A DNA stretch of 64,000 bases from a virus. Positions 1 through 64,000 of this stretch are shown here, piece after piece. The stretch is from the IMG/VR virus record IMGVR_UViG_3300029845_000007; one strand, given 5' to 3'. The notes beneath the pieces were generated by a model. It made no database searches. It saw nothing but the letters and a program-made list of their open reading frames with translations, and was not told the origin of the DNA. Both the position numbers and the translations under genes were made by a program. Numbering within the stretch: the stretch's first letter is position 1; each line of letters begins with the position of its first letter.

Positions 1-1435
1 CAACTTGCAGACCACGAGACATTTTAACTTCATATTGAGATTTATCAATATCCGTAGATATAGAATTGCTAGGAACAGAACCCCAAGACGGTGGAATAGG
101 AGTAAGACCTTTCAATACACCAACAAGATAAGACTGACCTTTCATACGTACCATACGAACATTACGATTTCCGTTATATACAGAATTGTCAATGAACATC
201 AGTTTGTGAGATGTCATAGGCAAGCCAGTACGAGGATGAATAAGACCATTAGCTTTTGCTGTTTCAGCAATAGGTGATTTATCCAAGAATGGAAGATGAA
301 CACAAGTAACTGTATGTCCGTCAATAGTCTTATATTTACGGAAGTATTTACCATAAGTAAGACCACCACCTTCTTCACCAATCATCTTTTCTCCAAGTGG
401 AGTAATGAATCCTTCTGACTTAACATCTTCACGAATAGCCATGTCGAAATCTTCGATACCACCTTTACCTGCATACAGAGTAATCTCCATAGAACCAGTA
501 TCGGTATCTTTATCAACTACATCACCAATAGTTCTTTTTAACTTGCTAAGAGGCAAGTATTCACCATAAGTATCGTAGTTAGATTCTTCTAGGATTTCAA
601 ACATTCCGGCAGTTTCAGGAATAGGTTGGTCATTATCCCAATCCTTCATATCAATAGTACCATTAACAGTACGATTGTAACGAGATGTCCATAAGTCAAT
701 CTCATTAGAGATACGCATCTGAACATCGAACTGACGCATTTCTTCATTAATCCAACGAGTATCAGTACCACCGCCTTTTGTCTTGAAAGCATAACTAACA
801 ATAACATTACTAATGTTACCTGCAATTTCCTTGCTATAACGTTTGAATCCTAACTGAGATTTCATAACACCAGGACCCATAACATTAGTTTTGTTACCCT
901 TAGAATAAGATTCAGGAATAGACGGAGCTAACATACACCAATACTTACCTTTCTCAAAGTTAGCTGGGTCAATATAAGCACTCTTATCTGGATTCTTTAG
1001 CTGCAAAGAATACAGATGTCCACCATGATTACCTGCACCGTGGTCACGCATTACACGAACAGTTGTCTTACCATCAGGAGCAAGCAAACCATACTGTTCA
1101 ATAATAAGACCAGTAGCAAACTCGACTTTAATAGGTTTACCACCAATACCAGGAGTAGTATCACTAGTGTCAGCCCAAACAATGTAATCATTGAATCTTT
1201 GACGACCCATTGTCTTCCAAGTCCACTCAACAGTAGTAATGTCACGAACACCAGCAGCACCTTGTCCTTCAGTAAGGAAAGTTAGCGGGAATCGGTCATC
1301 TTCCATACCATAAGTGTAAGTTAAGAAGTTGTTGATTTCCTCCGGTTTTTGAATCATTAAGGCAGCAAGAGATTGTTCATTAGAATAACCTCTGTCATCA
1401 TATCTACCTCTTTCGACTTCTCTTAATCTGTACAT
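1..1435 (-). CDS. Putative major capsid protein. Partial: the start codon is at 1435 and the ORF runs off the left edge of the window.
   Basis: Single uninterrupted minus-strand reading frame starting at ATG (complement of cat at 1433-1435) and extending past position 1. The hand translation is protein-like (MYRLREVERGRYDDRGYSNEQSLAALMIQKPEEINNFLTY...). It sits downstream of portal and scaffold-like genes, the usual MCP position. GC-richer codon usage fits a highly expressed structural gene. Assignment by gene order only. Confidence 0.4.
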   Translation of the reverse strand, partial: MYRLREVERGRYDDRGYSNEQSLAALMIQKPEEINNFLTYTYGMEDDRFPLTFLTEGQGAAGVRDITTVEWTWKTMGRQRFNDYIVWADTSDTTPGIGGKPIKVEFATGLIIEQYGLLAPDGKTTVRVMRDHGAGNHGGHLYSLQLKNPDKSAYIDPANFEKGKYWCMLAPSIPESYSKGNKTNVMGPGVMKSQLGFKRYSKEIAGNISNVIVSYAFKTKGGGTDTRWINEEMRQFDVQMRISNEIDLWTSRYNRTVNGTIDMKDWDNDQPIPETAGMFEILEESNYDTYGEYLPLSKLKRTIGDVVDKDTDTGSMEITLYAGKGGIEDFDMAIREDVKSEGFITPLGEKMIGEEGGGLTYGKYFRKYKTIDGHTVTCVHLPFLDKSPIAETAKANGLIHPRTGLPMTSHKLMFIDNSVYNGNRNVRMVRMKGQSYLVGVLKGLTPIPPSWGSVPSNSISTDIDKSQYEVKMSRGLQV

Positions 1436-1451
1436 ATTAGTTTTAATTTAG

Positions 1452-2786
1452 TTAGTTCAAGACTAGTTGGTCATTATCAACTGTCTTAGAATTATTACCT
1501 TTACTATTGATAATAACAGTCCTTTTACCAGTAGTTTGCGCTGCGGCAGTTCTAATAGATAGAACTTTTTGTTTATTAACAGCCATACCAACAAGACTAG
1601 CATAATCGCCACCAGTAAACCTTAGAAATGCTTTAAGTAAATCATCCTGCATACGAGCATCAGAATCAACTTTAGCTTCGTCTAACATATAAGCTGTATT
1701 ACCTTCACTATCAACAGGAGTAGACACATACTTCAAGAAGTCTTTGCGACTAAGCATTACTTTCTTTCCGTCTTTGTTACATTGGATTTGTTCAGGAATA
1801 CTATAACCTAATAGTTCGCCTTTGCTAATAGTCTTTTCTACATTATCCCAATATGCTTTTTCTTCAGCAGCAGCAGCAGCTTCTTTAGCTTCTACTTGTG
1901 CTTTCTGTTCAGCAAGTCGAGATTCATATATGCTATCAACAGCTTCTTTAGATTCAACAGCAGTATCATAAAGAATACCAGCGTTCTTACAATAGTCAAT
2001 AAATTTGTTTACGTCTCCTTTCTTACCGCTAAGTTTCCATTCTTCACGAATGAAAGTAGCTTGTTGTTCTTCGTTATCTTTACTAACAGTAATCTGACTT
2101 CTATCAGGTATTTCTACGAAGTCATCAAGAGTACCATTAAGTTTAAGATGATTAATAACTTGTTCTACTTGAGGATAAGTTTCAAATAAGTTATTAATAG
2201 CAGCAGTTTGAGCTTCTTTAACTCTACTCTGAACTACTGTTTCAACATAAGCAGCAATGCCTTCTTCATTATCATCAAATACGATAGGATTACCGTTTTC
2301 ATCTTTAAAGTCAGAACCGAAACGAGTTTGTAATTGGTTAAGAACACTTGGTTCAGAACCATTTTGAGCGATAAGTTCAGCAAGTTCAGTAGCAGTACGG
2401 AATACAGTTCCGTCAGCAGCAATAGCATTACCTTCAGCATCAATAGTATAATCTACACCGTCTACATTAATAGTATCACCTTCTGATAACTTAACTTCCC
2501 CCATAGAGGAGTCTTGTTGCTGATTATCCACTTGACCTTGCTGACCTTGATTTCCAGTATTACCATTACCGTTATTAGCATTAGTATCAGGATTAGTATC
2601 AGGATTACCATTACCATTACCTTGTTGACCTTGTTGATCTTGTTGTCCAGCACCTTGTTGTCCCTGTCCGGTAGTATTACCGTTATTACCAGAGCCAGCA
2701 CCTTGACCTGCACTACCAACAGTAGATATATCATCTATTTTAGTAGTACTTAAATCGAGAGAATCATTATTATTAAAAGTTGGCAT
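1452..2786 (-). CDS. Scaffolding-like or head-associated protein. It has a Q/G/N-rich low-complexity N-terminus and a coiled-coil acidic C-terminal half.
   Basis: 444-aa ORF between the putative portal and the capsid gene. Disordered GQGQQGAG/NGNGN tract. Contains one copy of the dispersed C5 motif at 2494-2522. Confidence 0.35.
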   Translation of the reverse strand: MPTFNNNDSLDLSTTKIDDISTVGSAGQGAGSGNNGNTTGQGQQGAGQQDQQGQQGNGNGNPDTNPDTNANNGNGNTGNQGQQGQVDNQQQDSSMGEVKLSEGDTINVDGVDYTIDAEGNAIAADGTVFRTATELAELIAQNGSEPSVLNQLQTRFGSDFKDENGNPIVFDDNEEGIAAYVETVVQSRVKEAQTAAINNLFETYPQVEQVINHLKLNGTLDDFVEIPDRSQITVSKDNEEQQATFIREEWKLSGKKGDVNKFIDYCKNAGILYDTAVESKEAVDSIYESRLAEQKAQVEAKEAAAAAEEKAYWDNVEKTISKGELLGYSIPEQIQCNKDGKKVMLSRKDFLKYVSTPVDSEGNTAYMLDEAKVDSDARMQDDLLKAFLRFTGGDYASLVGMAVNKQKVLSIRTAAAQTTGKRTVIINSKGNNSKTVDNDQLVLN

Positions 2787-3082
2787 AATAAATATGTTTT
2801 AATTATTACTTTCAAGTCAAATGTAGTCTAATAATATAAGAAATACAACTCTTGCTAGTTTGAATACCTTACTATTAGGTTTAGAAAAGCCTGTATTTGA
2901 ATTTAAGTAATATAAGAGTTAAATAGTATCAGCTAAAACGAACGTTCAACATAGGGCAAAAGAATAAGCCATTTTAAGGCTTGCTACGGCATTTTAATGC
3001 TTTATAATACAGTTCATCTCTTTAAGGGGGAAAATTCAATAGAAGTCAAAAAAATGCGGTCTACGTCAATCTTACGGGTACG

Positions 3083-3109
3083 AAAAACCCTACGGAGACA
3101 TCCGTAGGG
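3083..3109 (-). terminator. Rho-independent terminator after the putative portal gene.
   Basis: Top strand reads aaaaa-ccctacgg-agacat-ccgtaggg. On the minus-strand transcript this gives a perfect 8-bp stem with a 6-nt loop followed by UUUUU. Confidence 0.6.
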
Positions 3110-3157
3110 CACGTCTGAATCATAGAGAAAGGTATATAGCTAATTATAACTTAGTGT

Positions 3158-5590
3158 TCACTTCTTACTAGAACTACTACTAGACTTTGGTTTATCATAT
3201 TTGTTCTTATTCTCTTTAGCTATCTTTAGTTGATTATCTCTATCTAATGCAGCATTAATCATATCCAAGTCTTTAGCTCGTTTCTTCTCATTTAGTTCAG
3301 CTTGTTTTAAAGATAGTTCGGCAGAGTTATCTTGTGGTACAGTTTGTGCAGGTTGATTAGCTAGAGCAGCCATTGCAGCTTCTGTATCCATTCCTTTAGC
3401 AAGAAGGTCATAATAACCTTTGATTTCGGCAAGTCTAGCATCTTGTTCTCCTTTTGCAGCTATCTGTTCAAGAGCAGCTTTATTCTTAGCATCTTCTAAC
3501 TGTTGGTCTAGTTGACGAAGAGATTCTTCGTTTTTCTGACGAATTTCTTGATAACGATTAATAGCTAGTTTAAGACTAGATATATTCCCTGAAGTAATAG
3601 CTGCGACAGCTGACATTAAATCTCCATTCTGACTAGCATTGAAAGCCCACTCTTTGAGTTGCTCGAACTTCTCTGTTTCTCTATCAGAGTTCTTAGCTTT
3701 AATCACATACTGTCCGAGAGTATGATTCTCTACATTAAGAGAAATATATTGCTTTCTATCTGACTTATCATAATAAGAAGTATCTAACCCGTCAATCCAA
3801 GCTAGCTTAGAATTATTTAAGTCTACGATATATTCATCTTCACGAAACTTATCAAACATATAATTGGTAATAACAGTTCCCATTGAACTACGAATAATTG
3901 CTTCTTCCGTAGTACCTTTACCAGCACTAGTAGCTATTTGTCCATAACGTTGTGGTGTCATATCTACCATTTCACGTGCACTGACTTTAATAGATTCAAT
4001 AAGATTAGATATTTCAGTAATATAACCAGAGATATTAGCATCGAGCATTTTAATAGATTGCGCTTTAGTGCTATTAATATCTTCTGCATCATCGTATGGA
4101 AATATACCTTCAGCAGCTATATTATATATAGCTTCTTCCGCATCTTCTCCAAATAAAGACTTAGCTGCAACAAGAATAAACATCTTATTTTTAGCTATCA
4201 TCATTTCTCTATGATAAGAGAATATATTGATTAGTATTTGGAAAGGAGTAAGTATCTCTACAATGGAGAACTTTCCCATTTGAGGAAGAACTTCTTGAAG
4301 TCCACAATATTGCAATCTAGCATCATCGTCTATTTGGAAAGGAATAGGTTTAGCACCACCTGGGTATATACCGAAACGTTGTCCTCCAATACGATAACCT
4401 TCATATATCTGCGGTTTATATACAACAGATATTTCAATATGACCTAGTTCAGGATTAAATTCAAAGTCATCAGGAACAATCATTTCATCAACTAAACCTA
4501 CTTCGTTAATATACTTTAGTATCTTAACTTGCGCATATCCTCTCCAATTAACATGCCATACTTCTAACAATTCTCCGTTCTTTAATCTTAAATCATAACC
4601 TTCTGACGGAAATATCTCACCAGTATCTTCTTTATAGTTCTTACACTTTTCAGGAAAATAATAAGTATAAGAATTAAGACTAAGAGTACGAGTAGCTCCA
4701 ACAGTACTAGGATTATAATACTTAGTTATAAATTCTAGTTGTTCCTCTGTTAATTCATCAGAGAATTGGTCTATTACCTGATTGTAACTCATTAACATTC
4801 TACGAGCTACAATATCATATTTAGATACCATTTGTTCTCCATTAGGAACAGGATACATATCAGTAGTAGGAACATATTCTTTAATTAGTTTCTTACCACG
4901 AACAGTATGGAAACTATAAACTTCCCCCGTAGTGATATAGTTGAAATACTCAACCGGAATTATTGTCTCATTATTAAGAACATCATCAATAACTTCTAAT
5001 AGTTGCTGTGCTTGTGAACTTATCTCATCTATATAATTATCAATAAAGTTCTTTTCAAACTCTTCTGCATCACCTGCAAGTTGTGCTGGGTCAACATCTT
5101 GTGTTGGTTGTCCTTGAGCTTCTAGTTGAGCGTTTTCAGCTTGTTGCTGTTGTACTCTCTTTTGAACTTCTTGTTGAAACGCTATCATAGCTCTCTTAAC
5201 TATATCTTCTCGAATAGCTGCATCACGAGCCATAATAATTTCAGGATTATTAGCACCAACAATAAATTCATGCTGAGACTTAACATATTCTGATAAATAA
5301 CGACGAACTACATCATTAATAATATCAAGATTTCTTAGAGTAGCAGGAAACCTCTTAAAGTTCTCCTTAGTAGCATTATAAGGATTAAGTGTCTTACGAT
5401 AAAACTCGTCAGGCATTTCTCCATGAAGTATTTCAAGAAGTTGTTCAGTCTTAGTTCTATCATTACAAGCTAGTCCGGCAGCAATACAATAATCTATTGT
5501 TCTGCCTGCCCAATACTCATCCTTTTCAGAATTAGGGATACGCTGTTTAGGCATATCCCCAAGTCTAACATTTAGCTTTGCATCAATCAT
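3158..5590 (-). CDS. Putative portal protein.
   Basis: 810 aa. Positioned between the putative TerL and the scaffold-like and capsid genes. Long C-terminal coiled coil ending in a Ser/Lys tail. Assigned by size and synteny only. Confidence 0.4.
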   Translation of the reverse strand: MIDAKLNVRLGDMPKQRIPNSEKDEYWAGRTIDYCIAAGLACNDRTKTEQLLEILHGEMPDEFYRKTLNPYNATKENFKRFPATLRNLDIINDVVRRYLSEYVKSQHEFIVGANNPEIIMARDAAIREDIVKRAMIAFQQEVQKRVQQQQAENAQLEAQGQPTQDVDPAQLAGDAEEFEKNFIDNYIDEISSQAQQLLEVIDDVLNNETIIPVEYFNYITTGEVYSFHTVRGKKLIKEYVPTTDMYPVPNGEQMVSKYDIVARRMLMSYNQVIDQFSDELTEEQLEFITKYYNPSTVGATRTLSLNSYTYYFPEKCKNYKEDTGEIFPSEGYDLRLKNGELLEVWHVNWRGYAQVKILKYINEVGLVDEMIVPDDFEFNPELGHIEISVVYKPQIYEGYRIGGQRFGIYPGGAKPIPFQIDDDARLQYCGLQEVLPQMGKFSIVEILTPFQILINIFSYHREMMIAKNKMFILVAAKSLFGEDAEEAIYNIAAEGIFPYDDAEDINSTKAQSIKMLDANISGYITEISNLIESIKVSAREMVDMTPQRYGQIATSAGKGTTEEAIIRSSMGTVITNYMFDKFREDEYIVDLNNSKLAWIDGLDTSYYDKSDRKQYISLNVENHTLGQYVIKAKNSDRETEKFEQLKEWAFNASQNGDLMSAVAAITSGNISSLKLAINRYQEIRQKNEESLRQLDQQLEDAKNKAALEQIAAKGEQDARLAEIKGYYDLLAKGMDTEAAMAALANQPAQTVPQDNSAELSLKQAELNEKKRAKDLDMINAALDRDNQLKIAKENKNKYDKPKSSSSSSKK

Positions 5591-5853
5591 AATAATTCGC
5601 TTAGTTTAATAAGTATATTAATGTACCAATCAATAGCACCCGTAGCTATTACTATAATAAGCATTAACACGAATCCTATCATTCCGCCAAGCAATGTAGC
5701 TAAAATATCTAAGAAATCAAACTTACCTCCCGACATTTTATCTTTAAACTCCATACCAACGGCAAGACCTGCCACAAACATTATTCCTAGCAATCCACAT
5801 GGAATTGCATAGAGGAAATGTTTTAACCTGTTACTTTCTGTTAACCAACTCAT
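5587..5853 (-). CDS. Small membrane protein (2-3 TM helices).
   Basis: 88-aa hydrophobic ORF whose start/stop codons overlap those of its neighbours on both sides. Confidence 0.4.
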   Translation of the reverse strand: MSWLTESNRLKHFLYAIPCGLLGIMFVAGLAVGMEFKDKMSGGKFDFLDILATLLGGMIGFVLMLIIVIATGAIDWYINILIKLSELL

Positions 5854-5855
5854 AA

Positions 5856-8153
5856 TTAATAACGTTTACGATTCCAAAAATTTTCTTTTTCTGTTTGAAC
5901 TCTTTGTCTATGTTCAAGTTGCTTTTTAGCAAACTTATCATTAGCAGCCCATTCAATACCTCTAACAATCATTTCTGATACACGGTCAAAGTTACCAGTA
6001 TTAGACCATTTCTTTAACTCTAGTACCGACTGATAATCATATATAGTATGAAGAACAAGCATGTCACGTCCGTCTTCAAACTTCCCTATGGGGGAATACA
6101 ACATTTCCTTCAACATACGCAGACCGTCAAGTTTCACTGTCTCACTACTAATATCATAACCAATAGTATTAACCTTCTTACTATTAATATTAGTGTCCCA
6201 AAGATGAACAGGATGATAACCTAGATACTTAACAGCTTTCCACTTCTTAAAATTACTTACTGTTTCACCACGATTGATTTCAACATTAGTTGTACCAAGA
6301 CAATTATAAGTAACTGCAAAGTAATAACATATTCTGTCTGCCTTTTCTAGTTCATCAGGACGACCATAATACACAGCACATAGTCTAGGACGATAACCAT
6401 TATATATACAGGGATTCATCCATACTTTAATACTATTATGAGAATGTTTGTTAGTAAGCTCTTTTTTATCTTTATCAATACCAACAGGGTCATAACTAAT
6501 ACTATATATTCCCGGAGGAGTACCTTTAGTCAACTGACCAGTTTTCTTATCTACATATTCAACTTTAATAGGATTAAACCACTTACGAATACAACCTTCG
6601 GGGTCTTCATTAGAATGACGAGGAACATTCTTAATATAATCAAAGAAGTCTTTTCTATATACACCACCAGTTGCAGCAATACGTTCATTAGGAATAAACT
6701 CAAAGTTTTCAGAATCATATTCCACAAACTTACCGTCTATATAGAAGTTATACCTATTAGACATCTTTAGCTCTTGTTCCCATTCATCTAGTATCTCACT
6801 ACTAAATATATTCTCACTTACAGAACTAAATGATTCACTAGGCATATTAGCATATTGTCCACAATAACTAATAAACTTAGCAAATGATTTACTTTTAGCT
6901 TTTTCAATAGCACGTTCTTCTTCGGCTATCTGAAAACCTAAAACTATATCAGAATTACCGTCATCATCAAGAGATGTAAGAGTAGCAATCTGATTATCAT
7001 CACCAATCTTATAACCTTCAAGTCCCCAACAATAAGGTTTAAAATAACCACATACTTCCGGTCTACTATCTTTATCCCATACATTTTCAAATGCCATAAA
7101 GTTTCTACCTCTAGGGTCATAGAAGTTCTGTTCAAATGTAACCCAACCAGCATTAGCTTTACCAGCAGTACCCCAAGCATTAAGAAAACCAGTAGTAACA
7201 GAACCTGTCTTTAGTGTAGGTTCAGTAACATCCATAAAATCATCAAAGTTTTCAAACTCTGACATTTCCTCACACTTAATTTCTCCGGCATCTTTACCGA
7301 CAGCGGCAGAAGGATTATTCTTAGTAGACACAGATATACAAGCACTATTCCAACTATTATCATCAATAATGGCTGTACTAGGGTCTTTATAACCTAAGAT
7401 AAAATCACTAGCATCAATCTTAGCTATACCTCTTACAAATGGTGTATTAGATTCATAGAAGATAATCTGTTTCTTCATAAAGTCTGATAAACCACCTGAC
7501 TGAACTAAGAACTTGTTATCACTAGCTGCATGAATAACAGCACGATTAGGAGTAAGATTAATAAAGTTTGCAGAACCAATAGCTTCCATATAACTAAATC
7601 CACCACGACGAGTTTTATCATTTATAAGGAATAAACCATTATCTCGACAGAACTGTTTAATCAAGAAGTACCACCATTGACAATCTATGAATCGTGGAAA
7701 TCCTCTTATCTTACGTCCAGTAACTTTACCTTCTTCAACACGAAGTGTTTTAGTATCTAGTTTAAGAATACGTCCATAATTGATAAAGTTATAATGTTCA
7801 CCAGTAATATAAACCTCTTCTATCTCACCAGTTCTAGTATCCATAAGACATGGAGCTTTAAAACCTACAAGTCTACGAAGAGTTTCTTGTTTACGAAAGT
7901 TAGTATAAGGCATACTATCTACTGCAAACTTAGTATAAACCCCATCTTTCTCATAAGCAATAGCAGCAGGACGAAGAAGCTCTGTATTAACAAATCTCTT
8001 ATTTTGGTCAATGTTCATTAAGAATCCTCCACTTTCTCCTATTAAGAAATGGTCAAATGGGTCTTTATATCCAAAGTCACTAGCATGTTTATACTTCTTT
8101 CCTTTATCTTCTTCCATGTAATACATGAAAAATGGATATTCAGACAATTGCAT
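5856..8153 (-). CDS. Putative terminase large subunit.
   Basis: 765 aa. Glycine-rich P-loop-like segment (DKTRRGGFSY) in the N-terminal half. C-terminal acidic motifs (SLDDDGNSD, ISYDPVGIDKD) compatible with an RNaseH-like terminase nuclease. Located immediately upstream of portal. Confidence 0.5.
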   Translation of the reverse strand: MQLSEYPFFMYYMEEDKGKKYKHASDFGYKDPFDHFLIGESGGFLMNIDQNKRFVNTELLRPAAIAYEKDGVYTKFAVDSMPYTNFRKQETLRRLVGFKAPCLMDTRTGEIEEVYITGEHYNFINYGRILKLDTKTLRVEEGKVTGRKIRGFPRFIDCQWWYFLIKQFCRDNGLFLINDKTRRGGFSYMEAIGSANFINLTPNRAVIHAASDNKFLVQSGGLSDFMKKQIIFYESNTPFVRGIAKIDASDFILGYKDPSTAIIDDNSWNSACISVSTKNNPSAAVGKDAGEIKCEEMSEFENFDDFMDVTEPTLKTGSVTTGFLNAWGTAGKANAGWVTFEQNFYDPRGRNFMAFENVWDKDSRPEVCGYFKPYCWGLEGYKIGDDNQIATLTSLDDDGNSDIVLGFQIAEEERAIEKAKSKSFAKFISYCGQYANMPSESFSSVSENIFSSEILDEWEQELKMSNRYNFYIDGKFVEYDSENFEFIPNERIAATGGVYRKDFFDYIKNVPRHSNEDPEGCIRKWFNPIKVEYVDKKTGQLTKGTPPGIYSISYDPVGIDKDKKELTNKHSHNSIKVWMNPCIYNGYRPRLCAVYYGRPDELEKADRICYYFAVTYNCLGTTNVEINRGETVSNFKKWKAVKYLGYHPVHLWDTNINSKKVNTIGYDISSETVKLDGLRMLKEMLYSPIGKFEDGRDMLVLHTIYDYQSVLELKKWSNTGNFDRVSEMIVRGIEWAANDKFAKKQLEHRQRVQTEKENFWNRKRY

Positions 8154-8164
8154 AATCTATATAA

Positions 8165-8659
8165 TTATTTTAATAATACGACAACAAGAATAGCTAGCAC
8201 ACTTGTACTAGCTATAAATCCATTACGTTGTTTTTTATATCTCTTAGACTTTTTATACTCCTTATTAAGATTAGTAATAGCTTCATTACCTATTAACGTT
8301 ATCCTTCTTATTTCTTCACATTGCTTAGATATAACAGAATCCTGCAAGTAGCTATCTTGAACTTTTAATTCATATAACTTCTTGTAGGATTCGTATTGGT
8401 TTTTGTACTCTTCTGAAAGTATTAACTTAGCATTGGCTATTCTTAATACTTCTTTATCTAAGCTCCGCTTCGCTCCGCTATCCCCCATAAAGGGGTGTGA
8501 TTGCTGTAAACTATCTACCTTCGTCTCTAGTCTCTTGATTCTTAATTCTGACTGGTTTTGACACAAGATATATGAAGCGTTCGAGGATAGCAATACTATC
8601 AGTATCACTAATCGCTTTATTAAATTCTTTCTCATACTGATTAGTATTATTAAGAGCAT
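8165..8659 (-). CDS. Hypothetical coiled-coil protein with a C-terminal TM anchor.
   Basis: 164-aa ORF whose 5' region overlaps the 3' end of ORF 8511-8846 in another frame by 149 bp. An extended copy of the GC-rich dispersed repeat (8461-8510) is embedded in it and encodes ...HPFMGDSGAKRS... Confidence 0.3.
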   Translation of the reverse strand: MLLIILISMRKNLIKRLVILIVLLSSNASYILCQNQSELRIKRLETKVDSLQQSHPFMGDSGAKRSLDKEVLRIANAKLILSEEYKNQYESYKKLYELKVQDSYLQDSVISKQCEEIRRITLIGNEAITNLNKEYKKSKRYKKQRNGFIASTSVLAILVVVLLK

Positions 8660-8846
8660 TGAGAATAGAATCTATTACTAGTTGTAAACTATCTCTCTTT
8701 GTTTCTATTTCCTGATATATAGTATCAGGAACGATAAGTGGGACTTCTACACATTCCTTATTTGAAACAAAATGGGTGAATACTCTAATTCCAATAAATA
8801 GTATAATTACTACTAATAGTCCTATTCCAATGCTCTTTAGTTTCAT
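8511..8846 (-). CDS. Hypothetical protein with an N-terminal TM helix (spanin- or holin-like topology).
   Basis: 111 aa. N-terminal MKLKSIGIGLLVVIILFIGI hydrophobic segment. Sits between the putative cell-wall hydrolase and the 164-aa ORF. Confidence 0.3.
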   Translation of the reverse strand: MKLKSIGIGLLVVIILFIGIRVFTHFVSNKECVEVPLIVPDTIYQEIETKRDSLQLVIDSILNALNNTNQYEKEFNKAISDTDSIAILERFIYLVSKPVRIKNQETRDEGR

Positions 8847-9466
8847 ATTATCAAATCTTTTTCTTCTAATAACGTATAACTGAATATATCTCCGTAAATA
8901 GGAATGGATAATTCAACTATATTCATAAGTTCTCTAAAATCAGTATCTCTTGCTAGAACTTGACAACCTGCCGACCAACCGTCAACAACAACACTAGCTT
9001 CACCTGCCTTATGAATATTAATACCAAACATACCTTCTTCAATAGAAGATTCATCACAGTCCATATAAAAATCCTTGTTAGCATCACGGAATACTTTAAC
9101 AGGTTTATGTTGAACTAGAGCAGCATACTGTCCTTTATGATAACCTTTCTTAAAACAACCACGATATTGACCAGGAACTAGAATTGCACAACCTTTAAAA
9201 TTAACAGGTTTTTCAAGACTTTTAAATCCTGGGTCAGTAGTACAAGGATAAATAGGAGTATATCTTCTACTATTACCTGTCCAATAATCAATTATAAAAG
9301 CATCGTTAAACTCATTATTATCACGTTCTTTAGCACGAACTCCAATAAGATTAAGATTATACTTTCCAGTAGAGAAATAAACATATCCTTTACTTTCCAA
9401 TGTCTTTCGCCAATCAACTAGTCGACATTTATTTATTAACGCATCATTATATTTAAAACCACTCAT
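8843..9466 (-). CDS. Putative cell-wall hydrolase (YkuD-like L,D-peptidase fold). Candidate endolysin.
   Basis: 207 aa containing GINIHKAG...VDGWSAGCQVL, which resembles the His...SxGC catalytic signature of L,D-transpeptidase-fold enzymes. Adjacent to two small TM-protein ORFs, which together could form a lysis cassette. Confidence 0.3.
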   Translation of the reverse strand: MSGFKYNDALINKCRLVDWRKTLESKGYVYFSTGKYNLNLIGVRAKERDNNEFNDAFIIDYWTGNSRRYTPIYPCTTDPGFKSLEKPVNFKGCAILVPGQYRGCFKKGYHKGQYAALVQHKPVKVFRDANKDFYMDCDESSIEEGMFGINIHKAGEASVVVDGWSAGCQVLARDTDFRELMNIVELSIPIYGDIFSYTLLEEKDLII

Positions 9467-9471
9467 AATTA

Positions 9472-10470
9472 TTATACAAATAAATTCATTTGTTGTTTCT
9501 GACTTCCATTAACAGTTTGATAACGAATATTAAGCATAGTATCTATTTCAGGTTCTAACCTAGATATTTTATACCATTTAGCTGTTTCTGTCCTACTTTC
9601 ATCAATATGAAAACCGTCTTTAAATCTTTGAGGTCTACCATATTGGTTAAGTATAAATGGAACTTCAATATGACAAAGAGCTAAACCTTTACATGGTAAA
9701 CCAGTAATAAGATGAACCATTTTAGCATATAAGTTTAATTGTAAACTATATGTAGTTCCATTACAATTAGGAAGACCACCAAAAGGTGGAAGAAGAACAT
9801 CTTCAGGTTTATGTACCCATTCATCTGTTTCTTGAACAGGTCTAACACTCTTATCTTTCTTATAATAACCTGCCTGAAATCTAAGACCAGTACGATTAGT
9901 TTTCCAATCTAGTATAACGAATCCGTCCTCTCTTATAGGCAATATATCAATAGTACCACTAACTAAATACTTCGGAAGAAAAGCTCCTATCTCTGAATAA
10001 ATCTTATAATCTCTTTCAGTATAGAACTTAAATACTTTATATATTTCTGGGTATTTGTTTTCGGTATGGTCAATAAAAGCATCAACATCAAGAAGTTTAG
10101 TATGACTATCAACAACATCTAAATCAGCAACAGTAACCATTTGTTTACTCTCTTGCTTATTAAGATATTTAATAGCATTAAAGAACTTACTATTTTGACG
10201 AATACCTTCTTCAAAGCTATTATGATAAACATTACCCATATCACAAGCCTTGTCTCTTATCTTATCCCATTGATTCTTTATATCTTTAATAGAAGTATTT
10301 TCTTCTTTAGCTTTATATTTAGCCCAATAATTAGAATCGAACTTAGGAACATAAGAATGAATAATTGTAGTAGCACTAATATAAGAATTACCACAATTAT
10401 CTGTATACTTATGAGTAGGTTCATCAAAGTATAACTTCGTTTGTTTATATTCAGATTTTACAGGTATCAT
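9472..10470 (-). CDS. Cas4/RecB-like PD-(D/E)xK exonuclease with a putative Fe-S cluster.
   Basis: 332 aa. N-terminal YFDEPTHKYTDNCGNSYISATT resembles the YqaJ/Cas4 N-terminal motif with one Cys. GTIDILPIREDGFVILDWKT is a D...ExK core. Three C-terminal Cys (LPNCNGTTY...GLPCKGLALCH) match the 1+3 Cys arrangement of Cas4/AddB. Confidence 0.5.
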   Translation of the reverse strand: MIPVKSEYKQTKLYFDEPTHKYTDNCGNSYISATTIIHSYVPKFDSNYWAKYKAKEENTSIKDIKNQWDKIRDKACDMGNVYHNSFEEGIRQNSKFFNAIKYLNKQESKQMVTVADLDVVDSHTKLLDVDAFIDHTENKYPEIYKVFKFYTERDYKIYSEIGAFLPKYLVSGTIDILPIREDGFVILDWKTNRTGLRFQAGYYKKDKSVRPVQETDEWVHKPEDVLLPPFGGLPNCNGTTYSLQLNLYAKMVHLITGLPCKGLALCHIEVPFILNQYGRPQRFKDGFHIDESRTETAKWYKISRLEPEIDTMLNIRYQTVNGSQKQQMNLFV

Positions 10471-11186
10471 TTTGTACTCTCGTATTTCCCCCGTAAAGGA
10501 GCGTTGACAATTGTATCACTTACTAATCCTAGCTCTCTCTTTTGAGCCTCTACTTGAGCTTCCAAATCACTAGCATCTTTTGCAGACATAGACATAGTAA
10601 CAACCTTACCACCTCTAGCTTTCTTTTGCTCTATTTCAAGAGCAGCAGCTTGTTTAGCTTCACCTAAAGCTTTAATTTGATTAGGAATGATATTAATAAT
10701 ACCATTTAGTTTTGTCACTAAATCAATAACTGGTAAAGCATCTTCGGCTTGTAAACCAGAGTTTAACTTATTAGTAAGTTGCTCACTAATAATATTTGCT
10801 GCACGAGAACTATTATGAACAGCTCTAAGAATACTTTCAAGAGCTTCTCCTGCAACACCCATTTTATCTTCATGATATCTATCAATAAGACGAAGAATAA
10901 GAGCATCAGGATTCCAATCAGCAGGAAGACCATAATTAGTCTTTGCAGAAGCTAATGCTTCAGAACGACTATATCCCATTTGATTAGGTGGAGATTTAGG
11001 GTCGGCTACATAAAAGATAACTCCGGCTTCTTTAATATACCGAAGTTTATCCTCACTATTATCACGAAGATATAATTCTCTTACATCTTTATCCTGTATC
11101 TGATAAACGTTAGGAGCATAGGGATAACCTTGCTCATTAACACTAATCATACCACTTAAATCCAATGGGGAAATCTTCGCAATCAT
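10467..11186 (-). CDS. Hypothetical protein.
   Basis: 239-aa ORF with start/stop overlaps with both neighbours. Its C-terminus contains a dispersed-motif copy (10486-10501) encoding NAPLRGKYE. Confidence 0.5.
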   Translation of the reverse strand: MIAKISPLDLSGMISVNEQGYPYAPNVYQIQDKDVRELYLRDNSEDKLRYIKEAGVIFYVADPKSPPNQMGYSRSEALASAKTNYGLPADWNPDALILRLIDRYHEDKMGVAGEALESILRAVHNSSRAANIISEQLTNKLNSGLQAEDALPVIDLVTKLNGIINIIPNQIKALGEAKQAAALEIEQKKARGGKVVTMSMSAKDASDLEAQVEAQKRELGLVSDTIVNAPLRGKYESTK

Positions 11187-11688
11187 AACCTTCTCTATTT
11201 AATAGATTAATATAGTAATCAGAATCATTAACTGGTTTCATCTTACTAAAGAAATACATATATAGTTTATAACCACGTTCATCTCTACCAAATTGTCTAA
11301 GTTTTCGTCCAGCTAGAACTTTATTAAGTCTAATTGTACGAGATATTATAGTAGTTCTACTTTTAAATCTACGACGTTGAACAACCCTAGACAATATAAG
11401 ACCTCTTCTAAACTCTTTGTATTCTTCAGGAGTAAGCTCTTGCCTTTTCTCTTTCATTAAAGCATGATGCTCCATTGCATCAAGTTTACCTTCATTCGGA
11501 AAGAATGAACCGATACGAGGAATTGTAACTCTCCCCATAATCTTAATTCTATTGACTACTTGACTTTCAATATCATCAACAATATCATTAATAATAAGAG
11601 CATCTTGGGGAGTGACACCTAATAGAGCAATAATATCAGCTCTATCAAGCATCAATTCTCTCTTCTCTTTTAAATCAATAGACGGCAT
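11143..11688 (-). CDS. Hypothetical protein.
   Basis: 181-aa ORF in the same operon-like array. Confidence 0.45.
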   Translation of the reverse strand: MPSIDLKEKRELMLDRADIIALLGVTPQDALIINDIVDDIESQVVNRIKIMGRVTIPRIGSFFPNEGKLDAMEHHALMKEKRQELTPEEYKEFRRGLILSRVVQRRRFKSRTTIISRTIRLNKVLAGRKLRQFGRDERGYKLYMYFFSKMKPVNDSDYYINLLNREGYDCEDFPIGFKWYD

Positions 11689-11691
11689 CTA

Positions 11692-12333
11692 TTATATTTG
11701 TAATAAGTTTGTAGCAACAATAAACTTTTGAGGTTTACCATTAGGAATAAGACCTTCAATAGTATTCTGTCCTTGAATATCAGAAAGACGAACAATCTTA
11801 TAACCAACACAAACTACTGTTTCAGCAATAGTAGTAATCAATTTACCATTGTCACCTTTCTTTTCAATAGTCGCAGGACTTACCTCATTACCAAGTAAAC
11901 TAATAACAGAACCAGTACTAACCTTACGGAATATCTCACCACGAGCAATACTTATATTTAAGTCTTGGTCACTACGAATAAATTCAGCAAGATTATAAGG
12001 AGTAAGTTCATTGCTACGAGGATTACAATCTATACCCATAAATACGTCAGAAGGAGCGACATATAAGAAACGATTAAGCAAAGCTCTATCGCCTTCTTTA
12101 ACATCATCACTATAATTAGCTTTAACTAATATGAACTTAGTATTACCAGTACCTTTTAAGTCAGGATTAATAATTTCACGAAGTTTAGCAGTCTGAATAA
12201 TAGCAACAATACCAAAATGCTTGAAAGGAGTAATATTCTTAACTCTTTCAGAAACATATTGGAAATCAATTTCTGCCATGTGTTGAGGAACTAGGAAAGT
12301 CTCTCCTTTAGTTTTGTTCTCTAAGTGTAGCAT
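11692..12333 (-). CDS. Hypothetical protein. First gene of the leftward operon.
   Basis: ORF track gives 11692-12381. The internal Met at 12333 (MLHLENKTKGETFLVPQHMAE...) is the more likely start, since the upstream extension is low-complexity (NLINNINNL). Confidence 0.45.
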   Translation of the reverse strand: MLHLENKTKGETFLVPQHMAEIDFQYVSERVKNITPFKHFGIVAIIQTAKLREIINPDLKGTGNTKFILVKANYSDDVKEGDRALLNRFLYVAPSDVFMGIDCNPRSNELTPYNLAEFIRSDQDLNISIARGEIFRKVSTGSVISLLGNEVSPATIEKKGDNGKLITTIAETVVCVGYKIVRLSDIQGQNTIEGLIPNGKPQKFIVATNLLQI

Positions 12334-12821
12334 AATTACTTTAATTAGATTATTAATATTATTAATTAAGTTGACTAACATTACTAACTGTAATATAACC
12401 GTCAGTCATTAATAGCACAAGTATACGAATAATATCTATATCATCAATATCTAACTAGTTAAAAAACCTTTAGAATTGTATTCTCTGTATAATTCACATC
12501 CATTCACACTAGTTCACATTAGTATACACTCTAATACAAGTCCACTACTTAACTAAAATATCGACTAAATCTTACCATTCTATTTTTACAATCCTAATGC
12601 TAAATCTTCGGACTCTTCGATAGAAGAGGAGAAAGGTAATACACAATAAGACACAATAGACAACTAATACTATATAATATAAGTAAGACCAATTAAGGAC
12701 TTAAAGGAATTAATTAGACTAATAGGACTAACTAATAAGATAATTCTTCTATAAGAAGAGTTAGACTACTAACAACAATAGATATACAGAAGGGAATTAG
12801 AAATACTATTAGAACTAACTA

Positions 12822-12940
12822 ATGTATATAGACTTAGAAATAGGACTGGAACTACTGTTAGAAATAGAATTAGGAATAGGACTAATAATGAACTTAGAAA
12901 TAGGATTAGGACTATTAGAAGAAATAAACTTAGAGGTACT
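12822..12940. repeat. Degenerate tandem repeats of about 13 bp (cttagaaatagga-like).
   Basis: Visible as repeated LEIGL units in the spurious ORF 12822-13082. Lies in the 1.2 kb divergent intergenic region. Confidence 0.6.
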
Positions 12941-13081
12941 ACTATTAGTGCTGCCCCACAAAATAATATTTTTCATGAGTATATTTTTATCGAGACGAAG
13001 CTCCTACCCTGATAGCCCCCTGCTCTCAAACCAATTCCAATACCCCCGTCAAGACCAAATGACTTTAAACATATTGCTATA

Positions 13082-13261
13082 ATGTTTAATTTAATACTAA
13101 TGTTTATGATATTCTTGATATTGTTATTGGTTGCAGTTGTTATGACTACTGCAACTTATCGTTCTGTTGTTAATAAACAGAGACGTGATTGGAGAGAACA
13201 TGGTCGTGCAGGCGAGACTTATGAACAATTTTGTTCACGTTATTATACTAGATACGTATGA
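13082..13261 (+). CDS. Small membrane protein (59 aa).
   Basis: ATG 13082-13084 to TGA 13259-13261. N-terminal TM (MFNLILMFMIFLILLLVAVVM) then a basic tail. Too small to appear in the supplied ORF track. Confidence 0.3.
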   Translation: MFNLILMFMIFLILLLVAVVMTTATYRSVVNKQRRDWREHGRAGETYEQFCSRYYTRYV

Positions 13262-13440
13262 GTACTCGTGATAAGATTAAAGTGGTACACTTGGCATTAA
13301 GTATGCTAGGTGTGCCAGTATTCATACATCTAAGTTACATTAAATTGTATGATAATCATGTGAATAGTTTCTTAATACTATTGGTCGTACTAGTATTGAT
13401 ACCAGACATAAATAATATAGTAAAAGAACTATTGAACTAG
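13258..13440 (+). CDS. Small hydrophobic protein (60 aa).
   Basis: ATGA start/stop overlap with the preceding small ORF. Confidence 0.3.
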   Translation: MSTRDKIKVVHLALSMLGVPVFIHLSYIKLYDNHVNSFLILLVVLVLIPDINNIVKELLN

Positions 13441-13579
13441 TCAAACCAAATGACTATAAACATATTGCAGTTACTATCAAACCAAATGACTATAAACATA
13501 TTGCCATTGTGTGTGTGGTTAGGATGCACATTGGTTGAACAGTTGCTAACCGATTTATAACATTTAATTTATTTGTATT

Positions 13580-14254
13580 ATGGGAACAAGAGTTAATGAT
13601 GCAGCTAGAAAAGCTGCTGAAGAAGCTGCTAAGAAAGCTGCCGAAGAAGCTAAAGCTAACGCTAGTAATGATGCTAGTAACGATGCTAGTAATGATGCAC
13701 GTATCGTTGATTTGTCCGAGTATCACGGAAAAGACGCAGACGATATTACTCGTCTGTTGCTTGACCGTCCTGATTTCGAGAATCACGATAGCTTGATGAT
13801 TACTAATATCATTGATAATAGCAGTCGTTATGCAGGTGCTCTTACCATTGTTGTTAACCGTAACCTTCCACAGTTTGTGAAAGATGCTGCAAGTGGTGAT
13901 TATGTCGAGTCTGTAACTCGTAATATCTTTACCACTCGTATTCAGCTATCTGCAATACTGAAAGGTCAAGGCGAACCAATGCTTGCCAATGCTGTTATGA
14001 CTGCACCGTTATCAGTGCTGCACGTTATCTTCAAGAAGGCACGTATTAGCGTGCTTGGACACGTGCTTGGAGCAGGTGAGATATTTGTAAATCCGTATGC
14101 CAGTAAAATGGCTAAGGAGGAACGTGTTAATGAACACGACCGTTACGAGTATTTCCCATACGAACTAAGTATGCGTAGTTTGTCCCTTGCGGACGAAATG
14201 CTCGTAGCCGACATGTTGGCTAAATACCAGCCTGATGCAGAGAGTGCTGCTTAA
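13580..14254 (+). CDS. Hypothetical protein with an N-terminal AEEAAKKAAEEA/ASNDASNDASND repeat region. GC-rich codon usage.
   Basis: 224-aa ORF, first large gene of the rightward block. Local GC is clearly above the window background, and a perfect hairpin follows. Confidence 0.6.
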   Translation: MGTRVNDAARKAAEEAAKKAAEEAKANASNDASNDASNDARIVDLSEYHGKDADDITRLLLDRPDFENHDSLMITNIIDNSSRYAGALTIVVNRNLPQFVKDAASGDYVESVTRNIFTTRIQLSAILKGQGEPMLANAVMTAPLSVLHVIFKKARISVLGHVLGAGEIFVNPYASKMAKEERVNEHDRYEYFPYELSMRSLSLADEMLVADMLAKYQPDAESAA

Positions 14255-14262
14255 CCAGTTAC

Positions 14263-14286
14263 GTAGGAGAGAGAAATCTCTCCTAC
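14263..14286 (+). terminator. Perfect 10-bp stem with GAAA loop (GTAGGAGAGA-gaaa-TCTCTCCTAC) between convergent genes.
   Basis: Seen directly in the sequence. The U-tract is weak, so it could act as a bidirectional terminator or a protein-binding palindrome. Confidence 0.35.
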
Positions 14287-14411
14287 TAAACTAAGAATAC
14301 ACCATTCGGCACGTGTTCGACAATACTACCGACTTATGCTCGCCGTCCGGCAAAGCCTTCGGGCACAGCCGTCAGGCAAAGCCACTAAGGATTGGAAACG
14401 ACACTAGTCAC

Positions 14412-14465
14412 CTGATAAGCGAAATGCTACAACTGATAAGCGAATCCAACCAACTGATAAGCTAT
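14412..14465. repeat. Three iteron-like direct repeats, CTGATAAGCGAA / CTGATAAGCGAA / CTGATAAGCTAT, at about 21-bp spacing.
   Basis: Copies begin at 14412, 14433 and 14454. The last overlaps the stop codon of the winged-helix gene. They sit in a GC-rich non-coding stretch (14255-14461). Confidence 0.6.
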
Positions 14466-14977
14466 TTGTCCGAATACAGTCTCATGTAATCCGATACGAA
14501 CTTGTTTCTATCTCCCATGAACATCATATTATGGTTTATGATATAGACATTGTTCTTATCATTAATAGCTTTAGCTATAAAGTTAGCATCGATTAGTTGA
14601 CGGATACCGTCACTTATTCTCTGTTGACTAACAGACAATTCACCAGCAATCTTAGTTTGGTTAAGTACTATCCAGTTACAACCGAAACCTATATTCCTAT
14701 ATATGTAATTCAACATGGATAAACCATGGGTCTTTAAATATCTTAGGTTAGACATTCCATCGAAGTACAACTGCATAAAGTTACCTGTATATCTAACTTT
14801 ATCATCTTCGATTACAACAATTGTCTTACCTGTCTTATTAGCCCATTGTTTAAGCTCGTCAAGACTGTCGTCAGAACAATCTTTAGGATTAATATTAAAA
14901 GGAAATACAGTAGGTTTGATAAGATTGTCCACTGGTTGGACTTTAGCATTAGCTTTAGCATTTGTTTCTACTTTCAT
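14462..14977 (-). CDS. Winged-helix DNA-binding protein (Rep-initiator-like or transcriptional regulator).
   Basis: 171 aa. ...NWIVLNQTKIAGELSVSQQRISDGIRQLIDANFI... is a typical HTH recognition-helix/wing. Flanked by iteron-like repeats on the 3' side and an inverted-repeat operator pair on the 5' side. Confidence 0.55.
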   Translation of the reverse strand: MKVETNAKANAKVQPVDNLIKPTVFPFNINPKDCSDDSLDELKQWANKTGKTIVVIEDDKVRYTGNFMQLYFDGMSNLRYLKTHGLSMLNYIYRNIGFGCNWIVLNQTKIAGELSVSQQRISDGIRQLIDANFIAKAINDKNNVYIINHNMMFMGDRNKFVSDYMRLYSDK

Positions 14978-15019
14978 AATTGTTAATTTATAGTTAAAAA
15001 CTCATTTTCGGCTTCTAAA

Positions 15020-15082
15020 TTACACAGATTTGCGTGTAAAAACAAGCATTACACCTAGTATTTTACACAGATTTGCGTGTAA
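15020..15082. promoter_or_regulatory. Two copies of a 20-bp operator-like site, TTACACAGATTTGCGTGTAA, upstream of the winged-helix gene.
   Basis: Copies at 15020-15039 and 15063-15082. The ends TTACAC/GTGTAA are inverted repeats. Located 43-105 bp upstream of the start codon at 14977. Confidence 0.55.
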
Positions 15083-15179
15083 TTTGAAATTCGTAACTGA
15101 CTGATAATGACCGATTTAACATAAAATTAACACGCTATAACAAGATAGGGAATCTTGTAAAAAATAGATTTTTATTTTG

Positions 15180-15960
15180 TATATGCAAATATAATACTAT
15201 TTTTTTTATTAGCTCACCTATTCGATGACTATTGTCGTAGACAATAGGAAGAAGCTCATACAATAACAACAGTAGTATCAACAATAGTATTATCAACATC
15301 AGTAGTATGAATAGTATGAATAGTATTATCAACATCAATAGGAAGAAGACTATTACTAATATCAATAGCATCAATAGTAGTATGAATAGTAAGATATAGA
15401 GATGATAGCGAAACTACATTCCCTTAACTCAATATAACTCCTCACACTTACTAAATTAAACCTCTTAATGTTTACTTTTGAACCTATTCAAAATCCATAT
15501 AGAGTATAAATCAAATTTATTCGATTGTACTATTATCGCTATGTTTCCGATACTATATTTCCGATACTCTATCGTCATTGTTACTATCGTCATTGTTATT
15601 ATATTATATTATTATACTATCACATGTTATTACTATTACTATTAGGTTTTAATCTAATCTCACTATTGCCAATCTCACTATATACTATTAGTATTATATC
15701 TTGGTTGTATTGTATGAGGTCTAGTTCCTATTCTTACAGAATAGTTCACTAGTATATTAATACTATATATAACATCTGATAACGAGAATACCAATAGATT
15801 GAATATAAGGCTATATAATAGACTGGATAGTATTATTACCAATAGATTGGATAATAGAATAAGTATAGTAATATGTATAAATATGTATAGATATGTATTA
15901 CTATTAATATCTAGATTACTATTTGGTTTGTTACTTAGCTGGTCTAGTCCCGCTCGCAAA
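15180..15960. repeat. Low-complexity, minisatellite-like non-coding region.
   Basis: Repeated units include aataggaagaag, agtagtatgaatagta, tttccgatact x2 and tatcgtcattgtta x2. Only spurious Leu/Ile-rich ORFs overlap it. Confidence 0.5.
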
Positions 15961-16000
15961 GCTCGCTTTTCTCCCCCATAAAGGAGCGTGATTGCTGTTA
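15938..16000 (+). repeat. Extended intergenic copy of the GC-rich dispersed element.
   Basis: gctggtctagtcccgctcgcaaagctcgcttttctcccccataaaggagcgtgattgctgtta. About 50 nt closely resemble 40807-40856, and its 3' half resembles 8480-8510. Confidence 0.7.
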
Positions 16001-16218
16001 CATCTTCACCTTTTATTTACCATTTAACTTATATCATTATGAATACCGATATTTATTTCTTTATAATAACTGTATTACTATTTGTTATTACTACTCTCTT
16101 ACTGAATAACTATCTCATTGATAAGAAGTCTAATATTTTGTCTATGACAATATTTATTATAGCTGTTATGGCTATCGTTATTATCTGTGTTGCAATATTT
16201 AATCTTTCTAGTATATGA
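15988..16218 (+). CDS. Small membrane protein.
   Basis: 76-aa ORF with two hydrophobic segments. The likely start is the internal Met (MNTDIYFF...). Confidence 0.3.
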   Translation: MIAVTSSPFIYHLTYIIMNTDIYFFIITVLLFVITTLLLNNYLIDKKSNILSMTIFIIAVMAIVIICVAIFNLSSI

Positions 16219-16400
16219 CTACTTATCAATTCCATATATTTCTATCTTTAATTGGAATAGTTATATGTCTGTTGTATTTGATGTTTAATTACCTTTCTTA
16301 TAAGAAGGTTTTTATCGTCCGTTCTTTAGTTCAAACTATAATAACTTATATAATAGTTATTAGCTTTATTCGTTTACTATATCGTACTATATTATTATGA
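16215..16400 (+). CDS. Small membrane protein.
   Basis: 61-aa hydrophobic ORF whose start overlaps the stop of the previous one. Confidence 0.3.
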   Translation: MTTYQFHIFLSLIGIVICLLYLMFNYLSYKKVFIVRSLVQTIITYIIVISFIRLLYRTILL

Positions 16401-16452
16401 TATAGATTCATTACTTTTAAAATTAAATTCTTAATAATTAATACATGTATTT

Positions 16453-17352
16453 ATGAAAGCTGTTGTAAATGATAAAAATCATCTAACTTTTGTATCTCAT
16501 CTTAATGGAGTTACTATTGTTGAATCTAGTGGTTTTATTATCGATTTAGATTATCAATGTCTTACTTCTATTTGTGAGATTTCTGATATTGGTAATAATT
16601 ATAGTATTGCTGAATCTAATAGAATCTCTGAATTAGAGAAAACTATTTCTGAATTAGAAGCCGATGTTGCTAATAAGTCTACTCAAATTAGTAAACTGTC
16701 TAGTGAATTAAATCTTCGTGCTAGAGTTATTAGTGAGAAGAACGAAGAGATTGAACAACTTAAATCTGATATTATTAAGTTCCAAGCTGATATTGCTAAT
16801 TTTCAGGCTTGTGCTGCTAATGTTTCTGATATTGAATATGAACTGAATAAATGTCGTGAAACAAATAATGCACTTACAGAAAAGTTAGAAAGTAAAACTT
16901 CTGATTTAGCTGAAAGAACTTATTGGTTCAGATATTATAGACGAGCATTTCGTGCTGTTAAGGAGTATCTTAAGCCTAATGAAAAATATGGTTTAGATTC
17001 AAGCGGTTATAATATTGTTAATAGTATTGATAGTAAATTTATAATATCATTTAAAGATACAAGTATTGCTAGTAAAGCATTTAATGAGTTAAGATATTCT
17101 ATTTCTCCAAGAACTGTATTACTCAAGTATGAAAATGATATTGTTGAATATAATGTCGATGCTATGAATATCTATTTTATTGAAGCTAATACTCCTACGG
17201 TTATTCGTAAGTTTAATGATGAAAACTTTAGTATTACTTGTTGCGATGTTTATACTGCCGAGATTACTAATGCTCTTCTTAATTGTGGTTTTCCTGCTAG
17301 TGATATTGTTTCTACTTATAAATCATATATAGCATTTAGTAATATCAATTAA
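16453..17352 (+). CDS. Hypothetical coiled-coil protein.
   Basis: 299-aa ORF. The central region (SELEKTISELEADVANKSTQISKLSSELN...) is heptad-rich. Confidence 0.5.
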   Translation: MKAVVNDKNHLTFVSHLNGVTIVESSGFIIDLDYQCLTSICEISDIGNNYSIAESNRISELEKTISELEADVANKSTQISKLSSELNLRARVISEKNEEIEQLKSDIIKFQADIANFQACAANVSDIEYELNKCRETNNALTEKLESKTSDLAERTYWFRYYRRAFRAVKEYLKPNEKYGLDSSGYNIVNSIDSKFIISFKDTSIASKAFNELRYSISPRTVLLKYENDIVEYNVDAMNIYFIEANTPTVIRKFNDENFSITCCDVYTAEITNALLNCGFPASDIVSTYKSYIAFSNIN

Positions 17353-17419
17353 TAAAATTATCTGTATTGTTTGGTATTTCAATTATTTATTTCTATACTT
17401 GCATCCGTATTAAACGATT

Positions 17420-17584
17420 ATGATTATGTACGAAGAACAAGGCATAGAATTTCCTATTTGTGGTTTGATAGACGATATAGACTATCTTGACTGTGAAATG
17501 GCTAATAATTGGAATACTGGCAATACTCTAAGTGAGAATAATATAGACCTTGACTTAGATATAACTCATATTGAAAATTAATTA
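17420..17584 (+). CDS. Small acidic protein (54 aa).
   Basis: ATG 17420 to TAA. MIMYEEQGIEFPICGLIDDIDYLDCEMANNW... Not in the ORF track because it is under 60 aa. Confidence 0.25.
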
Positions 17585-17594
17585 AATAATAGTT

Positions 17595-17978
17595 ATGGAA
17601 GAAAATAATAAAGTTGATGTTCTTAGTAAGAAACGTCCTACTGTCAATGAGTTAAAGACAGAAGTTATTCGTTTACGCAAAGATTTGGATAAATCTAATG
17701 CTGGTCTTAATCATTACAAATATACTTATGAGAAAGTTTCTAGCGAACAAAAGAATCTTATTGATAAGTGTTCTAAACTTGTTACTAGTAATAACTTTTT
17801 AGAAGCTAATAACAAGACTCTTAAAAATAGCATTGCATCTCTTGAAATTAATTTAGCTAAAGCTAAGAAGGATTGTGAAGAACTTAAAGCTAAGAATCAG
17901 TATAATTCTTCTGCATTTGTTATTGCAGCTATTATTGCTCTTGGTGCTGTTATTACAATGATTTTACGTTTAGTATAA
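17595..17978 (+). CDS. Coiled-coil protein with a C-terminal TM anchor.
   Basis: 127 aa. Ends with AFVIAAIIALGAVITMILRLV. Confidence 0.45.
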   Translation: MEENNKVDVLSKKRPTVNELKTEVIRLRKDLDKSNAGLNHYKYTYEKVSSEQKNLIDKCSKLVTSNNFLEANNKTLKNSIASLEINLAKAKKDCEELKAKNQYNSSAFVIAAIIALGAVITMILRLV

Positions 17979-18051
17979 TTCCGATATATACTTAATTTAA
18001 TTCATATCTGACAAAAGGGTTAAATAATGTCGGTTCACTCTATTAAGATTA

Positions 18052-18990
18052 TTCAGGTCGTGAGACTAGAGTAATATTAGTAGAGTTTTTTATTGTATAA
18101 TTTAAAACTTACTATAATGAAAGAGATTATTAAAGCAATTATTGCTGCTAGTATGGGTTCTGATATTATTGATAAAGCTAAGAAAGAATTTCATAAACGC
18201 TTTATTAATGGAGAACTTAATAAAGAACTTATTAAAGATATTGAATCTATTAATGTGAAATCATTAAATCAACTTCTTGAAGATATTCTTGACGGTGAAT
18301 ATTCTATTGAAGATAAGGTTAAAGCTGTTGAACAATGGGATAGCATTATACTTCCTTATATCAAATATATTAGTGATATGAGAGATAGTGCTAAAGAATC
18401 TTATGATAAACTTCTTGCTAAATATGAAGCTAGTAAAGCTCCGATTTATTCTGTATTCTATTGTTCTGAAAATCATCTTGTATTCTTAGACAAGAATGAT
18501 AAGCTAAGAAAGTCTTTTAATGGTAATGCTAAAACTCTTTACTCTGGTAATAGTAAAGATGAAGCTCGTAGAATATGTGAATCATTTCTTAAGGATTGTC
18601 CTGATTTTTATTGTGTAGATTATACAAAGATATACAATAAGTAATTTGCCAATTTTGTTTGTCTGTTTTAGTTAAACTAAAATTAAATTTTGTCGTATTG
18701 TAGTTTTATATCTGTTGTTTGTGAAGATAGTAGATATAGGTTTTATGGAATTCTAATAGTACTGTTCGTGAGAATCGTGCTATTTCTTATGATAGCTCTG
18801 ATGATGACTAATCTAAGTTGAAACATTAACCAAATGGTTGAAGTAAGGGAAATCCTCTTCATAAAATGTCAGCTATAAATACATAGTATTGTGTTTAACA
18901 TACAAGTTGCATTTACTGTCGTGAGACAGAAAAACTTTATTTGTCTTTTAATTTTTACCCCTAATTAAATTACTGTCGTGAGATAGAATT
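18052..18990 (+). promoter_or_regulatory. Four copies of a GTCGTGAGA-centred palindrome/hairpin motif (YTGTC-GTGA-GAYAG).
   Basis: Copies at 18052-18071, 18760-18779, 18913-18935 and 18969-18990. The last two are near-identical 18-mers (TTACTGTCGTGAGAYAGA). Each has a 4-5 bp stem closed by a GTGA (GNRA) loop and resembles a CTGT-N6-ACAG operator. Confidence 0.45.
18093..18644 (+). CDS. Hypothetical protein.
   Basis: 183-aa ORF. An alternative start lies at 18117 (MKEIIKAII...). Confidence 0.45.
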   Translation: MYNLKLTIMKEIIKAIIAASMGSDIIDKAKKEFHKRFINGELNKELIKDIESINVKSLNQLLEDILDGEYSIEDKVKAVEQWDSIILPYIKYISDMRDSAKESYDKLLAKYEASKAPIYSVFYCSENHLVFLDKNDKLRKSFNGNAKTLYSGNSKDEARRICESFLKDCPDFYCVDYTKIYNK

Positions 18991-19011
18991 AGGTGTCAAT
19001 AGTTTAATGGT

Positions 19012-19038
19012 AGGAGAGGAAGCGTCCTCTCCTTTTTA
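19012..19038 (+). terminator. Rho-independent terminator.
   Basis: AGGAGAGGA-agcg-TCCTCTCCT followed by TTTTT. Confidence 0.5.
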
Positions 19039-19070
19039 ATTGATTATTAACTAAAAACTAATATACCGAC

Positions 19071-19391
19071 ATGGATAAGAAAGAATTTACTAAATTGTTT
19101 AAAGAGTTACAGAAGATACAACTTAGTCTATTGTATAGTACTAAACTCTCTAGTGACCTTTATACTAATTGCAATCTTAATAATACTTCTTATATTAGTA
19201 TGTATCTATTTGTTCTTGATATTAATAGAAATATTGATGAAACACATAGTTACAATCTTTATAGCAATGATAGTATTGATAAGAATAGAGCTGTTGTAAA
19301 TGAAATTAAGCAAAAGGTTAAACAATTCACAACTCCTTTAAGGGGGAATAAAGCGAAGCGAAGCGGAGCGTCAGATACTCCAATTAAGTAA
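19071..19391 (+). CDS. Hypothetical protein.
   Basis: 106-aa ORF. Its C-terminus is encoded by an inverted extended copy of the GC-rich repeat (19335-19370), giving ...TPLRGNKAKRSGAS. Confidence 0.35.
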   Translation: MDKKEFTKLFKELQKIQLSLLYSTKLSSDLYTNCNLNNTSYISMYLFVLDINRNIDETHSYNLYSNDSIDKNRAVVNEIKQKVKQFTTPLRGNKAKRSGASDTPIK

Positions 19392-19478
19392 TAACTAAAT
19401 ACTAAACGTAAATGATTAAGAAGAAAATTAAATTTGGAAAAAGTGAGAAAAGTTACAAATTAGTAGCTTTTACTCTTA

Positions 19479-19853
19479 ATGTACTTGAAAGTATTAGTGT
19501 TAAACTTGTTAGAATGGAAGAAAGGAGACGTATTCCTAGTTATGCCGAAATTAAACGAGTTTAAACAAGATAATGGTAAGCTCATTGTCACGACTGGTAA
19601 ATGTCTAGTCTGTGGTGATGAGCTTCTTGTGTTTGGTACAGATGATATTTATATCTGTCCTAAGTGTAAAGAAATATTAGATGCTGATAATTGTCTAGTT
19701 CTTGAAACAATGTTTGTTGAAGATGATAGAATAGTTACTGCAAGAAATTGTATTGTTCCTAAAGAACAAATGCATACTAATGTTCCTATTATTTGTATGC
19801 CTTCTGATGAGTTTAATAAGTTATACGAAATATATAAAACTAAAGCTAATTAA
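19479..19853 (+). CDS. Zinc-ribbon protein.
   Basis: CLVCGDE...CPKCKE four-Cys motif. An alternative start at 19542 is preceded by AAAGGAG. Confidence 0.45.
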   Translation: MYLKVLVLNLLEWKKGDVFLVMPKLNEFKQDNGKLIVTTGKCLVCGDELLVFGTDDIYICPKCKEILDADNCLVLETMFVEDDRIVTARNCIVPKEQMHTNVPIICMPSDEFNKLYEIYKTKAN

Positions 19854-19854
19854 T

Positions 19855-20106
19855 ATGATTGTAGATTTAAAACAATGTGTTAATCCTGATAGTACTTTTG
19901 ATGTATATTTTGAAGGACTTAAAGCTGTTATTTCTCATGATTTATGTGTTAATACTTATTATTGTATTATCGTAGATGTTCATAGTGATAGATGTTGTGA
20001 AATTACTCCATTACCTAGAATTATGAATACTGATAAATATAAGATATTCCCCCGTAAAGGAATGTGTTGCGTACAGTATAGTGTTAACCAAATAGTCAAA
20101 CCTTAA
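19855..20106 (+). CDS. Hypothetical protein (84 aa).
   Basis: This is the ORF track's 19753-20106 ORF trimmed to the in-frame ATG at 19855, immediately after the stop of the upstream gene. Contains motif copy 20047-20066. Confidence 0.4.
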   Translation: MIVDLKQCVNPDSTFDVYFEGLKAVISHDLCVNTYYCIIVDVHSDRCCEITPLPRIMNTDKYKIFPRKGMCCVQYSVNQIVKP

Positions 20107-20110
20107 TATT

Positions 20111-20476
20111 ATGGGATTAAGTTTCAAACTATCAGCGGTAAATGAGGAACAGAAAATTCCTCGTGAGAAAGTAATAATGCAGATTGTTACTGGAACTATC
20201 GTTCTACATGATAACATGTATAAGTTTAAACCTAAAGATAGTGATGAATTTATTACGTTATCTGAACGTTCGTACTCATGTAAAGGTTTTAAGACAATAT
20301 ATACTCGTGCATTAGATAATTATGGTAGACCTACTAAAATTGTTAGATGTACTGATGCTTATTGTGTTATGCCTAGCTGTTATATTCCATTTAAGATAGG
20401 ATTACCTGTTAAGGGTTATATACTTAAATGTCGTGATAATATTGATAGATTCTTACTAAAATGCAATGAATTTTGA
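20111..20476 (+). CDS. Hypothetical protein.
   Basis: 121-aa ORF. Confidence 0.45.
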   Translation: MGLSFKLSAVNEEQKIPREKVIMQIVTGTIVLHDNMYKFKPKDSDEFITLSERSYSCKGFKTIYTRALDNYGRPTKIVRCTDAYCVMPSCYIPFKIGLPVKGYILKCRDNIDRFLLKCNEF

Positions 20477-20957
20477 AAAGTTTGATGATGCTAAGAAAGA
20501 CGATAAAGTCTTAAATAGTTTTACTCGTGACCAAAAGATTGCTTATGAAAACCTAGTAGCTTTTATTGAGAAAGGTTATGTTGCAGGTGATTATAAACGT
20601 GCTCTTATTGGCTCGGCAGGTACAGGAAAAACATATATGATACGTGAAGTAATTAGACGATGCGGATTATCTAAATCCGTTATTGGTCTTGCAGCTCCTA
20701 CACATAAAGCTGCTCGTGTACTTCGTGCATCTACTGGATATTCTACGTCTACTGTGGCTAGTGATTTAGGTTTAAGACTTAATACTGATGTTACTGATTT
20801 TGATATTAATAATCCTCCTTTTGACCCATTAGCTGAAAAGAAGATTAAGCAATATAAGTTATATATTGTTGATGAAGCGTCTATGATTGGTATTAATCTT
20901 AAAACTCTTATAGAAAGAGAATGTGAACAGTTTGGTTGTATGCTTATTTATATGGGT
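20466..20957 (+). CDS. PIF1/RecD-like SF1 DNA helicase, exon 1 (Walker A through DEAS box).
   Basis: GSAGTGKTY Walker A. IVDEASMI motif II. The exon ends ...LIYMG at 20957, with U as the last exon nucleotide. Confidence 0.8.
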
Positions 20958-22123
20958 AAATAGTTATTGCCCAGTTTAAACTCTTCTAATTGCTGGAAAC
21001 TCGTGAAGGTAATAGTACTACAACATAAGTTGAAAAACTAAGTGTGAATGTTAGAAAAACTATTATTATATGACAATCAGCAGCGAAGTCTCTAAATTAT
21101 GTTCATTTACATAATAAGAGAAACGTTCATCGACTATCCCGTAAGGGAGTACAATTCTATGGAATTGGAAACGGAGAGAGTTGTATATTTGCAATTTACT
21201 CCTTATATTTACATAAATTTTTAAAATGTAAATATTATGAGCAAAAAAGAAACTCCAAAAATGTATGGTTTAGAACATAAGTTAAATTCTAAGTGTGTTT
21301 ATATTCATTTTATTAAATCTATTAATATTCCTATTTATATAGGAGAAGGAAATGTACAAAGAGCTTTTGATTTTACTAATAGAAATAATAAATGGAAAGA
21401 ACTAGTTAGCAATCTTAATGATGTTCATGTTGAAATAGTTGCTATTGATATTAATAAAGAAGAATGTGTAGAAATAGAAAAGCAGCTAATAAAACTATAT
21501 AAAGAAAGAGGATTTGAACTTGTTAATTGTAATAATGGAGGTAGTTGTATAGGAACTTTTGGAGAAGATAATTATTTTTATAATAAACATTTGTTTGGTA
21601 AAGACAATGGTAATTATGGAAATAAATATTCTAAAAATCCTTTATCCATTGAAGTTATTCAGTTAGATATATTTGGAAATATTATTAAGAAGTGGAGTTC
21701 TGCACAAGAAGCAGAAGAAATAGGTGGATATATTGCTAGTTGTATTAATAGTTGTTGTAATGGTAAACGTCAACTACACAATAATTATCAATGGATATTT
21801 GCTTATAATTATAATCCTAATAAATCTTATGAATATATTCCTAAAGGAACTTCTATGAGAATTTATTTAGCTATTGGTATAAGAGATAATAAATCTTATA
21901 TTCATGGTATATATAATTCTAGTAATGAACTTACTAATGAAGGATTTAATCCTAAACTAGTTCAACAAGTTGTTACTGGTTATAAAAAGTCTCATAAAGG
22001 TTTTGCTTTTGTTGATTTCTTTAGATTAACTAAAGACCAACAAGAAAAATATAAAGAACAAGTTATTGCAAAATTATATAGCTAAGATATAGTCAGACTA
22101 TTATAGAAATATAGTAGGTTATG
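20958..22123 (+). mobile_element. Group I self-splicing intron (1166 nt) carrying a GIY-YIG homing endonuclease ORF.
   Basis: Follows an exonic U and ends with G at 22123. Internal guide sequence gccca (20969-20973) pairs with the exon end tgggt. P-like element aattgctggaaactcg (20988-21003). Q-like aatcagcagc (21075-21084). R-like gttcatcgactat (21125-21137). S-like aagatatagtc (22084-22094), which overlaps the HEG stop codon. Splicing restores helicase motif III, LIYMG|DNYQLQPV. Confidence 0.8.
21237..22085 (+). CDS. GIY-YIG homing endonuclease (intron-encoded).
   Basis: N-terminal VYIHF...IPIYIGEG...R GIY-YIG signature. C-terminal region has NUMOD-like DNA-binding repeats. Confidence 0.75.
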   Translation: MSKKETPKMYGLEHKLNSKCVYIHFIKSINIPIYIGEGNVQRAFDFTNRNNKWKELVSNLNDVHVEIVAIDINKEECVEIEKQLIKLYKERGFELVNCNNGGSCIGTFGEDNYFYNKHLFGKDNGNYGNKYSKNPLSIEVIQLDIFGNIIKKWSSAQEAEEIGGYIASCINSCCNGKRQLHNNYQWIFAYNYNPNKSYEYIPKGTSMRIYLAIGIRDNKSYIHGIYNSSNELTNEGFNPKLVQQVVTGYKKSHKGFAFVDFFRLTKDQQEKYKEQVIAKLYS

Positions 22124-23089
22124 GATAACTATCAACTTCAACCAGTTAAAGAATCTCGTTCACGTTGTTTTGATAATGTTAAGTTTTATACTCTTAGACA
22201 GATTGTTAGACAAGAAGAAGATAATCCTGTTAGTGAGTTATTAAAGATACTAAGAAAAGATATTGATAATAGGAGTTGGAAATTCCTAGAATATATCAAT
22301 AAAAACAGATATGCTTTCGATTCAACTCAAACTAAAGGATATTATACTTGTGGTGCATACGAGTTTCAATCTCTTGTAATAGACGGATTTTATAATGAAG
22401 AGTTTACTAGAGATGTTGATACTTGTCGATTAATAACTTATACTAATAAATCTGTATCTGAATGGAATAAATTTATTCGTAACAATATCATCGAAGGTAG
22501 TGATAAAGCAATTCTAACTCGTAATGATTTAGTAATGTCTTATAATACTTTTGTTGATGAGTTTAAAGATACTATTATTGTAAATTCTGAAGATTATATA
22601 ATACATGATATTAAGAATTTTACTAATAAAGATGAAATCTTTGGATTCAATGTTACGTTCATTCAAGTTAATGGTGGTAATAGAACTAAACCTTTATTTG
22701 TAGTAGACCATTCTAATTTAAATAATGTTATGCTTTATTATAAGTTAGGTGAAACTTATATTCAAAATGCAATTAATGCAGAGAAATATAATAGAAGTAA
22801 GCGTTGGAAGGAATACTATGACTTTAGAGAGAGGAACTTGTTACTAGTTAACTTATTAGATAGGTCTACTGGTAAGATTAAGTTTAGTCGTGACTTAGAT
22901 TATGGATTTGCTCTTACAGCTAATAAAGCTCAAGGAAGTACTTATTTTGATGTATATGTAGATATAAATGATATTGTATTTGATATGCGTACTGGTAATC
23001 CGTGGGGAAATATAGATGAAACTCTTCGTAGATTATATACTGCTTGTAGTAGATGCAAAAATCGTTTATATTTGTGTTACGGTAAATAA
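22124..23089 (+). CDS. PIF1/RecD-like helicase, exon 2.
   Basis: Begins DNYQLQPV (motif III). Contains FALTANKAQGSTYFDVYV (motif VI-like). The track ORF starts at the in-frame ATG 22121, which is the last 3 nt of the intron. Confidence 0.8.
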   Translation, partial: DNYQLQPVKESRSRCFDNVKFYTLRQIVRQEEDNPVSELLKILRKDIDNRSWKFLEYINKNRYAFDSTQTKGYYTCGAYEFQSLVIDGFYNEEFTRDVDTCRLITYTNKSVSEWNKFIRNNIIEGSDKAILTRNDLVMSYNTFVDEFKDTIIVNSEDYIIHDIKNFTNKDEIFGFNVTFIQVNGGNRTKPLFVVDHSNLNNVMLYYKLGETYIQNAINAEKYNRSKRWKEYYDFRERNLLLVNLLDRSTGKIKFSRDLDYGFALTANKAQGSTYFDVYVDINDIVFDMRTGNPWGNIDETLRRLYTACSRCKNRLYLCYGK

Positions 23090-23102
23090 AAAGTATAAGT
23101 AT

Positions 23103-25373
23103 ATGAGTTCTATGTGTTATGATGTCGAAGTAACTAGAAATTACTTCTCGGTAGTATTTGTTGATTTACGTAGTTATCTTAAAACATTTTCTGATTGTGT
23201 TGATAATGAGGGAAAAGCTATTCCTATTATTGATAAACTTAGTGTTACAGAGATAAAGAAACGTTTAGAAACAATACCTAAGAAACGTTTTGTTTTATAT
23301 GAAGATGATGATAGTGATTTATTTAATCTATTATATTGGTTAATACAGAAGGCAGATTACTTCGGTTATAATAATCGTAAGTACGACCGCTTAATGTTAA
23401 GTGCATTATTAATGTATTATAATCAATTTGATAAACCTAGTAAACTTATTACATTTCTATATGAAACATCACAGAGAGTTATTCGTAATTCTAATAATGA
23501 TACTCTTTGGACTGATAACTTCACTTCTCTTATACTGCGTAATAACGTGGCATTTCGAGACTTGGATTTATTCCAAATATTTAGGCTAGACCATTTTCAT
23601 AAAAGTCTCAAACAGACTTCTATTAATATTAAATGGTATAATCTGAAAGAGTATACTATGCCACCTATTGGTGACTTAGATAGACATTATTACCATGAGC
23701 GACTTCCCGAAGCTAAAAGCATGACAGATAGAGAACTTAATATCCATTATCGTAATGTGTTTGAAAGATTTATACCTAAAGAATATCTTCAAGAAATGGC
23801 TGATTATAATGACAATGATGTTTATATTGTTGCCGAACTAATTAGAATGAATCAAGAAGAAGTTCTTCTAAGGTATCGTATTAGTGAAGAATATAAGGTA
23901 GATGTATTCTCTGCAAGTAGAAGTACGATAGCTGATAAAGTTATTGTTAAGCTATATAGTAAGTTTACTGGTCTGCATCCTAAAGCCTTCATTGATACTA
24001 AGACAATACGTAGGAAAATCGTAGTTTCCGAAATTTTGTCAGATAAAATCGCATTTTCCACGCCTGAATTGAACGATATTTTGTCAGACATACGTTCGCT
24101 AACCCTACGTGGGGAAAAGAGCGAATTTGACAGGGAATTTACCTTCATGGGCACGTCATACACTATCGCAACAGGAGGTTTACACTCAAACGAGATTCCG
24201 AACATTTATCGTAGTTCTGCTGATTATTCAGGTGCTACTGATATTACTATTGGTAATCCTTATGATAGTAATGGCAATATTGGAGTTAGTACTTCTGATA
24301 TATATATTTGTGATTTTGATATTAATTCAATGTATCCTAATATTATTAGAAGTCTTAAAGTATGTCAGAAACATCTACTTCCTAAGGCATGGTTTCGTAT
24401 AGCTGATACTATTGTCGATGAACGACTAGAACATAAACATTTATCCAAAGATAAATCTCTTGATAGTAAAGAGAGAGATAAACATGCTACTGCTGCTGCT
24501 TGTCTAAAGATTGTAGCAAATGCTGGTATATTTGGTAAAATGGGTAGTGAACAATCTTTCTTGTGTGATAAGAAAGCAATGTATCAAGTTACTATTAATG
24601 GGCAATTATTTCTACTAATGTTAATAGAGAAACTTGAACTTGCAGGCATTCATATAATAAGTGCTAATACTGACGGTATTGTTTCTATAATACCAAAAAA
24701 TAAGTTTGAATTATATTGTAATATTTGTCACGAATGGGAGAAAGTAGTTGGATTGACAGGTGAATTTACTCCATATACTAAGTATGTTACAGAAGGAGTA
24801 AATAGTTATCTTACTGTAAAACCTAATAATGGTAGAAAATTCAAAGGTAGAATGAATCCTAAGATGTTCTTAGAGGATTTATCTAAAGGATATAATTCTC
24901 CTATTGTAGCTAAATGTGTTACTGAATACTTTATTAACGGTACTCCTGTTATGGAAACTCTTCGTAATGCTAAATCTATTCTTGATTTCTGTCGTACTCA
25001 AAATGTTAATCATAAGTATAGACTAGAGTTTACTCACGTTGTAGACGGAAAGATAAGAACAGATGTGGTGCAGAGGAATACAAGGTTTTACATCTCCTCT
25101 ACGGGGGGAACCCTCATGAAGGTTGAGAGTATAGGCTGGAACGATAATGGTGAAGAACAAGTTAAAAAGAGTTCTTTATGTGCAGGTCAACGTGTTTCTA
25201 TATGTAATACTGTTGATGATACTGATATATCTGAACTAAATGTTAATTACTTATATTATTATAATGAAGCTATGGCTATTATTGAACCAATAGAGCAAAG
25301 TCGTAATAATAAAGGTAAAGGTAAACGTTTAGTTAAGAAATACTATGGAATGAGAAATACTTTGTTTGATTGA
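23103..25373 (+). CDS. Family B DNA polymerase.
   Basis: Exo I CYDVEV. Exo II YNDNDVYIVAELI. Motif A DFDINSMYPNII. Motif B KIVANAGIFGK. Motif C ISANTDGIV. Start trimmed to ATG 23103, just after the helicase stop. Confidence 0.8.
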   Translation: MSSMCYDVEVTRNYFSVVFVDLRSYLKTFSDCVDNEGKAIPIIDKLSVTEIKKRLETIPKKRFVLYEDDDSDLFNLLYWLIQKADYFGYNNRKYDRLMLSALLMYYNQFDKPSKLITFLYETSQRVIRNSNNDTLWTDNFTSLILRNNVAFRDLDLFQIFRLDHFHKSLKQTSINIKWYNLKEYTMPPIGDLDRHYYHERLPEAKSMTDRELNIHYRNVFERFIPKEYLQEMADYNDNDVYIVAELIRMNQEEVLLRYRISEEYKVDVFSASRSTIADKVIVKLYSKFTGLHPKAFIDTKTIRRKIVVSEILSDKIAFSTPELNDILSDIRSLTLRGEKSEFDREFTFMGTSYTIATGGLHSNEIPNIYRSSADYSGATDITIGNPYDSNGNIGVSTSDIYICDFDINSMYPNIIRSLKVCQKHLLPKAWFRIADTIVDERLEHKHLSKDKSLDSKERDKHATAAACLKIVANAGIFGKMGSEQSFLCDKKAMYQVTINGQLFLLMLIEKLELAGIHIISANTDGIVSIIPKNKFELYCNICHEWEKVVGLTGEFTPYTKYVTEGVNSYLTVKPNNGRKFKGRMNPKMFLEDLSKGYNSPIVAKCVTEYFINGTPVMETLRNAKSILDFCRTQNVNHKYRLEFTHVVDGKIRTDVVQRNTRFYISSTGGTLMKVESIGWNDNGEEQVKKSSLCAGQRVSICNTVDDTDISELNVNYLYYYNEAMAIIEPIEQSRNNKGKGKRLVKKYYGMRNTLFD

Positions 25374-25377
25374 TAAA

Positions 25378-25611
25378 ATGGATATAGAAAAGATATGTAT
25401 AGCTAATCTTGGAAAAGAGATTATGTATGGTAGACTTAAAGGAATGATAGTAGGTTATGATACTATATTAAAATATTTAATCATTTCTTTTACTAATAAC
25501 TATGGTTGGAACTTTTTAATAGATAATAGTGTTATTCTATTAAATAGTCCTCTTAATCATAGTTATGTTCTTATTAATCCTGAATATTATAAAGGACAAC
25601 TTGTCTTATGA
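25378..25611 (+). CDS. Small hypothetical protein.
   Basis: 77 aa from ATG 25378. The track's 25366 start uses TTG inside the PolB stop region. Confidence 0.35.
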   Translation: MDIEKICIANLGKEIMYGRLKGMIVGYDTILKYLIISFTNNYGWNFLIDNSVILLNSPLNHSYVLINPEYYKGQLVL

Positions 25612-27074
25612 ATGATGTAACTGATATTTATAATGAAGCTGCTAATAAATGGTCTGATAACAAAGGTGTGGGTAGTGTTATTCTATCCGAACCACTAAGT
25701 GTAATGAACTTTGTTACAATGGTGTTAGATAAAATGGTAGCTAAAACTCCTGATTTAACGTCTCTTATTATAACAGAGACAATGGAAGATAGAGCTAACA
25801 TTACTTATTATCTTGACAACACTTCTGAACTAAAGGACATTCATAAACAATTAATTACTGATAAGAAATGTCTTATACTTACTCGTGAATATGTAGAGCG
25901 TTCTCCATATAAACCTAGTCCTAGTAGTCATAAAGATGTTCTTATTACTATTAATGTTAAGAAGTTCCGAAAGATTGCAGAGAAGTATAATGGTAATTAC
26001 TTTAAGTTTAAACTACTTGCTACTAATGCTATTGATAGTGTTGCTGATAATGCTGTACTTATGTATAAGTATGCACCTAAAGTATATGAAATTAATTATG
26101 CTCACTTAATCAATCGTTCTATTCATTCCCCCATAAAGGAGTACCAAAAAGGTGTTGTCCTAACTGATGCTGATAGAATCTATTACGATAGATGTAGCCA
26201 ATATATTAATGAAAGTGTTACTATATTTGGTAGTTTCGATAAGTTAGAAGAATGTCGTACTGGTAATCCTAGACTAAATATTGCAGCTGAAACTTGTAGA
26301 TTGCAAGTAGCGGAAAGTAATGGTTGGTCAGCTAAAATGGATATGACTGATGCTATGTGTCGTAAGATAGATGAACTATATAATCCTAGTTCTTTAATTG
26401 AGAGAGTTAATCAAACTTATAACATTATCAGAGAAAGAACTAAGATAGTAACTGATAATATTGTTAAGTTAGATGCTATACTTGATATAGTTAAGGAAAA
26501 TATAGGCAAGAGAATACTAATTATTTCAAAGAATGGAGTATTTGCCAGTAAAGTAACAGAATATCTAAATGCTAATATAAAGTATGAGGGTAAATCTATT
26601 ATGACTAATGGTGAGATATTCCAAACTGGAATAAGTATATTACAGTATGATTATTGCGGAAACTATCATAACGATATGGAAGGAATACAGGCTTATGACA
26701 AAAACGGAAAACCTAAAGTATATAAATCAGGAGCTAAAGTCGGACAGCCTGTAATCATAAAAGCTCAAGCCCAAAGAACGCGAAATTTGGAACTGTTTAA
26801 TGACGACTATATGAAAGTATTGTCGGCAAATAATTCTATTGATACGAGCTTTAAAGGAGTTGTAGACGTTGTAATTTTCACGTCACCTCTTTGTAGCTCC
26901 ATACGAGACTTAAAATATCGAATACCTAATCTATCTTTTAGTTCTGTACCTAACATTATATATAAGATATATTGTCGAGGTACGAACGAAGAGAAGAAGT
27001 TAATAGAGACGAAAGGAGGAAAAGACTATGAAATAGTTAAAGATAGTGAAATTGATTTCATAATAGGAGAATAA
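25608..27074 (+). CDS. Hypothetical protein (488 aa).
   Basis: Long ORF in the replication block. No Walker A recognised. Contains motif copy 26126-26145. Confidence 0.5.
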   Translation: MNDVTDIYNEAANKWSDNKGVGSVILSEPLSVMNFVTMVLDKMVAKTPDLTSLIITETMEDRANITYYLDNTSELKDIHKQLITDKKCLILTREYVERSPYKPSPSSHKDVLITINVKKFRKIAEKYNGNYFKFKLLATNAIDSVADNAVLMYKYAPKVYEINYAHLINRSIHSPIKEYQKGVVLTDADRIYYDRCSQYINESVTIFGSFDKLEECRTGNPRLNIAAETCRLQVAESNGWSAKMDMTDAMCRKIDELYNPSSLIERVNQTYNIIRERTKIVTDNIVKLDAILDIVKENIGKRILIISKNGVFASKVTEYLNANIKYEGKSIMTNGEIFQTGISILQYDYCGNYHNDMEGIQAYDKNGKPKVYKSGAKVGQPVIIKAQAQRTRNLELFNDDYMKVLSANNSIDTSFKGVVDVVIFTSPLCSSIRDLKYRIPNLSFSSVPNIIYKIYCRGTNEEKKLIETKGGKDYEIVKDSEIDFIIGE

Positions 27075-27147
27075 TCGATGCTAGTCTTTGGAGTTAACAG
27101 AGAAATTAGTATCTTTGTAGAGTAATCAATAAGCGACCTTTGAAATA

Positions 27148-28062
27148 ATGGAAGAAGTAAAGACAGAGAATGAGAGAACTCTAGCTAAGACAGAACCAAA
27201 AGCAAAACCGAATAATAATAGTATGGTTATGGCTTCTGCTCTTAATACCCTAGACATTTACAATCCCGATGATAGGAGTAAGTTAGAGTTGTATCTGAAA
27301 TCAGTAATGTCTAGTGATAAGTGCGGTATTAAGACTATTCAAGACGGTCTTGCAATATATAGCCGTGCTAAAGAGTTAGGTTTACCGTTTACTAGTTGTA
27401 TTGAACATCTAGGAGTTATTAATGGTAAAACTACATTAGACGTTCACTTAATCAAAGCATTATTATTGAAGGCAGCTATAACATGGGAGTGCACAAAAGA
27501 TTATATAGCTCTGTATGAATATACAGACGGTAATAATGTTTATATAGATAGTAAGATACCTGACTATTGTAGGCGATTCAAAAGCAAGAGAGAAGCTGAT
27601 GAATTTAATGCTAGTGCTGATAATGACGAAATTGGTATTTATCCAGTTAGAAATTATCAAGATTATAACGGTACAATCTACAAGGAATATCAGTTGAATA
27701 ATAAGTTTGGTGTTGCAGCTAATCAACAACAAGCTAAAGATATTGCAGCGAAAGGATTAGTTCCAATATTCCGAATACCTAATGTTCCTTGTGATTATAT
27801 TACTGAATATAAACTTACTCGTATAGTAGATAATAGAGTTATTACTAGTATTGGTCATTTTAGTTATAGCGACGCTGTAACTGCTGGACTTGCTAGTAAA
27901 GATACTTATACTAAGTATATGAGAACACTTATCGGTCATAGAGCTTTTACGCTTGCAGCTCGTGATATAGCGGCTGATGTCATACTTGGTTGTATGGAAA
28001 CAACAGAAGCTAAGATAGTGAACAATATGAGTATTGATGATGCTGATATTGTAGAGATTTGA
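27148..28062 (+). CDS. Hypothetical protein, possibly a single-strand annealing (RecT-like) protein.
   Basis: 304 aa. ...KELGLPFTSCIEHLGVINGKTTLDVHLIKAL... weakly resembles the RecT core. Low confidence. Confidence 0.3.
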   Translation: MEEVKTENERTLAKTEPKAKPNNNSMVMASALNTLDIYNPDDRSKLELYLKSVMSSDKCGIKTIQDGLAIYSRAKELGLPFTSCIEHLGVINGKTTLDVHLIKALLLKAAITWECTKDYIALYEYTDGNNVYIDSKIPDYCRRFKSKREADEFNASADNDEIGIYPVRNYQDYNGTIYKEYQLNNKFGVAANQQQAKDIAAKGLVPIFRIPNVPCDYITEYKLTRIVDNRVITSIGHFSYSDAVTAGLASKDTYTKYMRTLIGHRAFTLAARDIAADVILGCMETTEAKIVNNMSIDDADIVEI

Positions 28063-28184
28063 TAGTAATAGAAGTCTAACTATTACTAATCAATAGATAC
28101 GAAATAAGACAAAACTTTACGCTAACAATGAGCTATATGCTCACTTTTAATAATTAATTATTAATCATTTAAAATTTTACAATT

Positions 28185-28940
28185 ATGGGACTTCAATTTG
28201 GATTTTCCGCAGTACAGAGTGGTAAGAGAGTAATGCAATCTAGTAACGAACCTACATTGACAGCTAACAGCACTAAAGCTAAGTTTAGTCTTACAGGTGC
28301 AGTTACTCGTATCATGGGTCTTGTTCCTGGCGATACAGTTCAGTTTATTAGTAATGTTGCTGATATTGATGCAGCTATTGCTGAACGTGATGCTGAAGTT
28401 GTTGCATGGTGCGAAGCTAACAATGTTGAATTTGGTACAGAAGCTGCTCGTGCTGCACTCATCCAAACCTTTAGCGAATATGGTATCTGTAAAGGTGTAC
28501 CTTTGTTCGAGAAAGACGGTAAAGTTAAACTTGTTGGTGTTCGTATGACAGCTGAACAAAAAGCTGCTGCTTTTGAACTGAACAAAGAGAAGATTGCAGA
28601 GGAACTTGGCAAGTCAGTAGAAGAAATCACTATTGATGATTATTCTCCTGTTACTCGTGCTTACTCTGGTGCACGTACTTCTACTTCTTCCAATCTTAAT
28701 GGTGTTGGTTTGCCGTTAACTTTCTCTGATTCCAGTATGTGGAATGAATTGAAAGAGAATCTCGGTGAAGATGCAGAGAAAATCAACCGTGTATTCGAGG
28801 TTAAACTTAACGAACCTTTCTCTGTTGCTGTTGAAACTGGTAGAGTTATCGGTGACGAAAAAGAAACTGTTGAAGTTAGTGCTTACAAGATTGTCTTCCA
28901 GTCTGATGAAGAACCTTCTGTTCGTCAGTCAGCTAAATAA
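28185..28940 (+). CDS. Hypothetical protein, probably highly expressed.
   Basis: 251 aa. GC-rich codon choice (GCT/GGT/GTT/CGT) differs from neighbours. Followed by a strong terminator. Confidence 0.55.
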   Translation: MGLQFGFSAVQSGKRVMQSSNEPTLTANSTKAKFSLTGAVTRIMGLVPGDTVQFISNVADIDAAIAERDAEVVAWCEANNVEFGTEAARAALIQTFSEYGICKGVPLFEKDGKVKLVGVRMTAEQKAAAFELNKEKIAEELGKSVEEITIDDYSPVTRAYSGARTSTSSNLNGVGLPLTFSDSSMWNELKENLGEDAEKINRVFEVKLNEPFSVAVETGRVIGDEKETVEVSAYKIVFQSDEEPSVRQSAK

Positions 28941-28970
28941 GACTTCTTCCAGTAATAGCTAGATTATAAA

Positions 28971-29007
28971 GAGCTAAATTCTTAATTGAATTTAGCTCTT
29001 TTTTATT
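28971..29007 (+). terminator. Rho-independent terminator.
   Basis: GAGCTAAATT-cttaattg-AATTTAGCTC followed by TTTTTTATT. Confidence 0.7.
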
Positions 29008-29111
29008 GGCTATAATTTTGAAATTTATTATATTTGGAAACTTTGCAATAAACAATAGCAAGCCTGTACAACTTGTTATTGCTAGTATTAATCTTTATAA
29101 AAACAATTTTT

Positions 29112-30152
29112 ATGAGTACTCAAAAAGAAGGAACTGCCAAAGTAGATGAATCAGTAGTAAATCAACCAGCTAATAGTGCTGCAACTACTGCTCCTAAAAA
29201 GCGTCGTAGAGGTATTAGTAATGAAACAAGAACTACTTCTCGTAAGAAGTTCTCTCACAAAGATGCTATTAATAATCTTTGGTTATTTGTTGGTCATCTC
29301 CATGCTCGTGTTGCTTGGGTAACTATGAAGGAAGAAAGCAATATGCGTCCTGCATTTGCAGGAAAAGCTGTTCCACAGCTTATCATTGAAGCTACTTCTC
29401 TTCATACCAATCCTATTGATGTTCGTGTTGCAAGTAAGACATTCTGGGCTTATGAAAGTAATGTTGACTATATTCCTGGCGGTGCTAAAGAGAAGTTTAT
29501 TAATATGGACTTTGCTTGGATAAAACACTTCCTTGATGTAGTTGTATTCAAAGGTCGTGAAATGACTGGTGAAGAATCTGAAATGCTTGAACTTGGTTAT
29601 GTTGATTATGACGATAATGGTCAGTATGAACCAGTTGAAGTAGAAGATGTTATCAAGGCTTGGGGAGTTCTGTTTGACAATGTAGTTAAACTTGTTGAAA
29701 CAGGTGGTGAGAATGGTAAGTCTGCATTACTTGATAAAGTAGGCAACCAAAGACAGTTTTGGTTCAGACTTAATCGTTACTACAAGAACAAAGGTGATTG
29801 GGCTTTCTCCGGTCAAGGTTCAGAAGAAGGCGACTTAGTATTTCCGAACATTGTCGGACAAGGTATCTTTGAAGAAAAGTTCATGTTAGATGCTACTCAT
29901 TTCAAAGAACCTAGTCTTATGTTTGATATTACTAAGGAACGTATTGCTCCTATGGACGGTGTTCAATCAAAACAAAAGAAAGCTCCTAATCTTGCAGCTG
30001 CCCCAGGTATTGGTGGTATTGCAATGGGTGCAGGAATTGTTCAACCTAGTATGGGTGGTATGCCAAACTTTGGTGCAGCAGGTGGTTTTAATCCAACTGA
30101 AGGTTCTGCATTTGCTCCTGATTCAGAAGACAATGGTGGACTTCCATTCTAA
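29112..30152 (+). CDS. Putative ssDNA-binding protein.
   Basis: Gly-rich flexible C-terminal region (GIGGIAMGAGIVQPSMGGMPNFGAAGGF) ending in the acidic tip SEDNGGLPF, like the DDDIPF tail of bacterial SSB. Start trimmed to ATG 29112 (MSTQKEG). Confidence 0.4.
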   Translation: MSTQKEGTAKVDESVVNQPANSAATTAPKKRRRGISNETRTTSRKKFSHKDAINNLWLFVGHLHARVAWVTMKEESNMRPAFAGKAVPQLIIEATSLHTNPIDVRVASKTFWAYESNVDYIPGGAKEKFINMDFAWIKHFLDVVVFKGREMTGEESEMLELGYVDYDDNGQYEPVEVEDVIKAWGVLFDNVVKLVETGGENGKSALLDKVGNQRQFWFRLNRYYKNKGDWAFSGQGSEEGDLVFPNIVGQGIFEEKFMLDATHFKEPSLMFDITKERIAPMDGVQSKQKKAPNLAAAPGIGGIAMGAGIVQPSMGGMPNFGAAGGFNPTEGSAFAPDSEDNGGLPF

Positions 30153-30182
30153 GTAATCCAAATATATTTCGTTAATAATGTT

Positions 30183-30214
30183 ATAAGCCTAGTGTAAAGC
30201 TAGGCTTATTTTAT
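30183..30214 (+). terminator. Rho-independent terminator.
   Basis: ATAAGCCTAG-tgtaaag-CTAGGCTTAT followed by TTTATC. Confidence 0.65.
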
Positions 30215-30225
30215 CTAGTTATACT

Positions 30226-31359
30226 ATGCGTAGAGGAATAAGACAAGACTTAACAAAAGAGTTTATATTATCTAAGGTTAGTCAGGAAATGATTATGGCT
30301 AAGTATATGGGTATACCTGTATCAGTAGTTAATGATTGTGTTGAAAACAATGTTCTTATATGTTCTCCTTTACGTGTTGATAATCATCCAACATTTGGTT
30401 TTGCTTTTAATAAGAATCATAAGCTAAAAGCATGTGATTTTAATGGTTCTTTCTTTGGTGACTGTTTTGATTTAGTAGCTTATGTTCTAAGTTTTAAAAC
30501 TGGTCGTCATATAAATGTTGCTAATAAGGCAGATTTCTATTATGTATTAAAGCACATAGCTTATACTTTCCGTAAGATAATATATGACGGAGAAGTTGAC
30601 GATGAGAATGAAATCTTGCTTAAACAAGTAATATCTAAAATCAAAGCAAGTAAACCTATTATTGAAGTAGCTACTAGAAGTTGGAATAATAACGATAAGA
30701 ATATTTGGAAAAAATGGGGAATTGGTCTTCATTGGCTTAATACTCATTTTGTCTATCCTGTTGACCAAATGTATATTAATAGATATTGTCAACCTATTCC
30801 TAAATATAAGTATAAAGAATCTGACCCTTGTTATGCTTATGTTACTGGATTAGATAGTAATGGTATCTATAATATTGAATGTTACTTTCCTCTTCGAGAT
30901 AGAAGTAAGGGAGAAGTAAAGTTCATAACCAATCATAATGGTCTAGTTGGAATACTTAATCTTGATAAACCTAAGTATGATATAATTATTATAACTAAAT
31001 CATATAAAGACAATCTAGCATTAAGTAATTGGTTACATTCCTATCCTTTAAGGGGGAATTTGTCAGAGTCTAAAATAGGAGTAATTAATGTTACTTCGGA
31101 GAGCTACGTTCTTAAAGATTACGAATATAATTGGCTTCAATCTAAACTAAATGACGGTGGAATACTTGTTTCATTCTACGACTGTGACCTAACTGGTGTA
31201 CATGGTGCTCGCAGGTTACGTAAAGAATATGGTATTATACCTATTATTATTCCTAGAAGTTATGGAGCTAAAGATTTCTCGGAGCTAATTACTATGTATT
31301 CTAAAGAAACTATTAATTTATTCATAGAACAAACAGAATCATTATTTGAATATGATTAG
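30226..31359 (+). CDS. DnaG-like DNA primase (zinc finger plus TOPRIM).
   Basis: CSPLRVDNHPTFGF...KACDFNGSFFGDC zinc-binding motif. TOPRIM-like FYDCDLTGVHGA (DxD). Contains motif copy 31045-31062. Confidence 0.6.
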   Translation: MRRGIRQDLTKEFILSKVSQEMIMAKYMGIPVSVVNDCVENNVLICSPLRVDNHPTFGFAFNKNHKLKACDFNGSFFGDCFDLVAYVLSFKTGRHINVANKADFYYVLKHIAYTFRKIIYDGEVDDENEILLKQVISKIKASKPIIEVATRSWNNNDKNIWKKWGIGLHWLNTHFVYPVDQMYINRYCQPIPKYKYKESDPCYAYVTGLDSNGIYNIECYFPLRDRSKGEVKFITNHNGLVGILNLDKPKYDIIIITKSYKDNLALSNWLHSYPLRGNLSESKIGVINVTSESYVLKDYEYNWLQSKLNDGGILVSFYDCDLTGVHGARRLRKEYGIIPIIIPRSYGAKDFSELITMYSKETINLFIEQTESLFEYD

Positions 31360-31888
31360 AGAAGAAGAATATAAGCCGCTACCTAAAGCGCAAGAAGAAT
31401 TGCGAGTGATTAATTTTAATTCATTTGCACCATTGAGAAGAATAGCTATAAATAGTTTCGGTAATAGTGGAGCTGTTCATAGCTATTATTTTATGTACCC
31501 TTTAACAGATGAAGAAGAGAGTTACTTAAACCATATTAAGCAACAAATGATTGATAATCCTAATACATTGTTTCGTATTTCATTGTCTGACGGTACACCA
31601 ATAGATTTCTCTAAGATAAAAATCTATGGTAACTTTGACTTTGATAATGAAGAACATATTGCGATTATTAAAGAATACTTGGCTAAAGATTTGTACAGTT
31701 CTCATAAGATACCTAGAGAGTTCAATTATGAAGCTAATACTTCGGTATCTAAAGGAAACTTTATACAGTGGACTGAAAGTACTGATTATTTAAAGTGTTT
31801 CAAGTTCTATCATGCGAGAATAGGTAAACCTAAAAAGTATATAATTGTAAGACTTACAGCAAATGAAATTAGATACAAATCCGTTTAG
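31346..31888 (+). CDS. Hypothetical protein.
   Basis: 180-aa ORF overlapping the primase stop. Confidence 0.45.
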   Translation: MNMIREEEYKPLPKAQEELRVINFNSFAPLRRIAINSFGNSGAVHSYYFMYPLTDEEESYLNHIKQQMIDNPNTLFRISLSDGTPIDFSKIKIYGNFDFDNEEHIAIIKEYLAKDLYSSHKIPREFNYEANTSVSKGNFIQWTESTDYLKCFKFYHARIGKPKKYIIVRLTANEIRYKSV

Positions 31889-32375
31889 TTACGAATTAGA
31901 TGAATCAGACATTAGGATGATTAGACATAACTGTAATACTAAAGGTATTCCTAATACTATTGCTAATTATCTTCATGAATTAGATTTACCTAATTATCCT
32001 TATATTCAGACTATTCATTTCAGATATAAATGGATAATGGCAGCTCTCTTATATTTAGGATATGATAAAGAATCTCTTGAAAAGATTCATGAAGCTAATC
32101 TTAAATATGAAGAAACTCATCCTCCTATTATTTACGAAAAGAAAAGAGGTGGAACTAATAAGACTAGTGCTAAACGAATTACTAAATCTTCCCCCATAAA
32201 GGAGTGTGGATTTGTTGCATCTTCTTCTAATGGTGGAAAATCCGTTGCAACTCCTGTCAATTCTAAAGTTAGAATTATTGTTATTGAAACTAATAAGTCT
32301 ATGATTATTGATAGAGAAGTTGCTATTGGTCTTATGCGTGAACAACCTAACAAATATAAAATTGAAGAACTATGA
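31863..32375 (+). CDS. Hypothetical protein.
   Basis: 170-aa ORF. Contains motif copy 32188-32217 encoding KSSPIKECGF. Confidence 0.45.
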   Translation: MKLDTNPFSYELDESDIRMIRHNCNTKGIPNTIANYLHELDLPNYPYIQTIHFRYKWIMAALLYLGYDKESLEKIHEANLKYEETHPPIIYEKKRGGTNKTSAKRITKSSPIKECGFVASSSNGGKSVATPVNSKVRIIVIETNKSMIIDREVAIGLMREQPNKYKIEEL

Positions 32376-33637
32376 GCGAATCGAAAAGTATTATTCTTTA
32401 TAAGCGTAATGCACAAGGTAAACCAATCTTTTGGTCAGCTGAAATACTAGGACACAAGATTATACTAAAGTATGGTATTGTTGGTAAAGAAGGGACTACA
32501 TCTGAATATGTTCCACCTAGAGGTGTTGAGAAAGAATGGAAAACTATTGTTGCAGCTAAGCGTAGAGAAGGAGGTATGGAACTGTCTGAATTATATGATG
32601 CAGCTCCTCAAGAAATACCTAATATTGAGGCTTTGAAACATTATCTTGATATGTATCTTCCTAAATACAATACTAATAATGAAGGATTTGTTCTTCCTAT
32701 GCTAGCTAAGATATATGAATATAATAACGAACAAAACCTGTTAGCTCAAATTAAGATTAACGGTGTTCGTTGTAATATATCAGCTGTTATGCGTGGTGAA
32801 GGATTCTTTAAAACTAAAGGTCTTGTATTTCATAGTCGTAAAGGACTTGAATATAAATGTCCTGTATTGGAGAATGTATTGCTTGATGATGTTATTACAG
32901 ACAAGCTATTCAATCGTATGTTAGAAGATAATCTAGTATTAGACGGAGAATTATATATTCCAGGTCTTGAACTAAATGATATTCTAAGTGCTGCCGAGAA
33001 TCTTAAAAGTCCGTATAATCGTTTTCTTCAATTTTGGTGTTATGATTTAGCTATTGATGATATGATTCAAACTAGTCGTATATCATTATTGAAGACAGAG
33101 TTCGGTAAGTTTAAGATGCCTAATTACGTTAATGCTAAAGCTATTCTTGATTATCACATGAATAATAAGAATCGTTTCGTTCTTATTCATACTTATGATA
33201 ATGTAAATGGAGATGAAGATATTATTAAGTATCGAGATATCTTTGTTAAAGCTAAGTTCGAGGGAGCTATTCTCCGAAATCCTTATGCTACATATCAGTT
33301 TGGTAAACGTAATTCTAATATGTACAAAAGTAAACCAATATTAGACGGTAAATTCGAAATTCTAGATATTATTCCTGAAGGAGCTAAACGACCTAACTTT
33401 AGTAAGTTTGTTCTTCGTAATGATATTAATGGTGAAACATTTGAATGTATGCCAGTTGGTGATGCTTCTACTCGTCAAAGTTATCTTATTAATAAAGACA
33501 AGTTTATTGGAAAGATAGCGTTTGCTGAATTTAGATGTAGGTCAGGTGTCAAGGAAGTCCCCTCACATGGAAATGTTATAAAAATACTTGATAATGAGCC
33601 TACAAGATTACCAAATAATAACGAAGAAGAAAGTTAA
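32372..33637 (+). CDS. ATP-dependent DNA ligase.
   Basis: Motif I KINGVR (adenylation lysine). Motif III LDGELY. Motif IV FEGAILRNP. Confidence 0.6.
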   Translation: MSESKSIILYKRNAQGKPIFWSAEILGHKIILKYGIVGKEGTTSEYVPPRGVEKEWKTIVAAKRREGGMELSELYDAAPQEIPNIEALKHYLDMYLPKYNTNNEGFVLPMLAKIYEYNNEQNLLAQIKINGVRCNISAVMRGEGFFKTKGLVFHSRKGLEYKCPVLENVLLDDVITDKLFNRMLEDNLVLDGELYIPGLELNDILSAAENLKSPYNRFLQFWCYDLAIDDMIQTSRISLLKTEFGKFKMPNYVNAKAILDYHMNNKNRFVLIHTYDNVNGDEDIIKYRDIFVKAKFEGAILRNPYATYQFGKRNSNMYKSKPILDGKFEILDIIPEGAKRPNFSKFVLRNDINGETFECMPVGDASTRQSYLINKDKFIGKIAFAEFRCRSGVKEVPSHGNVIKILDNEPTRLPNNNEEES

Positions 33638-33713
33638 TTATAATCAATCTTATATAGACTATAAGAAAAAGAAACTGATAATAAAAGATATACATTTGAA
33701 TAATAAACTAAAG

Positions 33714-33947
33714 ATGCTTATAATGTCTAAGTTCGACCCAATAGAAGGACAAGACGGTATGTATCTAGGTTTTGTTACAGATAATGTTCTAGGTCAATGC
33801 CGAAATGTATCTGTTTCTGATTATGGTTATTATTCTGTTTCTGCATCTGATATTATACAAGCTCTCGATGTTAAGTCAGATACTAATGTTAAGTTAGTAA
33901 AAGAAGAAGAGGATGATAACCTTGTAGTATATAAGTTGTTAAAGTAA
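33714..33947 (+). CDS. Small hypothetical protein.
   Basis: Internal Met (MLIMSKFDP...) of track ORF 33588-33947. The upstream part overlaps the ligase. Confidence 0.35.
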   Translation: MLIMSKFDPIEGQDGMYLGFVTDNVLGQCRNVSVSDYGYYSVSASDIIQALDVKSDTNVKLVKEEEDDNLVVYKLLK

Positions 33948-33964
33948 GTCGTGGTTTGATTCTT

Positions 33965-34006
33965 GCCCTATCATTAGTCGAAAGATTAGTGGTAGGGCTT
34001 TTTTGT
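33965..34006 (+). terminator. Rho-independent terminator with a GAAA loop.
   Basis: GCCCTATCATTAGTC-gaaa-GATTAGTGGTAGGGC (stem with G-U wobbles) followed by TTTTTTG. Confidence 0.6.
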
Positions 34007-34207
34007 TGTTCCCTTGTAAAGCTAAGTGTTACTACTATATATTCTGATTGTGAGATAAATCGTTAGCTTATACTCAAAGAGGACTGTCGGAACGTATAAG
34101 AAACAACACTCCTTTATGGGGGAAATCAACGAGAATACCCGATATTTTGTCTCTGTACGATTTACTATGCCAACCTTAACAACTATACTATTTTTGTCTT
34201 ACGTTTA

Positions 34208-34582
34208 ATGACAAGCCTTAGAATCGTTTTTCTGCGTATGCTGAAAAACAGTAAGATTTTCTTTGGTCTAATACTAGGATTGATTATATTTGTAAATGAA
34301 GTAATGGAGAAGAAGCAAATAAAAGCTAAATACATAGTTGTTAAACAACCTGACGATAATATTGCATATCGCAATGTTATCAAGTTCTTATATATCGTAA
34401 TAACTCGTGAAGAACTATCTAAGAAAATCGACAATTATCTTAACGGTAAGATTGAAAGGACTGCTGGTGTTTATGCTCCTCTTGATTTGTTTAATCATAT
34501 TATTAAGCATAGGAAAGTTTATTCCTACGAAGAAGCTAAACGTCGTGCACGTTATTTAAATAAAAAGTATGGAAGAAGTTAA
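34208..34582 (+). CDS. Hypothetical protein.
   Basis: 124-aa ORF. Confidence 0.4.
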   Translation: MTSLRIVFLRMLKNSKIFFGLILGLIIFVNEVMEKKQIKAKYIVVKQPDDNIAYRNVIKFLYIVITREELSKKIDNYLNGKIERTAGVYAPLDLFNHIIKHRKVYSYEEAKRRARYLNKKYGRS

Positions 34583-34901
34583 AAACACAGTCAGATTCGT
34601 TACTATTCCTAATTTTCCTAATTATTGTATAGGAGAAGACGGAAGAGTTTGGTCTGATAATCGTAAACGTTATCTTAAATGGTATCGTGGTAAAGGTTGC
34701 GAACGACCTCATGTCAAATTGTTTCACAATGGTAATAGTGCTAAGCTATTTATAGCTACTCTCGTTGCTCAAGCATTTGTTACTAATCCTAAGCCTAATG
34801 TATATAAATATGTTAGGTATAAAGACGGTAACAGTGCTAACAATCATTATACTAATATTGAATGGTGTAGAAATCAAACTGGAAGTAAATATGGAAAATA
34901 A
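34569..34901 (+). CDS. Free-standing HNH homing endonuclease.
   Basis: N-terminal IPNFPNYCIGEDGRVWS (NUMOD4-like). HNH core HVKLFHNGNS...DGNSANNHYTNIEW. Confidence 0.65.
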   Translation: MEEVKNTVRFVTIPNFPNYCIGEDGRVWSDNRKRYLKWYRGKGCERPHVKLFHNGNSAKLFIATLVAQAFVTNPKPNVYKYVRYKDGNSANNHYTNIEWCRNQTGSKYGK

Positions 34902-35169
34902 AATAAAAAATGTTTTAGATATTATAGCCGAAATAAGTAAGAAAGATAAGAAGAAACAAGTATTCATTCTTATTAATCTTATAAATCAGTTAAAAAGTAC
35001 TCGTATAGAGGCTAACAGCAATTATGAAGATTGTCAGCTTTCTTATGCTCGTAGAACAGATAATTATATTGATAACTTTAAGCTGATGCTATTTAAGAAA
35101 CGATTAGATTGTCTGGATATGATTATTGAGAACTTAGATTTTTATCTTGACGAATTATTAAACAAATAG
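34891..35169 (+). CDS. Hypothetical protein.
   Basis: Internal Met (MENKIKNV...) of track ORF 34765-35169. The upstream part overlaps the HNH gene. Confidence 0.4.
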   Translation: MENKIKNVLDIIAEISKKDKKKQVFILINLINQLKSTRIEANSNYEDCQLSYARRTDNYIDNFKLMLFKKRLDCLDMIIENLDFYLDELLNK

Positions 35170-35170
35170 T

Positions 35171-35476
35171 ATGAATAGAGCTAAAATCTTTCAAAGTGTC
35201 ATTAAAGGAACTAATGTATTTACTCCTATTATTGATAGTTATCATACTGTTGGTAATCACATTATTGAACTTAGTTGTTCCGAAAAAGATAATCAACATG
35301 GGTTATACAATAGAGAAGTTAATGGCATTAGCTTTAAAGGTACATATGGTGTGACTGTTATTACTAATAACGGTAATGGGTGGGAACGTAGTATTGAATT
35401 AGATAAATTATGTTATTCTCGTGAAGAAGCCATAGAATATATTAAATCATTAGGAGATAAAGAAGATGAAATTTGA
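35171..35476 (+). CDS. Hypothetical protein.
   Basis: 101-aa ORF. Confidence 0.45.
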   Translation: MNRAKIFQSVIKGTNVFTPIIDSYHTVGNHIIELSCSEKDNQHGLYNREVNGISFKGTYGVTVITNNGNGWERSIELDKLCYSREEAIEYIKSLGDKEDEI

Positions 35477-35628
35477 TAATCCTTATAGTATATTTCTTGA
35501 TGATAGTCCTCTTGAATTAGTATTTCCTTCTAACAATAGTTACAAAGGAAGTTCTACTAAAGAAGGTTCTAATTCTAAAGCTATTGCTAAGAGACGTAAA
35601 CGTAATAAGAATAAGAAAACTCATAGAA

Positions 35629-35961
35629 ATGCAAAACGGTGAAATAATTCCTATGCTTATTGCTAGGATAAAACAGAACAATACTGATAACATGGTTATT
35701 CGTTCTAAACTTTATAGCTTATTAACCGATATTACTAATAAGTTTGATGAAGTTATTAGAGCTGTTCCTCGTATCGAAGACTTTCAAAATATGTCTAATG
35801 AACAAGTACTTGAACATTATTATCTAAGTGTTGGTGCTGAAAGTCTTTGGGATTCTCGTGAGCTTATTATGAAAGCTATATCTGAACAAAATAAATTAAT
35901 TAGAGAAGAATATGAAAAACCTAAAGAAGCTAGCAAAGAAACTATTAAAGATAAAGGATAA
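35629..35961 (+). CDS. Hypothetical protein.
   Basis: Track ORF 35584-35961, likely starting at Met 35629 (MQNGEIIPML). A 58-aa basic ORF (35467-35643) overlaps upstream. Confidence 0.4.
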   Translation: MQNGEIIPMLIARIKQNNTDNMVIRSKLYSLLTDITNKFDEVIRAVPRIEDFQNMSNEQVLEHYYLSVGAESLWDSRELIMKAISEQNKLIREEYEKPKEASKETIKDKG

Positions 35962-36071
35962 AGAAGTTACTCGTTCATGCTCTAATTGTGAAAAGTACAG
36001 AAGTATGAGATGTCCTAATAGTTTCTATTGTTACAGTACTGAAAACAAACCGTTTTTTAAACCGAAACATA

Positions 36072-36845
36072 ATGGGAAATAGTTTATTTAGTATTAAAGC
36101 CGAGTTGCAGGATATTATCTTGCAACTCGAAGAAGGTGAAGCAACAGATGAACTTGTTGCAAAACTAGGTATTACCGAAGATAATCTTAAAGATAAGATT
36201 GCTGATTATCTTCAAGTAATTAAACGTTATCAATGTGACGTTAAAGAATGTAATGACGAAGTTGCTCGTGTTAACCAAATTAAGAAAACAAGAGATAATA
36301 CTCTTAGACGTCTTAAAGATGCTGTTCTCGAAGCCGTTCTTATGTTTGGTTCTACTGGTAAGTCAGGTAATAAAGTTATTGAGGGTAGTACTTATAAAAT
36401 CTATTCTCGTAATACAACTACCACTGTATTAGATGATATTCGTATCTCTGATATTATCCGACAGTTTGTAGATATTGTTACCGAATACTTAGCGAGTACT
36501 GAAATTAAAGAAAGTCTTAGTATTGAGTATCTTGCTCGTATTATTAGTGCTCACATGAAAGCTGAAACTTCCCCCATAGAGGAGTCGGAAGATGTGCGAT
36601 CTCCTTTCGTCGACGTAACTACTGATGATATATTTGCTATTGATACTGAAATAACTATTAATATACGTTTATCAGAACTAGCAAATGCTACTAATTTCAA
36701 TCTTGTTCAATGGATTGGACAGAATCCTCATAGGGTAGAATTTAAATCTTCTACTAGTAAATCAGCTGTTGCAGCTAATTTAGATTTAAATGCTGACCTT
36801 ACTATTGCTAAACAAGTACCTAATACATCATTAATAATTAAATAA
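36072..36845 (+). CDS. Hypothetical protein.
   Basis: 257-aa ORF. Contains motif copy 36568-36588 encoding ETSPIEESE. Confidence 0.5.
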   Translation: MGNSLFSIKAELQDIILQLEEGEATDELVAKLGITEDNLKDKIADYLQVIKRYQCDVKECNDEVARVNQIKKTRDNTLRRLKDAVLEAVLMFGSTGKSGNKVIEGSTYKIYSRNTTTTVLDDIRISDIIRQFVDIVTEYLASTEIKESLSIEYLARIISAHMKAETSPIEESEDVRSPFVDVTTDDIFAIDTEITINIRLSELANATNFNLVQWIGQNPHRVEFKSSTSKSAVAANLDLNADLTIAKQVPNTSLIIK

Positions 36846-36964
36846 TATGTTTGAAGTAGAAGATTGGGTAGAAGAACTTATCGAGAGAATTATGAATACT
36901 TATGGTTGTAATCGTAAACAAGCCATTGATTCAATAAAAGAAAATCTTTATTAAAAAGTTAGAT

Positions 36965-38053
36965 ATGCAATTTAATTTTAGAGATTCAGATTATAGAATT
37001 AAGTACAAAGCTCGTGGAATTGCTTGGAGAGGAAAAATTGGAGTAGATGTTAGTGATTGTAAAACAACAGAAGAAGCTATTGTAAAAGCTAAACTTGATT
37101 ATACAGTTGCTAAATGTCAATTGTCTGCAAAAATGCCAACACATGATAATGGTGTTAGTCGTGACGGTTCTATTTTTCCTAATATAGTTAACGGCTTTGA
37201 ATTTGTTGATGTTCCTGGTGAGTTTGCAACTTATCGTACTGATACTAATATTCCTCTTGGGAAAGTAAAGTCTCGATACGAAGTAGTACAAAATCAAATG
37301 GCTTTTGGCTTCTTTGACGATGCTCTTGGTGGTAGAGTAAAACTTGACCGTGCAGGATATTTTGGTTATGGACAAAAGATATTTATGTCAGCAACATTTG
37401 ATAAAGATATTAATATTGGTGGTAAAAATGATACTATCCAACATTATTTTGTCTTTACTAATAGTCATGACGGTGGAAGTGCTGTACAAATGATGATTAC
37501 TCCTATAAGAGTTATTTGTATGAACGCACTTCATGCAGCTAGAATATCAGCTGAAAGTTATATATCTTTTAGACATAACAAAGGTGTTAATACTAAGATA
37601 CTTACTGTTCCTGAAATACTTGGTCTTACCGAACGTAAGATAGAAGAGGAAGAAGATATGTATCGAGTATTATATAAAACTAAAGTATCAGACGAAGAAG
37701 TAAAAAAATATCTCTCTGCAACTTTCCTTACGGGGGAAGAATTCGAGAGAGTAGATGAATTGTATTTATATAACGGTTTGTTCCGTAGAGATAATTCTGC
37801 CTATGAAGCCTCTGGAATATCTATGCAGAAACTAAATACTCTCTGCGATTCTTTTGAATATTATCAGGAAGGCGTTGGTCAAAGACTAATAGCTGGTACA
37901 GCTTATGGTGCTTATAACGCTGTTACAGGTTATTTCTCTAACGTTAAAGAGTATAAGACAGAAGAACTTCGCTTGAAGAATACAGTATTTGAAGGCGACT
38001 ACAATACTAGTCTTAAAGCTCTTAACTATGCTCTAGCTAATGTATGGGAATAA
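36965..38053 (+). CDS. DUF932-like phage/plasmid protein.
   Basis: 362 aa. ...FVFTNSHDGGSAVQMMITPIRVICMNAL... resembles the conserved core of the DUF932 family. Contains motif copy 37725-37743. Confidence 0.4.
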   Translation: MQFNFRDSDYRIKYKARGIAWRGKIGVDVSDCKTTEEAIVKAKLDYTVAKCQLSAKMPTHDNGVSRDGSIFPNIVNGFEFVDVPGEFATYRTDTNIPLGKVKSRYEVVQNQMAFGFFDDALGGRVKLDRAGYFGYGQKIFMSATFDKDINIGGKNDTIQHYFVFTNSHDGGSAVQMMITPIRVICMNALHAARISAESYISFRHNKGVNTKILTVPEILGLTERKIEEEEDMYRVLYKTKVSDEEVKKYLSATFLTGEEFERVDELYLYNGLFRRDNSAYEASGISMQKLNTLCDSFEYYQEGVGQRLIAGTAYGAYNAVTGYFSNVKEYKTEELRLKNTVFEGDYNTSLKALNYALANVWE

Positions 38054-38196
38054 GAACTTTTATTGAAAAACTAATTGGGTTATTTACTGTTCCACGTTGT
38101 CCTAATTGTGGTGCTAGACTAGAAGAAGTTCCACGGGAAGAGGAAAATGACCCAATTGCTTTTAAATGTATTAACTGTGGTAAAGAATGGAGTTAG
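38044..38196 (+). CDS. Small zinc-ribbon protein (50 aa).
   Basis: CPNC...CINC. Overlaps the stop of the upstream gene. Below the ORF-track size cutoff. Confidence 0.35.
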   Translation: MGIRTFIEKLIGLFTVPRCPNCGARLEEVPREEENDPIAFKCINCGKEWS

Positions 38197-38432
38197 AAAC
38201 CGTATTAAAAACAATTTTATTAGATGTCCCTGTTATTGAATGTTTTATTCAGTTTGTAATAACTGCAATAGCACTAAAGATTACTAAGGAAAGACTAGAT
38301 GATGAAGTAATAAGTACAGTTACTCTTAATTGTGTTTTATTCTTTATTCCAATATTAGGTCATGTTCTATTTGTAATATTTATAATCAGGTTTGTTCATT
38401 TATTAAAGTATCTATATGGAAAAGAAGAATAA
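38187..38432 (+). CDS. Small membrane protein.
   Basis: 81 aa with hydrophobic segments. Confidence 0.4.
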   Translation: MELETVLKTILLDVPVIECFIQFVITAIALKITKERLDDEVISTVTLNCVLFFIPILGHVLFVIFIIRFVHLLKYLYGKEE

Positions 38433-38610
38433 AGTCAGAACTTGCGGTAATTGTATTCATTTAGTAAAGAGAGAAAAAGGTTGTTTCTATAAACATTATA
38501 CGTGCTTAGAAAGAAGTAGTGATACTATTATTACTTCTTGTTATAGAAGACCTAGTACTCCAACTGATTGTTCTTATCATAAATTTAAAAATAATAATTA
38601 TAATGAGTAA
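38416..38610 (+). CDS. Small Cys-rich protein.
   Basis: CGNC...C...C...C pattern, 64 aa. Confidence 0.4.
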   Translation: MEKKNKVRTCGNCIHLVKREKGCFYKHYTCLERSSDTIITSCYRRPSTPTDCSYHKFKNNNYNE

Positions 38611-39145
38611 ATTAAGTAAAGCAATAGCTAATGCTATTATTGAATTTAATGGTGGTTTATTAACTCAAGATAGACTCTTTGATAAACTAGAACGAGACAT
38701 TGATAATGTCTCTGTTAAAGTATGGCGTGAAGATAAATCTGTTCCATTACCTACTTATGGTAAAGAAGGAGATGCTTGTTGTGATGTCTATGCTAAGAAT
38801 ATAGAGATTAAACAAGATGATAGAATAGTTGTTCATACAGGTCTTCATTTTGCTCTTCCTGATAATTACGAAATGGAACTTAGACCTCGCAGTAGTTTTA
38901 CTAAAGGAAATCTTGTAATGCAAAATAGTCCGGGGACGCTCGATGAATCTTATAGAGGAGAATTACTATTTGTATTTAGAGGACTTTACGACCTTGAAGA
39001 ACCTATTGTTCCAAAAGAAGGGGAACGTGTTGGTCAACTTCTTGTTCGTCGTCGTGAGAAGATTACTTGGGATGAAGTTGAAACTCTCGAAGAACTAGGA
39101 ACTACTGAAAGAGGTGTAAAAGGATTTGGTAGTACTGGAAAATAA
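38603..39145 (+). CDS. dut: dUTP diphosphatase (trimeric dUTPase).
   Basis: Motif 3 GTLDESYRGEL. Motif 5 RGVKGFGSTGK. Motif 2 region RPRSS. Start trimmed to ATG 38603 (MSKLSKA). Confidence 0.7.
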   Translation: MSKLSKAIANAIIEFNGGLLTQDRLFDKLERDIDNVSVKVWREDKSVPLPTYGKEGDACCDVYAKNIEIKQDDRIVVHTGLHFALPDNYEMELRPRSSFTKGNLVMQNSPGTLDESYRGELLFVFRGLYDLEEPIVPKEGERVGQLLVRRREKITWDEVETLEELGTTERGVKGFGSTGK

Positions 39146-39181
39146 ACTAATTACTAATTTTAAACAATAAATAATTAAATT

Positions 39182-39865
39182 ATGAAAGCAATTGGAATTA
39201 AAATGGTTGAACTTCAACCAATGAGAGCTAGTATGGCTCTATCAACTGGTTATAAAATAGGTAATGCTCATCCTGATGATATGGGTTATGAAGTTACTTA
39301 TCCAGATGGATATAAAAGTTGGACACCTAAAGATGTAGCTGATGCTGCGTATTATCCTCTTTCAGAGAATAATGACGGTACTAAGATTATTAAAGAAGAT
39401 GTTGAGAACTTTATCACAAATGTAGATGTTACAACAATAGGAGAAAAGACTACTGTTGTTAATGCTCATACTCGTAGTGGTTTCGATATAGTTCGTCATT
39501 CTTCTTGTGTTGACCCTAAGAACTATAACGAAGAACTTGGCAAACAATATGCTATGGAAGAAGTTATTAATGACATTTGGGCACATCTTGGTTTTGTCCT
39601 TCAATGGGCTAAATACGGTATTAATGTTAAACCTAAAGAAAGTAAATATCCTCCTCATATTCAAAGAGTAATTACAGAATATGAAGAGCTTAACGATAAG
39701 ATTGGTAAACTTAATAAATTTATTAATGGCAATCCTTTCTTTAAGAAACTTGATGCAGAAGAGAGAAATGATATGGCTTGTCAGCTTACTTCTATGAGAA
39801 ACTATTCTGATACTCTTCTTTCTCGTCTTACAAGAGCTGGCGTTGATTTCAAAGAACTTATTTAA
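39182..39865 (+). CDS. Hypothetical protein.
   Basis: 227-aa ORF. Confidence 0.5.
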   Translation: MKAIGIKMVELQPMRASMALSTGYKIGNAHPDDMGYEVTYPDGYKSWTPKDVADAAYYPLSENNDGTKIIKEDVENFITNVDVTTIGEKTTVVNAHTRSGFDIVRHSSCVDPKNYNEELGKQYAMEEVINDIWAHLGFVLQWAKYGINVKPKESKYPPHIQRVITEYEELNDKIGKLNKFINGNPFFKKLDAEERNDMACQLTSMRNYSDTLLSRLTRAGVDFKELI

Positions 39866-39876
39866 AACTAAAAAAT

Positions 39877-40170
39877 ATGCTTAAATTAAATAATGTATTA
39901 TCCATAGAAACTTATGGAATTAAATCTAAAGTAGTAAATCCTAAGATACCATATAAGGTATATCAGTGCAATAGTCTAGCTCGTATGCAAGACAAGAACG
40001 GTAGTAATACTCTTCATATTGTTCTTGAAGATATAACTCCTAGTGCTGACAATGATACTTTTGACCGAGAAAAAATTGTAGTTGAACTTAATCAGTTCGC
40101 GAATACTTGGAATCATTATGCTGAACCGAAAGAAGAAATAAAAGATGAAGTCGGAGAAGTACATGATTAA
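39877..40170 (+). CDS. Hypothetical protein.
   Basis: 97-aa ORF. Confidence 0.45.
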   Translation: MLKLNNVLSIETYGIKSKVVNPKIPYKVYQCNSLARMQDKNGSNTLHIVLEDITPSADNDTFDREKIVVELNQFANTWNHYAEPKEEIKDEVGEVHD

Positions 40171-40351
40171 ACAGATTCGTAAAGCTATGCGATATGTTAG
40201 TTGTTTACCGCAACTTAAAGCTCGTAATAAAGTTTATCTCAAACTACAAGAGATAGAAAAGAAGTATAAAGAATAATAAGTAATAATCATTTTTAGTTAT
40301 ACATTATTAAGAGTACTAGTAGTAATACTGGTACTCTTATTTTATAATACT

Positions 40352-40537
40352 ATGACAAAAAGAATAAGCGTTAAAGTAAAAGCCTATCAATCTAATGGAT
40401 TTAGTAGAACTTGTAAGAACTGTATTTATAGACCTTGTACTCCAATGCAATTAAATCTATGTACTAAAGCCTATATAGAAGGTTATATGAAAGGTTACAA
40501 GAGAGCTAAAAAAGATATTAAAGAAAGAATAATATGA
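40352..40537 (+). CDS. Small zinc-ribbon protein.
   Basis: CKNC...C...C. 61 aa. Confidence 0.4.
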   Translation: MTKRISVKVKAYQSNGFSRTCKNCIYRPCTPMQLNLCTKAYIEGYMKGYKRAKKDIKERII

Positions 40538-40712
40538 CACTAGAAACTGTTGGAATAATTATAGGAGGATTAATATTTGCATCAATACCATTTGGAATGT
40601 TAATCTATTGTATTGTAAAAGAATTAGCTGAAAAGAAGTTATGGGGATATTTATTATTCATAGTAATAATGATAATATTGTTTTTAACGAAATCTTCCAT
40701 AGAAACTTCATA
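40536..40712 (+). CDS. Small membrane protein (58 aa, 2 TM).
   Basis: ATGA overlap with the previous ORF. MTLETVGIIIGGLIFASIPFGMLIYCIV... Confidence 0.3.
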
Positions 40713-40806
40713 ATAGATTAGAACTATTAATAGTAGTAATACTGTTGATAGTTCTTTTTTTTATGTTGTACTTGGATAAAATCAACGTATTAATGATAGT
40801 TGTATT

Positions 40807-40915
40807 GCTGGACTTGCCTACGCTCGCAAAGCTCGCTAAATCCCCCATAAAGGAATGGAATTATAGGTAAACCACTCCTCTATGGGGGAAGAAAGCGAGC
40901 CGATAGGCGAGCGAG
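40807..40915. repeat. About 110-bp imperfect palindrome built from two inverted extended copies of the GC-rich dispersed element.
   Basis: Left arm cgctcgcaaagctcgct-aaa-tcccccataaaggaatgg. Right arm ccactcctctatggggga-agaa-agcgagccgataggcgagcgag. Located at the convergence point of the rightward and leftward gene blocks. Confidence 0.7.
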
Positions 40916-41347
40916 ATATAGTAAAGCTAGTATTAATAATAATAGTTCAAACAATAATACTAACGGCACTGGGGATAGTGTTCAGGAAGATGTTCTTCGT
41001 TAGATAGAACATTTGGGAACTTTTTGGATATAGTGAGGTCATAGACGGAGTAAATAGTATTCGGCTCTTTTTCGGGTAGTGAAGCTAAATCAATCGCTAT
41101 TGACAATCATTCTACTAATCCTTGTAGCTTTGTTTCTATTTATCGTCCGAGGTTTTGCACTAGGGCGGAGACACTGCCTAAATGAAATAGTACTTATAAG
41201 TACTAAGACTAATCGAGTTCCCTAGCTCTCCACACTACACGCAACTAATCTAATTAGTCAGATAGCAAATGCTAAATCCCGTACAACAGTCCGAGACGGT
41301 AGGTACTTGTTCACTGCAAAGGTAGTAATTATTTTGATATAAACAAT

Positions 41348-41378
41348 AAGTCGGACTACTTTCACAAGCAATCCGACT
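41348..41378 (-). terminator. Possible terminator downstream of the giant gene.
   Basis: 7-bp stem (agtcgga/tccgact) with a 16-nt loop, followed on the minus-strand RNA by a U-rich tract. Weak. Confidence 0.3.
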
Positions 41379-41408
41379 TTCCTATGAGTTGTAATATTAA
41401 GTAGTTAG

Positions 41409-44400
41409 TTATTCTTCATCTTCATCAGTAATCATATTAGCAACAACTTGACCTAAACCACTAAACGGACTACTACGTACTTTATAGTAACTATTATTAG
41501 CACCAAGTCTTTCATGTTTTATAATCTGATTAACTAATGGTACTTGTTTAAAGAAATTTACTACAAGTTTATTTTCATCTGAATAGCTTCCTGAATTATA
41601 ATATAAATCATCAGGATTACCAGTAATAATATAGCTACAAAGTGCTCCTAATAATCTAAGATTATCTTGCGCAATACTTAATGCAGCAACAGGTTGACTA
41701 TATAGTTTCTTACCTTCATTAGCTAATCCCCACGGAGTATATTGAATAATTTCAGACATTAGACGGTCAGCACTATATAAGATATAGTCAGCTACTTGTG
41801 TAGAATCATCATCGTCATCTAGCATTAATTTTCCTACTACAAATAGTGCTACTGCTTTAGTAATAGCTATCCATTCACCTAAGCATCTACGAATATTGGC
41901 TTTATCATATTCAGGAAGAATGTTATAATAAGTAGTAAGATTAGCTACAAAATCTGCATAACCTTTAGCAATTCCTTGAAGAGTACGAACAGCTTGAAGT
42001 TCGTTACTATCATTAAGTTCGTAGTATTTCTTAAATGGCATTGCTATAAACTCACCTAAACTAACATAAGTTCCTTTACTAATAGATTCTCTAGTTTCAT
42101 TATATATACCGTCAAAGTGACCTAAACGATAACCAAAACGTTTTTGGAATCCAGGAACTAAGTGTTTATGGAACTGCATTAGTAAAGCTCCCCACCAAGA
42201 TTGTTGTAATTGATTAGCACCAATCTTATCATAGATACCATGTATTTGATGATTAACTGATATAACCTTATTACGGAAAGCTGCAATATCATTATTAGTA
42301 AGACCACTGTCAGGTTTAAGAATAGCAACACCATTTTTCAAGATAAGACTTTCTCTAAAAGAAGGATGATTCTCGAACTTAGTTCTTTCTTCTTTAGTAT
42401 CTTCTTTATAGGTAGCTTTAAACTCTTCTCTTATCTCTTTAGGAACAGAGCGTAAGAAGTCAGTTATTATATCAGCTTTAAACTTAACATAACGTTCTTT
42501 CTCAATATATGATTCAAGTACTTTATCTCTGAATGTTTCATATTTAGTAACTAATTCAGGATTATTCTTACGAAGAACTTTAAGCAATGCTTCTTCTCTA
42601 AGTCCCATAGCAAACTGTTCAAATGACATTACTTTATTCTTACCATTAACAGTAACAACTCTATGAGAATGAAGCATAGCTAACAATGTAGCGTTCTGCA
42701 TATAATGTTCACCTGCGGTTTGTTGGATAAACAACAGATTTTCTAATTTACCCATAGGATTGTTACCTTTACCATAACGTTCTGTTATCATATCAGATTC
42801 AATAACATTGAATAATCTAATAATAGCATTAGTTTCGTTATTAGTAGTTTCATTATAAGCATCAGCTAAATAACTACCTACATTCTGCATCCATTCGTTC
42901 TCACCTTTACGGAAGTCTTTGTATTTAAAGAATTGTCCGGCAGCCATTTCCATTTGTATCTGTGTCTTACCATATAATACGTTGGCAATACCACCAGTAA
43001 CGTTTAACATCATAAACTTACTAGATACCATATTACGCATAACACGAGATACTTTAGAACGAGTACCTTCATCCATTTCAAATTCATTAAATACTAACTT
43101 ACGAACTTGATTCTCAAAGTGCTTAACTATATTAGAATCATCACTTTTAGTTGTGCGTATTTCTTGTTTACCAGTAATTCTACTAAGTAATCTATTATCC
43201 ATAAGTTTATCGTTAGGATTTCTCTTAATAATATCCATATTACGTAATTGATTACTAGTAATTTTAGCTAATCTAGCTATATCATTACGAGTATTAAAGT
43301 TATACATACTATCAATAAATGAATTAAGTCTTTCAAGAACATTAGGATTATTACGTTCTACATTTTCCTGTGCTCTTTGCTTACGTAACTCATTGTTCCT
43401 AGCTTGAGTTTCACGAACATAAGCTAGATATTCATCAGTAGTTTCACCTTCTTGTTTCTCACGAATAGGAAGAAGTTTAATCTCTGATAAACTATGTAAC
43501 ATAGGAGCATTACTAAATCTTTTATATAGATTAAGCTCTATATCAGATTTATTAGGAGTATCATACCAACCATGACTGCGTTTAAAGTCTTGCCAATAAT
43601 CAGTAAATCCTTGATGTGGTTGTTCAACAGCTTGATTAGGTAAATAACCACGATTAATATAAGCACGACTACGTTTATCTTTAACAAGACTATTAAGTAG
43701 ATTATCTACTTCATTGTATAGTTGTTGCTGATAGTTATTCATTCCATAATATTTATCATTGCGATATTTATTAGTAGAAGGTTGTAACTTAACTTCATCA
43801 TAGTTAGGATTCTTGTACTTGTCTTTAACTTTAGTTTCTAACCATTTATATTTAGGACTATATTCCATATTATTAGCTTCGTCCTTAACTATCATTTGTC
43901 TCCAAATAGCTAATGGTTCGTATTCTTTAGTAATAGGATTAAGCACATGATTCTCGTTATACCATTTATCAAATACTACTTTACCCATTTTGTTCATAGC
44001 CACATACATAGCTTCGTAGTATACAGTATTGATATAGCTTATATGCTCATCTAACCACTTTTGAGCTTGTTCTTCATTTGGCTTAACTCTACCAACAGCT
44101 GCTGCAAACATTTGCTCTTGATGTTTCTTTAAGTTAGCTATTTGCACTTCTGTAAACTTAGTACCGTCAATAACACCTGTTTCATCATACTTACCGTATG
44201 CCATAGTACGAACAAAACTATCAAAAGGATTGCCAGCACGAGTATCCATATAAGCTTTCTTTAACTCATCTAAGAACTCACCTTTTAACTTATAGTCAGT
44301 ATTAGCTTTAAGCCATTCAGCTGATTCTCGATAAGTTTCAGATGTTTCAGGGTATTGAAGTCCTTCAATAGCTTGTTTATAACGAATAGTAAAAGCATCC

Positions 44401-47400
44401 TTAGGTCTGTTCTCTTTATACTTATTATTAAGTTGACGACGAGACAATAGATAATTATTAACTGCATTAGCTTCATAATAATTCTCTTTGTAATTACCGT
44501 CAACATCAATAACAGCACGCATTTCAGTAAGTTCACTTTGAATCTCGTTAAGACGTCTTTCATTTTGAACAGTAAGAGTACTATAATCATTGTCAATCAT
44601 TGTACTTAATATATCTCCTTCTTCATGCAATAGCTTCATTAACTTAACATAAGTTTCAGGGTATTTATTAAGTAACTGGTTTGTATTGTAGTACTCTTGA
44701 TACATCTCTTTAACGTATTCACGTTCTACATTATCTATTAAGAACTTCTCTAACTCATCTTTAGCTTTCTTATATATTAAACCGTCTCGACCGTTCGGGT
44801 CTTCGATTTGTGCCAGTTTTACAGCCTCTTTTAGCGACCTTAATTTTTCAGTGAACGTTTCATTATACGGCAGCAAAAGATTGCCATTTTCGTCCAAAAT
44901 ATCGTTCAGAGACACGTCTATACCGTTGTTTTTTGCGTCCTCAATGATAGCCGATATTGCCGAAGTAAACGCTATCTTTTTGTCTCTAGCTTCTATTTCA
45001 CTAGCTCTTAACTGATTCATCATTTGTTTAAGAACTATTTGAACTATTGGTATATGTGTCTCTTGACTATCAGCTAACCAAAACTGGAAGAAGTTTTCAT
45101 CTTCAAATGCTTCTGTAATGCTAAGCATATTAGATTGTACACGAGGGTCACTAGAAAGACTAGTAATGTAACTATCGAAGTACATCTTAGTACTACGTTT
45201 AACTACATTATCTAAGTCTTTGATACGTTTGAACTTATCCTTAATCTGTTTAAGCATATCATTAGTTCTACGCAAACCTTCGATTTCTTCTTCTGTTTCA
45301 CTTACAGTATAAGCCTCATCAATATTATAAGGTTGAATAGCTTCAATAATAGAATAGTCTTCTACAAATCTATTAATATCATCTAGGAACATCTCATAAC
45401 GAGTACGTAATGTTTCATCCTTTAACATAAGGTCGAATAACTTCTTATTAGTTATACTCCATTTCTCTTGAACTATCTTGTTACCATTTTCATCTAACTT
45501 ATAAGTTCCGTCAGGATTAGTAACATAAGTAGTAAAGAAGTTGTGTATATCAAATAAGAAATCATCAATACGTCTATTAGTATAACCATTGATAATTCTC
45601 AACGCTTGTTCACGTAAGTTATCATTTAACTTAGTAGCTGTATTAGAACGTAAATCAATAGCTGTAAATGAACGGAAAGCATCGTTTAATGCAGCTTCTT
45701 CTACATTAGCATTACTACGTTCAACACTTTCAATAACACGAGATATATAATCATTTATCTCTTTATCATTATCTATCAATGCAGATTCAAGTATATCTTC
45801 ATTAATAAAGTTATCTTCTGTCTGAACACGAATAATGTTATTATTAGCAAATTTATCTAATCTAGCATTTTCTTTAACTACTTGAGTAATGGCATTACGT
45901 CTAGGGAATTGTAATTGACTAACACTATTAATAGTTACTTTCTTACTATACATATAGTCAGGAGTGAGACCAACAGATTTAGTAGTTACACGACCTAAGT
46001 TAGTAACAATATAAACATTACCTTCCTTTTCGTATCTAAAATATCCACCAGCTCTAAAACCTGTATTATCTACAACAGTTTGTAAAACAGGAACAAAACC
46101 AATACCATTAACATTAACATCTTCAATAGTTTGATTAATGCTAGCTTTAAGTTGAGCATAATAAGGAGATTCAGAATTATCTGATTTCTTCTTTCTAAGT
46201 TGAACTTCATTAGCTTCTAACTTAGTCATAGATGTTTGTAGTCTCTTGGCTGCAATATCAATGTTATTACGGTCATTAATAAGTTTACGGATATTACCGT
46301 AATTCATATTAGGAGCTACAACAACATAATTAGTAATACCAACAGCTTCAAGAGATTCAATAGTATCTAGTATGACCTGATTATCAGTAGCAGCAATAAT
46401 GTATCTACGAGAAGTATCAACTTGTTGCTCCTTTATGGGGGAAGTTAAGACAGTACTATTAGGAAACGCTTCTTCTATTAATAAATTAGCACCAGCTTCA
46501 AATGCTTTAGGAAGAACTACAAACTTACGAATATCAGAGTTCATAGCTATATTAATAGAACTAATAAATGCAGGGTCATACTGATTAATAGAAATTTCTT
46601 CTAATATATCTAATGGAAGAAACATTCTATTATTATCAGGATTAACACTAATTTCTCCAATTTCATTCTGTTCTAATGGATTAGTAGGAAGCATATATAC
46701 AACATCATTATCATATACTAGCTTATATAAACGTAGAACTTTATTATTATCATTAGTTTTAGCGTAATGACGATACTTACGATTATCTTCACTACCAGTA
46801 ATCATTCTGCGTTCTTGTGCTTCTTTAAAACTAAGCATACCTACACCAAGTCTATTGAATACTATCTTATTAGATTCTTTGTACTTCTTATTCTCAAATG
46901 TAAGTACATCAGGATTATTAGGATTAGTTCTAAAGAATAAGTCACGTAATTTTTCTATTGCCTTATCATCATTACTAAGTCTTTCATAGGTTCCTGTTTC
47001 ACTACCGTATTGAACCATACTATTAATGGCTTTGTCTGAATCATTAATAATATTAGTAGCTGTTGAAACTCCATTATCAGAATCAATACCAGTATCCTGT
47101 CCATATAAAAGCTCAACAGGAATAATCTTACTAACTGTTCCGCCTTTAAACTTATAACCTTCTACTACCATAGAATATCTTACTAAATCCATAGCTGTAA
47201 GTTTAACGAAAGGATTATTACTATGCCAAGCATTACGAAACATCTGATATTGAGATTCAGTAGATATAGTACTATCAATAATAGATATTCTATCATAACT
47301 ATTGCGACGACCTTTATACTCCACATTTAGATTTTTAAATAGATTATCATCCGAAGTATATCTTTGAATCAATACTACTTTATTTGCAGGAGACAACTTC

Positions 47401-50400
47401 ATAAATGCTTCTACATTCTTTTCAGACATATCAGACATATCGAAGCTACCTATTACATTAGTATAACCATATAATCTAGCACGAGTATTCTGTTGACTGC
47501 TAATAAGATTCAAATTATAACTAGGAATAAACTCATTATCGCTTCTAGTTATAAATCTATTAGTATTAACAAAATTAGATTGTGCTTGACTCATATTAAT
47601 TATGAAACTCTCTAACTGTTGAATAGTTTGTAGATTACGAACATCGAACTTACTAACTAACTCACGGAACTGTGGAGTTTGAGTTTTGAATATTTCACTA
47701 TCACGAATAATCTTTTCAGTAGCTATACAGCTATACTTCAGTTGATAATATAAAGAAGGATATGCTGATTCTGAATCATCCTGATTAATATCGTTAATAG
47801 TATTGAAACTAATCTTAGGATAAATAGCATCTATAAGATATTTATTACCTTCTTCTGTAACAGCTTTAAGAACAGGATTACCTTTCTTAATACGAGCAAT
47901 ATTGTTATTCTTAATATCAGTAATACGATTAATTACATTATCAATTTCGTTAGCAGATTTACCAGCACCAAACTTATCACTAGTAATAACCATCATGTTA
48001 GTATTGATTTGGTCACCTATCTCTTTGAAATATTCAAATGCCCTTAATGCTTTAATCTGATATATAAGATTATCTGTATTATTATAGCTAGTACTTTCTA
48101 CATCATCTTTAAGATGTTCTCTTAATTCAGTTACTCGTATTCCTTCTTCGAGTAATTCATTTTCATTGATAGTTATTCCTCTAGCTTCAAGCATTGCTTT
48201 AACATCTTTAAGACGAGTTTTCTTAGTAATACTATTAGCTGGAATACCAACAGTCTTAGCCAATCTTATATACATATCTCGTCTCAATCCTATAAGGGGA
48301 TTAAATCCAGTTTCACCGAATACATTATCATTAGCATTTTGTCTAGCAATAAGTTCGGTTATTACAGGTTGATTAACGAATAAGATAGAAGTTTCATAGT
48401 TTGCACCACAATCAACAATAGACTTATATACATCGAAAGTATATAAATCAACATTAGGTACACCACCTTCTTTTACACCGTCAAGAATAAGTGCAGTAGT
48501 TTCAGAAGAGTAAGGAGTAATTAAACGATTATCTATATTAAGATTATCGTAACTCCAACCTAACTGATTATGGTCTACCATTACTTCTTTTCCACTTCTA
48601 GTTACGTCTCTGAAACGTTTTCTTAATTTTGCTTGAGCGTCTTTGGCTTCTTTCTCTGTATTATATGTATATACAAACCTAAAACCACCATGAGCACCGT
48701 CAATAATAGTCTTAGCTTTATTACCAATAGAGGCAAAGTTGTCACGATTAACAGAAATAGCTTTAAGACGTGCACCGGACATATTAGCATCACGATACCA
48801 ATTTTGAGCAATTACTGAATTAATATTACGATAAGTCTCTGACAAACCTTCAAAGATATTACTCTTTGCAGCTTTAATATCTTCAAAATTACTAGACGAT
48901 AAGTTCTCACCAATAGATACTGGTAGATTCATTATATTAATAAATGTATCTACTATTTTATTGTTACGAGCATCACGAGTATTTTGTTGAGCTACTGTTA
49001 ATTGACTAAATTCTTCAAGAGACATAGCTCCTACTATTTCAGCTCTTGCTTGAATAGTTTGTTCTAATCTAGCTCTACGAGTTTCATCAGCATAATCAAT
49101 AGCTAGTTGTTCAGCGTTATCTTTTACATTTTGATAAAATTCTCTTTGTTCATTAATAACAGATTGAATATTACGATACTGTTGTGCAAACTTAGCAACA
49201 TATTCATCATTAGCATATTCACTTTCATAAAAGTCCATCTTACTTACAATAGCGTCTACTCTTTCACCAAACTTTAATTCTTTTGATTTAAAAGTAATAG
49301 TAAGATTATCTTTTATTTCTCTTGGAAGCTCAGCCCATGTTTCATCTGTTTCAGCTATTAAATCTCTAACTTGGTCAGTTAAGAATTTATCATATTCTTC
49401 ATTAGCTTTAAGAACAGTTTCTCTTGCAGCTTTACGAGCTTCTTTAAATTCTTCTTTAGTAAATTCAGAATTAGTAGCTTTACGAGTTTCTTTATCTATT
49501 AAAGAATTAACATATCCTATATATCTACGATAAGTAGATACTTCGTCTTCTCCTCCTATATATTCGACTTTATGAGGTTTACCATTTCTATCAAAATAAG
49601 CAGTATGATAAATACCATAGATACTATCAATATCAAAGTCAGCACCGGTCTGTAATACCCATTCATCAGGAACAACAATAGTAGAACCTTGAGATTCATC
49701 TAATAAACCTACTACTTTCATTACTGCTACTGATTGCTTACCTTCTGTTGGAATACGATAACCAATCATAGTATCTAGTCCAGCATTTTGTAAATCTTTA
49801 AGAGTAACTTCCTTAACTAGATTACCTTCTGCATCATAAGTATTATAAGCTTTTACCATCCATTTAGGTAACAATATCTCTACTATTTGACTACCGTCTT
49901 TATGATACGTTAGTTTACGTCCAAGAGAATAACCGTGTTTCTCTTCTACTCTAGATTGCATCAAATCTCTTAAATCACTACGACCTGATAGTTCGGTCAT
50001 GCCAATATCTGAAACTTGACTAGCATGAAATCCTGGAAGTACTTGTCGAGTAACACGATTAGTAAATATACTATTTACAATATTTTCTATCTTGCTACGA
50101 ACTAGATTAGTCCAAGCAGGCATATAAGGCAATCCAGTTTCAGGATTTATTTCAGCATACTTACGATAATTACTGTCTAATCCTCTACGAGTTAACTCAT
50201 CCTTAATAAGAGATATAAACTGATTATTATCTATCTTAGCTTGATTACCTTCATATACTACATTACCTTTAGCATCAATCTCTACACCAATACGAGCAGC
50301 AGCATCTTTAAAACTATCTTGAATATTAGCAGTAAAGTTGTCAAAGAAATCTTTAATAAGAGATTGACCTTCGGGAGTATTACCAATATTATCTATTAGT

Positions 50401-53400
50401 TTCTTAACAATTTGCAGTCCTGCCTTATTTTCACCATCCATGTGTTGAGGAATATCTTGCTGGGTATAAAGATTAGAATACCAACCAGTTTTATACTTAG
50501 TTTGAATATCCAAGTTAAACTGTTTCAACCTTTCTTTAGAGGGGAATTTCCCATGAGAATCCCAAAATTCTAGTACTCTATTAGTAGTAGCTTTTTCAGT
50601 AGTAGTAAAGTTAACCTGACCTATATTATTATCAGTCATATATTTAGCTAAAGCAGCAAGTTCACTATTGCCTAAGAATCTAGGTATAAGTACGAACTCT
50701 GCATTTTTAATCTGAATAGGATTAGCTAACTTAGCATCATTATCTATTTCTAAGTCATAATAGAAGTTCTTTTGAACTTGTATCTTCTTAGATAATTCTC
50801 CTAACTTAACATTGTCAATAGGCTTACTTTCGTCATAAAGAGCTTCAATTAAATCTTTATAACTATCATACTCTCCACGTAGATACATTCTACGAACAAA
50901 TTCATCAAGAGTAATAAACGATTGAGCATCTGTTACTTCTGACTTATCTTTAGAGAACTGTTTAAGTATAAAAGCTCTAGTCTCTTTAGATACATTAGCT
51001 ATATCTAATTGCTTCTTTAAATCATCGAGAACTTTACCGCTACTTTGAACATCTTCAAGAGTAATATATTTGAAACTACTATCTATACTAATAGTCTTAT
51101 TAGGAGCTACTGTTATATCTCCCAAATGCTTTTGTACATTATATAAATCATATCCTGCATAAGCTAATCCTCCGGCTTGATATTCTTTGTTACGTTTAAT
51201 AGTATCACGAGAATCTTTATAATATGCTTCATCTCCGAAGAACATATCATTTAGATTATTATATTGAATCTCATAGTTAAGTACCATTTCTGCAATGAAA
51301 GCGTTAAATGATTCTTGACTAGCATTCTTATATTTATCTACAAACTCTTTATTAGAACTGTATTTAGCGACAGCTTCTTGTATTCTATAATTGATATAAT
51401 TATCTATATAATTATAAACTGAATTACGAAGCTCACCAGTAAGTCTAATATTATATTCTCCGTTCTCATCTTGTATTAGCGATATTTCACTATTCTTTCC
51501 CCCGTAAAGGAGTGAGAATACGTCACCTCCCTCGAATAGCCAATTCATATCCACTGTTTTAGCTGTCTCACTATTATAGTTATTAAGATTCTTAACTTTA
51601 TCAATAAGTAGACTTCTAAATTTAAATACATTACCAGTTGGTTTACCATTGCTATCAAGAATACTTTTACGATAATGATAGTTAAGTCTAGCTTCTGATT
51701 TACGTAAATCTTTAAACTCTTCTTTTATCTTAGGTTTACCGTTCTCATCTGATACAATAGTTACTACTCCATTCTCAACAGTTGTCTCAAATAAGAAGTT
51801 AATAGCTTGCGCCATTTCTGCGAGTTCTTTAGCATAAATATTAGCATAAGCTACATATATAGGATGTCCACGATTAATAGAGCTGTTAGCATTAAATAGT
51901 CCAGTATAATCTAACTTATAACTATTAAATACGAAAGTCTTAGGTGCATCAGAAGGAGTTTGAGTAAAGAACTTAGATTTCTTAACTCCTTTAGTCATCT
52001 CATAATTGTCACCATTATTAGCGTATTCATTAAGCGTAATAATATCCCACTCAAGAGCATTAATATCTTTATAAGATTTAGCCTTTCCTGTTACTTCATT
52101 ACTAACTCCGTTATATAATTGTGCACCAAATTCACGATAATATTCAGTTAGTTTATAACCAGTATCTGTAAGACGAAGTAAACCTGGGACTATTTTTCCA
52201 TTAGACAAAGTTTTCTCAATAAGAATATTACTATATCTGTATTGAGGAATATTAGTAAATTTAACTAAGTAATCACGTAGTTCGGTATTACTAACAGGAT
52301 TATCATTATAACGATTATCGTTAATTCTTTCAAAGAACTTACTTATATAGTTGTTTTTTAGAATATCACTAACTAGATTGTTCTCTGCATTAATACTATT
52401 AAATTCAGAATCTACTATCTGATAATCTTTAAATCTATTAGATATACGATTGGCTATATTATTAGCATAACCACCTTTGTATTGTAGTTGAGATTTATCA
52501 AAAGGAACTACCACATATTCTTCATTCTCTTTAGTTTTAGCATATTCACCTGCATAATAGATACGTTGTGCTTCATTATCTATCTTTAATAGATTAGTCG
52601 CCTTACCTACTACTTTATTAAACTCTAACAAATCATCGACAATAGAAGAGATATTAGAAAGTTGGTTATCACCGAAGTTACGAACGTAGTTAACAACACC
52701 CTGTCTATTGATGCCGAAGTTATACTTATTAAAAATTGCAGCAATTTGCTCCGTAATTTCTTGGATTTCATTTGTGTTAGAATTTTTTAGTGTAGATAAT
52801 CTGTTTTTAAGTTCGTCTAATACGGCAATATCATTAGCCATAATAGAAGGATTGTGAATAAGTGAATCGAAACTATTAAGTATTTTGTTTTGTAGATTAA
52901 GTTTAGGAAAAGTATTACGATTCTTAGTAACCACATTAGAACCGTCTTGACTATAAACTACTTCATTACGTTCCCAAATAGATTGTTTTAGTTGAGTAAA
53001 TATCTTATTTCTCATCTGAACATTGGCTTCGTCTTCTAGTAAACGTGCAGCATATTCTAAATGAGATACTTCTTTAAATCTTGCAGCAATAGTATGGAAA
53101 CTCTCTATCATAGCTTCAACACTAGAGAAATTACCATAGTTATTAATAGCTTTAAAAGAACTAGAAAAAGTAGTACTTTCAGCCATGCCTGAATAAGTAT
53201 TATTAGAAGTATCAGGCTGTTCATTTATAAAACTATTACTATTTGTTTTAGGTAAACGAGCAAACCATTCTTTTACTTCTTTGCTAACATTTTTATCTAT
53301 ATCTTTTCGTTGGTCAGATATTTCAGACCAATCAGCACGAAGAGCAGCAATAGTTTCTTGGTCATCTTGACGAGAGTTTTGTTCACTATCTTCTTTAACA

Positions 53401-54128
53401 TCATCATTAGATTCAAAATCTTCATTAGTATCTATACCAAACTCTTTGCTAAGACTAACTACTTCCGGTGAGTTAATTACTATATCAAATAACTCATTAC
53501 GATTATAATTACCGCCATCGTAAAGATTACGAATAATAGTACCTACATAAGCCTTTTGTTCTTGAGTAAGTTTCTTATCATTCTCTTTTAGATGTCTATT
53601 AAGATAAGTAATCATAGTCAGCTTTATAGCGGCTTGAGGACTTAACTCATTACCAGCTTTATCCTTTATTACTTCGTTTTCACCCTTACGTTTTTTATTA
53701 GCAAGAGCTTTACGAATACTTCCTTGACTCTTTAAATAAATAGTAGCAAGAATATTAATAGCGTGGTCTTCTTTCGCTATGTCATTACCAAATACACCAG
53801 TCCGTGAAGTACGAACGTTCTGAACATAATCTTTACTATTGATAATCTCTCTGTTATTATATGCTATTATAGCATTAACAGTATTAGTATCAATATTCTC
53901 ATCATTAAAATCTCTACCAGTCTTTTCTTTATACCAATCACGAAAACTATTGTCTTCGATAGTAGCAAGGTATTCAGTAGACTTTCTAACATCATTATTA
54001 GTAAGCGTTAATAGCTTATCTAATTTAGGGTTACTAGGAATACAACTCATATACTTTATATTATTAATTAAGTTATTACTAACATTACCAAAGATAGCAT
54101 TATTATCAATACTATCAAATAGATTCAT
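41409..54128 (-). CDS. Giant virion protein (4239 aa) containing a DPBB-type RNA polymerase catalytic domain. Likely a virion-packaged RNAP fusion.
   Basis: Uninterrupted 12.7 kb ORF. ...VVPDEWVLQTGADFDIDSIYG... (about residue 1495, DNA about 49627-49641) matches the universal Mg-binding xADFDxD motif of multisubunit and crAss-like virion RNAPs. Four copies of the dispersed motif lie inside (46424, 48286 weak, 50533 weak, 51496). Confidence 0.6.
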   Translation of the reverse strand: MNLFDSIDNNAIFGNVSNNLINNIKYMSCIPSNPKLDKLLTLTNNDVRKSTEYLATIEDNSFRDWYKEKTGRDFNDENIDTNTVNAIIAYNNREIINSKDYVQNVRTSRTGVFGNDIAKEDHAINILATIYLKSQGSIRKALANKKRKGENEVIKDKAGNELSPQAAIKLTMITYLNRHLKENDKKLTQEQKAYVGTIIRNLYDGGNYNRNELFDIVINSPEVVSLSKEFGIDTNEDFESNDDVKEDSEQNSRQDDQETIAALRADWSEISDQRKDIDKNVSKEVKEWFARLPKTNSNSFINEQPDTSNNTYSGMAESTTFSSSFKAINNYGNFSSVEAMIESFHTIAARFKEVSHLEYAARLLEDEANVQMRNKIFTQLKQSIWERNEVVYSQDGSNVVTKNRNTFPKLNLQNKILNSFDSLIHNPSIMANDIAVLDELKNRLSTLKNSNTNEIQEITEQIAAIFNKYNFGINRQGVVNYVRNFGDNQLSNISSIVDDLLEFNKVVGKATNLLKIDNEAQRIYYAGEYAKTKENEEYVVVPFDKSQLQYKGGYANNIANRISNRFKDYQIVDSEFNSINAENNLVSDILKNNYISKFFERINDNRYNDNPVSNTELRDYLVKFTNIPQYRYSNILIEKTLSNGKIVPGLLRLTDTGYKLTEYYREFGAQLYNGVSNEVTGKAKSYKDINALEWDIITLNEYANNGDNYEMTKGVKKSKFFTQTPSDAPKTFVFNSYKLDYTGLFNANSSINRGHPIYVAYANIYAKELAEMAQAINFLFETTVENGVVTIVSDENGKPKIKEEFKDLRKSEARLNYHYRKSILDSNGKPTGNVFKFRSLLIDKVKNLNNYNSETAKTVDMNWLFEGGDVFSLLYGGKNSEISLIQDENGEYNIRLTGELRNSVYNYIDNYINYRIQEAVAKYSSNKEFVDKYKNASQESFNAFIAEMVLNYEIQYNNLNDMFFGDEAYYKDSRDTIKRNKEYQAGGLAYAGYDLYNVQKHLGDITVAPNKTISIDSSFKYITLEDVQSSGKVLDDLKKQLDIANVSKETRAFILKQFSKDKSEVTDAQSFITLDEFVRRMYLRGEYDSYKDLIEALYDESKPIDNVKLGELSKKIQVQKNFYYDLEIDNDAKLANPIQIKNAEFVLIPRFLGNSELAALAKYMTDNNIGQVNFTTTEKATTNRVLEFWDSHGKFPSKERLKQFNLDIQTKYKTGWYSNLYTQQDIPQHMDGENKAGLQIVKKLIDNIGNTPEGQSLIKDFFDNFTANIQDSFKDAAARIGVEIDAKGNVVYEGNQAKIDNNQFISLIKDELTRRGLDSNYRKYAEINPETGLPYMPAWTNLVRSKIENIVNSIFTNRVTRQVLPGFHASQVSDIGMTELSGRSDLRDLMQSRVEEKHGYSLGRKLTYHKDGSQIVEILLPKWMVKAYNTYDAEGNLVKEVTLKDLQNAGLDTMIGYRIPTEGKQSVAVMKVVGLLDESQGSTIVVPDEWVLQTGADFDIDSIYGIYHTAYFDRNGKPHKVEYIGGEDEVSTYRRYIGYVNSLIDKETRKATNSEFTKEEFKEARKAARETVLKANEEYDKFLTDQVRDLIAETDETWAELPREIKDNLTITFKSKELKFGERVDAIVSKMDFYESEYANDEYVAKFAQQYRNIQSVINEQREFYQNVKDNAEQLAIDYADETRRARLEQTIQARAEIVGAMSLEEFSQLTVAQQNTRDARNNKIVDTFINIMNLPVSIGENLSSSNFEDIKAAKSNIFEGLSETYRNINSVIAQNWYRDANMSGARLKAISVNRDNFASIGNKAKTIIDGAHGGFRFVYTYNTEKEAKDAQAKLRKRFRDVTRSGKEVMVDHNQLGWSYDNLNIDNRLITPYSSETTALILDGVKEGGVPNVDLYTFDVYKSIVDCGANYETSILFVNQPVITELIARQNANDNVFGETGFNPLIGLRRDMYIRLAKTVGIPANSITKKTRLKDVKAMLEARGITINENELLEEGIRVTELREHLKDDVESTSYNNTDNLIYQIKALRAFEYFKEIGDQINTNMMVITSDKFGAGKSANEIDNVINRITDIKNNNIARIKKGNPVLKAVTEEGNKYLIDAIYPKISFNTINDINQDDSESAYPSLYYQLKYSCIATEKIIRDSEIFKTQTPQFRELVSKFDVRNLQTIQQLESFIINMSQAQSNFVNTNRFITRSDNEFIPSYNLNLISSQQNTRARLYGYTNVIGSFDMSDMSEKNVEAFMKLSPANKVVLIQRYTSDDNLFKNLNVEYKGRRNSYDRISIIDSTISTESQYQMFRNAWHSNNPFVKLTAMDLVRYSMVVEGYKFKGGTVSKIIPVELLYGQDTGIDSDNGVSTATNIINDSDKAINSMVQYGSETGTYERLSNDDKAIEKLRDLFFRTNPNNPDVLTFENKKYKESNKIVFNRLGVGMLSFKEAQERRMITGSEDNRKYRHYAKTNDNNKVLRLYKLVYDNDVVYMLPTNPLEQNEIGEISVNPDNNRMFLPLDILEEISINQYDPAFISSINIAMNSDIRKFVVLPKAFEAGANLLIEEAFPNSTVLTSPIKEQQVDTSRRYIIAATDNQVILDTIESLEAVGITNYVVVAPNMNYGNIRKLINDRNNIDIAAKRLQTSMTKLEANEVQLRKKKSDNSESPYYAQLKASINQTIEDVNVNGIGFVPVLQTVVDNTGFRAGGYFRYEKEGNVYIVTNLGRVTTKSVGLTPDYMYSKKVTINSVSQLQFPRRNAITQVVKENARLDKFANNNIIRVQTEDNFINEDILESALIDNDKEINDYISRVIESVERSNANVEEAALNDAFRSFTAIDLRSNTATKLNDNLREQALRIINGYTNRRIDDFLFDIHNFFTTYVTNPDGTYKLDENGNKIVQEKWSITNKKLFDLMLKDETLRTRYEMFLDDINRFVEDYSIIEAIQPYNIDEAYTVSETEEEIEGLRRTNDMLKQIKDKFKRIKDLDNVVKRSTKMYFDSYITSLSSDPRVQSNMLSITEAFEDENFFQFWLADSQETHIPIVQIVLKQMMNQLRASEIEARDKKIAFTSAISAIIEDAKNNGIDVSLNDILDENGNLLLPYNETFTEKLRSLKEAVKLAQIEDPNGRDGLIYKKAKDELEKFLIDNVEREYVKEMYQEYYNTNQLLNKYPETYVKLMKLLHEEGDILSTMIDNDYSTLTVQNERRLNEIQSELTEMRAVIDVDGNYKENYYEANAVNNYLLSRRQLNNKYKENRPKDAFTIRYKQAIEGLQYPETSETYRESAEWLKANTDYKLKGEFLDELKKAYMDTRAGNPFDSFVRTMAYGKYDETGVIDGTKFTEVQIANLKKHQEQMFAAAVGRVKPNEEQAQKWLDEHISYINTVYYEAMYVAMNKMGKVVFDKWYNENHVLNPITKEYEPLAIWRQMIVKDEANNMEYSPKYKWLETKVKDKYKNPNYDEVKLQPSTNKYRNDKYYGMNNYQQQLYNEVDNLLNSLVKDKRSRAYINRGYLPNQAVEQPHQGFTDYWQDFKRSHGWYDTPNKSDIELNLYKRFSNAPMLHSLSEIKLLPIREKQEGETTDEYLAYVRETQARNNELRKQRAQENVERNNPNVLERLNSFIDSMYNFNTRNDIARLAKITSNQLRNMDIIKRNPNDKLMDNRLLSRITGKQEIRTTKSDDSNIVKHFENQVRKLVFNEFEMDEGTRSKVSRVMRNMVSSKFMMLNVTGGIANVLYGKTQIQMEMAAGQFFKYKDFRKGENEWMQNVGSYLADAYNETTNNETNAIIRLFNVIESDMITERYGKGNNPMGKLENLLFIQQTAGEHYMQNATLLAMLHSHRVVTVNGKNKVMSFEQFAMGLREEALLKVLRKNNPELVTKYETFRDKVLESYIEKERYVKFKADIITDFLRSVPKEIREEFKATYKEDTKEERTKFENHPSFRESLILKNGVAILKPDSGLTNNDIAAFRNKVISVNHQIHGIYDKIGANQLQQSWWGALLMQFHKHLVPGFQKRFGYRLGHFDGIYNETRESISKGTYVSLGEFIAMPFKKYYELNDSNELQAVRTLQGIAKGYADFVANLTTYYNILPEYDKANIRRCLGEWIAITKAVALFVVGKLMLDDDDDSTQVADYILYSADRLMSEIIQYTPWGLANEGKKLYSQPVAALSIAQDNLRLLGALCSYIITGNPDDLYYNSGSYSDENKLVVNFFKQVPLVNQIIKHERLGANNSYYKVRSSPFSGLGQVVANMITDEDEE

Positions 54129-54315
54129 TAGACGGACGAAAACCGCACGTTACGAAGGCAGATGGATGCCCGTAGACCTCAAATTCCTGCCGAATTTCGC
54201 ATTTTATATGCTATCGTGATAGTAAGATAAGGAAAATATAAAAGTCCGGCAGATGCGCTTAAAATGGCTCATTCTAAGGCTCTCTGCCGGACTTTCGTCT
54301 CTAGGCTTATCTTAC

Positions 54316-57300
54316 TTAACTACATACGAAACTAAGCTCACCAGTGTCAAACAAATGCGTCACAATAGCCTTTTGTCGATTATTCAATCCCTCAATCAGA
54401 CTATCGAAATTATCGACTTGACGGTAGTTATCACTTATACTACTATCTAAATCTAAGTCTATATCAGGAATATCAAATACATCATCAGTAGGAACGCTAA
54501 CATCTTCCTCTGCTCTATCAAAAGTATCGTCATGAGTAACAGTAGAAGTACTAGCTGTATCACTAGTTTCTAATCCAATAGTAGATAAACGATTACGAAC
54601 TTCTCCAAGTAATGTATTATCTATTTGTCCTATCTTACCTATTAATTCTACTAAAGCATCTACTATTTTAGTAAATAGGTTGTTTGATTCAATAGTAGGA
54701 TTAGAATCATACTTAATTCTAGCTAGTAATCTAGCAAATGTGCGATTAGTAATAGCTTCGACTACAAACTCTTCAATAGCAACAGCTCTAGGTTTACTAC
54801 TATTTAAGAAATCTCCATACTCATCTATTAGACGAGAATCTTGATTAATAAAGTTAGCAAACTTATCGTATAAGTCTCCGAATGATTGTTCTATATTAGC
54901 ACGTTCATCATTAAGTAGATAATGTACACCTTCATGTATAAGAGTAAGAACTCTACGTTCAGGAGCAAGACTATTAAAACGATTACTAAGAGTAATAGTA
55001 TTACCACCAGCGACTATTCCTGCAAATCTACCTTTTTCACCTACTGTTTCAATATCAGGACTAAGTTTAATACCAGCAGATTCTAATGCAGATACAACAG
55101 ATAATAGATTAGGATTATCAGTATTAGCTTGTGCAACTTCCATAAGAGTACCTATTTGAGGAACACTGTCTTGACTAGCAAGTGGGTCAGGTACAACTAC
55201 GGGAGACACAGTTTGTTGCCCCTTTATGGGGGAAGTAGCGGCGTTAGCCGCGTCAGTACGACTAGCATTGCGACTAGGATTCATAAGGGTAATAGTCCTA
55301 TTATAAACATCACCAACATAATTAAAGTTACTAACAATATTACCTTTACTATCAGTAACACTTCCTAAATCAGTAACCAATACTCCGTCCTTAGCTACAA
55401 ATTCTTCATAACTACTATAACCAGTATCAAACCATTCATCTTGAAGTATATTAGGTATCTTAGCTTGTAACTTACCGCCTACTACTCTAAATAAACTAGA
55501 TTCACCACGAATAGCCGAATTAACAACATTACGAGTAAGTAAAGCATATACTTCTTGTAACATTTTACTAAAGTTACCATGATTATTAGTAGGAACAAAA
55601 CCATTAGGCATACGAGCCATAAGTCTTCTAGGTTTAAGTTCACCAGGAATAGAGAAAGCTACATTTCTATCTTTAAGATTAAAATAAATAGTTGGTGCAA
55701 CTCTATTAATAGGTATTAAAGCATGACCTCTTACTTCATAACCATACAATACTTTCTGTTTACCTATATATTTAGATACTTCTTCTAATAGTTGAGTATG
55801 AAGATTTTCATTGCCTTGTAAAGTAGCATCTAATAAAGAATGAAGTAGTTTATCTAATCCTTCATTAAACCTCTTAGTATATTCAGTAGCACCAGTTTCA
55901 CTATTACTCATAGTATTCTCACGACTAGGAACTGCAATAAGTCTTCCTTCTGAATCTTTAATAGTCATACCTACTACATTTCTAGGAATACGACTAGCCG
56001 CAATAATAGTATTGGTTTTAATATCAGCTACTCCACCGTCAACTCCTACTACTAAACGATAACCGTCAGTTGCTTCACTAGTAGTAACATCTCCAAACTT
56101 ACGATATATAGGATTACCTTGTTTATCTTTAGCATAAATAACACTACCTGAACTTGTACGTCCAACAACTAGACGTTTCTTTTTAGACTTAGTTTTACTA
56201 ATAGAGGACTTTAAGTTATTAATGTCCGTATAAGACTTCTTGAGTTTATTCATCCAATTAGTTAACGAATCGTTAACAATGGTACTAAAATCAGACTGAT
56301 TAACATTAAGAGCATTATTAAAGAATATAATACTATTAAGATGTCTAATCCTATCTAATAGATTAGTTTGAGTATCACCGAATAAACTAGTTAGATTCTT
56401 CCAGTTCTTATTCTCTTGTAAAGCATTAAGCTGATGTCCGAATGTTCCTTCAACTTCAGGGTTATTACGAACACGATACAAACGACGTATATTATTAAGT
56501 GTTTGTACAAACTCTTTAGCACTTTCATCTTCATTACTAATAATAGATTGGAGTTGCGTTATAAAATCTATATTACCATTTCTAACAGTGTATCTCCAAC
56601 CTTGATTTATAACTTCAACGTTCCCATTATTATAATTAATTTTAGGAAACTCACCTATCTTAATTCCACGAGATTTAACGATAAGATTATCGTTTTCATC
56701 TAGTTCTACATTTACTGTATCATTAGTCTTTAACTGACCGATACGAGAGTAAACCTTACTATCATTTAGATTAACTAGATTAAAGAAGTAACCATTATCT
56801 TTAGTATTCTGTCTATTCTCTGCAATAGCATTTTCTAATGTCTTACTTGCAGACTGTATAATATCAGAAGGCGTCTTAACTTCTGTATCAACATTAACTA
56901 TCTTACCGTTTATTATTTGACGATTAGCTAAAACTTTAATATCATTATACAGATTAATAGCTCTAGGATTAAGTTGTTGTAAATATATCATCATATCATT
57001 AAGACTAGTAAAAGTTTTACCTTCTACTTCATTGCCTTGTATCTGATTATACAAGTCTATGATAAGATTGATTTCTTCTATACGTTGACGCTGACCTTCT
57101 AAATCATTATCAGATATAGCTGATTCAAGAACTGTATCATCAGTTCTAGTATCTTCTTTCTTAGAAGTATCTACAACAGTAATATCTCCAATAGCAATAG
57201 CTGCATTAAGTTCTTCAATAGTGACATCAGCAATTATATTGCCTTTAGCATCTAATCCGTCAATACTTACATTTCCGAATCTACTAATACGAATATCAAT

Positions 57301-60300
57301 ATCGTTAACTTTAACTGGTTTACGAGATACGTCACTAAGACTTGCAAAAGGATTTACTATCGTAAATTCAAGATTACCTATATTAGACTTATTTACAATA
57401 CCTGAATTAGATTGAGATACTACTTTGTCTAACGTTTCCTTTAATTTCTTCTCTTTTGCAGTCTTTGGTTTAGGTCTAGGCTTAGGCTTAACTTCTAGTT
57501 CTTCTTGAGTCGTCGCTTCGCTCCTCCCTTCCCCCATAGAGAAGGTTTCTTGCTGATTCTCCGGCTGTCTTTGCTGTACTTCATTCTGTATAGCTAACTT
57601 ATTTCTTCTCTTAGTAATAGCTTCTCTTAGATTACTTATTTCATTCTTACCATTCTCTGAATTAGTTAAAATACTAACAGCATTAGATAAACTCTTATTG
57701 CTAGTATTCTGACTTTCTTCATCAGTAAACGCATTATCTAGTGCTTTCTCAAGATTACCAAGCTCTTCTTCATTAGCCATATTAACAAAGTCATTAAGAT
57801 TCTTCTTTGCTGATTTAACTAGATTCTTAGCTGCATCTTCTAATTCTTTCTTACGAGTATCTTCAAATTCCTTAGCTTGTTCATTAGTAGTAATAATACG
57901 AGAACGATAATTATCTCTACGAATTTCATCAAGAAGTATCTGTCCCATATTATCCATATACTCTGAATTAATATTATGAACTTGTTTAGCAAGAGTACCA
58001 AGACTAAAGTCTTTACCTGCCTGTTTAAACAGAGCTACATCACTTTCATCAAGTTCTTCTATTTGTTTCTTGATTAAGTTGTTCTGTTCTTCGCTACCTT
58101 CTATTCCTAATGCAATATTCTCTACACTACGAACATTATCTAGAAACAGACTTTCCATAGAACTTAAACCTCTTCGTAAGTCTGTAACCTTAGATTCAAT
58201 TATTCGCGATAAATCAATATACTGACTAGCTTGCGCTCTATCTAAAGGATTGTTACTATTCTTTAGACTATTATAAGTAGACATTACTTCTCTACGATAC
58301 TGTTCTAATATACCTAATTGCATACGATTCTTAGCCATTGGATTAAGAACTTCATTAATAGCCGGTATGCTATTCTCTAATTGAGATTGAATAGTATTAA
58401 GTCTTTCTACTCGTTTATTTAATAAGTCCGCTTCTTGTGCATTAACTATATTCTCTGATATAGCAACATCTAGTAAAGCATCATCAATATTAGCACTACG
58501 TAACGCAGTAGAATAATTGACATATCTATCGAGAACAGTACGCATAGTTTTCTTTAATTCTTGCGTATCTCTATCGTATTCAACATCATCTACAAGACCT
58601 GAATCAACTAGTTTCTTCTTTAGTCTAGGGTCTTCAATATAATCTTCAAGTAGTTCATAATTACCTGAACGAATAGCATTTAAAGTAAGAGTAGTAGTAA
58701 ACTTCTCTTTAGCCGCTGCCCGCAAATCTTCTTGTTCTTCAGGGCTAACCTTAGTATAACGAGTAGTACCAACTGTTGGGTCTTGACTAACAGTACCGTC
58801 ATCTAAATAAGTAATAGGATTACCATTAGCATCACGTTCTATTTGATATGGATTCTCACCATTATCAATAATCTGCATCTGACGAGCATACTCATTGAAT
58901 ACCTGTTCACGACCATTTATTTCAGCAATACGTTGTTTCTCTTCTACATTACCACCTTTACGATTATTAATAGCTGACATAGTACCACCAAAAGTAATAC
59001 CACCAATAACTCCCCAAAGTGCAGCATTGTATAATTGAGGATTCTGCAAGTACTTCTCTATTCTATCCATAGATACAGCACCATTGTATTGTTCAGCTTG
59101 ACCTAACAAATAACGACCGTATAAAGTACCTTCTTCTTGACCTACAAAGTTAATAGCTTCTTCAATACCTTCTGTTAATTCAGATAATAGTAGATTCTCA
59201 CTAGAATTAACAAAGCGATTTATTTTACCTGCAAAATCTTTAATAGTACCTTTTGCCGCTTGACCTAAAGTTTGACTAGCAGATTCAACACCAGTAGAAG
59301 CTATTCTATCGAGAGCTTGATTCTGTGAATAACGAATACGTGGAGTAATAGCACGATTGACTTGTCCTATTGCTTTATTAACAGCACGTAACTGCATGAA
59401 ATCAAAGAATACGTTACCTGCGTTATAACCAAAGTTACGCATAGCTGCCTTATCTGCAACTATAAGAGCAGCTTCTTCTTTAGTTCTTTCTTTAGCCTCA
59501 CTTGCAATATCAGGATTGTTATCTAACCAATTCTGAAACTCTTCGTCAGACATTCCAGTAAATAGAGACAATGCTTCACCTTCTATTTGTTCTGCAACAC
59601 CACGAGCTTCTTGATAATTCTCACCTAAACGCATACCAATAGCTGTAATACCGTCATTAGCTAATATCTTTAATCTATTAGCACGATATACATTATCTAA
59701 TTTAGTAGCCTTCTTTGCCCAATTCATTGCACGACTTACTTTAGAACTACTACGTCCTAATGCTGCAACTCCTTTACCAACAGCTCCAACTCCTTTAGTT
59801 AAAAGAGTGCCAGGAATCATTAAAGATAGAGAACTAGCAATACTAGGAACTTGACTAAAGAACCAACCTGAAAAGTCATTCATATCAAATGCTTTATCAG
59901 GGTTCTCACGATATATAGGAAATAAATCGTCACGAACATAATCAGATATAGTATCACCAGCTCTTGTAATAGGATTACTAAAAGGTTTATCATCCCATAA
60001 TCCGGCAGTAGCTAAATCTATTAGCATACCCATACCTCCAACAGTATCACCAATAACAGTACCAATAGTTTGTCCTAAAGCATTACTTGCCTGTTTCCAA
60101 GCTGATTGATTCTTAGCACGTAGAGTTTCTAATTCTTCTCTACTTTGATACCTATTAGGTTCAGCACCATACTTAGCTAATGAATGATAATCTTCCTCTG
60201 TACCAGTAAACACTTCTTTACCTGTAAGATTACGAAACATAAAGTTGCCTTGTGCAGCAACATCAGGTTTATATTTAGTAACAGTAGGAACATCATTAGC

Positions 60301-60372
60301 CATATTAACAGAATTAGCCCCACTAGTTAGTGGAGCTTTTTCTACTGATATATTATCAAACATGTTTGGCAT
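54316..60372 (-). CDS. Giant virion/ejection protein (2018 aa) with an HExxH zincin-like motif.
   Basis: LTLIHEGVHYLLNDE near the C-terminus. Coiled-coil and Gly-rich regions. Three dispersed-motif copies lie inside (55214, 57511, plus 60559 in the neighbouring gene). Confidence 0.5.
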   Translation of the reverse strand: MPNMFDNISVEKAPLTSGANSVNMANDVPTVTKYKPDVAAQGNFMFRNLTGKEVFTGTEEDYHSLAKYGAEPNRYQSREELETLRAKNQSAWKQASNALGQTIGTVIGDTVGGMGMLIDLATAGLWDDKPFSNPITRAGDTISDYVRDDLFPIYRENPDKAFDMNDFSGWFFSQVPSIASSLSLMIPGTLLTKGVGAVGKGVAALGRSSSKVSRAMNWAKKATKLDNVYRANRLKILANDGITAIGMRLGENYQEARGVAEQIEGEALSLFTGMSDEEFQNWLDNNPDIASEAKERTKEEAALIVADKAAMRNFGYNAGNVFFDFMQLRAVNKAIGQVNRAITPRIRYSQNQALDRIASTGVESASQTLGQAAKGTIKDFAGKINRFVNSSENLLLSELTEGIEEAINFVGQEEGTLYGRYLLGQAEQYNGAVSMDRIEKYLQNPQLYNAALWGVIGGITFGGTMSAINNRKGGNVEEKQRIAEINGREQVFNEYARQMQIIDNGENPYQIERDANGNPITYLDDGTVSQDPTVGTTRYTKVSPEEQEDLRAAAKEKFTTTLTLNAIRSGNYELLEDYIEDPRLKKKLVDSGLVDDVEYDRDTQELKKTMRTVLDRYVNYSTALRSANIDDALLDVAISENIVNAQEADLLNKRVERLNTIQSQLENSIPAINEVLNPMAKNRMQLGILEQYRREVMSTYNSLKNSNNPLDRAQASQYIDLSRIIESKVTDLRRGLSSMESLFLDNVRSVENIALGIEGSEEQNNLIKKQIEELDESDVALFKQAGKDFSLGTLAKQVHNINSEYMDNMGQILLDEIRRDNYRSRIITTNEQAKEFEDTRKKELEDAAKNLVKSAKKNLNDFVNMANEEELGNLEKALDNAFTDEESQNTSNKSLSNAVSILTNSENGKNEISNLREAITKRRNKLAIQNEVQQRQPENQQETFSMGEGRSEATTQEELEVKPKPRPKPKTAKEKKLKETLDKVVSQSNSGIVNKSNIGNLEFTIVNPFASLSDVSRKPVKVNDIDIRISRFGNVSIDGLDAKGNIIADVTIEELNAAIAIGDITVVDTSKKEDTRTDDTVLESAISDNDLEGQRQRIEEINLIIDLYNQIQGNEVEGKTFTSLNDMMIYLQQLNPRAINLYNDIKVLANRQIINGKIVNVDTEVKTPSDIIQSASKTLENAIAENRQNTKDNGYFFNLVNLNDSKVYSRIGQLKTNDTVNVELDENDNLIVKSRGIKIGEFPKINYNNGNVEVINQGWRYTVRNGNIDFITQLQSIISNEDESAKEFVQTLNNIRRLYRVRNNPEVEGTFGHQLNALQENKNWKNLTSLFGDTQTNLLDRIRHLNSIIFFNNALNVNQSDFSTIVNDSLTNWMNKLKKSYTDINNLKSSISKTKSKKKRLVVGRTSSGSVIYAKDKQGNPIYRKFGDVTTSEATDGYRLVVGVDGGVADIKTNTIIAASRIPRNVVGMTIKDSEGRLIAVPSRENTMSNSETGATEYTKRFNEGLDKLLHSLLDATLQGNENLHTQLLEEVSKYIGKQKVLYGYEVRGHALIPINRVAPTIYFNLKDRNVAFSIPGELKPRRLMARMPNGFVPTNNHGNFSKMLQEVYALLTRNVVNSAIRGESSLFRVVGGKLQAKIPNILQDEWFDTGYSSYEEFVAKDGVLVTDLGSVTDSKGNIVSNFNYVGDVYNRTITLMNPSRNASRTDAANAATSPIKGQQTVSPVVVPDPLASQDSVPQIGTLMEVAQANTDNPNLLSVVSALESAGIKLSPDIETVGEKGRFAGIVAGGNTITLSNRFNSLAPERRVLTLIHEGVHYLLNDERANIEQSFGDLYDKFANFINQDSRLIDEYGDFLNSSKPRAVAIEEFVVEAITNRTFARLLARIKYDSNPTIESNNLFTKIVDALVELIGKIGQIDNTLLGEVRNRLSTIGLETSDTASTSTVTHDDTFDRAEEDVSVPTDDVFDIPDIDLDLDSSISDNYRQVDNFDSLIEGLNNRQKAIVTHLFDTGELSFVCS

Positions 60373-60376
60373 ACGC

Positions 60377-63142
60377 TTACTTCATTAAGTCGTTCATTTG
60401 ATTAAGTATAACTTGACTAGGAGTTTCTCCCGTAAGACTAGAGTACATTCGATTAAAGAATTGAAATACTTGTCTCTTAGTATCTATATCTAATTCATTT
60501 AGATTACCAGTAGCACCTGCCATTATCATAGCCTTCTGCATAAGCGGACGAGCAATCACTTGTTGCTCTTCTATGGGGGAATTTGCAATAGAACCATTTC
60601 TAGCACTAATCAAATCTATATCTTCTTTAACAGGAGCAAGAACAGCATTAGCTTGATTGTTTTGAAGCATACGTTCAAATAACTCACTTTCAGTAATTTT
60701 AATTACAGGAGAATCACTAGCATCGAGTATTTGATACAGGTTGCCATCAGTAACAGCTGAATAACTACCGTCTCCAAATTCACTATCTGATAAACGATAA
60801 CCTCTTTTAAGAGCGTTATTGTACTTAATAGAATTGAGAGTGTCCCATGCTTTAACAGCAGGCAAAGATTTAAATCTCTCTATCTCATCATTAAGTACAG
60901 CACCTGTAATCATATAGTCTCCGGCTACTGCGTTCTGTATTCTATCTTCCATATCAGAATCAGGATTCTTACCAACATTCTTACCTGTCTTTACAGTATA
61001 AGGAATATTTAAGAATATACCATATTCACCAGTAGAAGCAGAACTACACCAACCGTTATTAATATTCTTCTTCTTAATTTGTGCTTGAATAGTTTGCATG
61101 ATAGCATCTCTATCTCTACTATCTTCAACAACTTCAAGAACTCCTTCTTCATTACGTTTCTTAATAACTATACTTCCTGGATTAGCAATACTAACCATAT
61201 TCATAACCCGTTCATTATAGTCTTTTAGTTGTTCAGATTCAAAGCCCTGACCTAAAGCAACAACATGAGGCGGTAAGTCAAATACCGCTAAGTCTACATA
61301 AGTAGGAGGAAGAGTTTTAGATACTCTTTCAGTCGCAGCATTAGATATTTGTGCAGCTTTCTCATATACATAGGCTATTGAGTTTTTATCACTTCCGGCA
61401 GTTGTTATCTCTCCACGACCAAGTGCTCTAAAGCCAGCCATAAATGCAGTGACTTCACTACCATAATATTTATTACCATGATAGACTTCATCAGCCCTAG
61501 TAAATGATTTAGGTTCTACACCTTCATTAGTAAATCCAATAGGATTAACTTTTAATACTTCACTTATTTCAGGAGCTAAACGAGTATAAGCATCTTTACT
61601 AATACGAATATATTCTTTATCCCCTATTTTAGAGAATGATACATCTTGTCTAGTAAGACCCATATCAACTCTTAGTTTAGATATAATAGCAGCTTTACTA
61701 GCTTCGTTAATAGGATTAACAAGAACTGTATCGAAACTATTACCTTGCGAATCTGTGAATAACTTGTTCATTCTATTAGCATATTCACGTTGCATAGGAT
61801 TATTAGTATCTGCCATATTTCCATTACTAAGTCTCTTACCTAAGAAATCAGATGCAAACTGTTCATCTTGTGTAAGATGTCCTTTCATAGCATCTAATCT
61901 ATTATTAGCGTTATTAATACCACTATAATAATTATATGCTTCATCCAATGCTTGCTTCTTAGCTGTATCAGACAGATTGCTATTATTAGCAATACTTGAC
62001 CTTAATTGAGCATACGCTTTATCTAATGGAACAGATTTAGATATTCCATAAGTAGCAAACATATTGGCTAATTGACTATTAAGTGTATTCAATTGTGACG
62101 CAACCTTAGCAGGAGTATCAGGTTCTACTTTCTCTTTACCACCAACTGTTTGCATAGAAGGTAATAATTCAGGTTCTTTACCAGTCTTAGGTTTAGCAGC
62201 AGCTTTACGTACGGCAGCTAATAGATTAAATCCTAATTCAGGACTAATTCTACTTTCAGTTCTACGATAAGCAGAAGCAGCATATCTAGGAGCAAATAGA
62301 TTCTCTTCAAATTCTTTCTGCGACATAATAGTTCCGTCAGGCTTAGTAACAAGATTGTTCTTATTACCTTTATTAGCTTTCCAAACATTTACTTTATAGT
62401 CTTGTTCAAGAGAAGCACGAGCACCAGGAGTTTCATTTAATGCAGCTTCAAATGCAGCACGTATCTTCTCCTTAGATAACTGTTGAATACCACCGGAAGT
62501 TTTAAGATAAGGAACATCACCAGCAACAATATTTCCTTGACCTTCTTTAAGATTACCTTCTGCATCGCCCCATACTAACTGTTCACCTGAACTAGAATCA
62601 ACACCAACAGTAGACAATACTTTCTGATATAAAGTATTATAATCTATTTGTTCAACAGGACGATAATTAGGTTTGAATTGATTACCGCCTATTACTCTAC
62701 CTGTTTCATCTATTTGGTCTTGATAATTATATTTGTTCTGTTCCAATGTATAAGCCTTAACATCTCCATCATAAGCATCACTATTAGTAACTTCGTCTTG
62801 GAACTTTTTAAACTCTTGTTGATAACGCTCACGACCAATAAGTCCTGGATTACTAGCAACTTCTCCGGCTAATCTTCTTGCAGTAGTTAATGCAGTAGCA
62901 TAACTACCTTCTTGAGCACTTGCTTCTATTTGAGCATTAACATCTCTCGAATATTTATCGAGCCACTCATTTTCAGCTTCGTTTAATTGCTTATTAGCAA
63001 GAAACGTTTTAATCTGATTACTAGTTTCAATAGCAGTATCATGTTTCTGTTGTAGAGTATTTAACGTACTATTGTAAACATCTAAAGGAGCGGCAACCCG
63101 CTCCCTCTTTTGATAACCAGCTGTTCTAATATCTATCGGCAT
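60377..63142 (-). CDS. Large virion protein (921 aa), unknown function.
   Basis: Long ORF upstream of and co-directional with the giant genes. Contains motif copy 60559-60586 encoding ANSPIEEQQV. Confidence 0.5.
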   Translation of the reverse strand: MPIDIRTAGYQKRERVAAPLDVYNSTLNTLQQKHDTAIETSNQIKTFLANKQLNEAENEWLDKYSRDVNAQIEASAQEGSYATALTTARRLAGEVASNPGLIGRERYQQEFKKFQDEVTNSDAYDGDVKAYTLEQNKYNYQDQIDETGRVIGGNQFKPNYRPVEQIDYNTLYQKVLSTVGVDSSSGEQLVWGDAEGNLKEGQGNIVAGDVPYLKTSGGIQQLSKEKIRAAFEAALNETPGARASLEQDYKVNVWKANKGNKNNLVTKPDGTIMSQKEFEENLFAPRYAASAYRRTESRISPELGFNLLAAVRKAAAKPKTGKEPELLPSMQTVGGKEKVEPDTPAKVASQLNTLNSQLANMFATYGISKSVPLDKAYAQLRSSIANNSNLSDTAKKQALDEAYNYYSGINNANNRLDAMKGHLTQDEQFASDFLGKRLSNGNMADTNNPMQREYANRMNKLFTDSQGNSFDTVLVNPINEASKAAIISKLRVDMGLTRQDVSFSKIGDKEYIRISKDAYTRLAPEISEVLKVNPIGFTNEGVEPKSFTRADEVYHGNKYYGSEVTAFMAGFRALGRGEITTAGSDKNSIAYVYEKAAQISNAATERVSKTLPPTYVDLAVFDLPPHVVALGQGFESEQLKDYNERVMNMVSIANPGSIVIKKRNEEGVLEVVEDSRDRDAIMQTIQAQIKKKNINNGWCSSASTGEYGIFLNIPYTVKTGKNVGKNPDSDMEDRIQNAVAGDYMITGAVLNDEIERFKSLPAVKAWDTLNSIKYNNALKRGYRLSDSEFGDGSYSAVTDGNLYQILDASDSPVIKITESELFERMLQNNQANAVLAPVKEDIDLISARNGSIANSPIEEQQVIARPLMQKAMIMAGATGNLNELDIDTKRQVFQFFNRMYSSLTGETPSQVILNQMNDLMK

Positions 63143-63159
63143 AGTTATATTATTTATAG

Positions 63160-63942
63160 TTAAGCAATCTTTTTCTTACCACCACATCTGAATAGACTAC
63201 TACGTACTTTACTCAATCTACCTTTATTCTTATCCATCAATTTTAAGAATAGTTCCATTTGTTCAGGATTTGCAGACATCATAGCAGCAGTAGCATTTTC
63301 TTCTGAACGTCTCTTATCCATACCTAATTGATAATCTCTAACCGCACTAGTAAGACCTTCAATTATATTAGTACGATTATTAGCTCTTGCTTGAATCTTT
63401 TCGTTTTCGGTTTGAGTAACTGCATTATCATAAGCGTTTAATACTTGATTGTTTACAGCTTCTACTCCTTGACGATTAAGAGCAGAACGATTGAGAAGGT
63501 TTGTCTCAATATTCTCTTTCATACCTCTTAGTTTATTACGTTCGAGAACTCCACGATTAGCTAAAGATTGAATACGAGCAATCTTTCCTGACGAACTAGA
63601 AGTATTAGAATCAATAATTCTAGCCATATTTCTTTCAGAATCTCGACTTTCAGCTAATTGTGGATTTATATTATAAGTAGTTCTCATCCTTGCAGGAATT
63701 ATAGTTCTAGGTCTAGTAGGAGCTTGAATATTATTAATACTGTTCTTATTAGTAACACCACTTATAATATTACCTAATGCTCCAATACTAGCACTAATAG
63801 CTTCTCCACCTATACCGCTCATAAAGTTTCCAAATCTACTAGATTTAGATAATGGACTAGTACTAGAACTAATAGAAGCTCCAACAGGTTTACTTGGAAC
63901 TACACTATTAGTCTTAACAGAATTCATATTAGCTTTAGTCAA
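63160..63942 (-). CDS. Virion protein (260 aa) with a Gly/Ser-rich N-terminus.
   Basis: ORF with a SASIGALGNIISGVT-type segment. Same operon as the giant proteins. Confidence 0.45.
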   Translation of the reverse strand: MTKANMNSVKTNSVVPSKPVGASISSSTSPLSKSSRFGNFMSGIGGEAISASIGALGNIISGVTNKNSINNIQAPTRPRTIIPARMRTTYNINPQLAESRDSERNMARIIDSNTSSSSGKIARIQSLANRGVLERNKLRGMKENIETNLLNRSALNRQGVEAVNNQVLNAYDNAVTQTENEKIQARANNRTNIIEGLTSAVRDYQLGMDKRRSEENATAAMMSANPEQMELFLKLMDKNKGRLSKVRSSLFRCGGKKKIA

Positions 63943-64000
63943 AGCATTAGGAGCAAAACTACTACTATAATCCTTTTCTAAACCAAAGTTATTATAGTTA

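Follow-up and report, generated by a model that had tools for sequence, protein, structure and literature searches.

A GC-rich 16-base word spaced about 6 kb apart on both strands of a crAss-like gut phage genome

Motif copies in the window

The window, the whole 64,000-nucleotide stretch analyzed here, is from a Jahgtovirus related to Bacteroides phage crAss002. A GC-rich 16-base word recurs across its genes, about 6 kb apart on each strand, and the commonest 11- to 12-mers of the window all derive from it. The window consensus is T-T-C5-R-T-A-R-A-G-G-A-G, with no or almost no variation at the C5, TA, A and GG positions. The form TTCCCCCRTARAGGAG had 19 matches (at most one mismatch in the 13-base core) against 0.05 expected from dinucleotide-shuffled controls. 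In terms of the pattern TCCCCCRTARAGG, these are the 19 matches with up to one mismatch, a count reached by none of 100 dinucleotide-preserving shuffles; with up to two mismatches there were 23. The motif is far more abundant here than chance would allow.

The original prediction had described a dispersed family in both orientations. The two-mismatch scan returned exactly its 23 main copies, each in the orientation given, while its two weaker G4 variants (48286 and 50533) matched poorly and should not be counted. Four of the listed copies are two-mismatch variants, at 3017..3032(-), 4922-4937(+), 6081..6096(-) and 37723-37738(-), and only the one at 6081 is conserved in crAss002. That variant, TTCCCCCATAGGGAAG in the terminase gene 5856..8153(-), may be functional, since it is identical in cr107_1 and crAss002; those at 3017, 4922 and 37723 have probably decayed or arisen by chance.

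The copy TTCCCCCATAGAGGAG at 2496..2511(+) falls within the crAss002 gp11 ortholog, ORF 1452..2786(-), whose sense strand carries the G-run and reads SSMGE; it is kept in cr107_1 and crAss002, with orthologous copies also in Rudgehvirus and crAssphage. At the start of the small ORF 8165..8488(-) we found ATCCCCCATAAAGGGG (8480..8495, +), which follows directly on the GC-rich block CGCTTCGCTCCGCT (8466-8479). The 3' end of ORF 10467..11186(-) holds TTCCCCCGTAAAGGAG (10486..10501, +), read as PLRG and sitting just upstream of the following gene's start. An intergenic copy, CTCCCCCATAAAGGAG (15971..15986, +), follows the block GCTCGCAAAGCTCGC (15952-15966), and TTCCCCCTTAAAGGAG (19333..19348, -), which reads PLRG in ORF 19071..19391(+), has (CGCTY)x4 ahead of it on its own strand (19352-19370). 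ORF 19753..20106(+) carries TTCCCCCGTAAAGGAA (20047..20062, +), the sole copy to use the second frame in sense (FPRKG).

The DNA polymerase B gene 23016..25373(+), identified by orthology to crAss002 gp66, contains TCCCCCCGTAGAGGAG (25094..25109, -) antisense as SSTGG. In the helicase gene 25608..27074(+), TTCCCCCATAAAGGAG (26126..26141, +) reads SPIKE and occupies the same position in each of the four Intestiviridae genera compared. The DnaG-family primase gene 30226..31359(+) carries TTCCCCCTTAAAGGAT (31043..31058, -) antisense, as PLRG. Three further copies are TTCCCCCATAAAGGAG at 32189..32204(+), SPIKE in ORF 31863..32375(+); TTCCCCCATAAAGGAG again at 34109..34124(-), intergenic; and TTCCCCCATAGAGGAG at 36569..36584(+), SPIEE in the Gam-like gene 36072..36845(+). 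An inverted pair spans 40840..40890, with copies at 40840-40855(+) and 40875-40890(-), and each member follows a GCTCGC-type block on its own strand (40822-40836 and 40895-40912).

The giant virion-RNAP gene 41409..54128(-) holds a sense copy, TTCCCCCATAAAGGAG (46428..46443, -; SPIKEQQ), and an antisense copy, TTCCCCCGTAAAGGAG (51497..51512, +; LLYGG), whose position is kept in Rudgehvirus and crAssphage with an offset of 0-1 nt. Giant gene 54316..60372(-) also contains one of each: TTCCCCCATAAAGGGG (55219..55234, -; sense, SPIKGQQ), whose position is kept in Rudgehvirus, and TTCCCCCATAGAGAAG (57529..57544, +; antisense), which has CGCTTCGCT ahead of it within the coding sequence (57514-57522). 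Compared by protein position, the latter copy falls at amino acid 944, and its putative counterparts in crAss002 (945) and crAssphage (877) are preceded by a comparable GC-rich block. Finally, gene 60377..63142(-) carries TTCCCCCATAGAAGAG (60566..60581, -) in sense, as SPIEEQQ. Motif copies thus lie within giant genes of 6-12.7 kb, and motif spacing takes precedence over gene structure.

DNA-level constraint and lineage dialects

Copies use five of the six reading frames, besides being intergenic. Where the C-run is sense, seven of eight copies read SPI(K/E)x and one reads FPRKG, and the remaining frame is interrupted by TAA or TAG; G-run-sense copies translate as PLRG, SS(M/T)G or LLYGG. The primase-gene copy lies at the same place in four genera, with a different frame in crAssphage (ILYGG). 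The claim that the nucleic acid, not the protein, is constrained is upheld by these five frames and the change of frame in the primase gene. In three natural populations, mismatches amounted to 0-4% in the core versus 5-9% in the flanks, which were 3 to 10 times more variable. We conclude that the constraint acts on DNA and that the core is under purifying selection.

Complete Jahgtovirus genomes carry 28 copies each, at orthologous sites. The related lineages have motifs of their own: TTGnTGTAAnMT-CCCCTGTARAGGAG in Rudgehvirus (28 copies), tAkACY-CCCCGTRGAGG-ATGGAr in prototypical crAssphage (31) and AGCCS-CCCCGTAAAAGGTATGTA in cr8_1 (23), all three sharing the core CCCC-N0-2-R-T-R-R-A-GG. 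Hence all four sampled Intestiviridae lineages have lineage-specific dialects with a common core. Among crAss002 sites that could be mapped, 6 of 14 in Rudgehvirus, 4 of 9 in crAssphage and 2 of 8 in cr8_1 lay at an offset of 0-3 nt in orthologous genes; by our own estimate, the chance rate of such a match is about 3.6%. The exact Jahgtovirus 16-mer is multi-copy in IMG/VR only in Jahgtovirus-like contigs. Searches for a CCCC...AGG motif in crAss001 and for such a word in phi14:2 found none. Among crAss-like phages, transcript ends have been mapped in phi14:2 alone, and its virion-RNAP transcripts showed no shared motif upstream. Lacking both the word and a common transcript motif, phi14:2 indicates that the signal is not universal in Crassvirales.

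Strand-wise spacing and flank polarity

Across five genomes, no same-orientation pairs lay within 1.5 kb of each other, versus 28.5 expected (P = 4e-13), and there were 34 opposite-orientation pairs at that distance versus 29.2 expected. The coefficient of variation (CV) of same-strand spacing was 0.27-0.56, compared with about 0.9 under random placement. Each orientation forms an array independent of the other, within which a strict exclusion zone applies. Orientation matters here: if it did not, neighbors in opposite orientation would also be redundant and so excluded as well. Even arrays on each strand fit a strand- or direction-specific process required on both. Alternatively, the same-orientation exclusion may reflect selection against deletion-prone direct repeats. 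The phage encodes RecT and an exonuclease, and by our own arithmetic a hard-core zone of some 2-3 kb would alone give a CV of about 0.5-0.65. The original prediction had dismissed Chi-like and primase sites for want of orientation bias; that exclusion was unjustified, as both strands have regular arrays of their own. Same-strand spacing, flank polarity and dialects in other crAss genera had not figured in it.

The flanks are polar. The GC-rich 5' extensions already reported proved real, with CGCTN-type clusters lying almost exclusively immediately 5' of the motif. On its 3' side, along the C-run strand, the stretch from +10 to +40 is enriched in pyrimidines and C and poor in G in each of the four genera (p <0.0001 to 0.018), and the window taken alone gives Y = 0.62 (p = 0.0002). 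Over flanks of 40-60 nt, Jahgtovirus divergence was 0.127 on the 3' side versus 0.079 on the 5' side (20 of 24 sites, p = 0.0007), and the cr8_1 lineage gave 0.082 versus 0.045 (p = 0.015); crAssphage divergence was also higher 3', without significance. C/T-biased polymorphism in the 3' flank of the C-run strand was in excess in Jahgtovirus (144 versus 87, p = 0.0007) and in crAssphage (120 versus 82, p = 0.078), an excess due in part to base composition. The element is thus polar: on the C-run strand, the zone 3' of it is rich in pyrimidines and evolves faster.

Candidate roles

A miniature mobile element, one of the roles first suggested, does not fit these copies. They are orthologous in position between genomes 89-92% identical, and several keep the same codon-level position between genera despite 40-60% protein identity. 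Aligned flanks show neither terminal inverted repeats nor target duplications, conservation stops at the motif edge and identity breakpoints are not enriched at copies. Ordinary gene-oriented promoters, already discounted in the original prediction, are excluded, since genic copies are antisense in half of the cases. Nor is the motif a hairpin or a terminator, and single copies have no secondary structure. The inverted pair at 40840..40890 could form a hairpin of 16-18 bp (fold z of about -6.3); it lies outside the canonical hairpin-plus-T-run terminators of the convergent region (40308-40339, 40720-40755 and 41379-41348). A nicking site and a binding site for a phage protein are both live candidates.

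We found no published description of the motif in the literature searched, in line with the original prediction. It appears to be a hitherto undescribed signal, serving a phage enzyme that acts on a single DNA strand at a time. We consider it quite likely that the array is a signal at the level of DNA, polar and orientation-specific, with a reader encoded by the phage; we infer this origin of the reader because dialects differ among phages of one host genus. Such a protein would read the motif as linear sequence, in a genome-wide cis-acting array.

More tentatively, the favored reading of the motif, possible though somewhat doubtful, is a strand-specific start site (primer or nick) for DNA-strand synthesis, recognized by an enzyme that the phage encodes. 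It would mark the start of synthesis of the C-run-bearing strand, either by an RNA primer or transcript from GGAG, right after the TARA block, or by a site-specific nick whose 3' end is then extended. With starts about 6 kb apart on each strand, a fork moving either way through the headful-packaged genome would meet a start site on the discontinuous strand, and joining of the products would fall to the phage DNA ligase. The annotations of crAss002, cr107_1, Rudgehvirus, crAssphage and cr8_1 include a DNA ligase gene; the portions examined for phi14:2 and crAss001, in which the motif was not found, contain none. The enzyme might be the conserved primase of the DnaG family, the giant RNA polymerase, whose phi14:2 homologue transcribes single-stranded DNA, or a nickase. 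Several points count against a strand-synthesis start: the crAssphage divergence asymmetry lacks significance, base composition accounts for part of the C/T excess, direct-repeat avoidance could produce the exclusion zone, and phi14:2 lacks the signal.

Known systems bear on both options. Against a primer, about 3-5 bases suffice for known primases, and no phage is known to require a priming signal of 16-26 bases. The motif is laid out as a 5' block specific to the lineage, followed by TA(R)A and the purine start GGAG, and T3 and T7 promoters have a similar look. Against a nick, the nick motifs of T5, tf and phiKMV lie on a single strand with uneven spacing (PMC11780129), whereas the present motif is even on both. 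In its layout, the motif resembles signals at which phages begin RNA synthesis, for example the Syn5 promoter, ATTGGGCACCCGTAA immediately followed by GG (PMC3950665).

The motif in the window and across Intestiviridae

The window has a G+C content of about 32% and matches two members of the genus Jahgtovirus (Intestiviridae, Crassvirales), the uncultured phage cr107_1 at 92% identity and Bacteroides phage crAss002 at 89%. By orthology to crAss002, its minus strand carries the capsid, portal, and terminase block, replication and early genes occupy the plus strand from 16 to 40 kb, and three giant virion-RNAP-associated genes fill the minus strand from 41 to 63 kb. We found neither tRNAs nor Rfam families in the window. 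The GC-rich 16-base word TCCCCCRTARAGG, whose C-run strand we take as the reference for 5' and 3', occurs 19 times with at most one mismatch, against 0.05 expected from dinucleotide shuffles; the enrichment claimed in the original prediction thus withstood comparison with shuffled sequence. The window consensus is TTCCCCCRTARAGGAG, and the motif is the source of all the most frequent 11- and 12-mers. At two or fewer mismatches there were 23 matches, exactly the 23 main copies listed in the original prediction and in the orientations it stated. That list did not survive in full, however: three of the four two-mismatch copies are absent from crAss002, and two additional "G4 variants" proved to be poor matches. 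The other copies stood. The motif spans 16 to 26 nt and occurs once per 3.3 kb, on both strands (11 plus and 8 minus copies in the window; 11/17, 14/14, 17/14, and 12/11 in four genomes).

Perhaps the word simply encodes a conserved peptide? The use of several reading frames had been taken to speak against this, and a frame tally of the genic copies in the window agreed. With the C-run strand as sense, the peptide is SPI(K/E)x in seven copies and FPRKG in one, the remaining sense frame containing a stop, and copies whose G-run strand is sense are read in all three frames (PLRG, SS(M/T)G, and LLYGG). We rejected a protein motif on the grounds that five frames are used, that some copies are intergenic, and that the primase-gene ortholog in crAssphage is in another frame. 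In its G-run form, CCTTTATGGGGGA, the motif contains an ATG that is the annotated start of a small cr107_1 gene (6916-7239), whose open reading frame is also found in the window (8165-8488, minus strand); this ATG may be either a genuine start or an artifact of annotation.

CrAss002 and cr107_1 carry 28 copies each, orthologous to the window sites. Multiple copies of the exact 16-mer were found in IMG/VR only in contigs 80 to 98% identical to crAss002 (Jahgtovirus); unrelated contigs gave single chance matches. Each of three other Intestiviridae lineages has its own top over-represented word, or dialect, built on the same core: TTGnTGTAAnMT-CCCCTGTARAGGAG in Rudgehvirus jaberico (28 copies), tAkACY-CCCCGTRGAGG-ATGGAr in prototypical crAssphage, represented by CrAssphage LMMB (31 copies), and AGCCS-CCCCGTAAAAGGTATGTA in cr8_1 of the Obtuvirinae (23 copies). 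In natural populations of Jahgtovirus, crAssphage, and the cr8_1 lineage, the core varied in 0 to 4% of comparisons versus 5 to 9% for the flanks, and the R positions switched freely between A and G. An IMG/VR scan with a 14-mer Rudgehvirus core returned mostly unrelated single matches and was left out of this population analysis. We conclude that the motif core is under purifying selection in natural populations.

We then compared positions between genera, using the crAss002 copies that lie inside alignable protein segments. A copy within 0 to 3 nt of the homologous position was present for 6 of 14 in Rudgehvirus, 4 of 9 in crAssphage, and 2 of 8 in cr8_1, where chance would give about 3.6% by our own estimate. 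Orientation relative to the gene was almost always equal among these position-matched copies. All four genera retain the copies in the primase and SNF2-helicase genes, and the primase-gene copy encodes PLRG or PLQG in Jahgtovirus and Rudgehvirus and, in a different frame, ILYGG in crAssphage. The remaining copies shifted position between genera, with the total number stable at 23 to 31. We conclude that the constraint on the motif acts at the DNA level and is old.

Change in concert at some 30 places, with the core kept, indicates co-evolution with a reader. Dialects differ within one host genus (crAss002 grows on B. xylanisolvens and Rudgehvirus on B. cellulosilyticus); hence, the reader is most simply taken to be phage encoded. 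In the search for a candidate by phyletic pattern, BLASTP between crAss families was too insensitive to discriminate, and a Pfam search of small open reading frames near copies yielded nothing useful. Two HNH endonuclease genes lie beside the primase/SSB and recombinase genes of crAss002 (25070-25681 and 27795-28352). The window (30152-30226 compared) and cr107_1 lack both, with their motif copies unchanged, so these genes are not needed for the array.

Outside Intestiviridae, crAss001 (Steigviridae, MH675552) lacks the CCCC...AGG core. It has instead a dispersed 9-mer, CTTCTGGAG, in 27 exact copies on both strands, 13.6 times the order-2 Markov expectation, with no same-strand pair closer than 1.5 kb and orientation flips at 20 of 27. 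The pyrimidine-rich flank of this word lies 5' of it, not 3'. The array may be a Steigviridae analogue. The Cellulophaga phage phi14:2 has no word whose over-representation compares with that of the Intestiviridae motif. Phi14:2 is the only crAss-like phage whose transcript ends have been mapped, and its published promoter data are therefore uninformative on the motif.

Layout on the two strands and polarity of the flanks

Same-strand gaps in the window range from 2.0 to 10.7 kb and are more regular than chance, with coefficients of variation (CV) of 0.38 on the plus strand and 0.27 on the minus strand (both P = 0.002). Complete genomes gave same-strand CVs of 0.32 to 0.56 versus about 0.9 for random placement, except on the plus strands of the two Jahgtovirus genomes (1.03 and 0.75), where there is a long stretch without plus copies (about 28 kb in crAss002). 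Close neighbors are excluded in one configuration only. Across five genomes, we observed no same-orientation pair closer than 1.5 kb, where 28.5 were expected (P = 4e-13), whereas opposite-orientation pairs at that distance numbered 34 against 29.2 expected, as if the two orientations were placed independently; opposite copies come as close as 27 to 120 bp. The apparent alternation of orientations in four Intestiviridae (Fisher-combined P = 2e-4) arises because same-orientation neighbors are excluded. Copies also sit inside giant genes of 6 to 12.7 kb, wherever the spacing calls for one.

Two readings of this layout present themselves. In the first, each orientation serves its own strand or direction, and a further copy close by in the same orientation is useless; in the second, selection acts against close direct repeats, which cause deletions. 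Only the former accounts for opposite-orientation neighbors being nonredundant.

Within the capsid, portal, and terminase block, the strong copies all share one orientation, with the G-run strand sense (5 of 5 in crAss002, positions 1-28700; 4 of 4 in the window, positions 1-16000). This bias is weaker in Rudgehvirus and crAssphage and missing from cr8_1. Forks that preferentially leave an origin in the divergent intergenic region in one direction could account for it. The linear cr8_1 record has a short duplicated terminal overlap that falls exactly on a divergent motif pair (positions 42, 113, and 92655).

The flanks of the motif are polar. On the C-run strand, the first 10 nt or so 3' of the AGG are purine rich, and the stretch from +10 to +40 is pyrimidine and C rich and G poor in all four genera, whatever the gene orientation (Y = 0.62 in the window; p = 0.0002); a weaker excess of C over G extends to about +80, again in the four genera. 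This 3' zone also evolves faster. Divergence of the 3' versus the 5' flank was 0.127 versus 0.079 in Jahgtovirus (20 of 24 sites; p = 0.0007) and 0.082 versus 0.045 in the cr8_1 lineage (p = 0.015), and crAssphage showed a difference in the same direction that was not significant. The additional 3' polymorphisms are mostly C/T on the C-run strand, and composition accounts for only part of them.

On the other side, 6 of 19 window copies carry a GC-rich block directly 5' of the motif on the C-run strand, of the form (CGCTN)x2-4 or GCTCGC-N3-6-GCTCGC (8466-8479, 15952-15966, 19352-19370, 40822-40836, 40895-40912, and 57514-57522). Such blocks occur almost nowhere away from the motif. They are found in crAss002 and crAssphage as well, with none in Rudgehvirus. 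One window block is embedded in a giant gene, and crAss002 and crAssphage have a block like it at a comparable position. Read on the opposite strand, the blocks give AGCGG/GAAGCG.

Single copies did not fold beyond shuffled controls with RNA or DNA parameters, whether taken with 15 nt on either side or from -2 to +70 nt. We therefore discarded local hairpins on both the C-run and the G-run strand, among them a CCTY/GGGG mini-stem and a pairing between AAGGAG and the pyrimidine-rich zone. In four genera, the mean folding z with DNA parameters was about 0 for either strand, which gives no sign of an N4-type stem (5 to 7 bp with a 3-nt loop, extruded in single-stranded DNA). Folding was confined to inverted pairs. 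The inverted pair at 40840-40890 has no T-run and is separate from the three canonical terminator-like hairpins of its region, so we rejected a terminator role for it. Those three hairpins with T-runs (40308-40339 and 40720-40755 on the plus strand and 41379-41348 on the minus strand, versus 0.7 in shuffles) lie where the early genes on the plus strand run up against the giant genes on the minus strand. Identity breakpoints showed no excess at copies, and the motif was dismissed as a recombination hotspot or mosaic boundary.

Candidate explanations for the array

The array is real, strongly selected, and common to the Intestiviridae lineages sampled, and its layout calls for a strand-specific reader. 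Very probably, the motif is a linear, polar DNA word, specific for strand or direction, that a phage reader meets at bounded intervals on both strands regardless of genes. From the sequence comparisons we tentatively favor, at somewhat less than an even chance, the explanation that the copies are candidate start sites for strand synthesis. The start event would be a primer or transcript start or an extended nick, serving discontinuous or strand-displacement replication. What tips the balance toward such starts is the order of the word, a lineage-specific 5' block followed by TA(R)A and then GGAG, which is built like the starts of phage RNA synthesis, together with the one-sided, fast, C/T-biased zone, which would be where the new strand begins or the old strand is displaced. 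All five of the Intestiviridae genomes examined have annotated genes for a DnaG-family primase and a DNA ligase; the ligase does not appear in the retrieved annotation of the motif-free phi14:2 or of crAss001, which is without the CCCC...AGG motif.

Other explanations account for parts of this picture. The array might be an orientation-dependent signal for self-recognition, Chi-like or like bacterial DNA uptake sequences. Correctly oriented copies would stop, attenuate, or license a tracking enzyme encoded by the phage, such as the terminase, a PD-(D/E)XK exonuclease, or a nuclease-associated SF1 or SNF2 helicase, so that phage DNA is spared or correctly processed and host or rival-phage DNA is not. 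Lineage-specific dialects fit such discrimination of kin, and the AGCGG/GAAGCG of the GC-rich blocks resembles Firmicutes Chi sequences. CrAss002, cr107_1, crAssphage, and cr8_1 all have annotated exonuclease, RecT, and Gam-like genes; in the Rudgehvirus record, only the exonuclease and a recombinase are so labeled, with the gene in the Gam position annotated Gp157. Independent arrays with bounded spacing are what a machine entering a circularly permuted genome from either end would need, and pac-type headful packaging has been reported for crAss002 (PMC8042965). The distribution also matches the description of uptake sequences point for point (PMC2817400). We nevertheless consider self-recognition unlikely: known Chi sites have 5 to 8 bases and are read by the host, no phage-encoded reader of Chi is known, the model itself does not predict the one-sided pyrimidine-rich, faster-evolving zone, and recombination or identity breakpoints are not in excess at copies. 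Promoters are another candidate, in keeping with the polar downstream composition and the C/T excess on the would-be nontemplate strand. Transcription of both strands from the copies, by the giant RNAP or by host RNAP acting with a phage factor, would produce internal sense transcripts and antisense RNAs that tune or time gene expression. The word has a promoter-like architecture with a purine start, its copies change in concert between lineages as those of T7-group promoters do, and copies outside open reading frames of at least 100 amino acids (7 of 28, 10 of 28, and 10 of 31) exceed the intergenic share of the genome as we estimated it. However, about half of the genic copies are antisense, copies lie deep in open reading frames of 6 to 12.7 kb, and spacing tracks distance rather than operon structure. 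Single intergenic copies have no consistent orientation to the downstream gene (12 versus 6 by our own count; a preference of 9 of 10 in three genera weakened to this figure when cr8_1 was added and was dropped). In phi14:2, moreover, virion-RNAP transcripts share no common upstream motif, and the middle and late genes use host-type promoters. A role of this kind in gene expression therefore seems rather improbable to us.

We give equally little credence to sites on double-stranded DNA for an architectural, condensing, or packaging protein that organizes the genome, the leading idea of the original prediction. An asymmetric site of 16 to 26 bp would suit an IHF-type footprint, and the number of sites, about 23 to 31 per genome, is fitting as well. 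A pair of conserved IHF/HU-like proteins is one candidate: crAss002, Rudgehvirus, and crAssphage have annotated IHF-like genes (the genes in that position are annotated hypothetical in the cr107_1 and cr8_1 records), and the IHF gene of both Jahgtovirus and Rudgehvirus has a copy upstream. To a protein blind to orientation, opposite neighbors should be as redundant as same-orientation ones, but only the latter are excluded (0 versus 28.5, against 34 versus 29.2 for opposite pairs), and one-sided polarity in composition and mutation is not predicted. A miniature mobile element had also been proposed, and we extended this to any selfish repeat spread through the genome, MITE- or REP-like or the footprint of a homing endonuclease. 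Short dispersed copies, some with longer flanks in common, are what such a repeat would leave. Yet copies keep orthologous positions across 8 to 11% nucleotide divergence, and partly across genera; the aligned flanks contain no terminal inverted repeats or target-site duplications and are unconserved beyond the motif; the core is under purifying selection; even same-strand spacing is unexpected from transposition; and HNH content differs between crAss002 and the window without any change in the copies. With no structure in single copies either, the mobile-element reading is largely refuted, and we hold it to be the least probable of all. Very unlikely, too, is an element acting in transcripts as a hairpin, terminator, rut-like Rho-loading site, or Shine-Dalgarno-like site. 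The AAGGAG within the motif, the C-rich and G-poor 3' zone reminiscent of rut sites, and the long hairpins of inverted pairs are in its favor. Single copies, though, are unstructured relative to shuffles with either parameter set, nothing matched Rfam, the inverted pair in the window stands apart from the canonical hairpin and T-run terminators, orientation to transcription is about 50:50, and host Rho would have no need of lineage-specific 16- to 26-mers. Bacteroidota largely do without Shine-Dalgarno pairing, and anti-16S pairing was dropped given the mixed orientation and a host phylum not reliant on it.

The element is apparently undescribed: we found no published account of it, including in the literature on crAss002, the phi14:2 RNAP, the crAss001 transcriptome, and the crAssphage phage-plasmid, as far as incomplete journal coverage extends. 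The mechanism itself has a substantial chance of being new. It is possible, though on balance doubtful, that in Intestiviridae, among them the most abundant phage of the human gut, a dedicated, lineage-specific signal of 16 to 26 bases, about every 6 kb per strand, directs a phage enzyme to start or stop on one strand. Lagging-strand priming programmed by sequence, or Chi-like self-recognition encoded by a phage, would then be seen for the first time, with signal and reader co-evolving as dialects that could isolate related phages in co-infection. CrAss-like phages dominate the viruses of the human gut; their replication, genome processing, and most of their transcription signals are obscure, and the few cultured isolates are hard to manipulate. 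An element found in every sampled Intestiviridae lineage, under purifying selection, with strict per-strand spacing and base-exact sites, offers a handle. If the copies are programmed nicks or primer starts on both strands, they would extend the long-known, unexplained phenomenon of nicked phage genomes to a new and medically relevant group, with a layout that hints at function; if they are tags for self-recognition, they would give phages a new means of distinguishing their own DNA from that of host or rival. The dialects also allow crAss contigs to be typed to genus by a simple sequence marker, and they show which sites to preserve in genome recoding or engineering.

Comparison with known systems

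Several classes of element are dissimilar in their defining features. The motif has neither the inverted repeats, palindromy, target duplications, and variable insertion sites of MITE and REP elements, nor the GC-rich hairpin with T-run of intrinsic terminators, nor the stem-loop of N4-type hairpin promoters. The middle promoters of phi14:2 are tripartite and host sigma-70-like, with -35/-10-like blocks in sense orientation upstream of middle or late genes; the motif is a single contiguous word without -35/-10 spacing, is found in either orientation, and is missing from phi14:2. Chi is likewise over-represented and orientation dependent, and the functional point of it is a bounded distance to the next correctly oriented copy for the tracking enzyme that reads it. 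It differs in having 5 to 8 bases, in being shared by the replicons of one host and read by host RecBCD or AddAB, and in its skew with replication direction, whereas our motif is long (16 to 26 nt), phage-lineage specific with dialects within a host genus, and unskewed.

The promoters of single-subunit RNA polymerases (T7, T3, SP6, and Syn5) come closer in build. They are contiguous, asymmetric signals of 15 to 23 bp with a lineage-specific 5' block, a TA-rich block, and a GG(G)AG start, and their copies change in concert between lineages; the Syn5 promoter CACCCGTAA|GG may be set beside TCCCCCGTAAA|GGAG in the motif. These promoters, however, lie between genes and point with them, whereas half of the motif copies are antisense and copies lie inside open reading frames, so that the upstream, sense-pointing placement of the T7 group is lacking. 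Annotations of crAss002, cr107_1, Rudgehvirus, crAssphage, and cr8_1 list no T7-like RNA polymerase, the only annotated RNAP in these five genomes being the giant two-barrel virion enzyme, and no T7-like polymerase is known in Crassvirales.

In genomic distribution, the motif is closest to bacterial uptake sequences. The USS of Pasteurellaceae and the DUS of Neisseriaceae are also nonpalindromic, similarly numerous in both orientations, and more evenly spaced than random, with frequent intergenic dyad pairs, preferred reading frames that add characteristic peptides, and dialects (PMC2817400). They differ in residing on bacterial chromosomes at about one copy per kb, with the competence machinery as reader, and in spreading by uptake bias and recombination. 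Our motif belongs to a lytic phage genome, which offers no such bacterial reader, and has one copy per 3.3 kb, strict exclusion in the same orientation, and polar flanks. At most, it may work like USS and DUS without being one of them.

Single-strand interruptions linked to a motif are known from HRPV-3, where GCCCA marks them at many sites (27) in a small viral genome; like copies of the Intestiviridae motif, these sites occupy both strands (PMC3384331). HRPV-3 is an unrelated haloarchaeal pleomorphic virus whose motif has 5 bases rather than 16 to 26 and whose choice of strand follows the direction of transcription, which that of the Intestiviridae motif does not (PMC3384331). The nearest documented kind is the nick-associated motifs of T5, of the Pseudomonas phages tf and Rembedalsseter (WACTRTGAC), and of phiKMV-like phages (PMC11780129). 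Each is a short, asymmetric, lineage-specific word, enriched over chance and read on one strand, whose function is unexplained; copy number is kept in relatives with little nucleotide identity, and copies lie inside coding sequences irrespective of gene function (PMC11780129). The Intestiviridae motif shares the enrichment and the retention in relatives irrespective of coding context. Those motifs, however, are confined to one strand, in 4 to 14 clustered copies (PMC11780129), whereas ours, which resembles them at the level of sequence, forms two independent, evenly spaced arrays, one on each strand, of 11 to 17 copies each.

Follow-up and report, generated by a model that had tools for sequence, protein, structure and literature searches.

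A probable mobile group I intron with a GIY-YIG endonuclease gene in the Dda-like helicase gene of a gut crAss-like phage

The DNA analyzed here, a window of 64,000 nucleotides, belongs to a gut crAss-like phage of the genus Jahgtovirus (Intestiviridae, Alpha group) and is 94.5% identical to cr107_1. Three open reading frames (ORFs) follow one another on the plus strand, at 20466-20963 (165 aa), 21237-22085 (282 aa), and 22121-23089 (322 aa). A preliminary description of this DNA had placed them at the same coordinates and had read the outer two as the N- and C-terminal halves of one SF1 helicase, separated by an endonuclease gene. The domain content agrees with this reading: the first ORF carries Walker A (GSAGTGKT) and motif II (VDEAS) and matches the Pfam families AAA_30, AAA_19, and PIF1, and the last matches UvrD_C_2, with the domain at the C-terminus of exon 2. 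The last ORF exists as described, but its start ATG at 22121 consists of the final three bases of the intron and is not exon sequence. At the level of genes, the locus is organized as follows.

20466-20957, plus strand: helicase exon 1, 164 codons, ending TAT ATG GGT; colinear with the cr107_1 and crAss002 helicases to its last base.
20958-22123, plus strand: predicted group I intron, 1166 nt, IA-like, with P7.1/P7.2 and no P2 hairpin.
20961-20963, plus strand: UAG stop in frame with exon 1, the second codon of the intron and the end of the first ORF.
21203-21233, plus strand: TATATTT(A/G) box and 7-bp hairpin UUUACAU/AUGUAAA, closely preceding the endonuclease ATG.
21237-22085, plus strand: putative homing endonuclease gene in the P8 loop; GIY-YIG domain at about residues 17-100, a disordered linker, and a NUMOD-like DNA-binding region.
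22124-23089, plus strand: helicase exon 2, 321 codons plus stop; the initial GAT AAC encodes the D-N of motif III.

The segment 20958-22123 is a clean insertion in a Dda-like SF1 helicase gene. When 20957 is joined to 22124, a 1458-nt frame results in which motif III is restored as YMG/DNYQLQPV (the slash marks the junction); this joint had been proposed before, and it is confirmed by base-for-base colinearity with uninterrupted helicases. Intron-less alleles, which the preliminary description recommended seeking in related phages, are present in cr107_1 and crAss002 and set the boundaries exactly at 20957/22124. The joined frame has the same length as both helicases and aligns with them ungapped, at 94.5% nucleotide and 96% amino acid identity to cr107_1 and 88.5% and 90% to crAss002. 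The blastn breakpoints 20957 and 22124 map onto adjacent cr107_1 bases, and the insert is the largest piece of the window missing from that genome. The exon junction reads TATATGGGT/GATAA. Neither exon is broken by a frameshift or a stop codon; relative to cr107_1, the substitutions in exon 2 cluster in its first 30 nt. Unspliced RNA would be translated no further than the UAG at 20961-20963. An intein was ruled out as the cause of the split, because the insert stops the helicase frame and the endonuclease ORF lies in a different one.

Joining the exons raises the AAA_30 score from 60 to 80.5 bits. The predicted spliced product of 485 aa matches PHROG_325, "Dda-like helicase", with 239.6 bits (E 1.5e-70); it passes the Pfam cut-off for PIF1 (26.8 vs 25.9 bits) and stays under that for UvrD_C_2 (23.1 vs 27.4 bits). 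Walker A, motif II, motif III, and the C-terminal motifs are thereby brought together in a single polypeptide, that is, an SF1B helicase of the Dda/RecD/Pif1-like type.

The insert has the anatomy of a group I ribozyme. In a scan of a 1.4-kb stretch, the Rfam model RF00028 (Intron_gpI) gave a larger match of 48.4 bits (E 6.6e-11, model positions 50-157) and a smaller one of 19.2 bits (E 0.036, positions 221-251); both are partial, being split by the 0.9-kb ORF, and fall short of the gathering score of 50 bits. The covariance-model search suggested in the preliminary description hence succeeds on the short stretch but misses the intron when the whole window is scanned, at the gathering threshold as well as at E<=0.01. 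These negative scans are attributed to speed filters rather than to absence, because the 1.4-kb scan alone recovers the intron. An Rfam scan of a 6.3-kb locus with a related intron (L003, see below) gave no match either, and an ORF-less paralogue, although matched over the full length of RF00028, reached only 35.5 bits (E 2e-7). P1, P3-P9, P7.1/P7.2, and P10 can all be drawn, including the P3/P7 pseudoknot and the joining segments J3/4, J4/5, J6/7, and J8/7.

20953-20973, plus strand: P1, exon UGGGU (20953-57) with guide GCCCA (20969-73); U20957·G20969 at the 5' splice site.
20963-20968, plus strand: P10 5' strand GUUAUU, six contiguous pairs with exon-2 GAUAAC (22124-22129).
20981-20986, plus strand: P3 5' strand, pairing with 21173-21178 (Rfam alignment).
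20991-21082, plus strand: P4 (20991-96/21077-82), P5 (21001-05/21069-73), and the P5a-c extension (21009-21066) (Rfam alignment, MFE fold).
21083-21126, plus strand: P6, P6a, and P6b (Rfam alignment, MFE fold).
21127-21136, plus strand: J6/7 and P7 5' strand, matching the Rfam consensus GUUCAaAGACUA; GACUA (21132-36) pairs with UAGUC (22090-94), forming the pseudoknot with P3.
21137-21167, plus strand: P7.1 (21137-48, GUAA loop) and P7.2 (21152-67), between P7 and P3'.
21173-21178, plus strand: P3 3' strand (Rfam alignment, covariation).
21179-21195, plus strand: P8 5' strand, pairing with 22064-22083, the 3' end of the endonuclease coding sequence (hand pairing, MFE fold).
22084-22094, plus strand: J8/7 and P7 3' strand, AAGAUAUAGUC; second Rfam match, 11 of 11 consensus positions.
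22098-22117, plus strand: P9 hairpin, GAAA loop (Rfam alignment, MFE fold).
22123, plus strand: terminal (omega) G, the final intron base, set by the intron-less alleles.

Much of this had been anticipated. The four segments earlier described as P-, Q-, R-, and S-like coincide with the RF00028 alignment, in which 20988-21003 is J3/4-P4-J4/5-P5, 21075-84 is P4', 21125-37 is J6/7-P7, and the fourth is J8/7-P7'. The 5' exon ending in U and the pairing of a gccca guide with tgggt were recovered in P1, the omega-G at 22123 stands where the intron-less alleles put the intron end, and the stop of the endonuclease ORF (TAA, 22083-85) does overlap the S element, which begins at 22084. Extra helices between P7 and P3' are the mark of subgroup IA in the Michel and Westhof classification. 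The RF00028 alignment has a 33-nt insertion exactly there, and by P7.1/P7.2 the intron belongs to subgroup IA. It does not have the full peripheral set of the T4-like IA2 introns, which includes P2 and P9.x: a P2 hairpin is absent from the P1-P3 gap of only 7 nt (GUUUAAA), which is unusual for phage IA2 introns.

Covariation was evaluated on 15 diverged copies with the ORF deleted, using a structure derived from one aligned sequence. Standard pairs occupy 88.9% of cells, as compared with 73.6% in shuffles and 34-45% in slid controls. Changes on both sides were seen in 57 of 90 pairs, and the covariation score is 0.436 vs about 0.09; some phylogenetic inflation remains in the controls. None of 500 shuffles matched the observed values on any measure. 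P4 and P7 are invariant, the latter in 15 of 15 copies, and the J8/7-P7' segment is unchanged in nearly all relatives. P3 is paired in 100% of cells with five of six pairs compensatory, and compensatory changes also occur in P5, P5a, P5b, and P6. Both sides have changed in 10 of the 12 pairs of P6a/b, 4/4 in P7.1, eight of the nine tested in P8, and 8/8 in P9. Support is weaker for P5c and P7.2 in the form drawn, with 65-70% of cells paired. In the MFE fold of the ORF-deleted intron (z -2.63), P3-P6, P7.1, P7.2, P8, and P9 were recovered. On this comparative evidence, the RNA is clearly indicated to be homologous to group I introns and to have a secondary structure under selection.

The two helices that involve the exons follow each host's own exon sequence across the relatives. 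In P1, the U·G at the splice site is kept in all 15 copies and the adjoining pair switches between C-G and G-C. P10 is paired in 90.8% of cells and tracks the codons that vary downstream of Asp from host to host, with five of its six pairs changed on both sides though the exon-2 codons differ. A G precedes GAT/GAC in 13 of 14 distinct helicase-intron relatives, the exception being locus L011.

The protein encoded in the P8 loop is divergent. Pfam GIY-YIG (PF01541) scores 18.7 bits with the N-terminal domain alone and 15.7 with the whole protein, vs a cut-off of 22.6, and matches only three of 35 family members at E<0.1. An NCBIfam search gave no match, the threshold of TIGR01453 not being reached, and a search of PDB sequences with the single sequence and with a 35-sequence profile returned nothing useful. 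Because Pfam alone stays below threshold, the assignment needs fold-level evidence. The AF2 model (pLDDT 83.5) is matched by Foldseek to UvrC and PD-T4-3 with probabilities of 0.97-1.00, and hhalign aligns the protein with a canonical intron GIY-YIG enzyme (probability 92%, E 5.6e-7), pairing VY(I)/YIG, E81, and N97 with the same motifs. Y22, Y34, G36, R42, E81, and N97 are invariant in 35 family sequences. The GIY-YIG identity given in the preliminary description is upheld by these results, and the model clearly predicts a GIY-YIG fold. An intact ORF is present in 37 clusters, whose identities span 39-94%. Upstream of it, the TATATTT(A/G) motif, a Bacteroides-type TAnnTTTG-like box kept in relatives, lies 29-42 nt before the start codon in 11 of 15 helicase-intron loci, and the hairpin covaries. 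Box and hairpin could possibly act in promotion or in translational control; an internal promoter is kept only as an idea, because TAnnTTTG-like motifs are no commoner in the window than its composition predicts (44 vs 47 expected).

All eight endonuclease homologues that were looked up sit between two helicase halves, and 16 distinct helicase-intron loci, the window included, carry the ribozyme core (four more listed loci are identical duplicates: L005 of L004, L008 of L007, and L015 and L017 of L014). A naturally split helicase lacking the core elements, the finding that the preliminary description had named as speaking against an intron, did not turn up: all relatives with the endonuclease have the core. 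Even where endonuclease identity drops to 39-50%, every relative keeps the arrangement and intact exons; presence and absence of the intron both occur among phages that share about 94% identity in flanking DNA. By sequence comparison, then, the same site is clearly occupied in many diverged phages and polymorphic among close relatives. Gene calls in these relatives give the helicase as two genes plus a hypothetical protein. The ribozyme family also occurs at PolB motif A and at helicase motif V. In the window, nhmmer with this family's profiles finds one copy only; matches of a core-motif regular expression at 41779, 44100, 48409, and 48997 were rejected as a second intron, being scattered single-element matches, and "L009b", a candidate second intron in locus L009, was dropped as a chance motif match.

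A sister intron in PolB (MT838267, locus L003), from a Mexican faecal phage contig, has a core 86% identical over 172 nt and the same helices as the window intron. It, too, lies at a conserved-motif site (PolB motif A, DV/SSYYPS) with its own matching P1 and P10. It differs in host gene and in carrying another endonuclease, a canonical GIY-YIG enzyme (Pfam 39.5 bits, TIGR01453 63.3 bits) that shares the NUMOD-like segment alone with the window's enzyme in direct BLASTP.

Taken as a whole, 20958-22123 is very probably a mobile IA-type group I intron in the motif III (G/D) codons of a Dda-like SF1B helicase gene. In this scheme, the gene would be transcribed through the intron, and ribosomes on unspliced RNA would halt at the UAG. 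The intron RNA would fold into its P3-P9 core, with the guide sequence pairing to the end of exon 1 (P1) and U·G at the cleavage site. Free guanosine would attack after U20957; G22123 would then occupy the G-binding site of P7 while P10 aligns exon 2, and ligation would yield the mRNA of the 485-aa helicase. The 282-aa protein would be the homing endonuclease, its GIY-YIG domain followed by a NUMOD-like tail for DNA binding. When intron-bearing and intron-less phages infect one cell, it may cut the intron-less helicase allele near TATATGGGT/GATAA; the break would then be repaired with the intron-bearing genome as template, and the cut allele would acquire the intron together with some exon sequence beside it. 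Both splicing and homing are inferred here from sequence.

A different arrangement is exemplified by the mobE-split nrdA of phage Aeh1: a free-standing endonuclease may have split the helicase into two polypeptides that reassemble with no RNA splicing. The in-frame ATG at 22121 before exon 2 would in principle permit a 322-aa C-terminal protein, exon 1 stops soon after the junction, and splicing is itself a prediction. However, the endonuclease gene is flanked by a group I ribozyme core with strong covariation, and the match of P1 and P10 to each host's exons argues for splicing, the sole process that would require it. An AUG at the intron end recurs only in L010, L019, and L022 and is absent in 11 of 14 distinct helicase-intron relatives (junctions without ATG: L004, L006, L007, L009, L011, L012, L013, L018, L020, L021, and the polB intron L003). 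Moreover, the split separates the G of motif III from its D, a position within a folded RecA-like domain, and a helicase in pieces is considered very improbable. That the insertion inactivated the gene and the phage manages without the helicase has a probability close to nil: nothing specific favors it, even though ordinary gene callers would annotate two fragments, and it is at odds with exons that lack frameshifts or stops, with a protein 96% identical to the intact cr107_1 helicase, and with the retention of intact exons in the distant relatives.

It is unlikely, too, that the intron is in decay, with a ribozyme that splices and an endonuclease that is inactive, or that it is immobile and vertically inherited. 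The catalytic domain is divergent and under the Pfam threshold, the activity of the enzyme is putative, and the missing terminal G of L011 suggests that some copies are damaged. Against this stand the intact ORF with invariant catalytic-type residues in diverged clusters, the presence/absence polymorphism among close relatives, and the spread of the ribozyme family to PolB motif A and helicase motif V. The substitutions bunched at the start of exon 2 also point to mobility, because co-conversion is expected to leave such a cluster next to the site.

Beyond the single locus, the balance tips slightly toward a P2-less, IA-type intron lineage specific to Crassvirales that would still be homing in the human gut, at three or more replication-gene sites (helicase motif III, helicase motif V, and PolB motif A) and with two GIY-YIG lineages. 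One of these two is a divergent clade missed by standard domain models.

The best-known counterparts are the td, nrdB, and nrdD (sunY) introns of phage T4 with I-TevI, I-TevII, and I-TevIII, which form subgroup IA2. They resemble the window intron, whose splicing is predicted, in being of the self-splicing type in a phage DNA-metabolism gene, at a site in the codons of a conserved catalytic motif; in the IA-type core with P7.1/P7.2; and in an endonuclease ORF looped out from a peripheral helix, with an in-frame stop a short way past the 5' splice site. The host gene differs, being here an SF1B Dda-like helicase of a Bacteroides crAss-like phage. The ORF lies in P6 in td and in P9.1 in sunY, whereas here it occupies the P8 loop, with the P8 3' strand formed by its final codons. 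In contrast to the T4 introns, the window intron lacks a P2 hairpin, and its endonuclease is too divergent for the Pfam GIY-YIG or TIGR01453 thresholds. Introns are also known from Staphylococcus phage Twort and from the DNA polymerase genes of Bacillus phages SPO1 and SP82. These, too, are phage group I introns in a replication gene, but I-HmuI of SPO1/SP82 is an HNH nickase and not a GIY-YIG enzyme. [quoted passage not shown] 2021, PMC7886860). Virus order and element type are the same as here; the window phage, however, is a Jahgtovirus of the Alpha group, and the SF1 helicase is missing from that list of host genes. The window's endonuclease would escape a domain-based screen, because most members of its family have no precomputed Pfam domain.

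The element is well supported but of an ordinary selfish kind; group I introns in crAss-like phages had already been reported, and knowledge of the mechanism of such elements is unchanged. The locus extends these introns to Alpha-group crAss-like phages and to a new host gene, and it identifies a divergent clade of putative GIY-YIG homing endonucleases. If the lineage reading is true, an intron in the Alpha group (Intestiviridae) contradicts the published impression of a group free of mobile insertions. Recognition of the intron returns a 485-aa Dda-like helicase to the replication module and exposes a risk for annotation, since gene callers split the helicase and a whole-contig Rfam scan overlooks the intron. 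The intron-plus and intron-minus alleles are a natural pair, and with the intron-minus crAss002 in culture, homing and marker exclusion become testable in gut phages. If true, polymorphism at about 94% identity would make crAss002 or cr107_1, with their Bacteroides hosts, tractable for the study of intron homing.

The 1166 nt at 20958-22123 that interrupt the Dda-like helicase gene are, on sequence evidence, very probably a splicing-competent group I intron carrying a gene for a GIY-YIG homing endonuclease. The region is, by its similarity to known genomes, DNA of a crAss-like phage. With 3.6 kb around the intron as query, identity is 94.5% to uncultured phage cr107_1 (MT774377, Jahgtovirus intestinihominis, Intestiviridae) and 88.6% to Bacteroides phage crAss002 (MN917146), each match falling into two pieces that cover 67-68% of the query. 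Both phages have a 1458-nt 'DNA helicase' gene directly upstream of the DNA polymerase gene; these are the intron-less alleles that the preliminary description had suggested looking for, and they place the boundary between 20957 and 22124. In a blastn comparison of the whole window with cr107_1, the alignments end at 20957 and resume at 22124 on adjacent cr107_1 bases. Because a shift of one base in either direction breaks the match, the intron boundaries are unambiguous. Nine window segments lack a cr107_1 counterpart, this 1166-nt gap being the longest; the other eight, each shorter than 760 nt, probably represent small variable genes or intergenic DNA.

Other window segments without a blastn match to cr107_1
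12783-12961
14465-15221
16609-17048
24200-24332
25402-25607
34899-35169
35454-35623
40528-40717

All three open reading frames (ORFs) on which the split helicase had been proposed are present. The first (20466-20963) matches the Pfam families AAA_30, AAA_19 and PIF1, the last (22121-23089) matches UvrD_C_2, and the endonuclease ORF (21237-22085, 282 residues) lies between them. Joining 20957 to 22124 yields 1458 nt (485 codons) that align without gaps to the helicases of cr107_1 (94.5% nucleotide and 96.1% amino acid identity) and crAss002 (88.5% and 89.9%). The junction TATATGGGT^GATAA (the caret marks the joint, here and below) is common to the spliced frame of the window and to both relatives. 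With the halves joined, AAA_30 scores 80.5 bits instead of 60, and the protein matches the PHROG 'Dda-like helicase' with E 1.5e-70. The two ORFs are halves of one SF1 helicase, as had been claimed, and the restoration of motif III described for this joint is seen at every spliced junction examined, relatives included, as (Y/F/W)(I/M/V/C)G^D..Q(L/I).P(V/I). Unspliced, the exon-1 frame meets UAG two codons inside the intron, and the ATG at 22121-22123 with which the 'second helicase ORF' begins is made up of the final three intron bases, terminal G included.

A search with Rfam covariance models, also proposed beforehand, succeeded only in part. Scanning 20850-22250 (about 1.4 kb) gave two Intron_gpI matches, at 20981-21178 (48.4 bits, E 6.6e-11, model positions 50-157) and at 22084-22114 (19.2 bits, E 0.036, model positions 221-251), whereas whole-window scans, whether at the gathering threshold or at E<=0.01, did not find the intron. 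The match is split and remains below the gathering score of 50 bits because the ORF separates the two pieces; ORF-bearing group I introns in long contigs would be missed routinely by whole-contig Rfam scans. The alignment fixes P3, P4, P5, P6, J6/7, the 5' strand of P7 and P9, and J8/7 with the 3' strand of P7, AAGAUAUAGUC, agrees with the Rfam consensus at 11 of 11 positions. A 33-nt insertion relative to the model, between P7 and P3', folds as two hairpins, P7.1 and P7.2, which are a mark of subgroup IA in the Michel-Westhof scheme. The remaining elements were read from the sequence.

Intron elements read from the sequence
P1: UGGGU at 20953-20957 with GCCCA at 20969-20973, with U20957·G20969 at the splice site
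P10: GUUAUU at 20963-20968 with GAUAAC at 22124-22129, six pairs, adjoining P1 in the guide sequence
P8: 21179-21195 with 22064-22083
Terminal G: 22123

These elements agree with the preliminary description, in which the guide gccca paired with the exon end tgggt, the omega-G stood at 22123 and the endonuclease stop codon overlapped the S element: P1 places a U·G pair at the splice site, G22123 is the last intron base, next to the boundary set by cr107_1, and the stop TAA at 22083-22085 overlaps J8/7. From the P8 pairing it follows that the ORF lies in the P8 loop and supplies the 3' strand of that helix with its last codons. A P2 hairpin is absent, since only 7 nt separate P1 from P3. The unguided minimum free energy fold of the ORF-deleted intron recovers P3, P4, P5, P5a/b, P6, P6a/b, P7.1, P7.2, P8 and P9, with a z-score of -2.63 and equal stability in 1 of 200 shuffles.

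The endonuclease ORF has 37 cluster representatives (39-94% identity). All eight that were located on contigs lie between AAA_30/AAA_19 N-terminal and UvrD_C_2 C-terminal helicase fragments, beside a polymerase gene, and IMG/VR holds nine further loci of this layout. Relatives with a split helicase that lacks the intron core, which would have spoken against an intron, were not seen: every located locus has the ribozyme core (nhmmer E 1e-38 to 1e-63). Covariation was counted over the pairs of the window's drawn structure in 15 distinct ORF-deleted copies, 14 from helicase genes and one from the PolB gene. Standard pairs occupy 88.9% of cells; column shuffles give 73.6%, and sliding the 3' partners by 1-3 columns lowers the figure to 34-45%. 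Two-sided changes affect 57 of 90 pairs (18-25 in the slid controls), and covariation scores 0.436 against 0.08-0.10. On every measure all 500 shuffles fall short of the observed value; the drawn structure came from one aligned sequence and the shuffles ignore phylogeny, but the slid controls, which retain it, still fall far below the observed pairing. P3 is paired in all copies and compensatory at five of its six pairs, P4 and P7 do not vary, double changes abound in P5a/b, P6a/b, P8 and P9, and support is weaker for P5c and P7.2 as drawn (65-70% of cells paired).

P1 and P10 are the most informative helices in this comparison. Exon-1 ends vary by host (...AUGGGU, ...AUCGGU, ...UGCGGU, ...GUGGGU, ...CGACGU), as do exon-2 starts (GAUAAC, GAUAGU, GAUGCA, GAUUCU, GAUGAU, GAUCCC, GACGCU, GUCGUC), and the guide sequence is altered in step with them; an exon-matched guide would be required by splicing alone. 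One copy, on ENA contig ERZ28637838 (L011, 3935-3950), has the 3' splice site ...UUACA^GAUUCA, one G fewer than all others (...G^GAU), so that it either lacks the terminal G or has a frameshifted exon; intron damage or faulty assembly could account for this.

Several related loci carry further elements. The helicase gene of L004 (1181-2728, Logan contig SRR22514078, endonuclease 81% identical to the window's) contains an intein as well as the intron: its exon 1 encodes 515 residues instead of 164, the extra part being a LAGLIDADG-type intein in Walker A (GTGK^ATTEDT...IVTHN^TYM). A second, ORF-less intron of the same ribozyme family interrupts motif V (YAISSHKS^QGSTYE) of the L012 helicase, from 4694 to about 5075 (full-length Rfam match 35.5 bits, E 2e-7; nhmmer E 2.6e-30). 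The same family occurs, with a core 86% identical, in PolB motif A (DV^SSYYPS) of L003 (1638-2698 of the Mexican faecal contig MT838267), and the motif-A ribozyme recurs in L007/L008 (6823-7035), cut by the locus end. The L003 intron has its own matching P1 and P10 and encodes a canonical GIY-YIG endonuclease. Ribozyme and endonuclease catalytic domain seem to have come together independently.

The window's own endonuclease is more divergent. Its Pfam GIY-YIG match (residues 22-90, profile positions 3-74 of 78) scores 18.7 bits against a cut-off of 22.6, a NUMOD-like match is also present, and searches of NCBIfam and PDB sequences found no match. An AlphaFold model on a 35-sequence alignment (mean pLDDT 83.5) has two well-predicted parts with a disordered linker (99-132) between them. 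Profile-profile comparison with the L003 enzyme (Pfam 39.5 bits, TIGR01453 63.3 bits) gives a probability of 92% (E 5.6e-7), setting CVYIHF...IYIGE opposite CVYSIK...QYIGS and aligning the Glu and Asn motifs; Y22, H24, Y34, G36, R42, E81 and N97 are invariant across the family. A profile search of 1.84 billion representatives returned 35,178 matches, mostly through the repeated NUMOD-like module, and relatives of the N-terminal domain are also largely missed by the Pfam model. We conclude that the intron ORF, described earlier as a GIY-YIG endonuclease, encodes a predicted homing endonuclease of a divergent GIY-YIG clade. Upstream of its ATG by 29-42 nt stands a TATATTT(G/A) box kept in relatives; after it comes a 7-bp hairpin, also covarying, whose end lies 4 nt short of the ATG (box and hairpin together at 21203-21233 in the window). 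The box resembles the Bacteroides -7 promoter element TAnnTTTG, and box and hairpin could serve as an internal promoter or in translational control; the promoter idea is kept as a hypothesis because TAnnTTTG is not enriched in the window (44 found, 47 expected).

If the helicase were instead a gene in pieces, split by a free-standing endonuclease, its second half would need a start of its own. Only L010, L019 and L022 among 14 distinct relatives end the intron in AUG; the ATG at 22121 is therefore unlikely to be a conserved start codon, as the other 11 have none at the junction. The covarying ribozyme core and the tracking of exon sequences by P1 and P10 likewise contradict this arrangement, and a helicase pseudogene is contradicted by exons that are intact and conserved. 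A decaying, immobile intron is a less likely reading rather than a contradicted one: the intact, conserved ORF speaks against it, and so does presence/absence polymorphism, the intron being absent from cr107_1 and crAss002 and present in four IMG/VR contigs with a 94% identical endonuclease.

A splicing-competent intron would follow the standard two-step, guanosine-initiated pathway, in which P1 would select U20957 and P10 with G22123 the 3' site, yielding mRNA for a 485-residue helicase. Intron-less alleles would be cut by the endonuclease and would then acquire the intron through repair. Ongoing mobility receives indirect support from the presence/absence polymorphism and from the start of exon 2. 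The first 30 nt of exon 2 (22124-22153) carry seven substitutions relative to cr107_1 (six synonymous, one P to Q), against 0-2 in neighbouring 30-nt bins and a gene-wide mean of about 1.6; statistically the clustering is modestly supported (estimated Poisson tail about 0.002, before correction for about 48 bins). Either co-conversion from a donor allele or a diverged endonuclease target would fit this cluster.

The element would work like phage introns of the T4 td/I-TevI class. Group I introns in crAss-like phages have been reported, with the alpha-gamma group stated to be without such insertions (Yutin et al., PMC7886860), and a 2023 review gives the same Delta/Zeta picture; the present intron, in contrast, lies in an Alpha-group genus and in an SF1 helicase gene. 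The collection searched held no GenBank phage record with this intron. Its proposed mechanism is textbook and its kind known, the new points being the Alpha-group genus and the helicase host. Recognition of the intron provides a correct and useful annotation of the helicase gene and a possible experimental handle.

Follow-up and report, generated by a model that had tools for sequence, protein, structure and literature searches.

Flanking terminators, an inverted motif pair and an exchangeable, probably non-coding cassette at a convergent gene junction of a crAss-like phage

Phages of the genus Jahgtovirus and their relatives rank with the most abundant human gut viruses, and their replication, persistence and gene regulation are largely unknown. 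The DNA analyzed here (IMG/VR record IMGVR_UViG_3300029845_000007; 64,000 nucleotides, hereafter the window) was assigned by taxonomy and synteny to a crAss-like phage of this genus that is related to crAss002. It raises the question of what is held in the roughly 700 nt at which two transcription units converge, the rightward (replication) block, whose last ORF ends at 40713, and a leftward ORF of 4,239 aa, which ends at 41409. The original prediction, made from the letters and their reading frames, described an unusually long non-coding gap and offered four roles for it: bidirectional terminator, replication terminus, packaging or terminal-repeat boundary, or non-coding RNA. We tentatively read the gap as a conserved convergent junction with three functional layers, namely terminators, a pair of recognition sites and an exchangeable cassette with a probable non-coding RNA, and we give this combined reading slightly less than an even chance of being right. 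The locus offers three handles on the biology of these phages: an orphan non-coding element, a slot that is never empty, and a dispersed motif. The features are collected in Table 1.

Coding content of the gap and its flanking terminators

The gap at the convergent gene ends is real and contains no credible ORF. Over 40900-41420 none of the frames is open and each contains TAA, TAG and TGA, so that simple stop-codon recoding rescues no ORF; coding under standard or recoded stops was thus rejected for this stretch. Comparison of the small ORFs of the gap in 27 variants showed that they are frameshifted or non-conservatively changed, with the exception of the one at 41079-41225 on the plus strand, which is weighed below. 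A small transmembrane-like ORF that runs across the plus-strand terminator, the following spacer and the left palindrome arm was likewise rejected as coding because relatives carry 1-nt indels and M/G/R/K replacements in it. The gap, which the original prediction called unusually long, is not unique in its length, since 14978-16038 is likewise about 1 kb without a long ORF. That prediction had also named small genes filling the gap in relatives as evidence against itself, and this was borne out in part: gp34 of crAss002 is annotated in an insertion here and other relatives carry Rep-like genes, but these genes replace or adjoin the non-coding block and do not overlap it.

Each converging transcription unit has its own intrinsic terminator, at 40720-40763 (plus strand) and 41379-41348 (minus strand). 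A terminator scan returned these two sites against 0.7 expected, one on the plus strand, in which TTTTTTTT comes after the stem at 40720-40755, and one on the minus strand, in which ATTGTTTATA comes after the stem at 41379-41348; it also confirmed the hairpin that had been predicted at 41349-41378. The plus-strand terminator starts 7 nt past the stop of the last ORF and is kept in all relatives. Reading the sequence of the minus-strand terminator shows two G.U pairs that are possible only on the minus strand, and its stem has undergone a compensatory change among relatives, from GTCGGA/TCCGAC to GCCGGA/TCCGGC, while one class of alternative cassette (class B, below) carries a different hairpin at this position. 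Both flanking hairpins are thus of the Rho-independent type, with a stem and a T-run just past a stop codon and, in the minus-strand hairpin, a stem kept by compensatory change. The proposed role of bidirectional terminator holds only in part: each operon already ends in a canonical intrinsic terminator at its edge of the gap, and the palindrome between them has no U-tract and its pairing is not kept by compensatory change.

Table 1. Features of the convergent junction and of the related element at the divergent junction, in window coordinates
Feature	Coordinates	Strand	Remarks
Single extended copy of dispersed element, divergent junction	15937..15985	+	Directed toward rightward block
Intrinsic terminator, rightward (replication) block	40720..40763	+	16-bp AT-rich stem-loop 40720-40755, then T8; terminator scan
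Conserved spacer, terminator to palindrome	40764..40820	.	~90% identical among relatives; last ~15 nt (GCTGGACTTGCCTA) part of extended dispersed element
Left GC-rich mini-repeat GCTCGC-AAA-GCTCGC	40821..40837	+	Exact second copy 15951-15967
Dispersed motif copy TCCCCCATAAAGGA	40841..40854	+	One of the window's 18 copies
Spacer separating motif copies	40855..40875	.	21 nt here, 21-23 nt in relatives
Inverted motif copy TCCCCCATAGAGGA	40876..40889	-	Varies independently of left copy in 82 variants
Right GC-rich mini-hairpin GCGAGCC-GATA-GGCGAGC	40895..40912	+	Tandem G.A mismatches
Exchangeable cassette: non-coding block and own terminator hairpin	40947..41385	.	Breakpoints from comparison with relatives
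Ultra-conserved core of block	41040..41250	.	211 nt
Candidate 48-aa hydrophobic ORF, GTG start	41079..41225	+	Inside core; rival reading
Bacteroides-type promoter TTG-N19-TACCTTTG	41317..41346	-	Predicted start ~41310, directed into block
Intrinsic terminator, 4239-aa gene	41348..41379	-	14-bp stem then T-rich tail; terminator scan

The inverted motif pair and its dispersed copies

The large palindrome that had been predicted from two inverted extended copies of a dispersed element is present, with arms at 40821-40858 and 40872-40912 that hold two inverted copies of the motif, each with an outer GC-rich mini-repeat. Folded as RNA, it reaches a minimum free energy of -52.1 kcal/mol on the plus strand (z -7.0) and -61.0 kcal/mol on the minus strand (z -8.1); folded as DNA, it gives z values of -7.6 and -6.8, and 0 of 200 shuffles fold equally well. 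Its absence from relatives, which would have spoken against the prediction, was not seen, as it was found in 86 of 86 distinct relatives. Sequence comparison also upheld the similarity of the left arm to 15930-15990 over about 50 nt: CGCTCGCAAAGCTCGCT has exactly two occurrences in the window, at 15951 and 40821, and the spacer at 40764-40820 resembles 15937-15950. Among relatives the left mini-repeat is invariant except for an AA/AAA length change and one single-base variant. The right mini-hairpin is found in only two haplotypes at 99 loci, the window form at 60 and a fully Watson-Crick form, GCTAGCC-GTTA-GGCTAGC, at 39.

The motif itself is widely dispersed. With up to two mismatches, TCCCCCATAAAGGA has 18 copies in the window versus 0.15 expected, and crAss002 carries 27 copies, many at positions that match those of the window. 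A related motif, CGCCCCGTAGAGGAG, is dispersed, with inverted pairs among its copies, in another genus, the giant protein of which shares only 47% identity. Across genera the motif of 14-15 nt is conserved with concerted change; it forms a pair at the convergent junction and takes its extended form at the divergent one. Single copies are mostly not in unusually structured contexts, and the idea that motif copies serve generally as hairpin arms was rejected for this reason. The motif points to a putative sequence-specific reader, which could be the injected polymerase or a phage DNA-binding protein.

Variation in the palindrome is informative as to its role. A selected hairpin or cruciform would be expected to show compensatory substitutions that preserve its pairing, but none were found across 82 variants; instead the arms change independently, yielding A.C (8), G.T (6) and G.G (2) cells, and the inner extension is mostly mismatched. 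No U-run lies 3' of the palindrome, where the plus strand reads AGAAAG and the minus strand AUUUAG, and the palindrome is not among the hits of the terminator scan. The minus strand of the window palindrome is more stable than the plus strand by 9 kcal/mol, but this asymmetry vanishes across 83 variants, in which the plus strand is the more stable in 41 and the minus strand in 42. Because the copies drift independently within the variation that the motif allows, and neither strand folds better on average, the palindrome is best read as two recognition sites. It looks like a pair of sites for a putative sequence-specific factor, either a protein or a polymerase, and not like a selected hairpin. 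The arrangement between the terminators is thus a universally conserved inverted pair of a genus-wide 14-15 nt motif, with copies 21-23 bp apart and each accompanied by its GC-rich mini-repeat, and the hairpin potential of the pair could still serve as a secondary barrier between the transcription units.

The exchangeable cassette and its conserved core

Beyond the palindrome lies a slot whose contents differ among relatives. The ORF-less block occupies it in 64% of relatives, and cassettes with RepL-like or Rep-O-like initiator genes are found instead in 36%; the 86 distinct junctions divide into classes A (47), A+ (8), B (21), C (8) and D (2), and none of them has an empty slot. In a metagenome scan, a relative at 83% identity carried a RepL cassette in place of the block. 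Both the alternative cassette of locus L020 (24.2 bits) and the window gene at 14462-14977 (30.0 bits) score above the gathering cut-off of the RepL family PF05732, which is 20.3 bits, and there were weaker matches to HTH_36, the PHROG "replication initiation O-like" and Phage_rep_O. The Rep-like genes are preceded by direct repeats. The Rep-like wHTH proteins at the slot could also be regulators and not initiators.

Since Rep-like genes with direct repeats occupy the slot in relatives that lack the block, our leading guess is that the block acts in the control of replication or maintenance; judged by the occupants of the slot in other genomes, it may have such a role. A more specific version is unlikely as it stands but would be consequential. 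In it, the block would replicate or maintain the genome by means of an RNA, whether as a transcription-primed origin or by regulating copy number or immunity, and would be functionally interchangeable with the RepL- and Rep-O-like cassettes at a fixed slot beside the motif palindrome. In that case, virulent crAss-like phages of the gut would be exchanging plasmid-type replicon modules, protein- or RNA-based, at one locus, and such swapping would bear directly on the phage-plasmid lifestyle proposed for crAssphages. A non-coding element alternates with three different replication-initiator-like cassettes at one slot, and replicon or maintenance functions are thus testable by cassette swaps in crAss002. 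At minimum, the region is a clear recombination hot spot that breaks metagenomic assemblies.

The core of the block is the most conserved DNA nearby. Over 54 haplotypes, 9 of its 211 columns vary and its diversity amounts to 0.0065, compared with 0.065 for the giant gene (0.021 at codon position 2 and 0.132 at position 3). Mean identity reaches 98.0% in the block and 99.5% in the core; the giant gene (93%) and the palindrome region (90%) fall below this. The same cassette is far more diverse outside the core (0.059 in its 5' part and 0.042 in its 3' part), a contrast that favors selection over a recent sweep. Indeed, these 211 nt are more conserved than the second codon positions of the adjacent virion RNA-polymerase-like gene, and they belong to no known family.

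Within the databases searched, the block has no homolog outside the genus. It matched only Jahgtovirus in a blastn search of 50,697 phage records, nhmmer detected no homolog at the loci of the genus with the 47%-identical giant protein, and the tested core 22- and 23-mers had no exact match among one genome each of 185,579 bacterial and archaeal species. A search of IMG/VR with the core 23-mer gave 28 contigs of 30-143 kb, and all that could be cross-referenced are giant-gene contigs of the genus. Rfam gave 0 matches over the whole window at the gathering threshold, and in 40650-41480, with E up to 10, sub-threshold chance matches only; ARAGORN reported no tRNA or tmRNA. Neither the window nor the whole crAss002 genome contains a second copy of the block (paralog, antisense target or variable repeat of a diversity-generating retroelement), and a retroelement template repeat was rejected because there is no near-copy in either. 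The block holds no RepL operator sequence, and ACTAATC, present three times, is not significant as an iteron (39% of shuffles match).

The segment predicted to be GC-richer and structured proved to be only the former. Its GC content is 37-42% over 40800-41400 versus 22-33% in the flanks, but 40947-41308 shows no excess folding relative to shuffles (z -0.44 on the minus strand and -0.55 on the plus strand), nor does the core alone (z +0.33 and +0.23), and a minus-strand z of -2.6 for the block arose only when the terminator hairpin was included. The check on structure and covariance across relatives that had been proposed came out negative as well: the RNAalifold consensus is comparable on both strands (-72.4 and -76.6), with similar numbers of variable paired columns kept and broken, and the block has one clean compensatory pair (alignment A2 columns 39/50, T-A in 18 and C-G in 8). 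Because the core is not unusually foldable, the RNA or DNA itself probably acts through its sequence and not through a stable fold, and candidate modes of action for the block would be base-pairing, priming or R-loop formation, and factor binding.

A host-type promoter is predicted to direct transcription into the block. It conforms to the model for the Bacteroides primary sigma factor (-33 TTG and -7 TAnnTTTG, about 19-21 nt apart), and in 27 variants its boxes are invariant and its spacer varies. The window contains 18 full matches to the model, only 4 of them intergenic, and each of the other three intergenic ones is correctly oriented and precedes a gene start by about 30-75 nt; the chance of one full match in a 700-nt gap is about 0.15. 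The predicted start corresponds to about 64080 in MN917146. Among the four roles first offered, a non-coding RNA is the best for 40947-41345, with the conserved host-type promoter and the very strong purifying selection in its favor and the results on structure and covariation against it. The cassette at 40947-41385, which in this genome comprises its own terminator, the minus-strand promoter and about 360 nt free of genes, is most likely a promoter-driven non-coding RNA module. Its RNA would start near 41310 and extend in the direction of about 40950, perhaps as far as the palindrome; no clear minus-strand terminator for the proposed RNA was found. A DNA-level element or overlapping coding would account equally well for 211 nt that are almost wholly conserved yet unstructured. 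In phi14:2, another crAss-like phage, long non-coding intergenic RNAs are transcribed more strongly than most genes (bioRxiv 10.1101/2020.03.07.982082), and this was the only observation on non-coding RNAs of crAss-phages or on the dispersed motif that we found in the literature.

Alternative readings and known systems

The rival readings differ in which layer of the junction they take as primary. The palindrome might be a bidirectional RNA hairpin (a terminator, insulator or processing site) that parts the convergent units, with the dispersed motif incidental to it. We consider this somewhat unlikely, although the palindrome is very stable on both strands (z -7 and -8), sits exactly between the units and has the lack of strand bias in 83 variants that would suit such a role, and although the distant genus has inverted motif pairs right past its giant-gene terminator and between two co-directional genes, in the manner of intergenic RNA hairpins. 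However, canonical terminators already flank the palindrome, there is no U-tract on the plus strand and merely AUUUAG on the minus strand, stem positions vary independently (A.C, G.G and G.A cells) without compensation, the inner extension is mostly mismatched, and the 14-mer is far more often single, mostly within ORFs and usually in surroundings without unusual structure. A pac or cos site, or terminal-repeat boundary, is very improbable here. In its favor, 13 of about 115 related contigs end between the giant-gene stop and the palindrome, and two full-length ones share an end point equivalent to window 40753-40755, but contig breaks are expected at hairpins and where co-occurring strains differ in cassette, and cassette heterogeneity explains the clustering. 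In addition, the block is missing from 36% of close relatives, the terminase gene (5856-8153) lies about 33 kb away with the whole replication block between, and crAss002 is predicted to package by the headful mechanism from a pac site, giving permuted genomes (PMC8042965).

The remaining two rivals concern replication and maintenance. The junction could be a DNA-level replication element, either through the palindrome (as terminus, fork barrier or dimer-resolution site) or through the block (as an origin without an RNA effector), a reading that seems distinctly unlikely. Cumulative GC skew peaks at the gap, two inverted sites at a convergence point recall IRI/IRII of Bacillus subtilis, the alternative cassettes resemble Rep-plus-iteron replicons whose repeats abut the palindrome, and the core is conserved without RNA structure. 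Yet the skew switches at the point where gene direction does too, and motif orientation has no significant polarity of the Tus-Ter, RTP-Ter, KOPS- or Chi-like kind (the best two-arm model fits 20 of 27 sites, p = 0.52, with 52% of shuffles equal), so that the replication terminus originally suggested is left unsupported. The block also has no iterons or AT-rich unwinding element, and an origin-like repeat region with a RepL gene is found instead at the divergent junction (15000-15940); RepL itself is accessory, as it is absent from crAss002 and found in only 14 of the IMG/VR contigs. Alternatively, the block could be a type I toxin-antitoxin-like or small-protein module, in which the 48-aa peptide of 41079-41225 would be opposed by an antisense RNA from the minus-strand promoter. 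Type I toxins are typically conserved at the nucleotide level and missed by gene callers. This ORF lies inside the most conserved core, is intact in every variant with a V/I polymorphism, and encodes a transmembrane-like segment followed by a basic tail. The antisense promoter is downstream of it, the slot otherwise holds plasmid-type modules, and a toxin-antitoxin system is reported near repL of the prototypic crAssphage (PMC10983915). Against this reading, the plus strand has no host-type promoter ahead of the ORF, translation would have to begin at GTG, chance alone would be expected to yield an ORF this long in 400 nt, and the peptide has no family match or homolog in Pfam or NCBIfam and shares no short words with 5.8 billion protein clusters. 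With variation at only 3 of 49 third positions, the conservation is more than coding alone can explain, and we regard such a module as quite improbable.

Of the known systems, Rho-independent terminators at convergent gene ends are matched by the two GC-containing stem-loops with T-runs directly past the stops, one with a compensatory change, but these cover only about 75 nt of the roughly 700-nt gap, and the palindrome has no T-run. Enterobacterial REP/BIME elements resemble the dispersed motif in being short, single or in inverted pairs, and placed between genes or at operon ends, whereas most copies here fall within ORFs, occur in both orientations and usually have no unusual structure around them. 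The hairpin promoters of the virion RNA polymerase of phage N4 offer a candidate parallel only: both phages inject a virion RNA polymerase active on single-stranded DNA, and the extended element here joins a conserved sequence to a small GC hairpin, with one copy directly upstream of the early block and pointing into it. However, most copies here are inside genes, many of them antisense, and no common early-promoter motif was found in phi14:2. The intergenic RNAs of phi14:2 are, like the block, ORF-free stretches of several hundred nt in a crAss-like phage, but they lie at the early left end, and the block is known from sequence alone, with no other phage record matched by blastn. Like the type I toxin-antitoxin loci hok/sok, par/Fst and txpA/ratA, the block is a module of about 400 nt, very highly conserved in nucleotide sequence, that combines a small hydrophobic ORF with a convergent antisense promoter and a shared terminator hairpin; it differs in having no toxin promoter, no family match and a GC-poor GTG start context, and in being recognized solely at the sequence level.

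Two further parallels, transcription-primed origins and initiator modules, bear on a replication or maintenance role. ColE1 RNA II and the R-loop origins oriF and oriG of T4 also have a host-type promoter followed by several hundred conserved ORF-free nt, and here such a stretch stands at a site where relatives carry Rep-protein modules and has a hairpin-rich element downstream; in contrast to ColE1, there is no RNA I-like family match in Rfam, and the parallel is one of position only. Compared with RepL and phage O-type initiator modules, as in the phage-plasmid proposal (PMC10983915), the window's cassette differs in that it encodes no protein, but the RepL-like or O-like wHTH genes of the alternative cassettes likewise come with direct repeats upstream, and the window has its own RepL adjoining an origin-like repeat region.

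Gene context and flanking terminators

In blastn comparisons with phage records, the region 40400-41700 matches only Bacteroides phage crAss002 (MN917146) and the uncultured phage cr107_1 (MT774377), with ∼91.5% identity over 85% of the query; both belong to the genus Jahgtovirus (Crassvirales, Intestiviridae). The window is antiparallel to the crAss002 record, with window position 41409 corresponding to ∼63979 there. The rightward block corresponds to the crAss002 replication module, which includes dUTPase, primase, helicases, and polymerase, and the crAss002 counterpart of the leftward giant ORF is gp33, annotated as "putative RNAP catalytic subunit." As originally predicted, the convergent gap between them lacks genes: the rightward block ends at 40713, the 4,239-aa ORF ends at 41409, and no frame is open across 40900-41420. 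Because TAA, TAG, and TGA are all present in every frame of this interval, simple stop-codon reassignment creates no gene, and a gene arising in this way was ruled out. The gap, originally described as unusually long, is not unique in its length, however: a second ORF-poor region of ∼1 kb is found at 14978-16038.

A consensus scan of 40500-41600 revealed exactly two terminator-like sites, compared with 0.7 expected, one at each edge of the gap (see table). The hairpin noted earlier at 41349-41378 is the 14-bp stem of the minus-strand site. This stem is perfect on the minus strand only, where two G·U pairs correspond to C·A on the plus strand, and relatives show a compensatory change from GTCGGA/TCCGAC to GCCGGA/TCCGGC. 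The hairpins at the two edges are intrinsic terminators of the ordinary kind; each convergent operon already has its own, and thus ∼590 nt remain between them. Two full-length contigs of relatives (95,237 and 95,998 bp) share an end at the base equivalent to window 40753-40755, where the stem of the plus-strand terminator has its foot.

Features of the convergent junction, with nucleotide diversity among 54 distinct block-bearing haplotypes
Feature	Coordinates	Strand	Description	Diversity
Intrinsic terminator, rightward block	40720-40755	+	16-bp stem, then T8; starts 7 nt past last stop codon	
Left GC-rich mini-repeat	40822-40836		GCTCGC-AAA-GCTCGC	
Dispersed motif, left copy	40841-40854			
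Spacer between motif copies			21 nt	
Dispersed motif, inverted copy	40876-40889			
Right mini-hairpin	40895-40912		GCGAGCC-GATA-GGCGAGC	
3′ part of block				0.042
Core	41040-41250		9/211 columns variable	0.0065
5′ part of block				0.059
Promoter	41346-41317	−	TTG-N19-TACCTTTG; directly after giant-gene terminator, pointing into block	0.036
Intrinsic terminator, giant gene	41379-41348	−	14-bp stem, T-rich tail; 30 nt past stop codon	
Terminator hairpin and spacer	41346-41408			0.050
Giant gene, last 1,200 nt				0.065
Giant gene, codon position 1				0.044
Giant gene, codon position 2				0.021
Giant gene, codon position 3				0.132

The palindrome and the dispersed motif

The large palindrome predicted in the gap is real and far beyond chance. 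As RNA it has a minimum free energy of −52.1 kcal/mol on the plus strand (z −7.0) and −61.0 kcal/mol on the minus strand (z −8.1), as DNA the z values are −7.6 and −6.8, and none of 200 shuffles folds as well. The proposed likeness of its left arm to the intergenic copy near 15938-15990 also holds, with a match to 15930-15990 over ∼50 nt, and the 17-mer CGCTCGCAAAGCTCGCT occurs exactly twice in the window, at 15951 and 40821. IMG/VR and metagenomes yielded 86 distinct junction sequences that extend as far as the palindrome, and the motif pair is present in all of them. Across 82 variants, the two copies vary independently at positions 7, 10, and 14, where the dispersed motif elsewhere also varies, yielding A·C, G·G, and G·T cells and no compensatory change between the arms; the inner extension is mostly mismatched and the spacer is constant at 21-23 nt. 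The more stable strand is minus in 42 of 83 variants and plus in the other 41, and a U-run 3′ of the stem is absent. The right mini-hairpin exists as two haplotypes only, with tandem G·A mismatches in 60 loci and full Watson–Crick pairing in 39; this amounts to a single event and is weak evidence.

The motif, TCCCCCATAAAGGA, occurs 18 times in the window at two or fewer mismatches, compared with 0.15 expected, and crAss002 contains 27 copies, many at positions equivalent to those in the window. Most lie within ORFs in either orientation; every sense copy uses the frame translated as S-P-I-K/E-E, one frame being excluded anyway by TAA. Single copies are mostly in contexts that are not unusually structured, and motif orientation shows no genome-wide polarity, the best two-arm model fitting 20 of 27 copies (p = 0.52). 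Intra-ORF copies in both orientations are located at window 2497, 8481, 10487, 19334, 26127, 31044, and 32190, and further ones at 36570, 46429, 51498, 55220, 57530, and 60567; 6/6 sense copies among these listed sites use the S-P-I-K/E-E frame, often followed by QQ. Several have a GC-rich stretch just upstream, the complement of which has the sequence GCGAAGC or folds into a GCGGC-loop-GCCGC hairpin, and this stretch is retained despite differing coding contexts.

In a distant genus, the giant protein of which is 47% identical, a related motif, CGCCCCGTAGAGGAG, is dispersed, with at least three exact copies in one 85.7-kb contig. Inverted pairs of CGCCCCGTAGAGGAG immediately follow the giant-gene terminator or separate two co-directional genes; they are in the opposite arrangement and have spacers of 31-100 nt. 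The second pair, the one between genes (L091, 4884-4983), has a 31-nt spacer and folds with a minimum free energy of −38 kcal/mol (z −6.4); the genes on either side encode 857 and 496 aa, and the pair stops ∼35 nt short of the start codon of the downstream gene. In another contig of that genus (L066, 4250-4505), a Bacteroides-type promoter, TTG-N19-TATATTTG, lies right after the giant-gene terminator on the same strand and is followed by a 35-aa hydrophobic ORF, an intrinsic terminator, and then the motif palindrome.

Because the motif changes in concert across the genome, and it is its sequence and not its ability to pair that is preserved, these comparisons point to a sequence-specific reader, which may be a protein or a polymerase. 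We infer that the palindrome is a double recognition site, the hairpin potential of which might provide an extra barrier between the convergent units.

An exchangeable cassette with Rep-like alternatives

Junction alignment shows that window 40947-41385, the slot occupied here by the ORF-less block, is swapped out wholesale in many relatives. The block is present alone in 47 of the 86 junctions (class A) and with a 233-nt insertion encoding crAss002 gp34 (71 aa) in 8 (class A+). The remaining junctions encode a 163-aa RepL-like protein (class B, 21/86), a 182-aa HTH_36/"replication initiation O-like" protein with a 75-aa protein (class C, 8/86), or a 190-aa weakly Phage_rep_O-like protein with two small genes (class D, 2/86). 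The class B protein scores 24.2 bits on PF05732 (cut-off 20.3), and the family matches for classes C and D are weaker. The shortest distance from stop codon to palindrome is 518 nt, so that none of the junctions has an empty slot. The Rep-like genes are oriented in the plus direction of the window, have host-type promoters beside the palindrome and direct repeats upstream, and end at a cassette-specific version of the shared terminator hairpin.

One metagenome contig (L206, 4189-5972) harbors in tandem the block, a palindrome, a duplicate of the last ∼120 nt of the giant gene, a RepL cassette, and a second palindrome; either this is a genuine recombinant, or the assembly has fused two strains that occur together. 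Thirteen contigs end between the giant-gene stop codon and the palindrome, as expected where co-occurring strains differ; contig ends cluster at the junction in L025, L034, L045, L050, L051, L154, L161, L192, L199, L202, and L207, and in L036 and L063.

A RepL homolog is also encoded in the window itself, at 14462-14977(−); it matches the class B protein with E 4.5e-83 and scores 30 bits on PF05732. Adjoining it on the upstream side, the 20-nt sequence TTACACAGATTTGCGTGTAA is present in two identical copies, at 15020 and 15063. Beyond these, an AT-rich stretch of ∼750 nt containing short repeats of many kinds extends to the extended dispersed element at 15951-15985. Region 14462-15940, at the divergent junction, has the appearance of an origin combined with an initiator. 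RepL appears to be accessory, as a peptide-pattern scan found relatives in 14 IMG/VR contigs only (3 of the divergent-site type and 11 of the slot type) and crAss002 has no RepL, the RepL segment of the window being missing there. A ∼950-bp unannotated gap of MN917146 between gp78 and gp79 (89897-90842; L068 39897-40842) falls within the part that corresponds to the RepL and repeat region of the window. Window 13500-14460 has 44-50% GC in a ∼30% GC genome and includes a 224-aa ORF, 13580-14254(+), aligned to the crAss002 region with gp80, as well as ∼200 nt that are ORF-free at 50% GC.

The conserved core and its possible role

The block was found solely in contigs and records of Jahgtovirus. 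Mean identity of relatives to the window is 98.0% in 40960-41340 and 99.5% in 41040-41250, compared with 93% in the giant gene and 90% in the palindrome region. The 211-nt ORF-free core is under extreme purifying selection; because the two ends of the cassette are of normal diversity (see table), selection can explain the core, and a recent sweep cannot. The original prediction of a GC-richer structured segment was borne out for composition (37-42% GC over 40800-41400 vs. 22-33% nearby) but not for structure, folding being no better than in shuffles: no excess was found in 40947-41308 (z −0.44 on the minus strand and −0.55 on the plus strand) or in the core (z +0.33 and +0.23). RNAalifold consensus structures are comparable between strands, and Rfam gave no match. 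The only clean compensatory pair, T-A in 18 sequences and C-G in 8, belongs to a small hairpin of variable sequence. The core also contains a perfect palindrome, AGTACTTATAAGTACT, inside an 18-nt self-match (41188-41205), with a C/T polymorphism at 41190 in one arm (38 vs. 16 haplotypes).

The promoter pointing into the block is a full match to the Bacteroides −33/−7 promoter consensus. Both boxes are invariant in 27 variants, and 5/5 variable columns of the 30-nt promoter are in the spacer. The window has 18 full matches, of which only 4 are intergenic, and since each of the other three lies within ∼30-75 nt of the gene start that it precedes and is correctly oriented, the match at 41346-41317 is informative; the chance of one full match in the gap is ∼0.15. 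No comparable plus-strand promoter precedes the block, whereas class A+ and B cassettes have one beside the palindrome.

The junction is shown to combine two terminators, a universally conserved double motif site, an exchangeable cassette, and a conserved host-type promoter pointing into the core. We tentatively favor, at somewhat less than an even chance, a composite of these parts in which the cassette yields a sequence-acting minus-strand RNA. Host polymerase would transcribe this RNA (∼360-470 nt) from the block promoter, and the RNA, or the act of its transcription, would work via sequence, not fold. The slot has an occupant in every junction, and wherever the block is missing that occupant is a Rep-like module with repeats beside it; on this basis, the role of the block would be tied to that of the alternative occupants, namely replication initiation, copy control, or maintenance; a specific replication role is, on its own, unlikely. 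Slightly less probable still is that the block encodes a type I toxin-like peptide. The sole ORF intact in all variants, 41079-41225(+), lies inside the core, has a GTG start, and would encode 48 aa in which a basic tail follows a transmembrane-like segment; 3/49 of its third positions are variable, compared with 44% in the giant gene. Its product has no family match and shares no short words with any protein in 5.8 billion clusters.

Our literature search found no published description of the cassette slot, block, or motif. The motif partially resembles REP/BIME elements and Ter sites, though the defining features of each failed when tested, and also N4 virion polymerase hairpin promoters. 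The block comes closest to three known systems, none of which could be confirmed as its family: the long intergenic RNAs of phi14:2, which are highly expressed and unexplained; transcription-primed origins; and type I toxin-antitoxin loci. The locus is a phage accessory hot spot in which an orphan non-coding module lies beside a dispersed-motif site.
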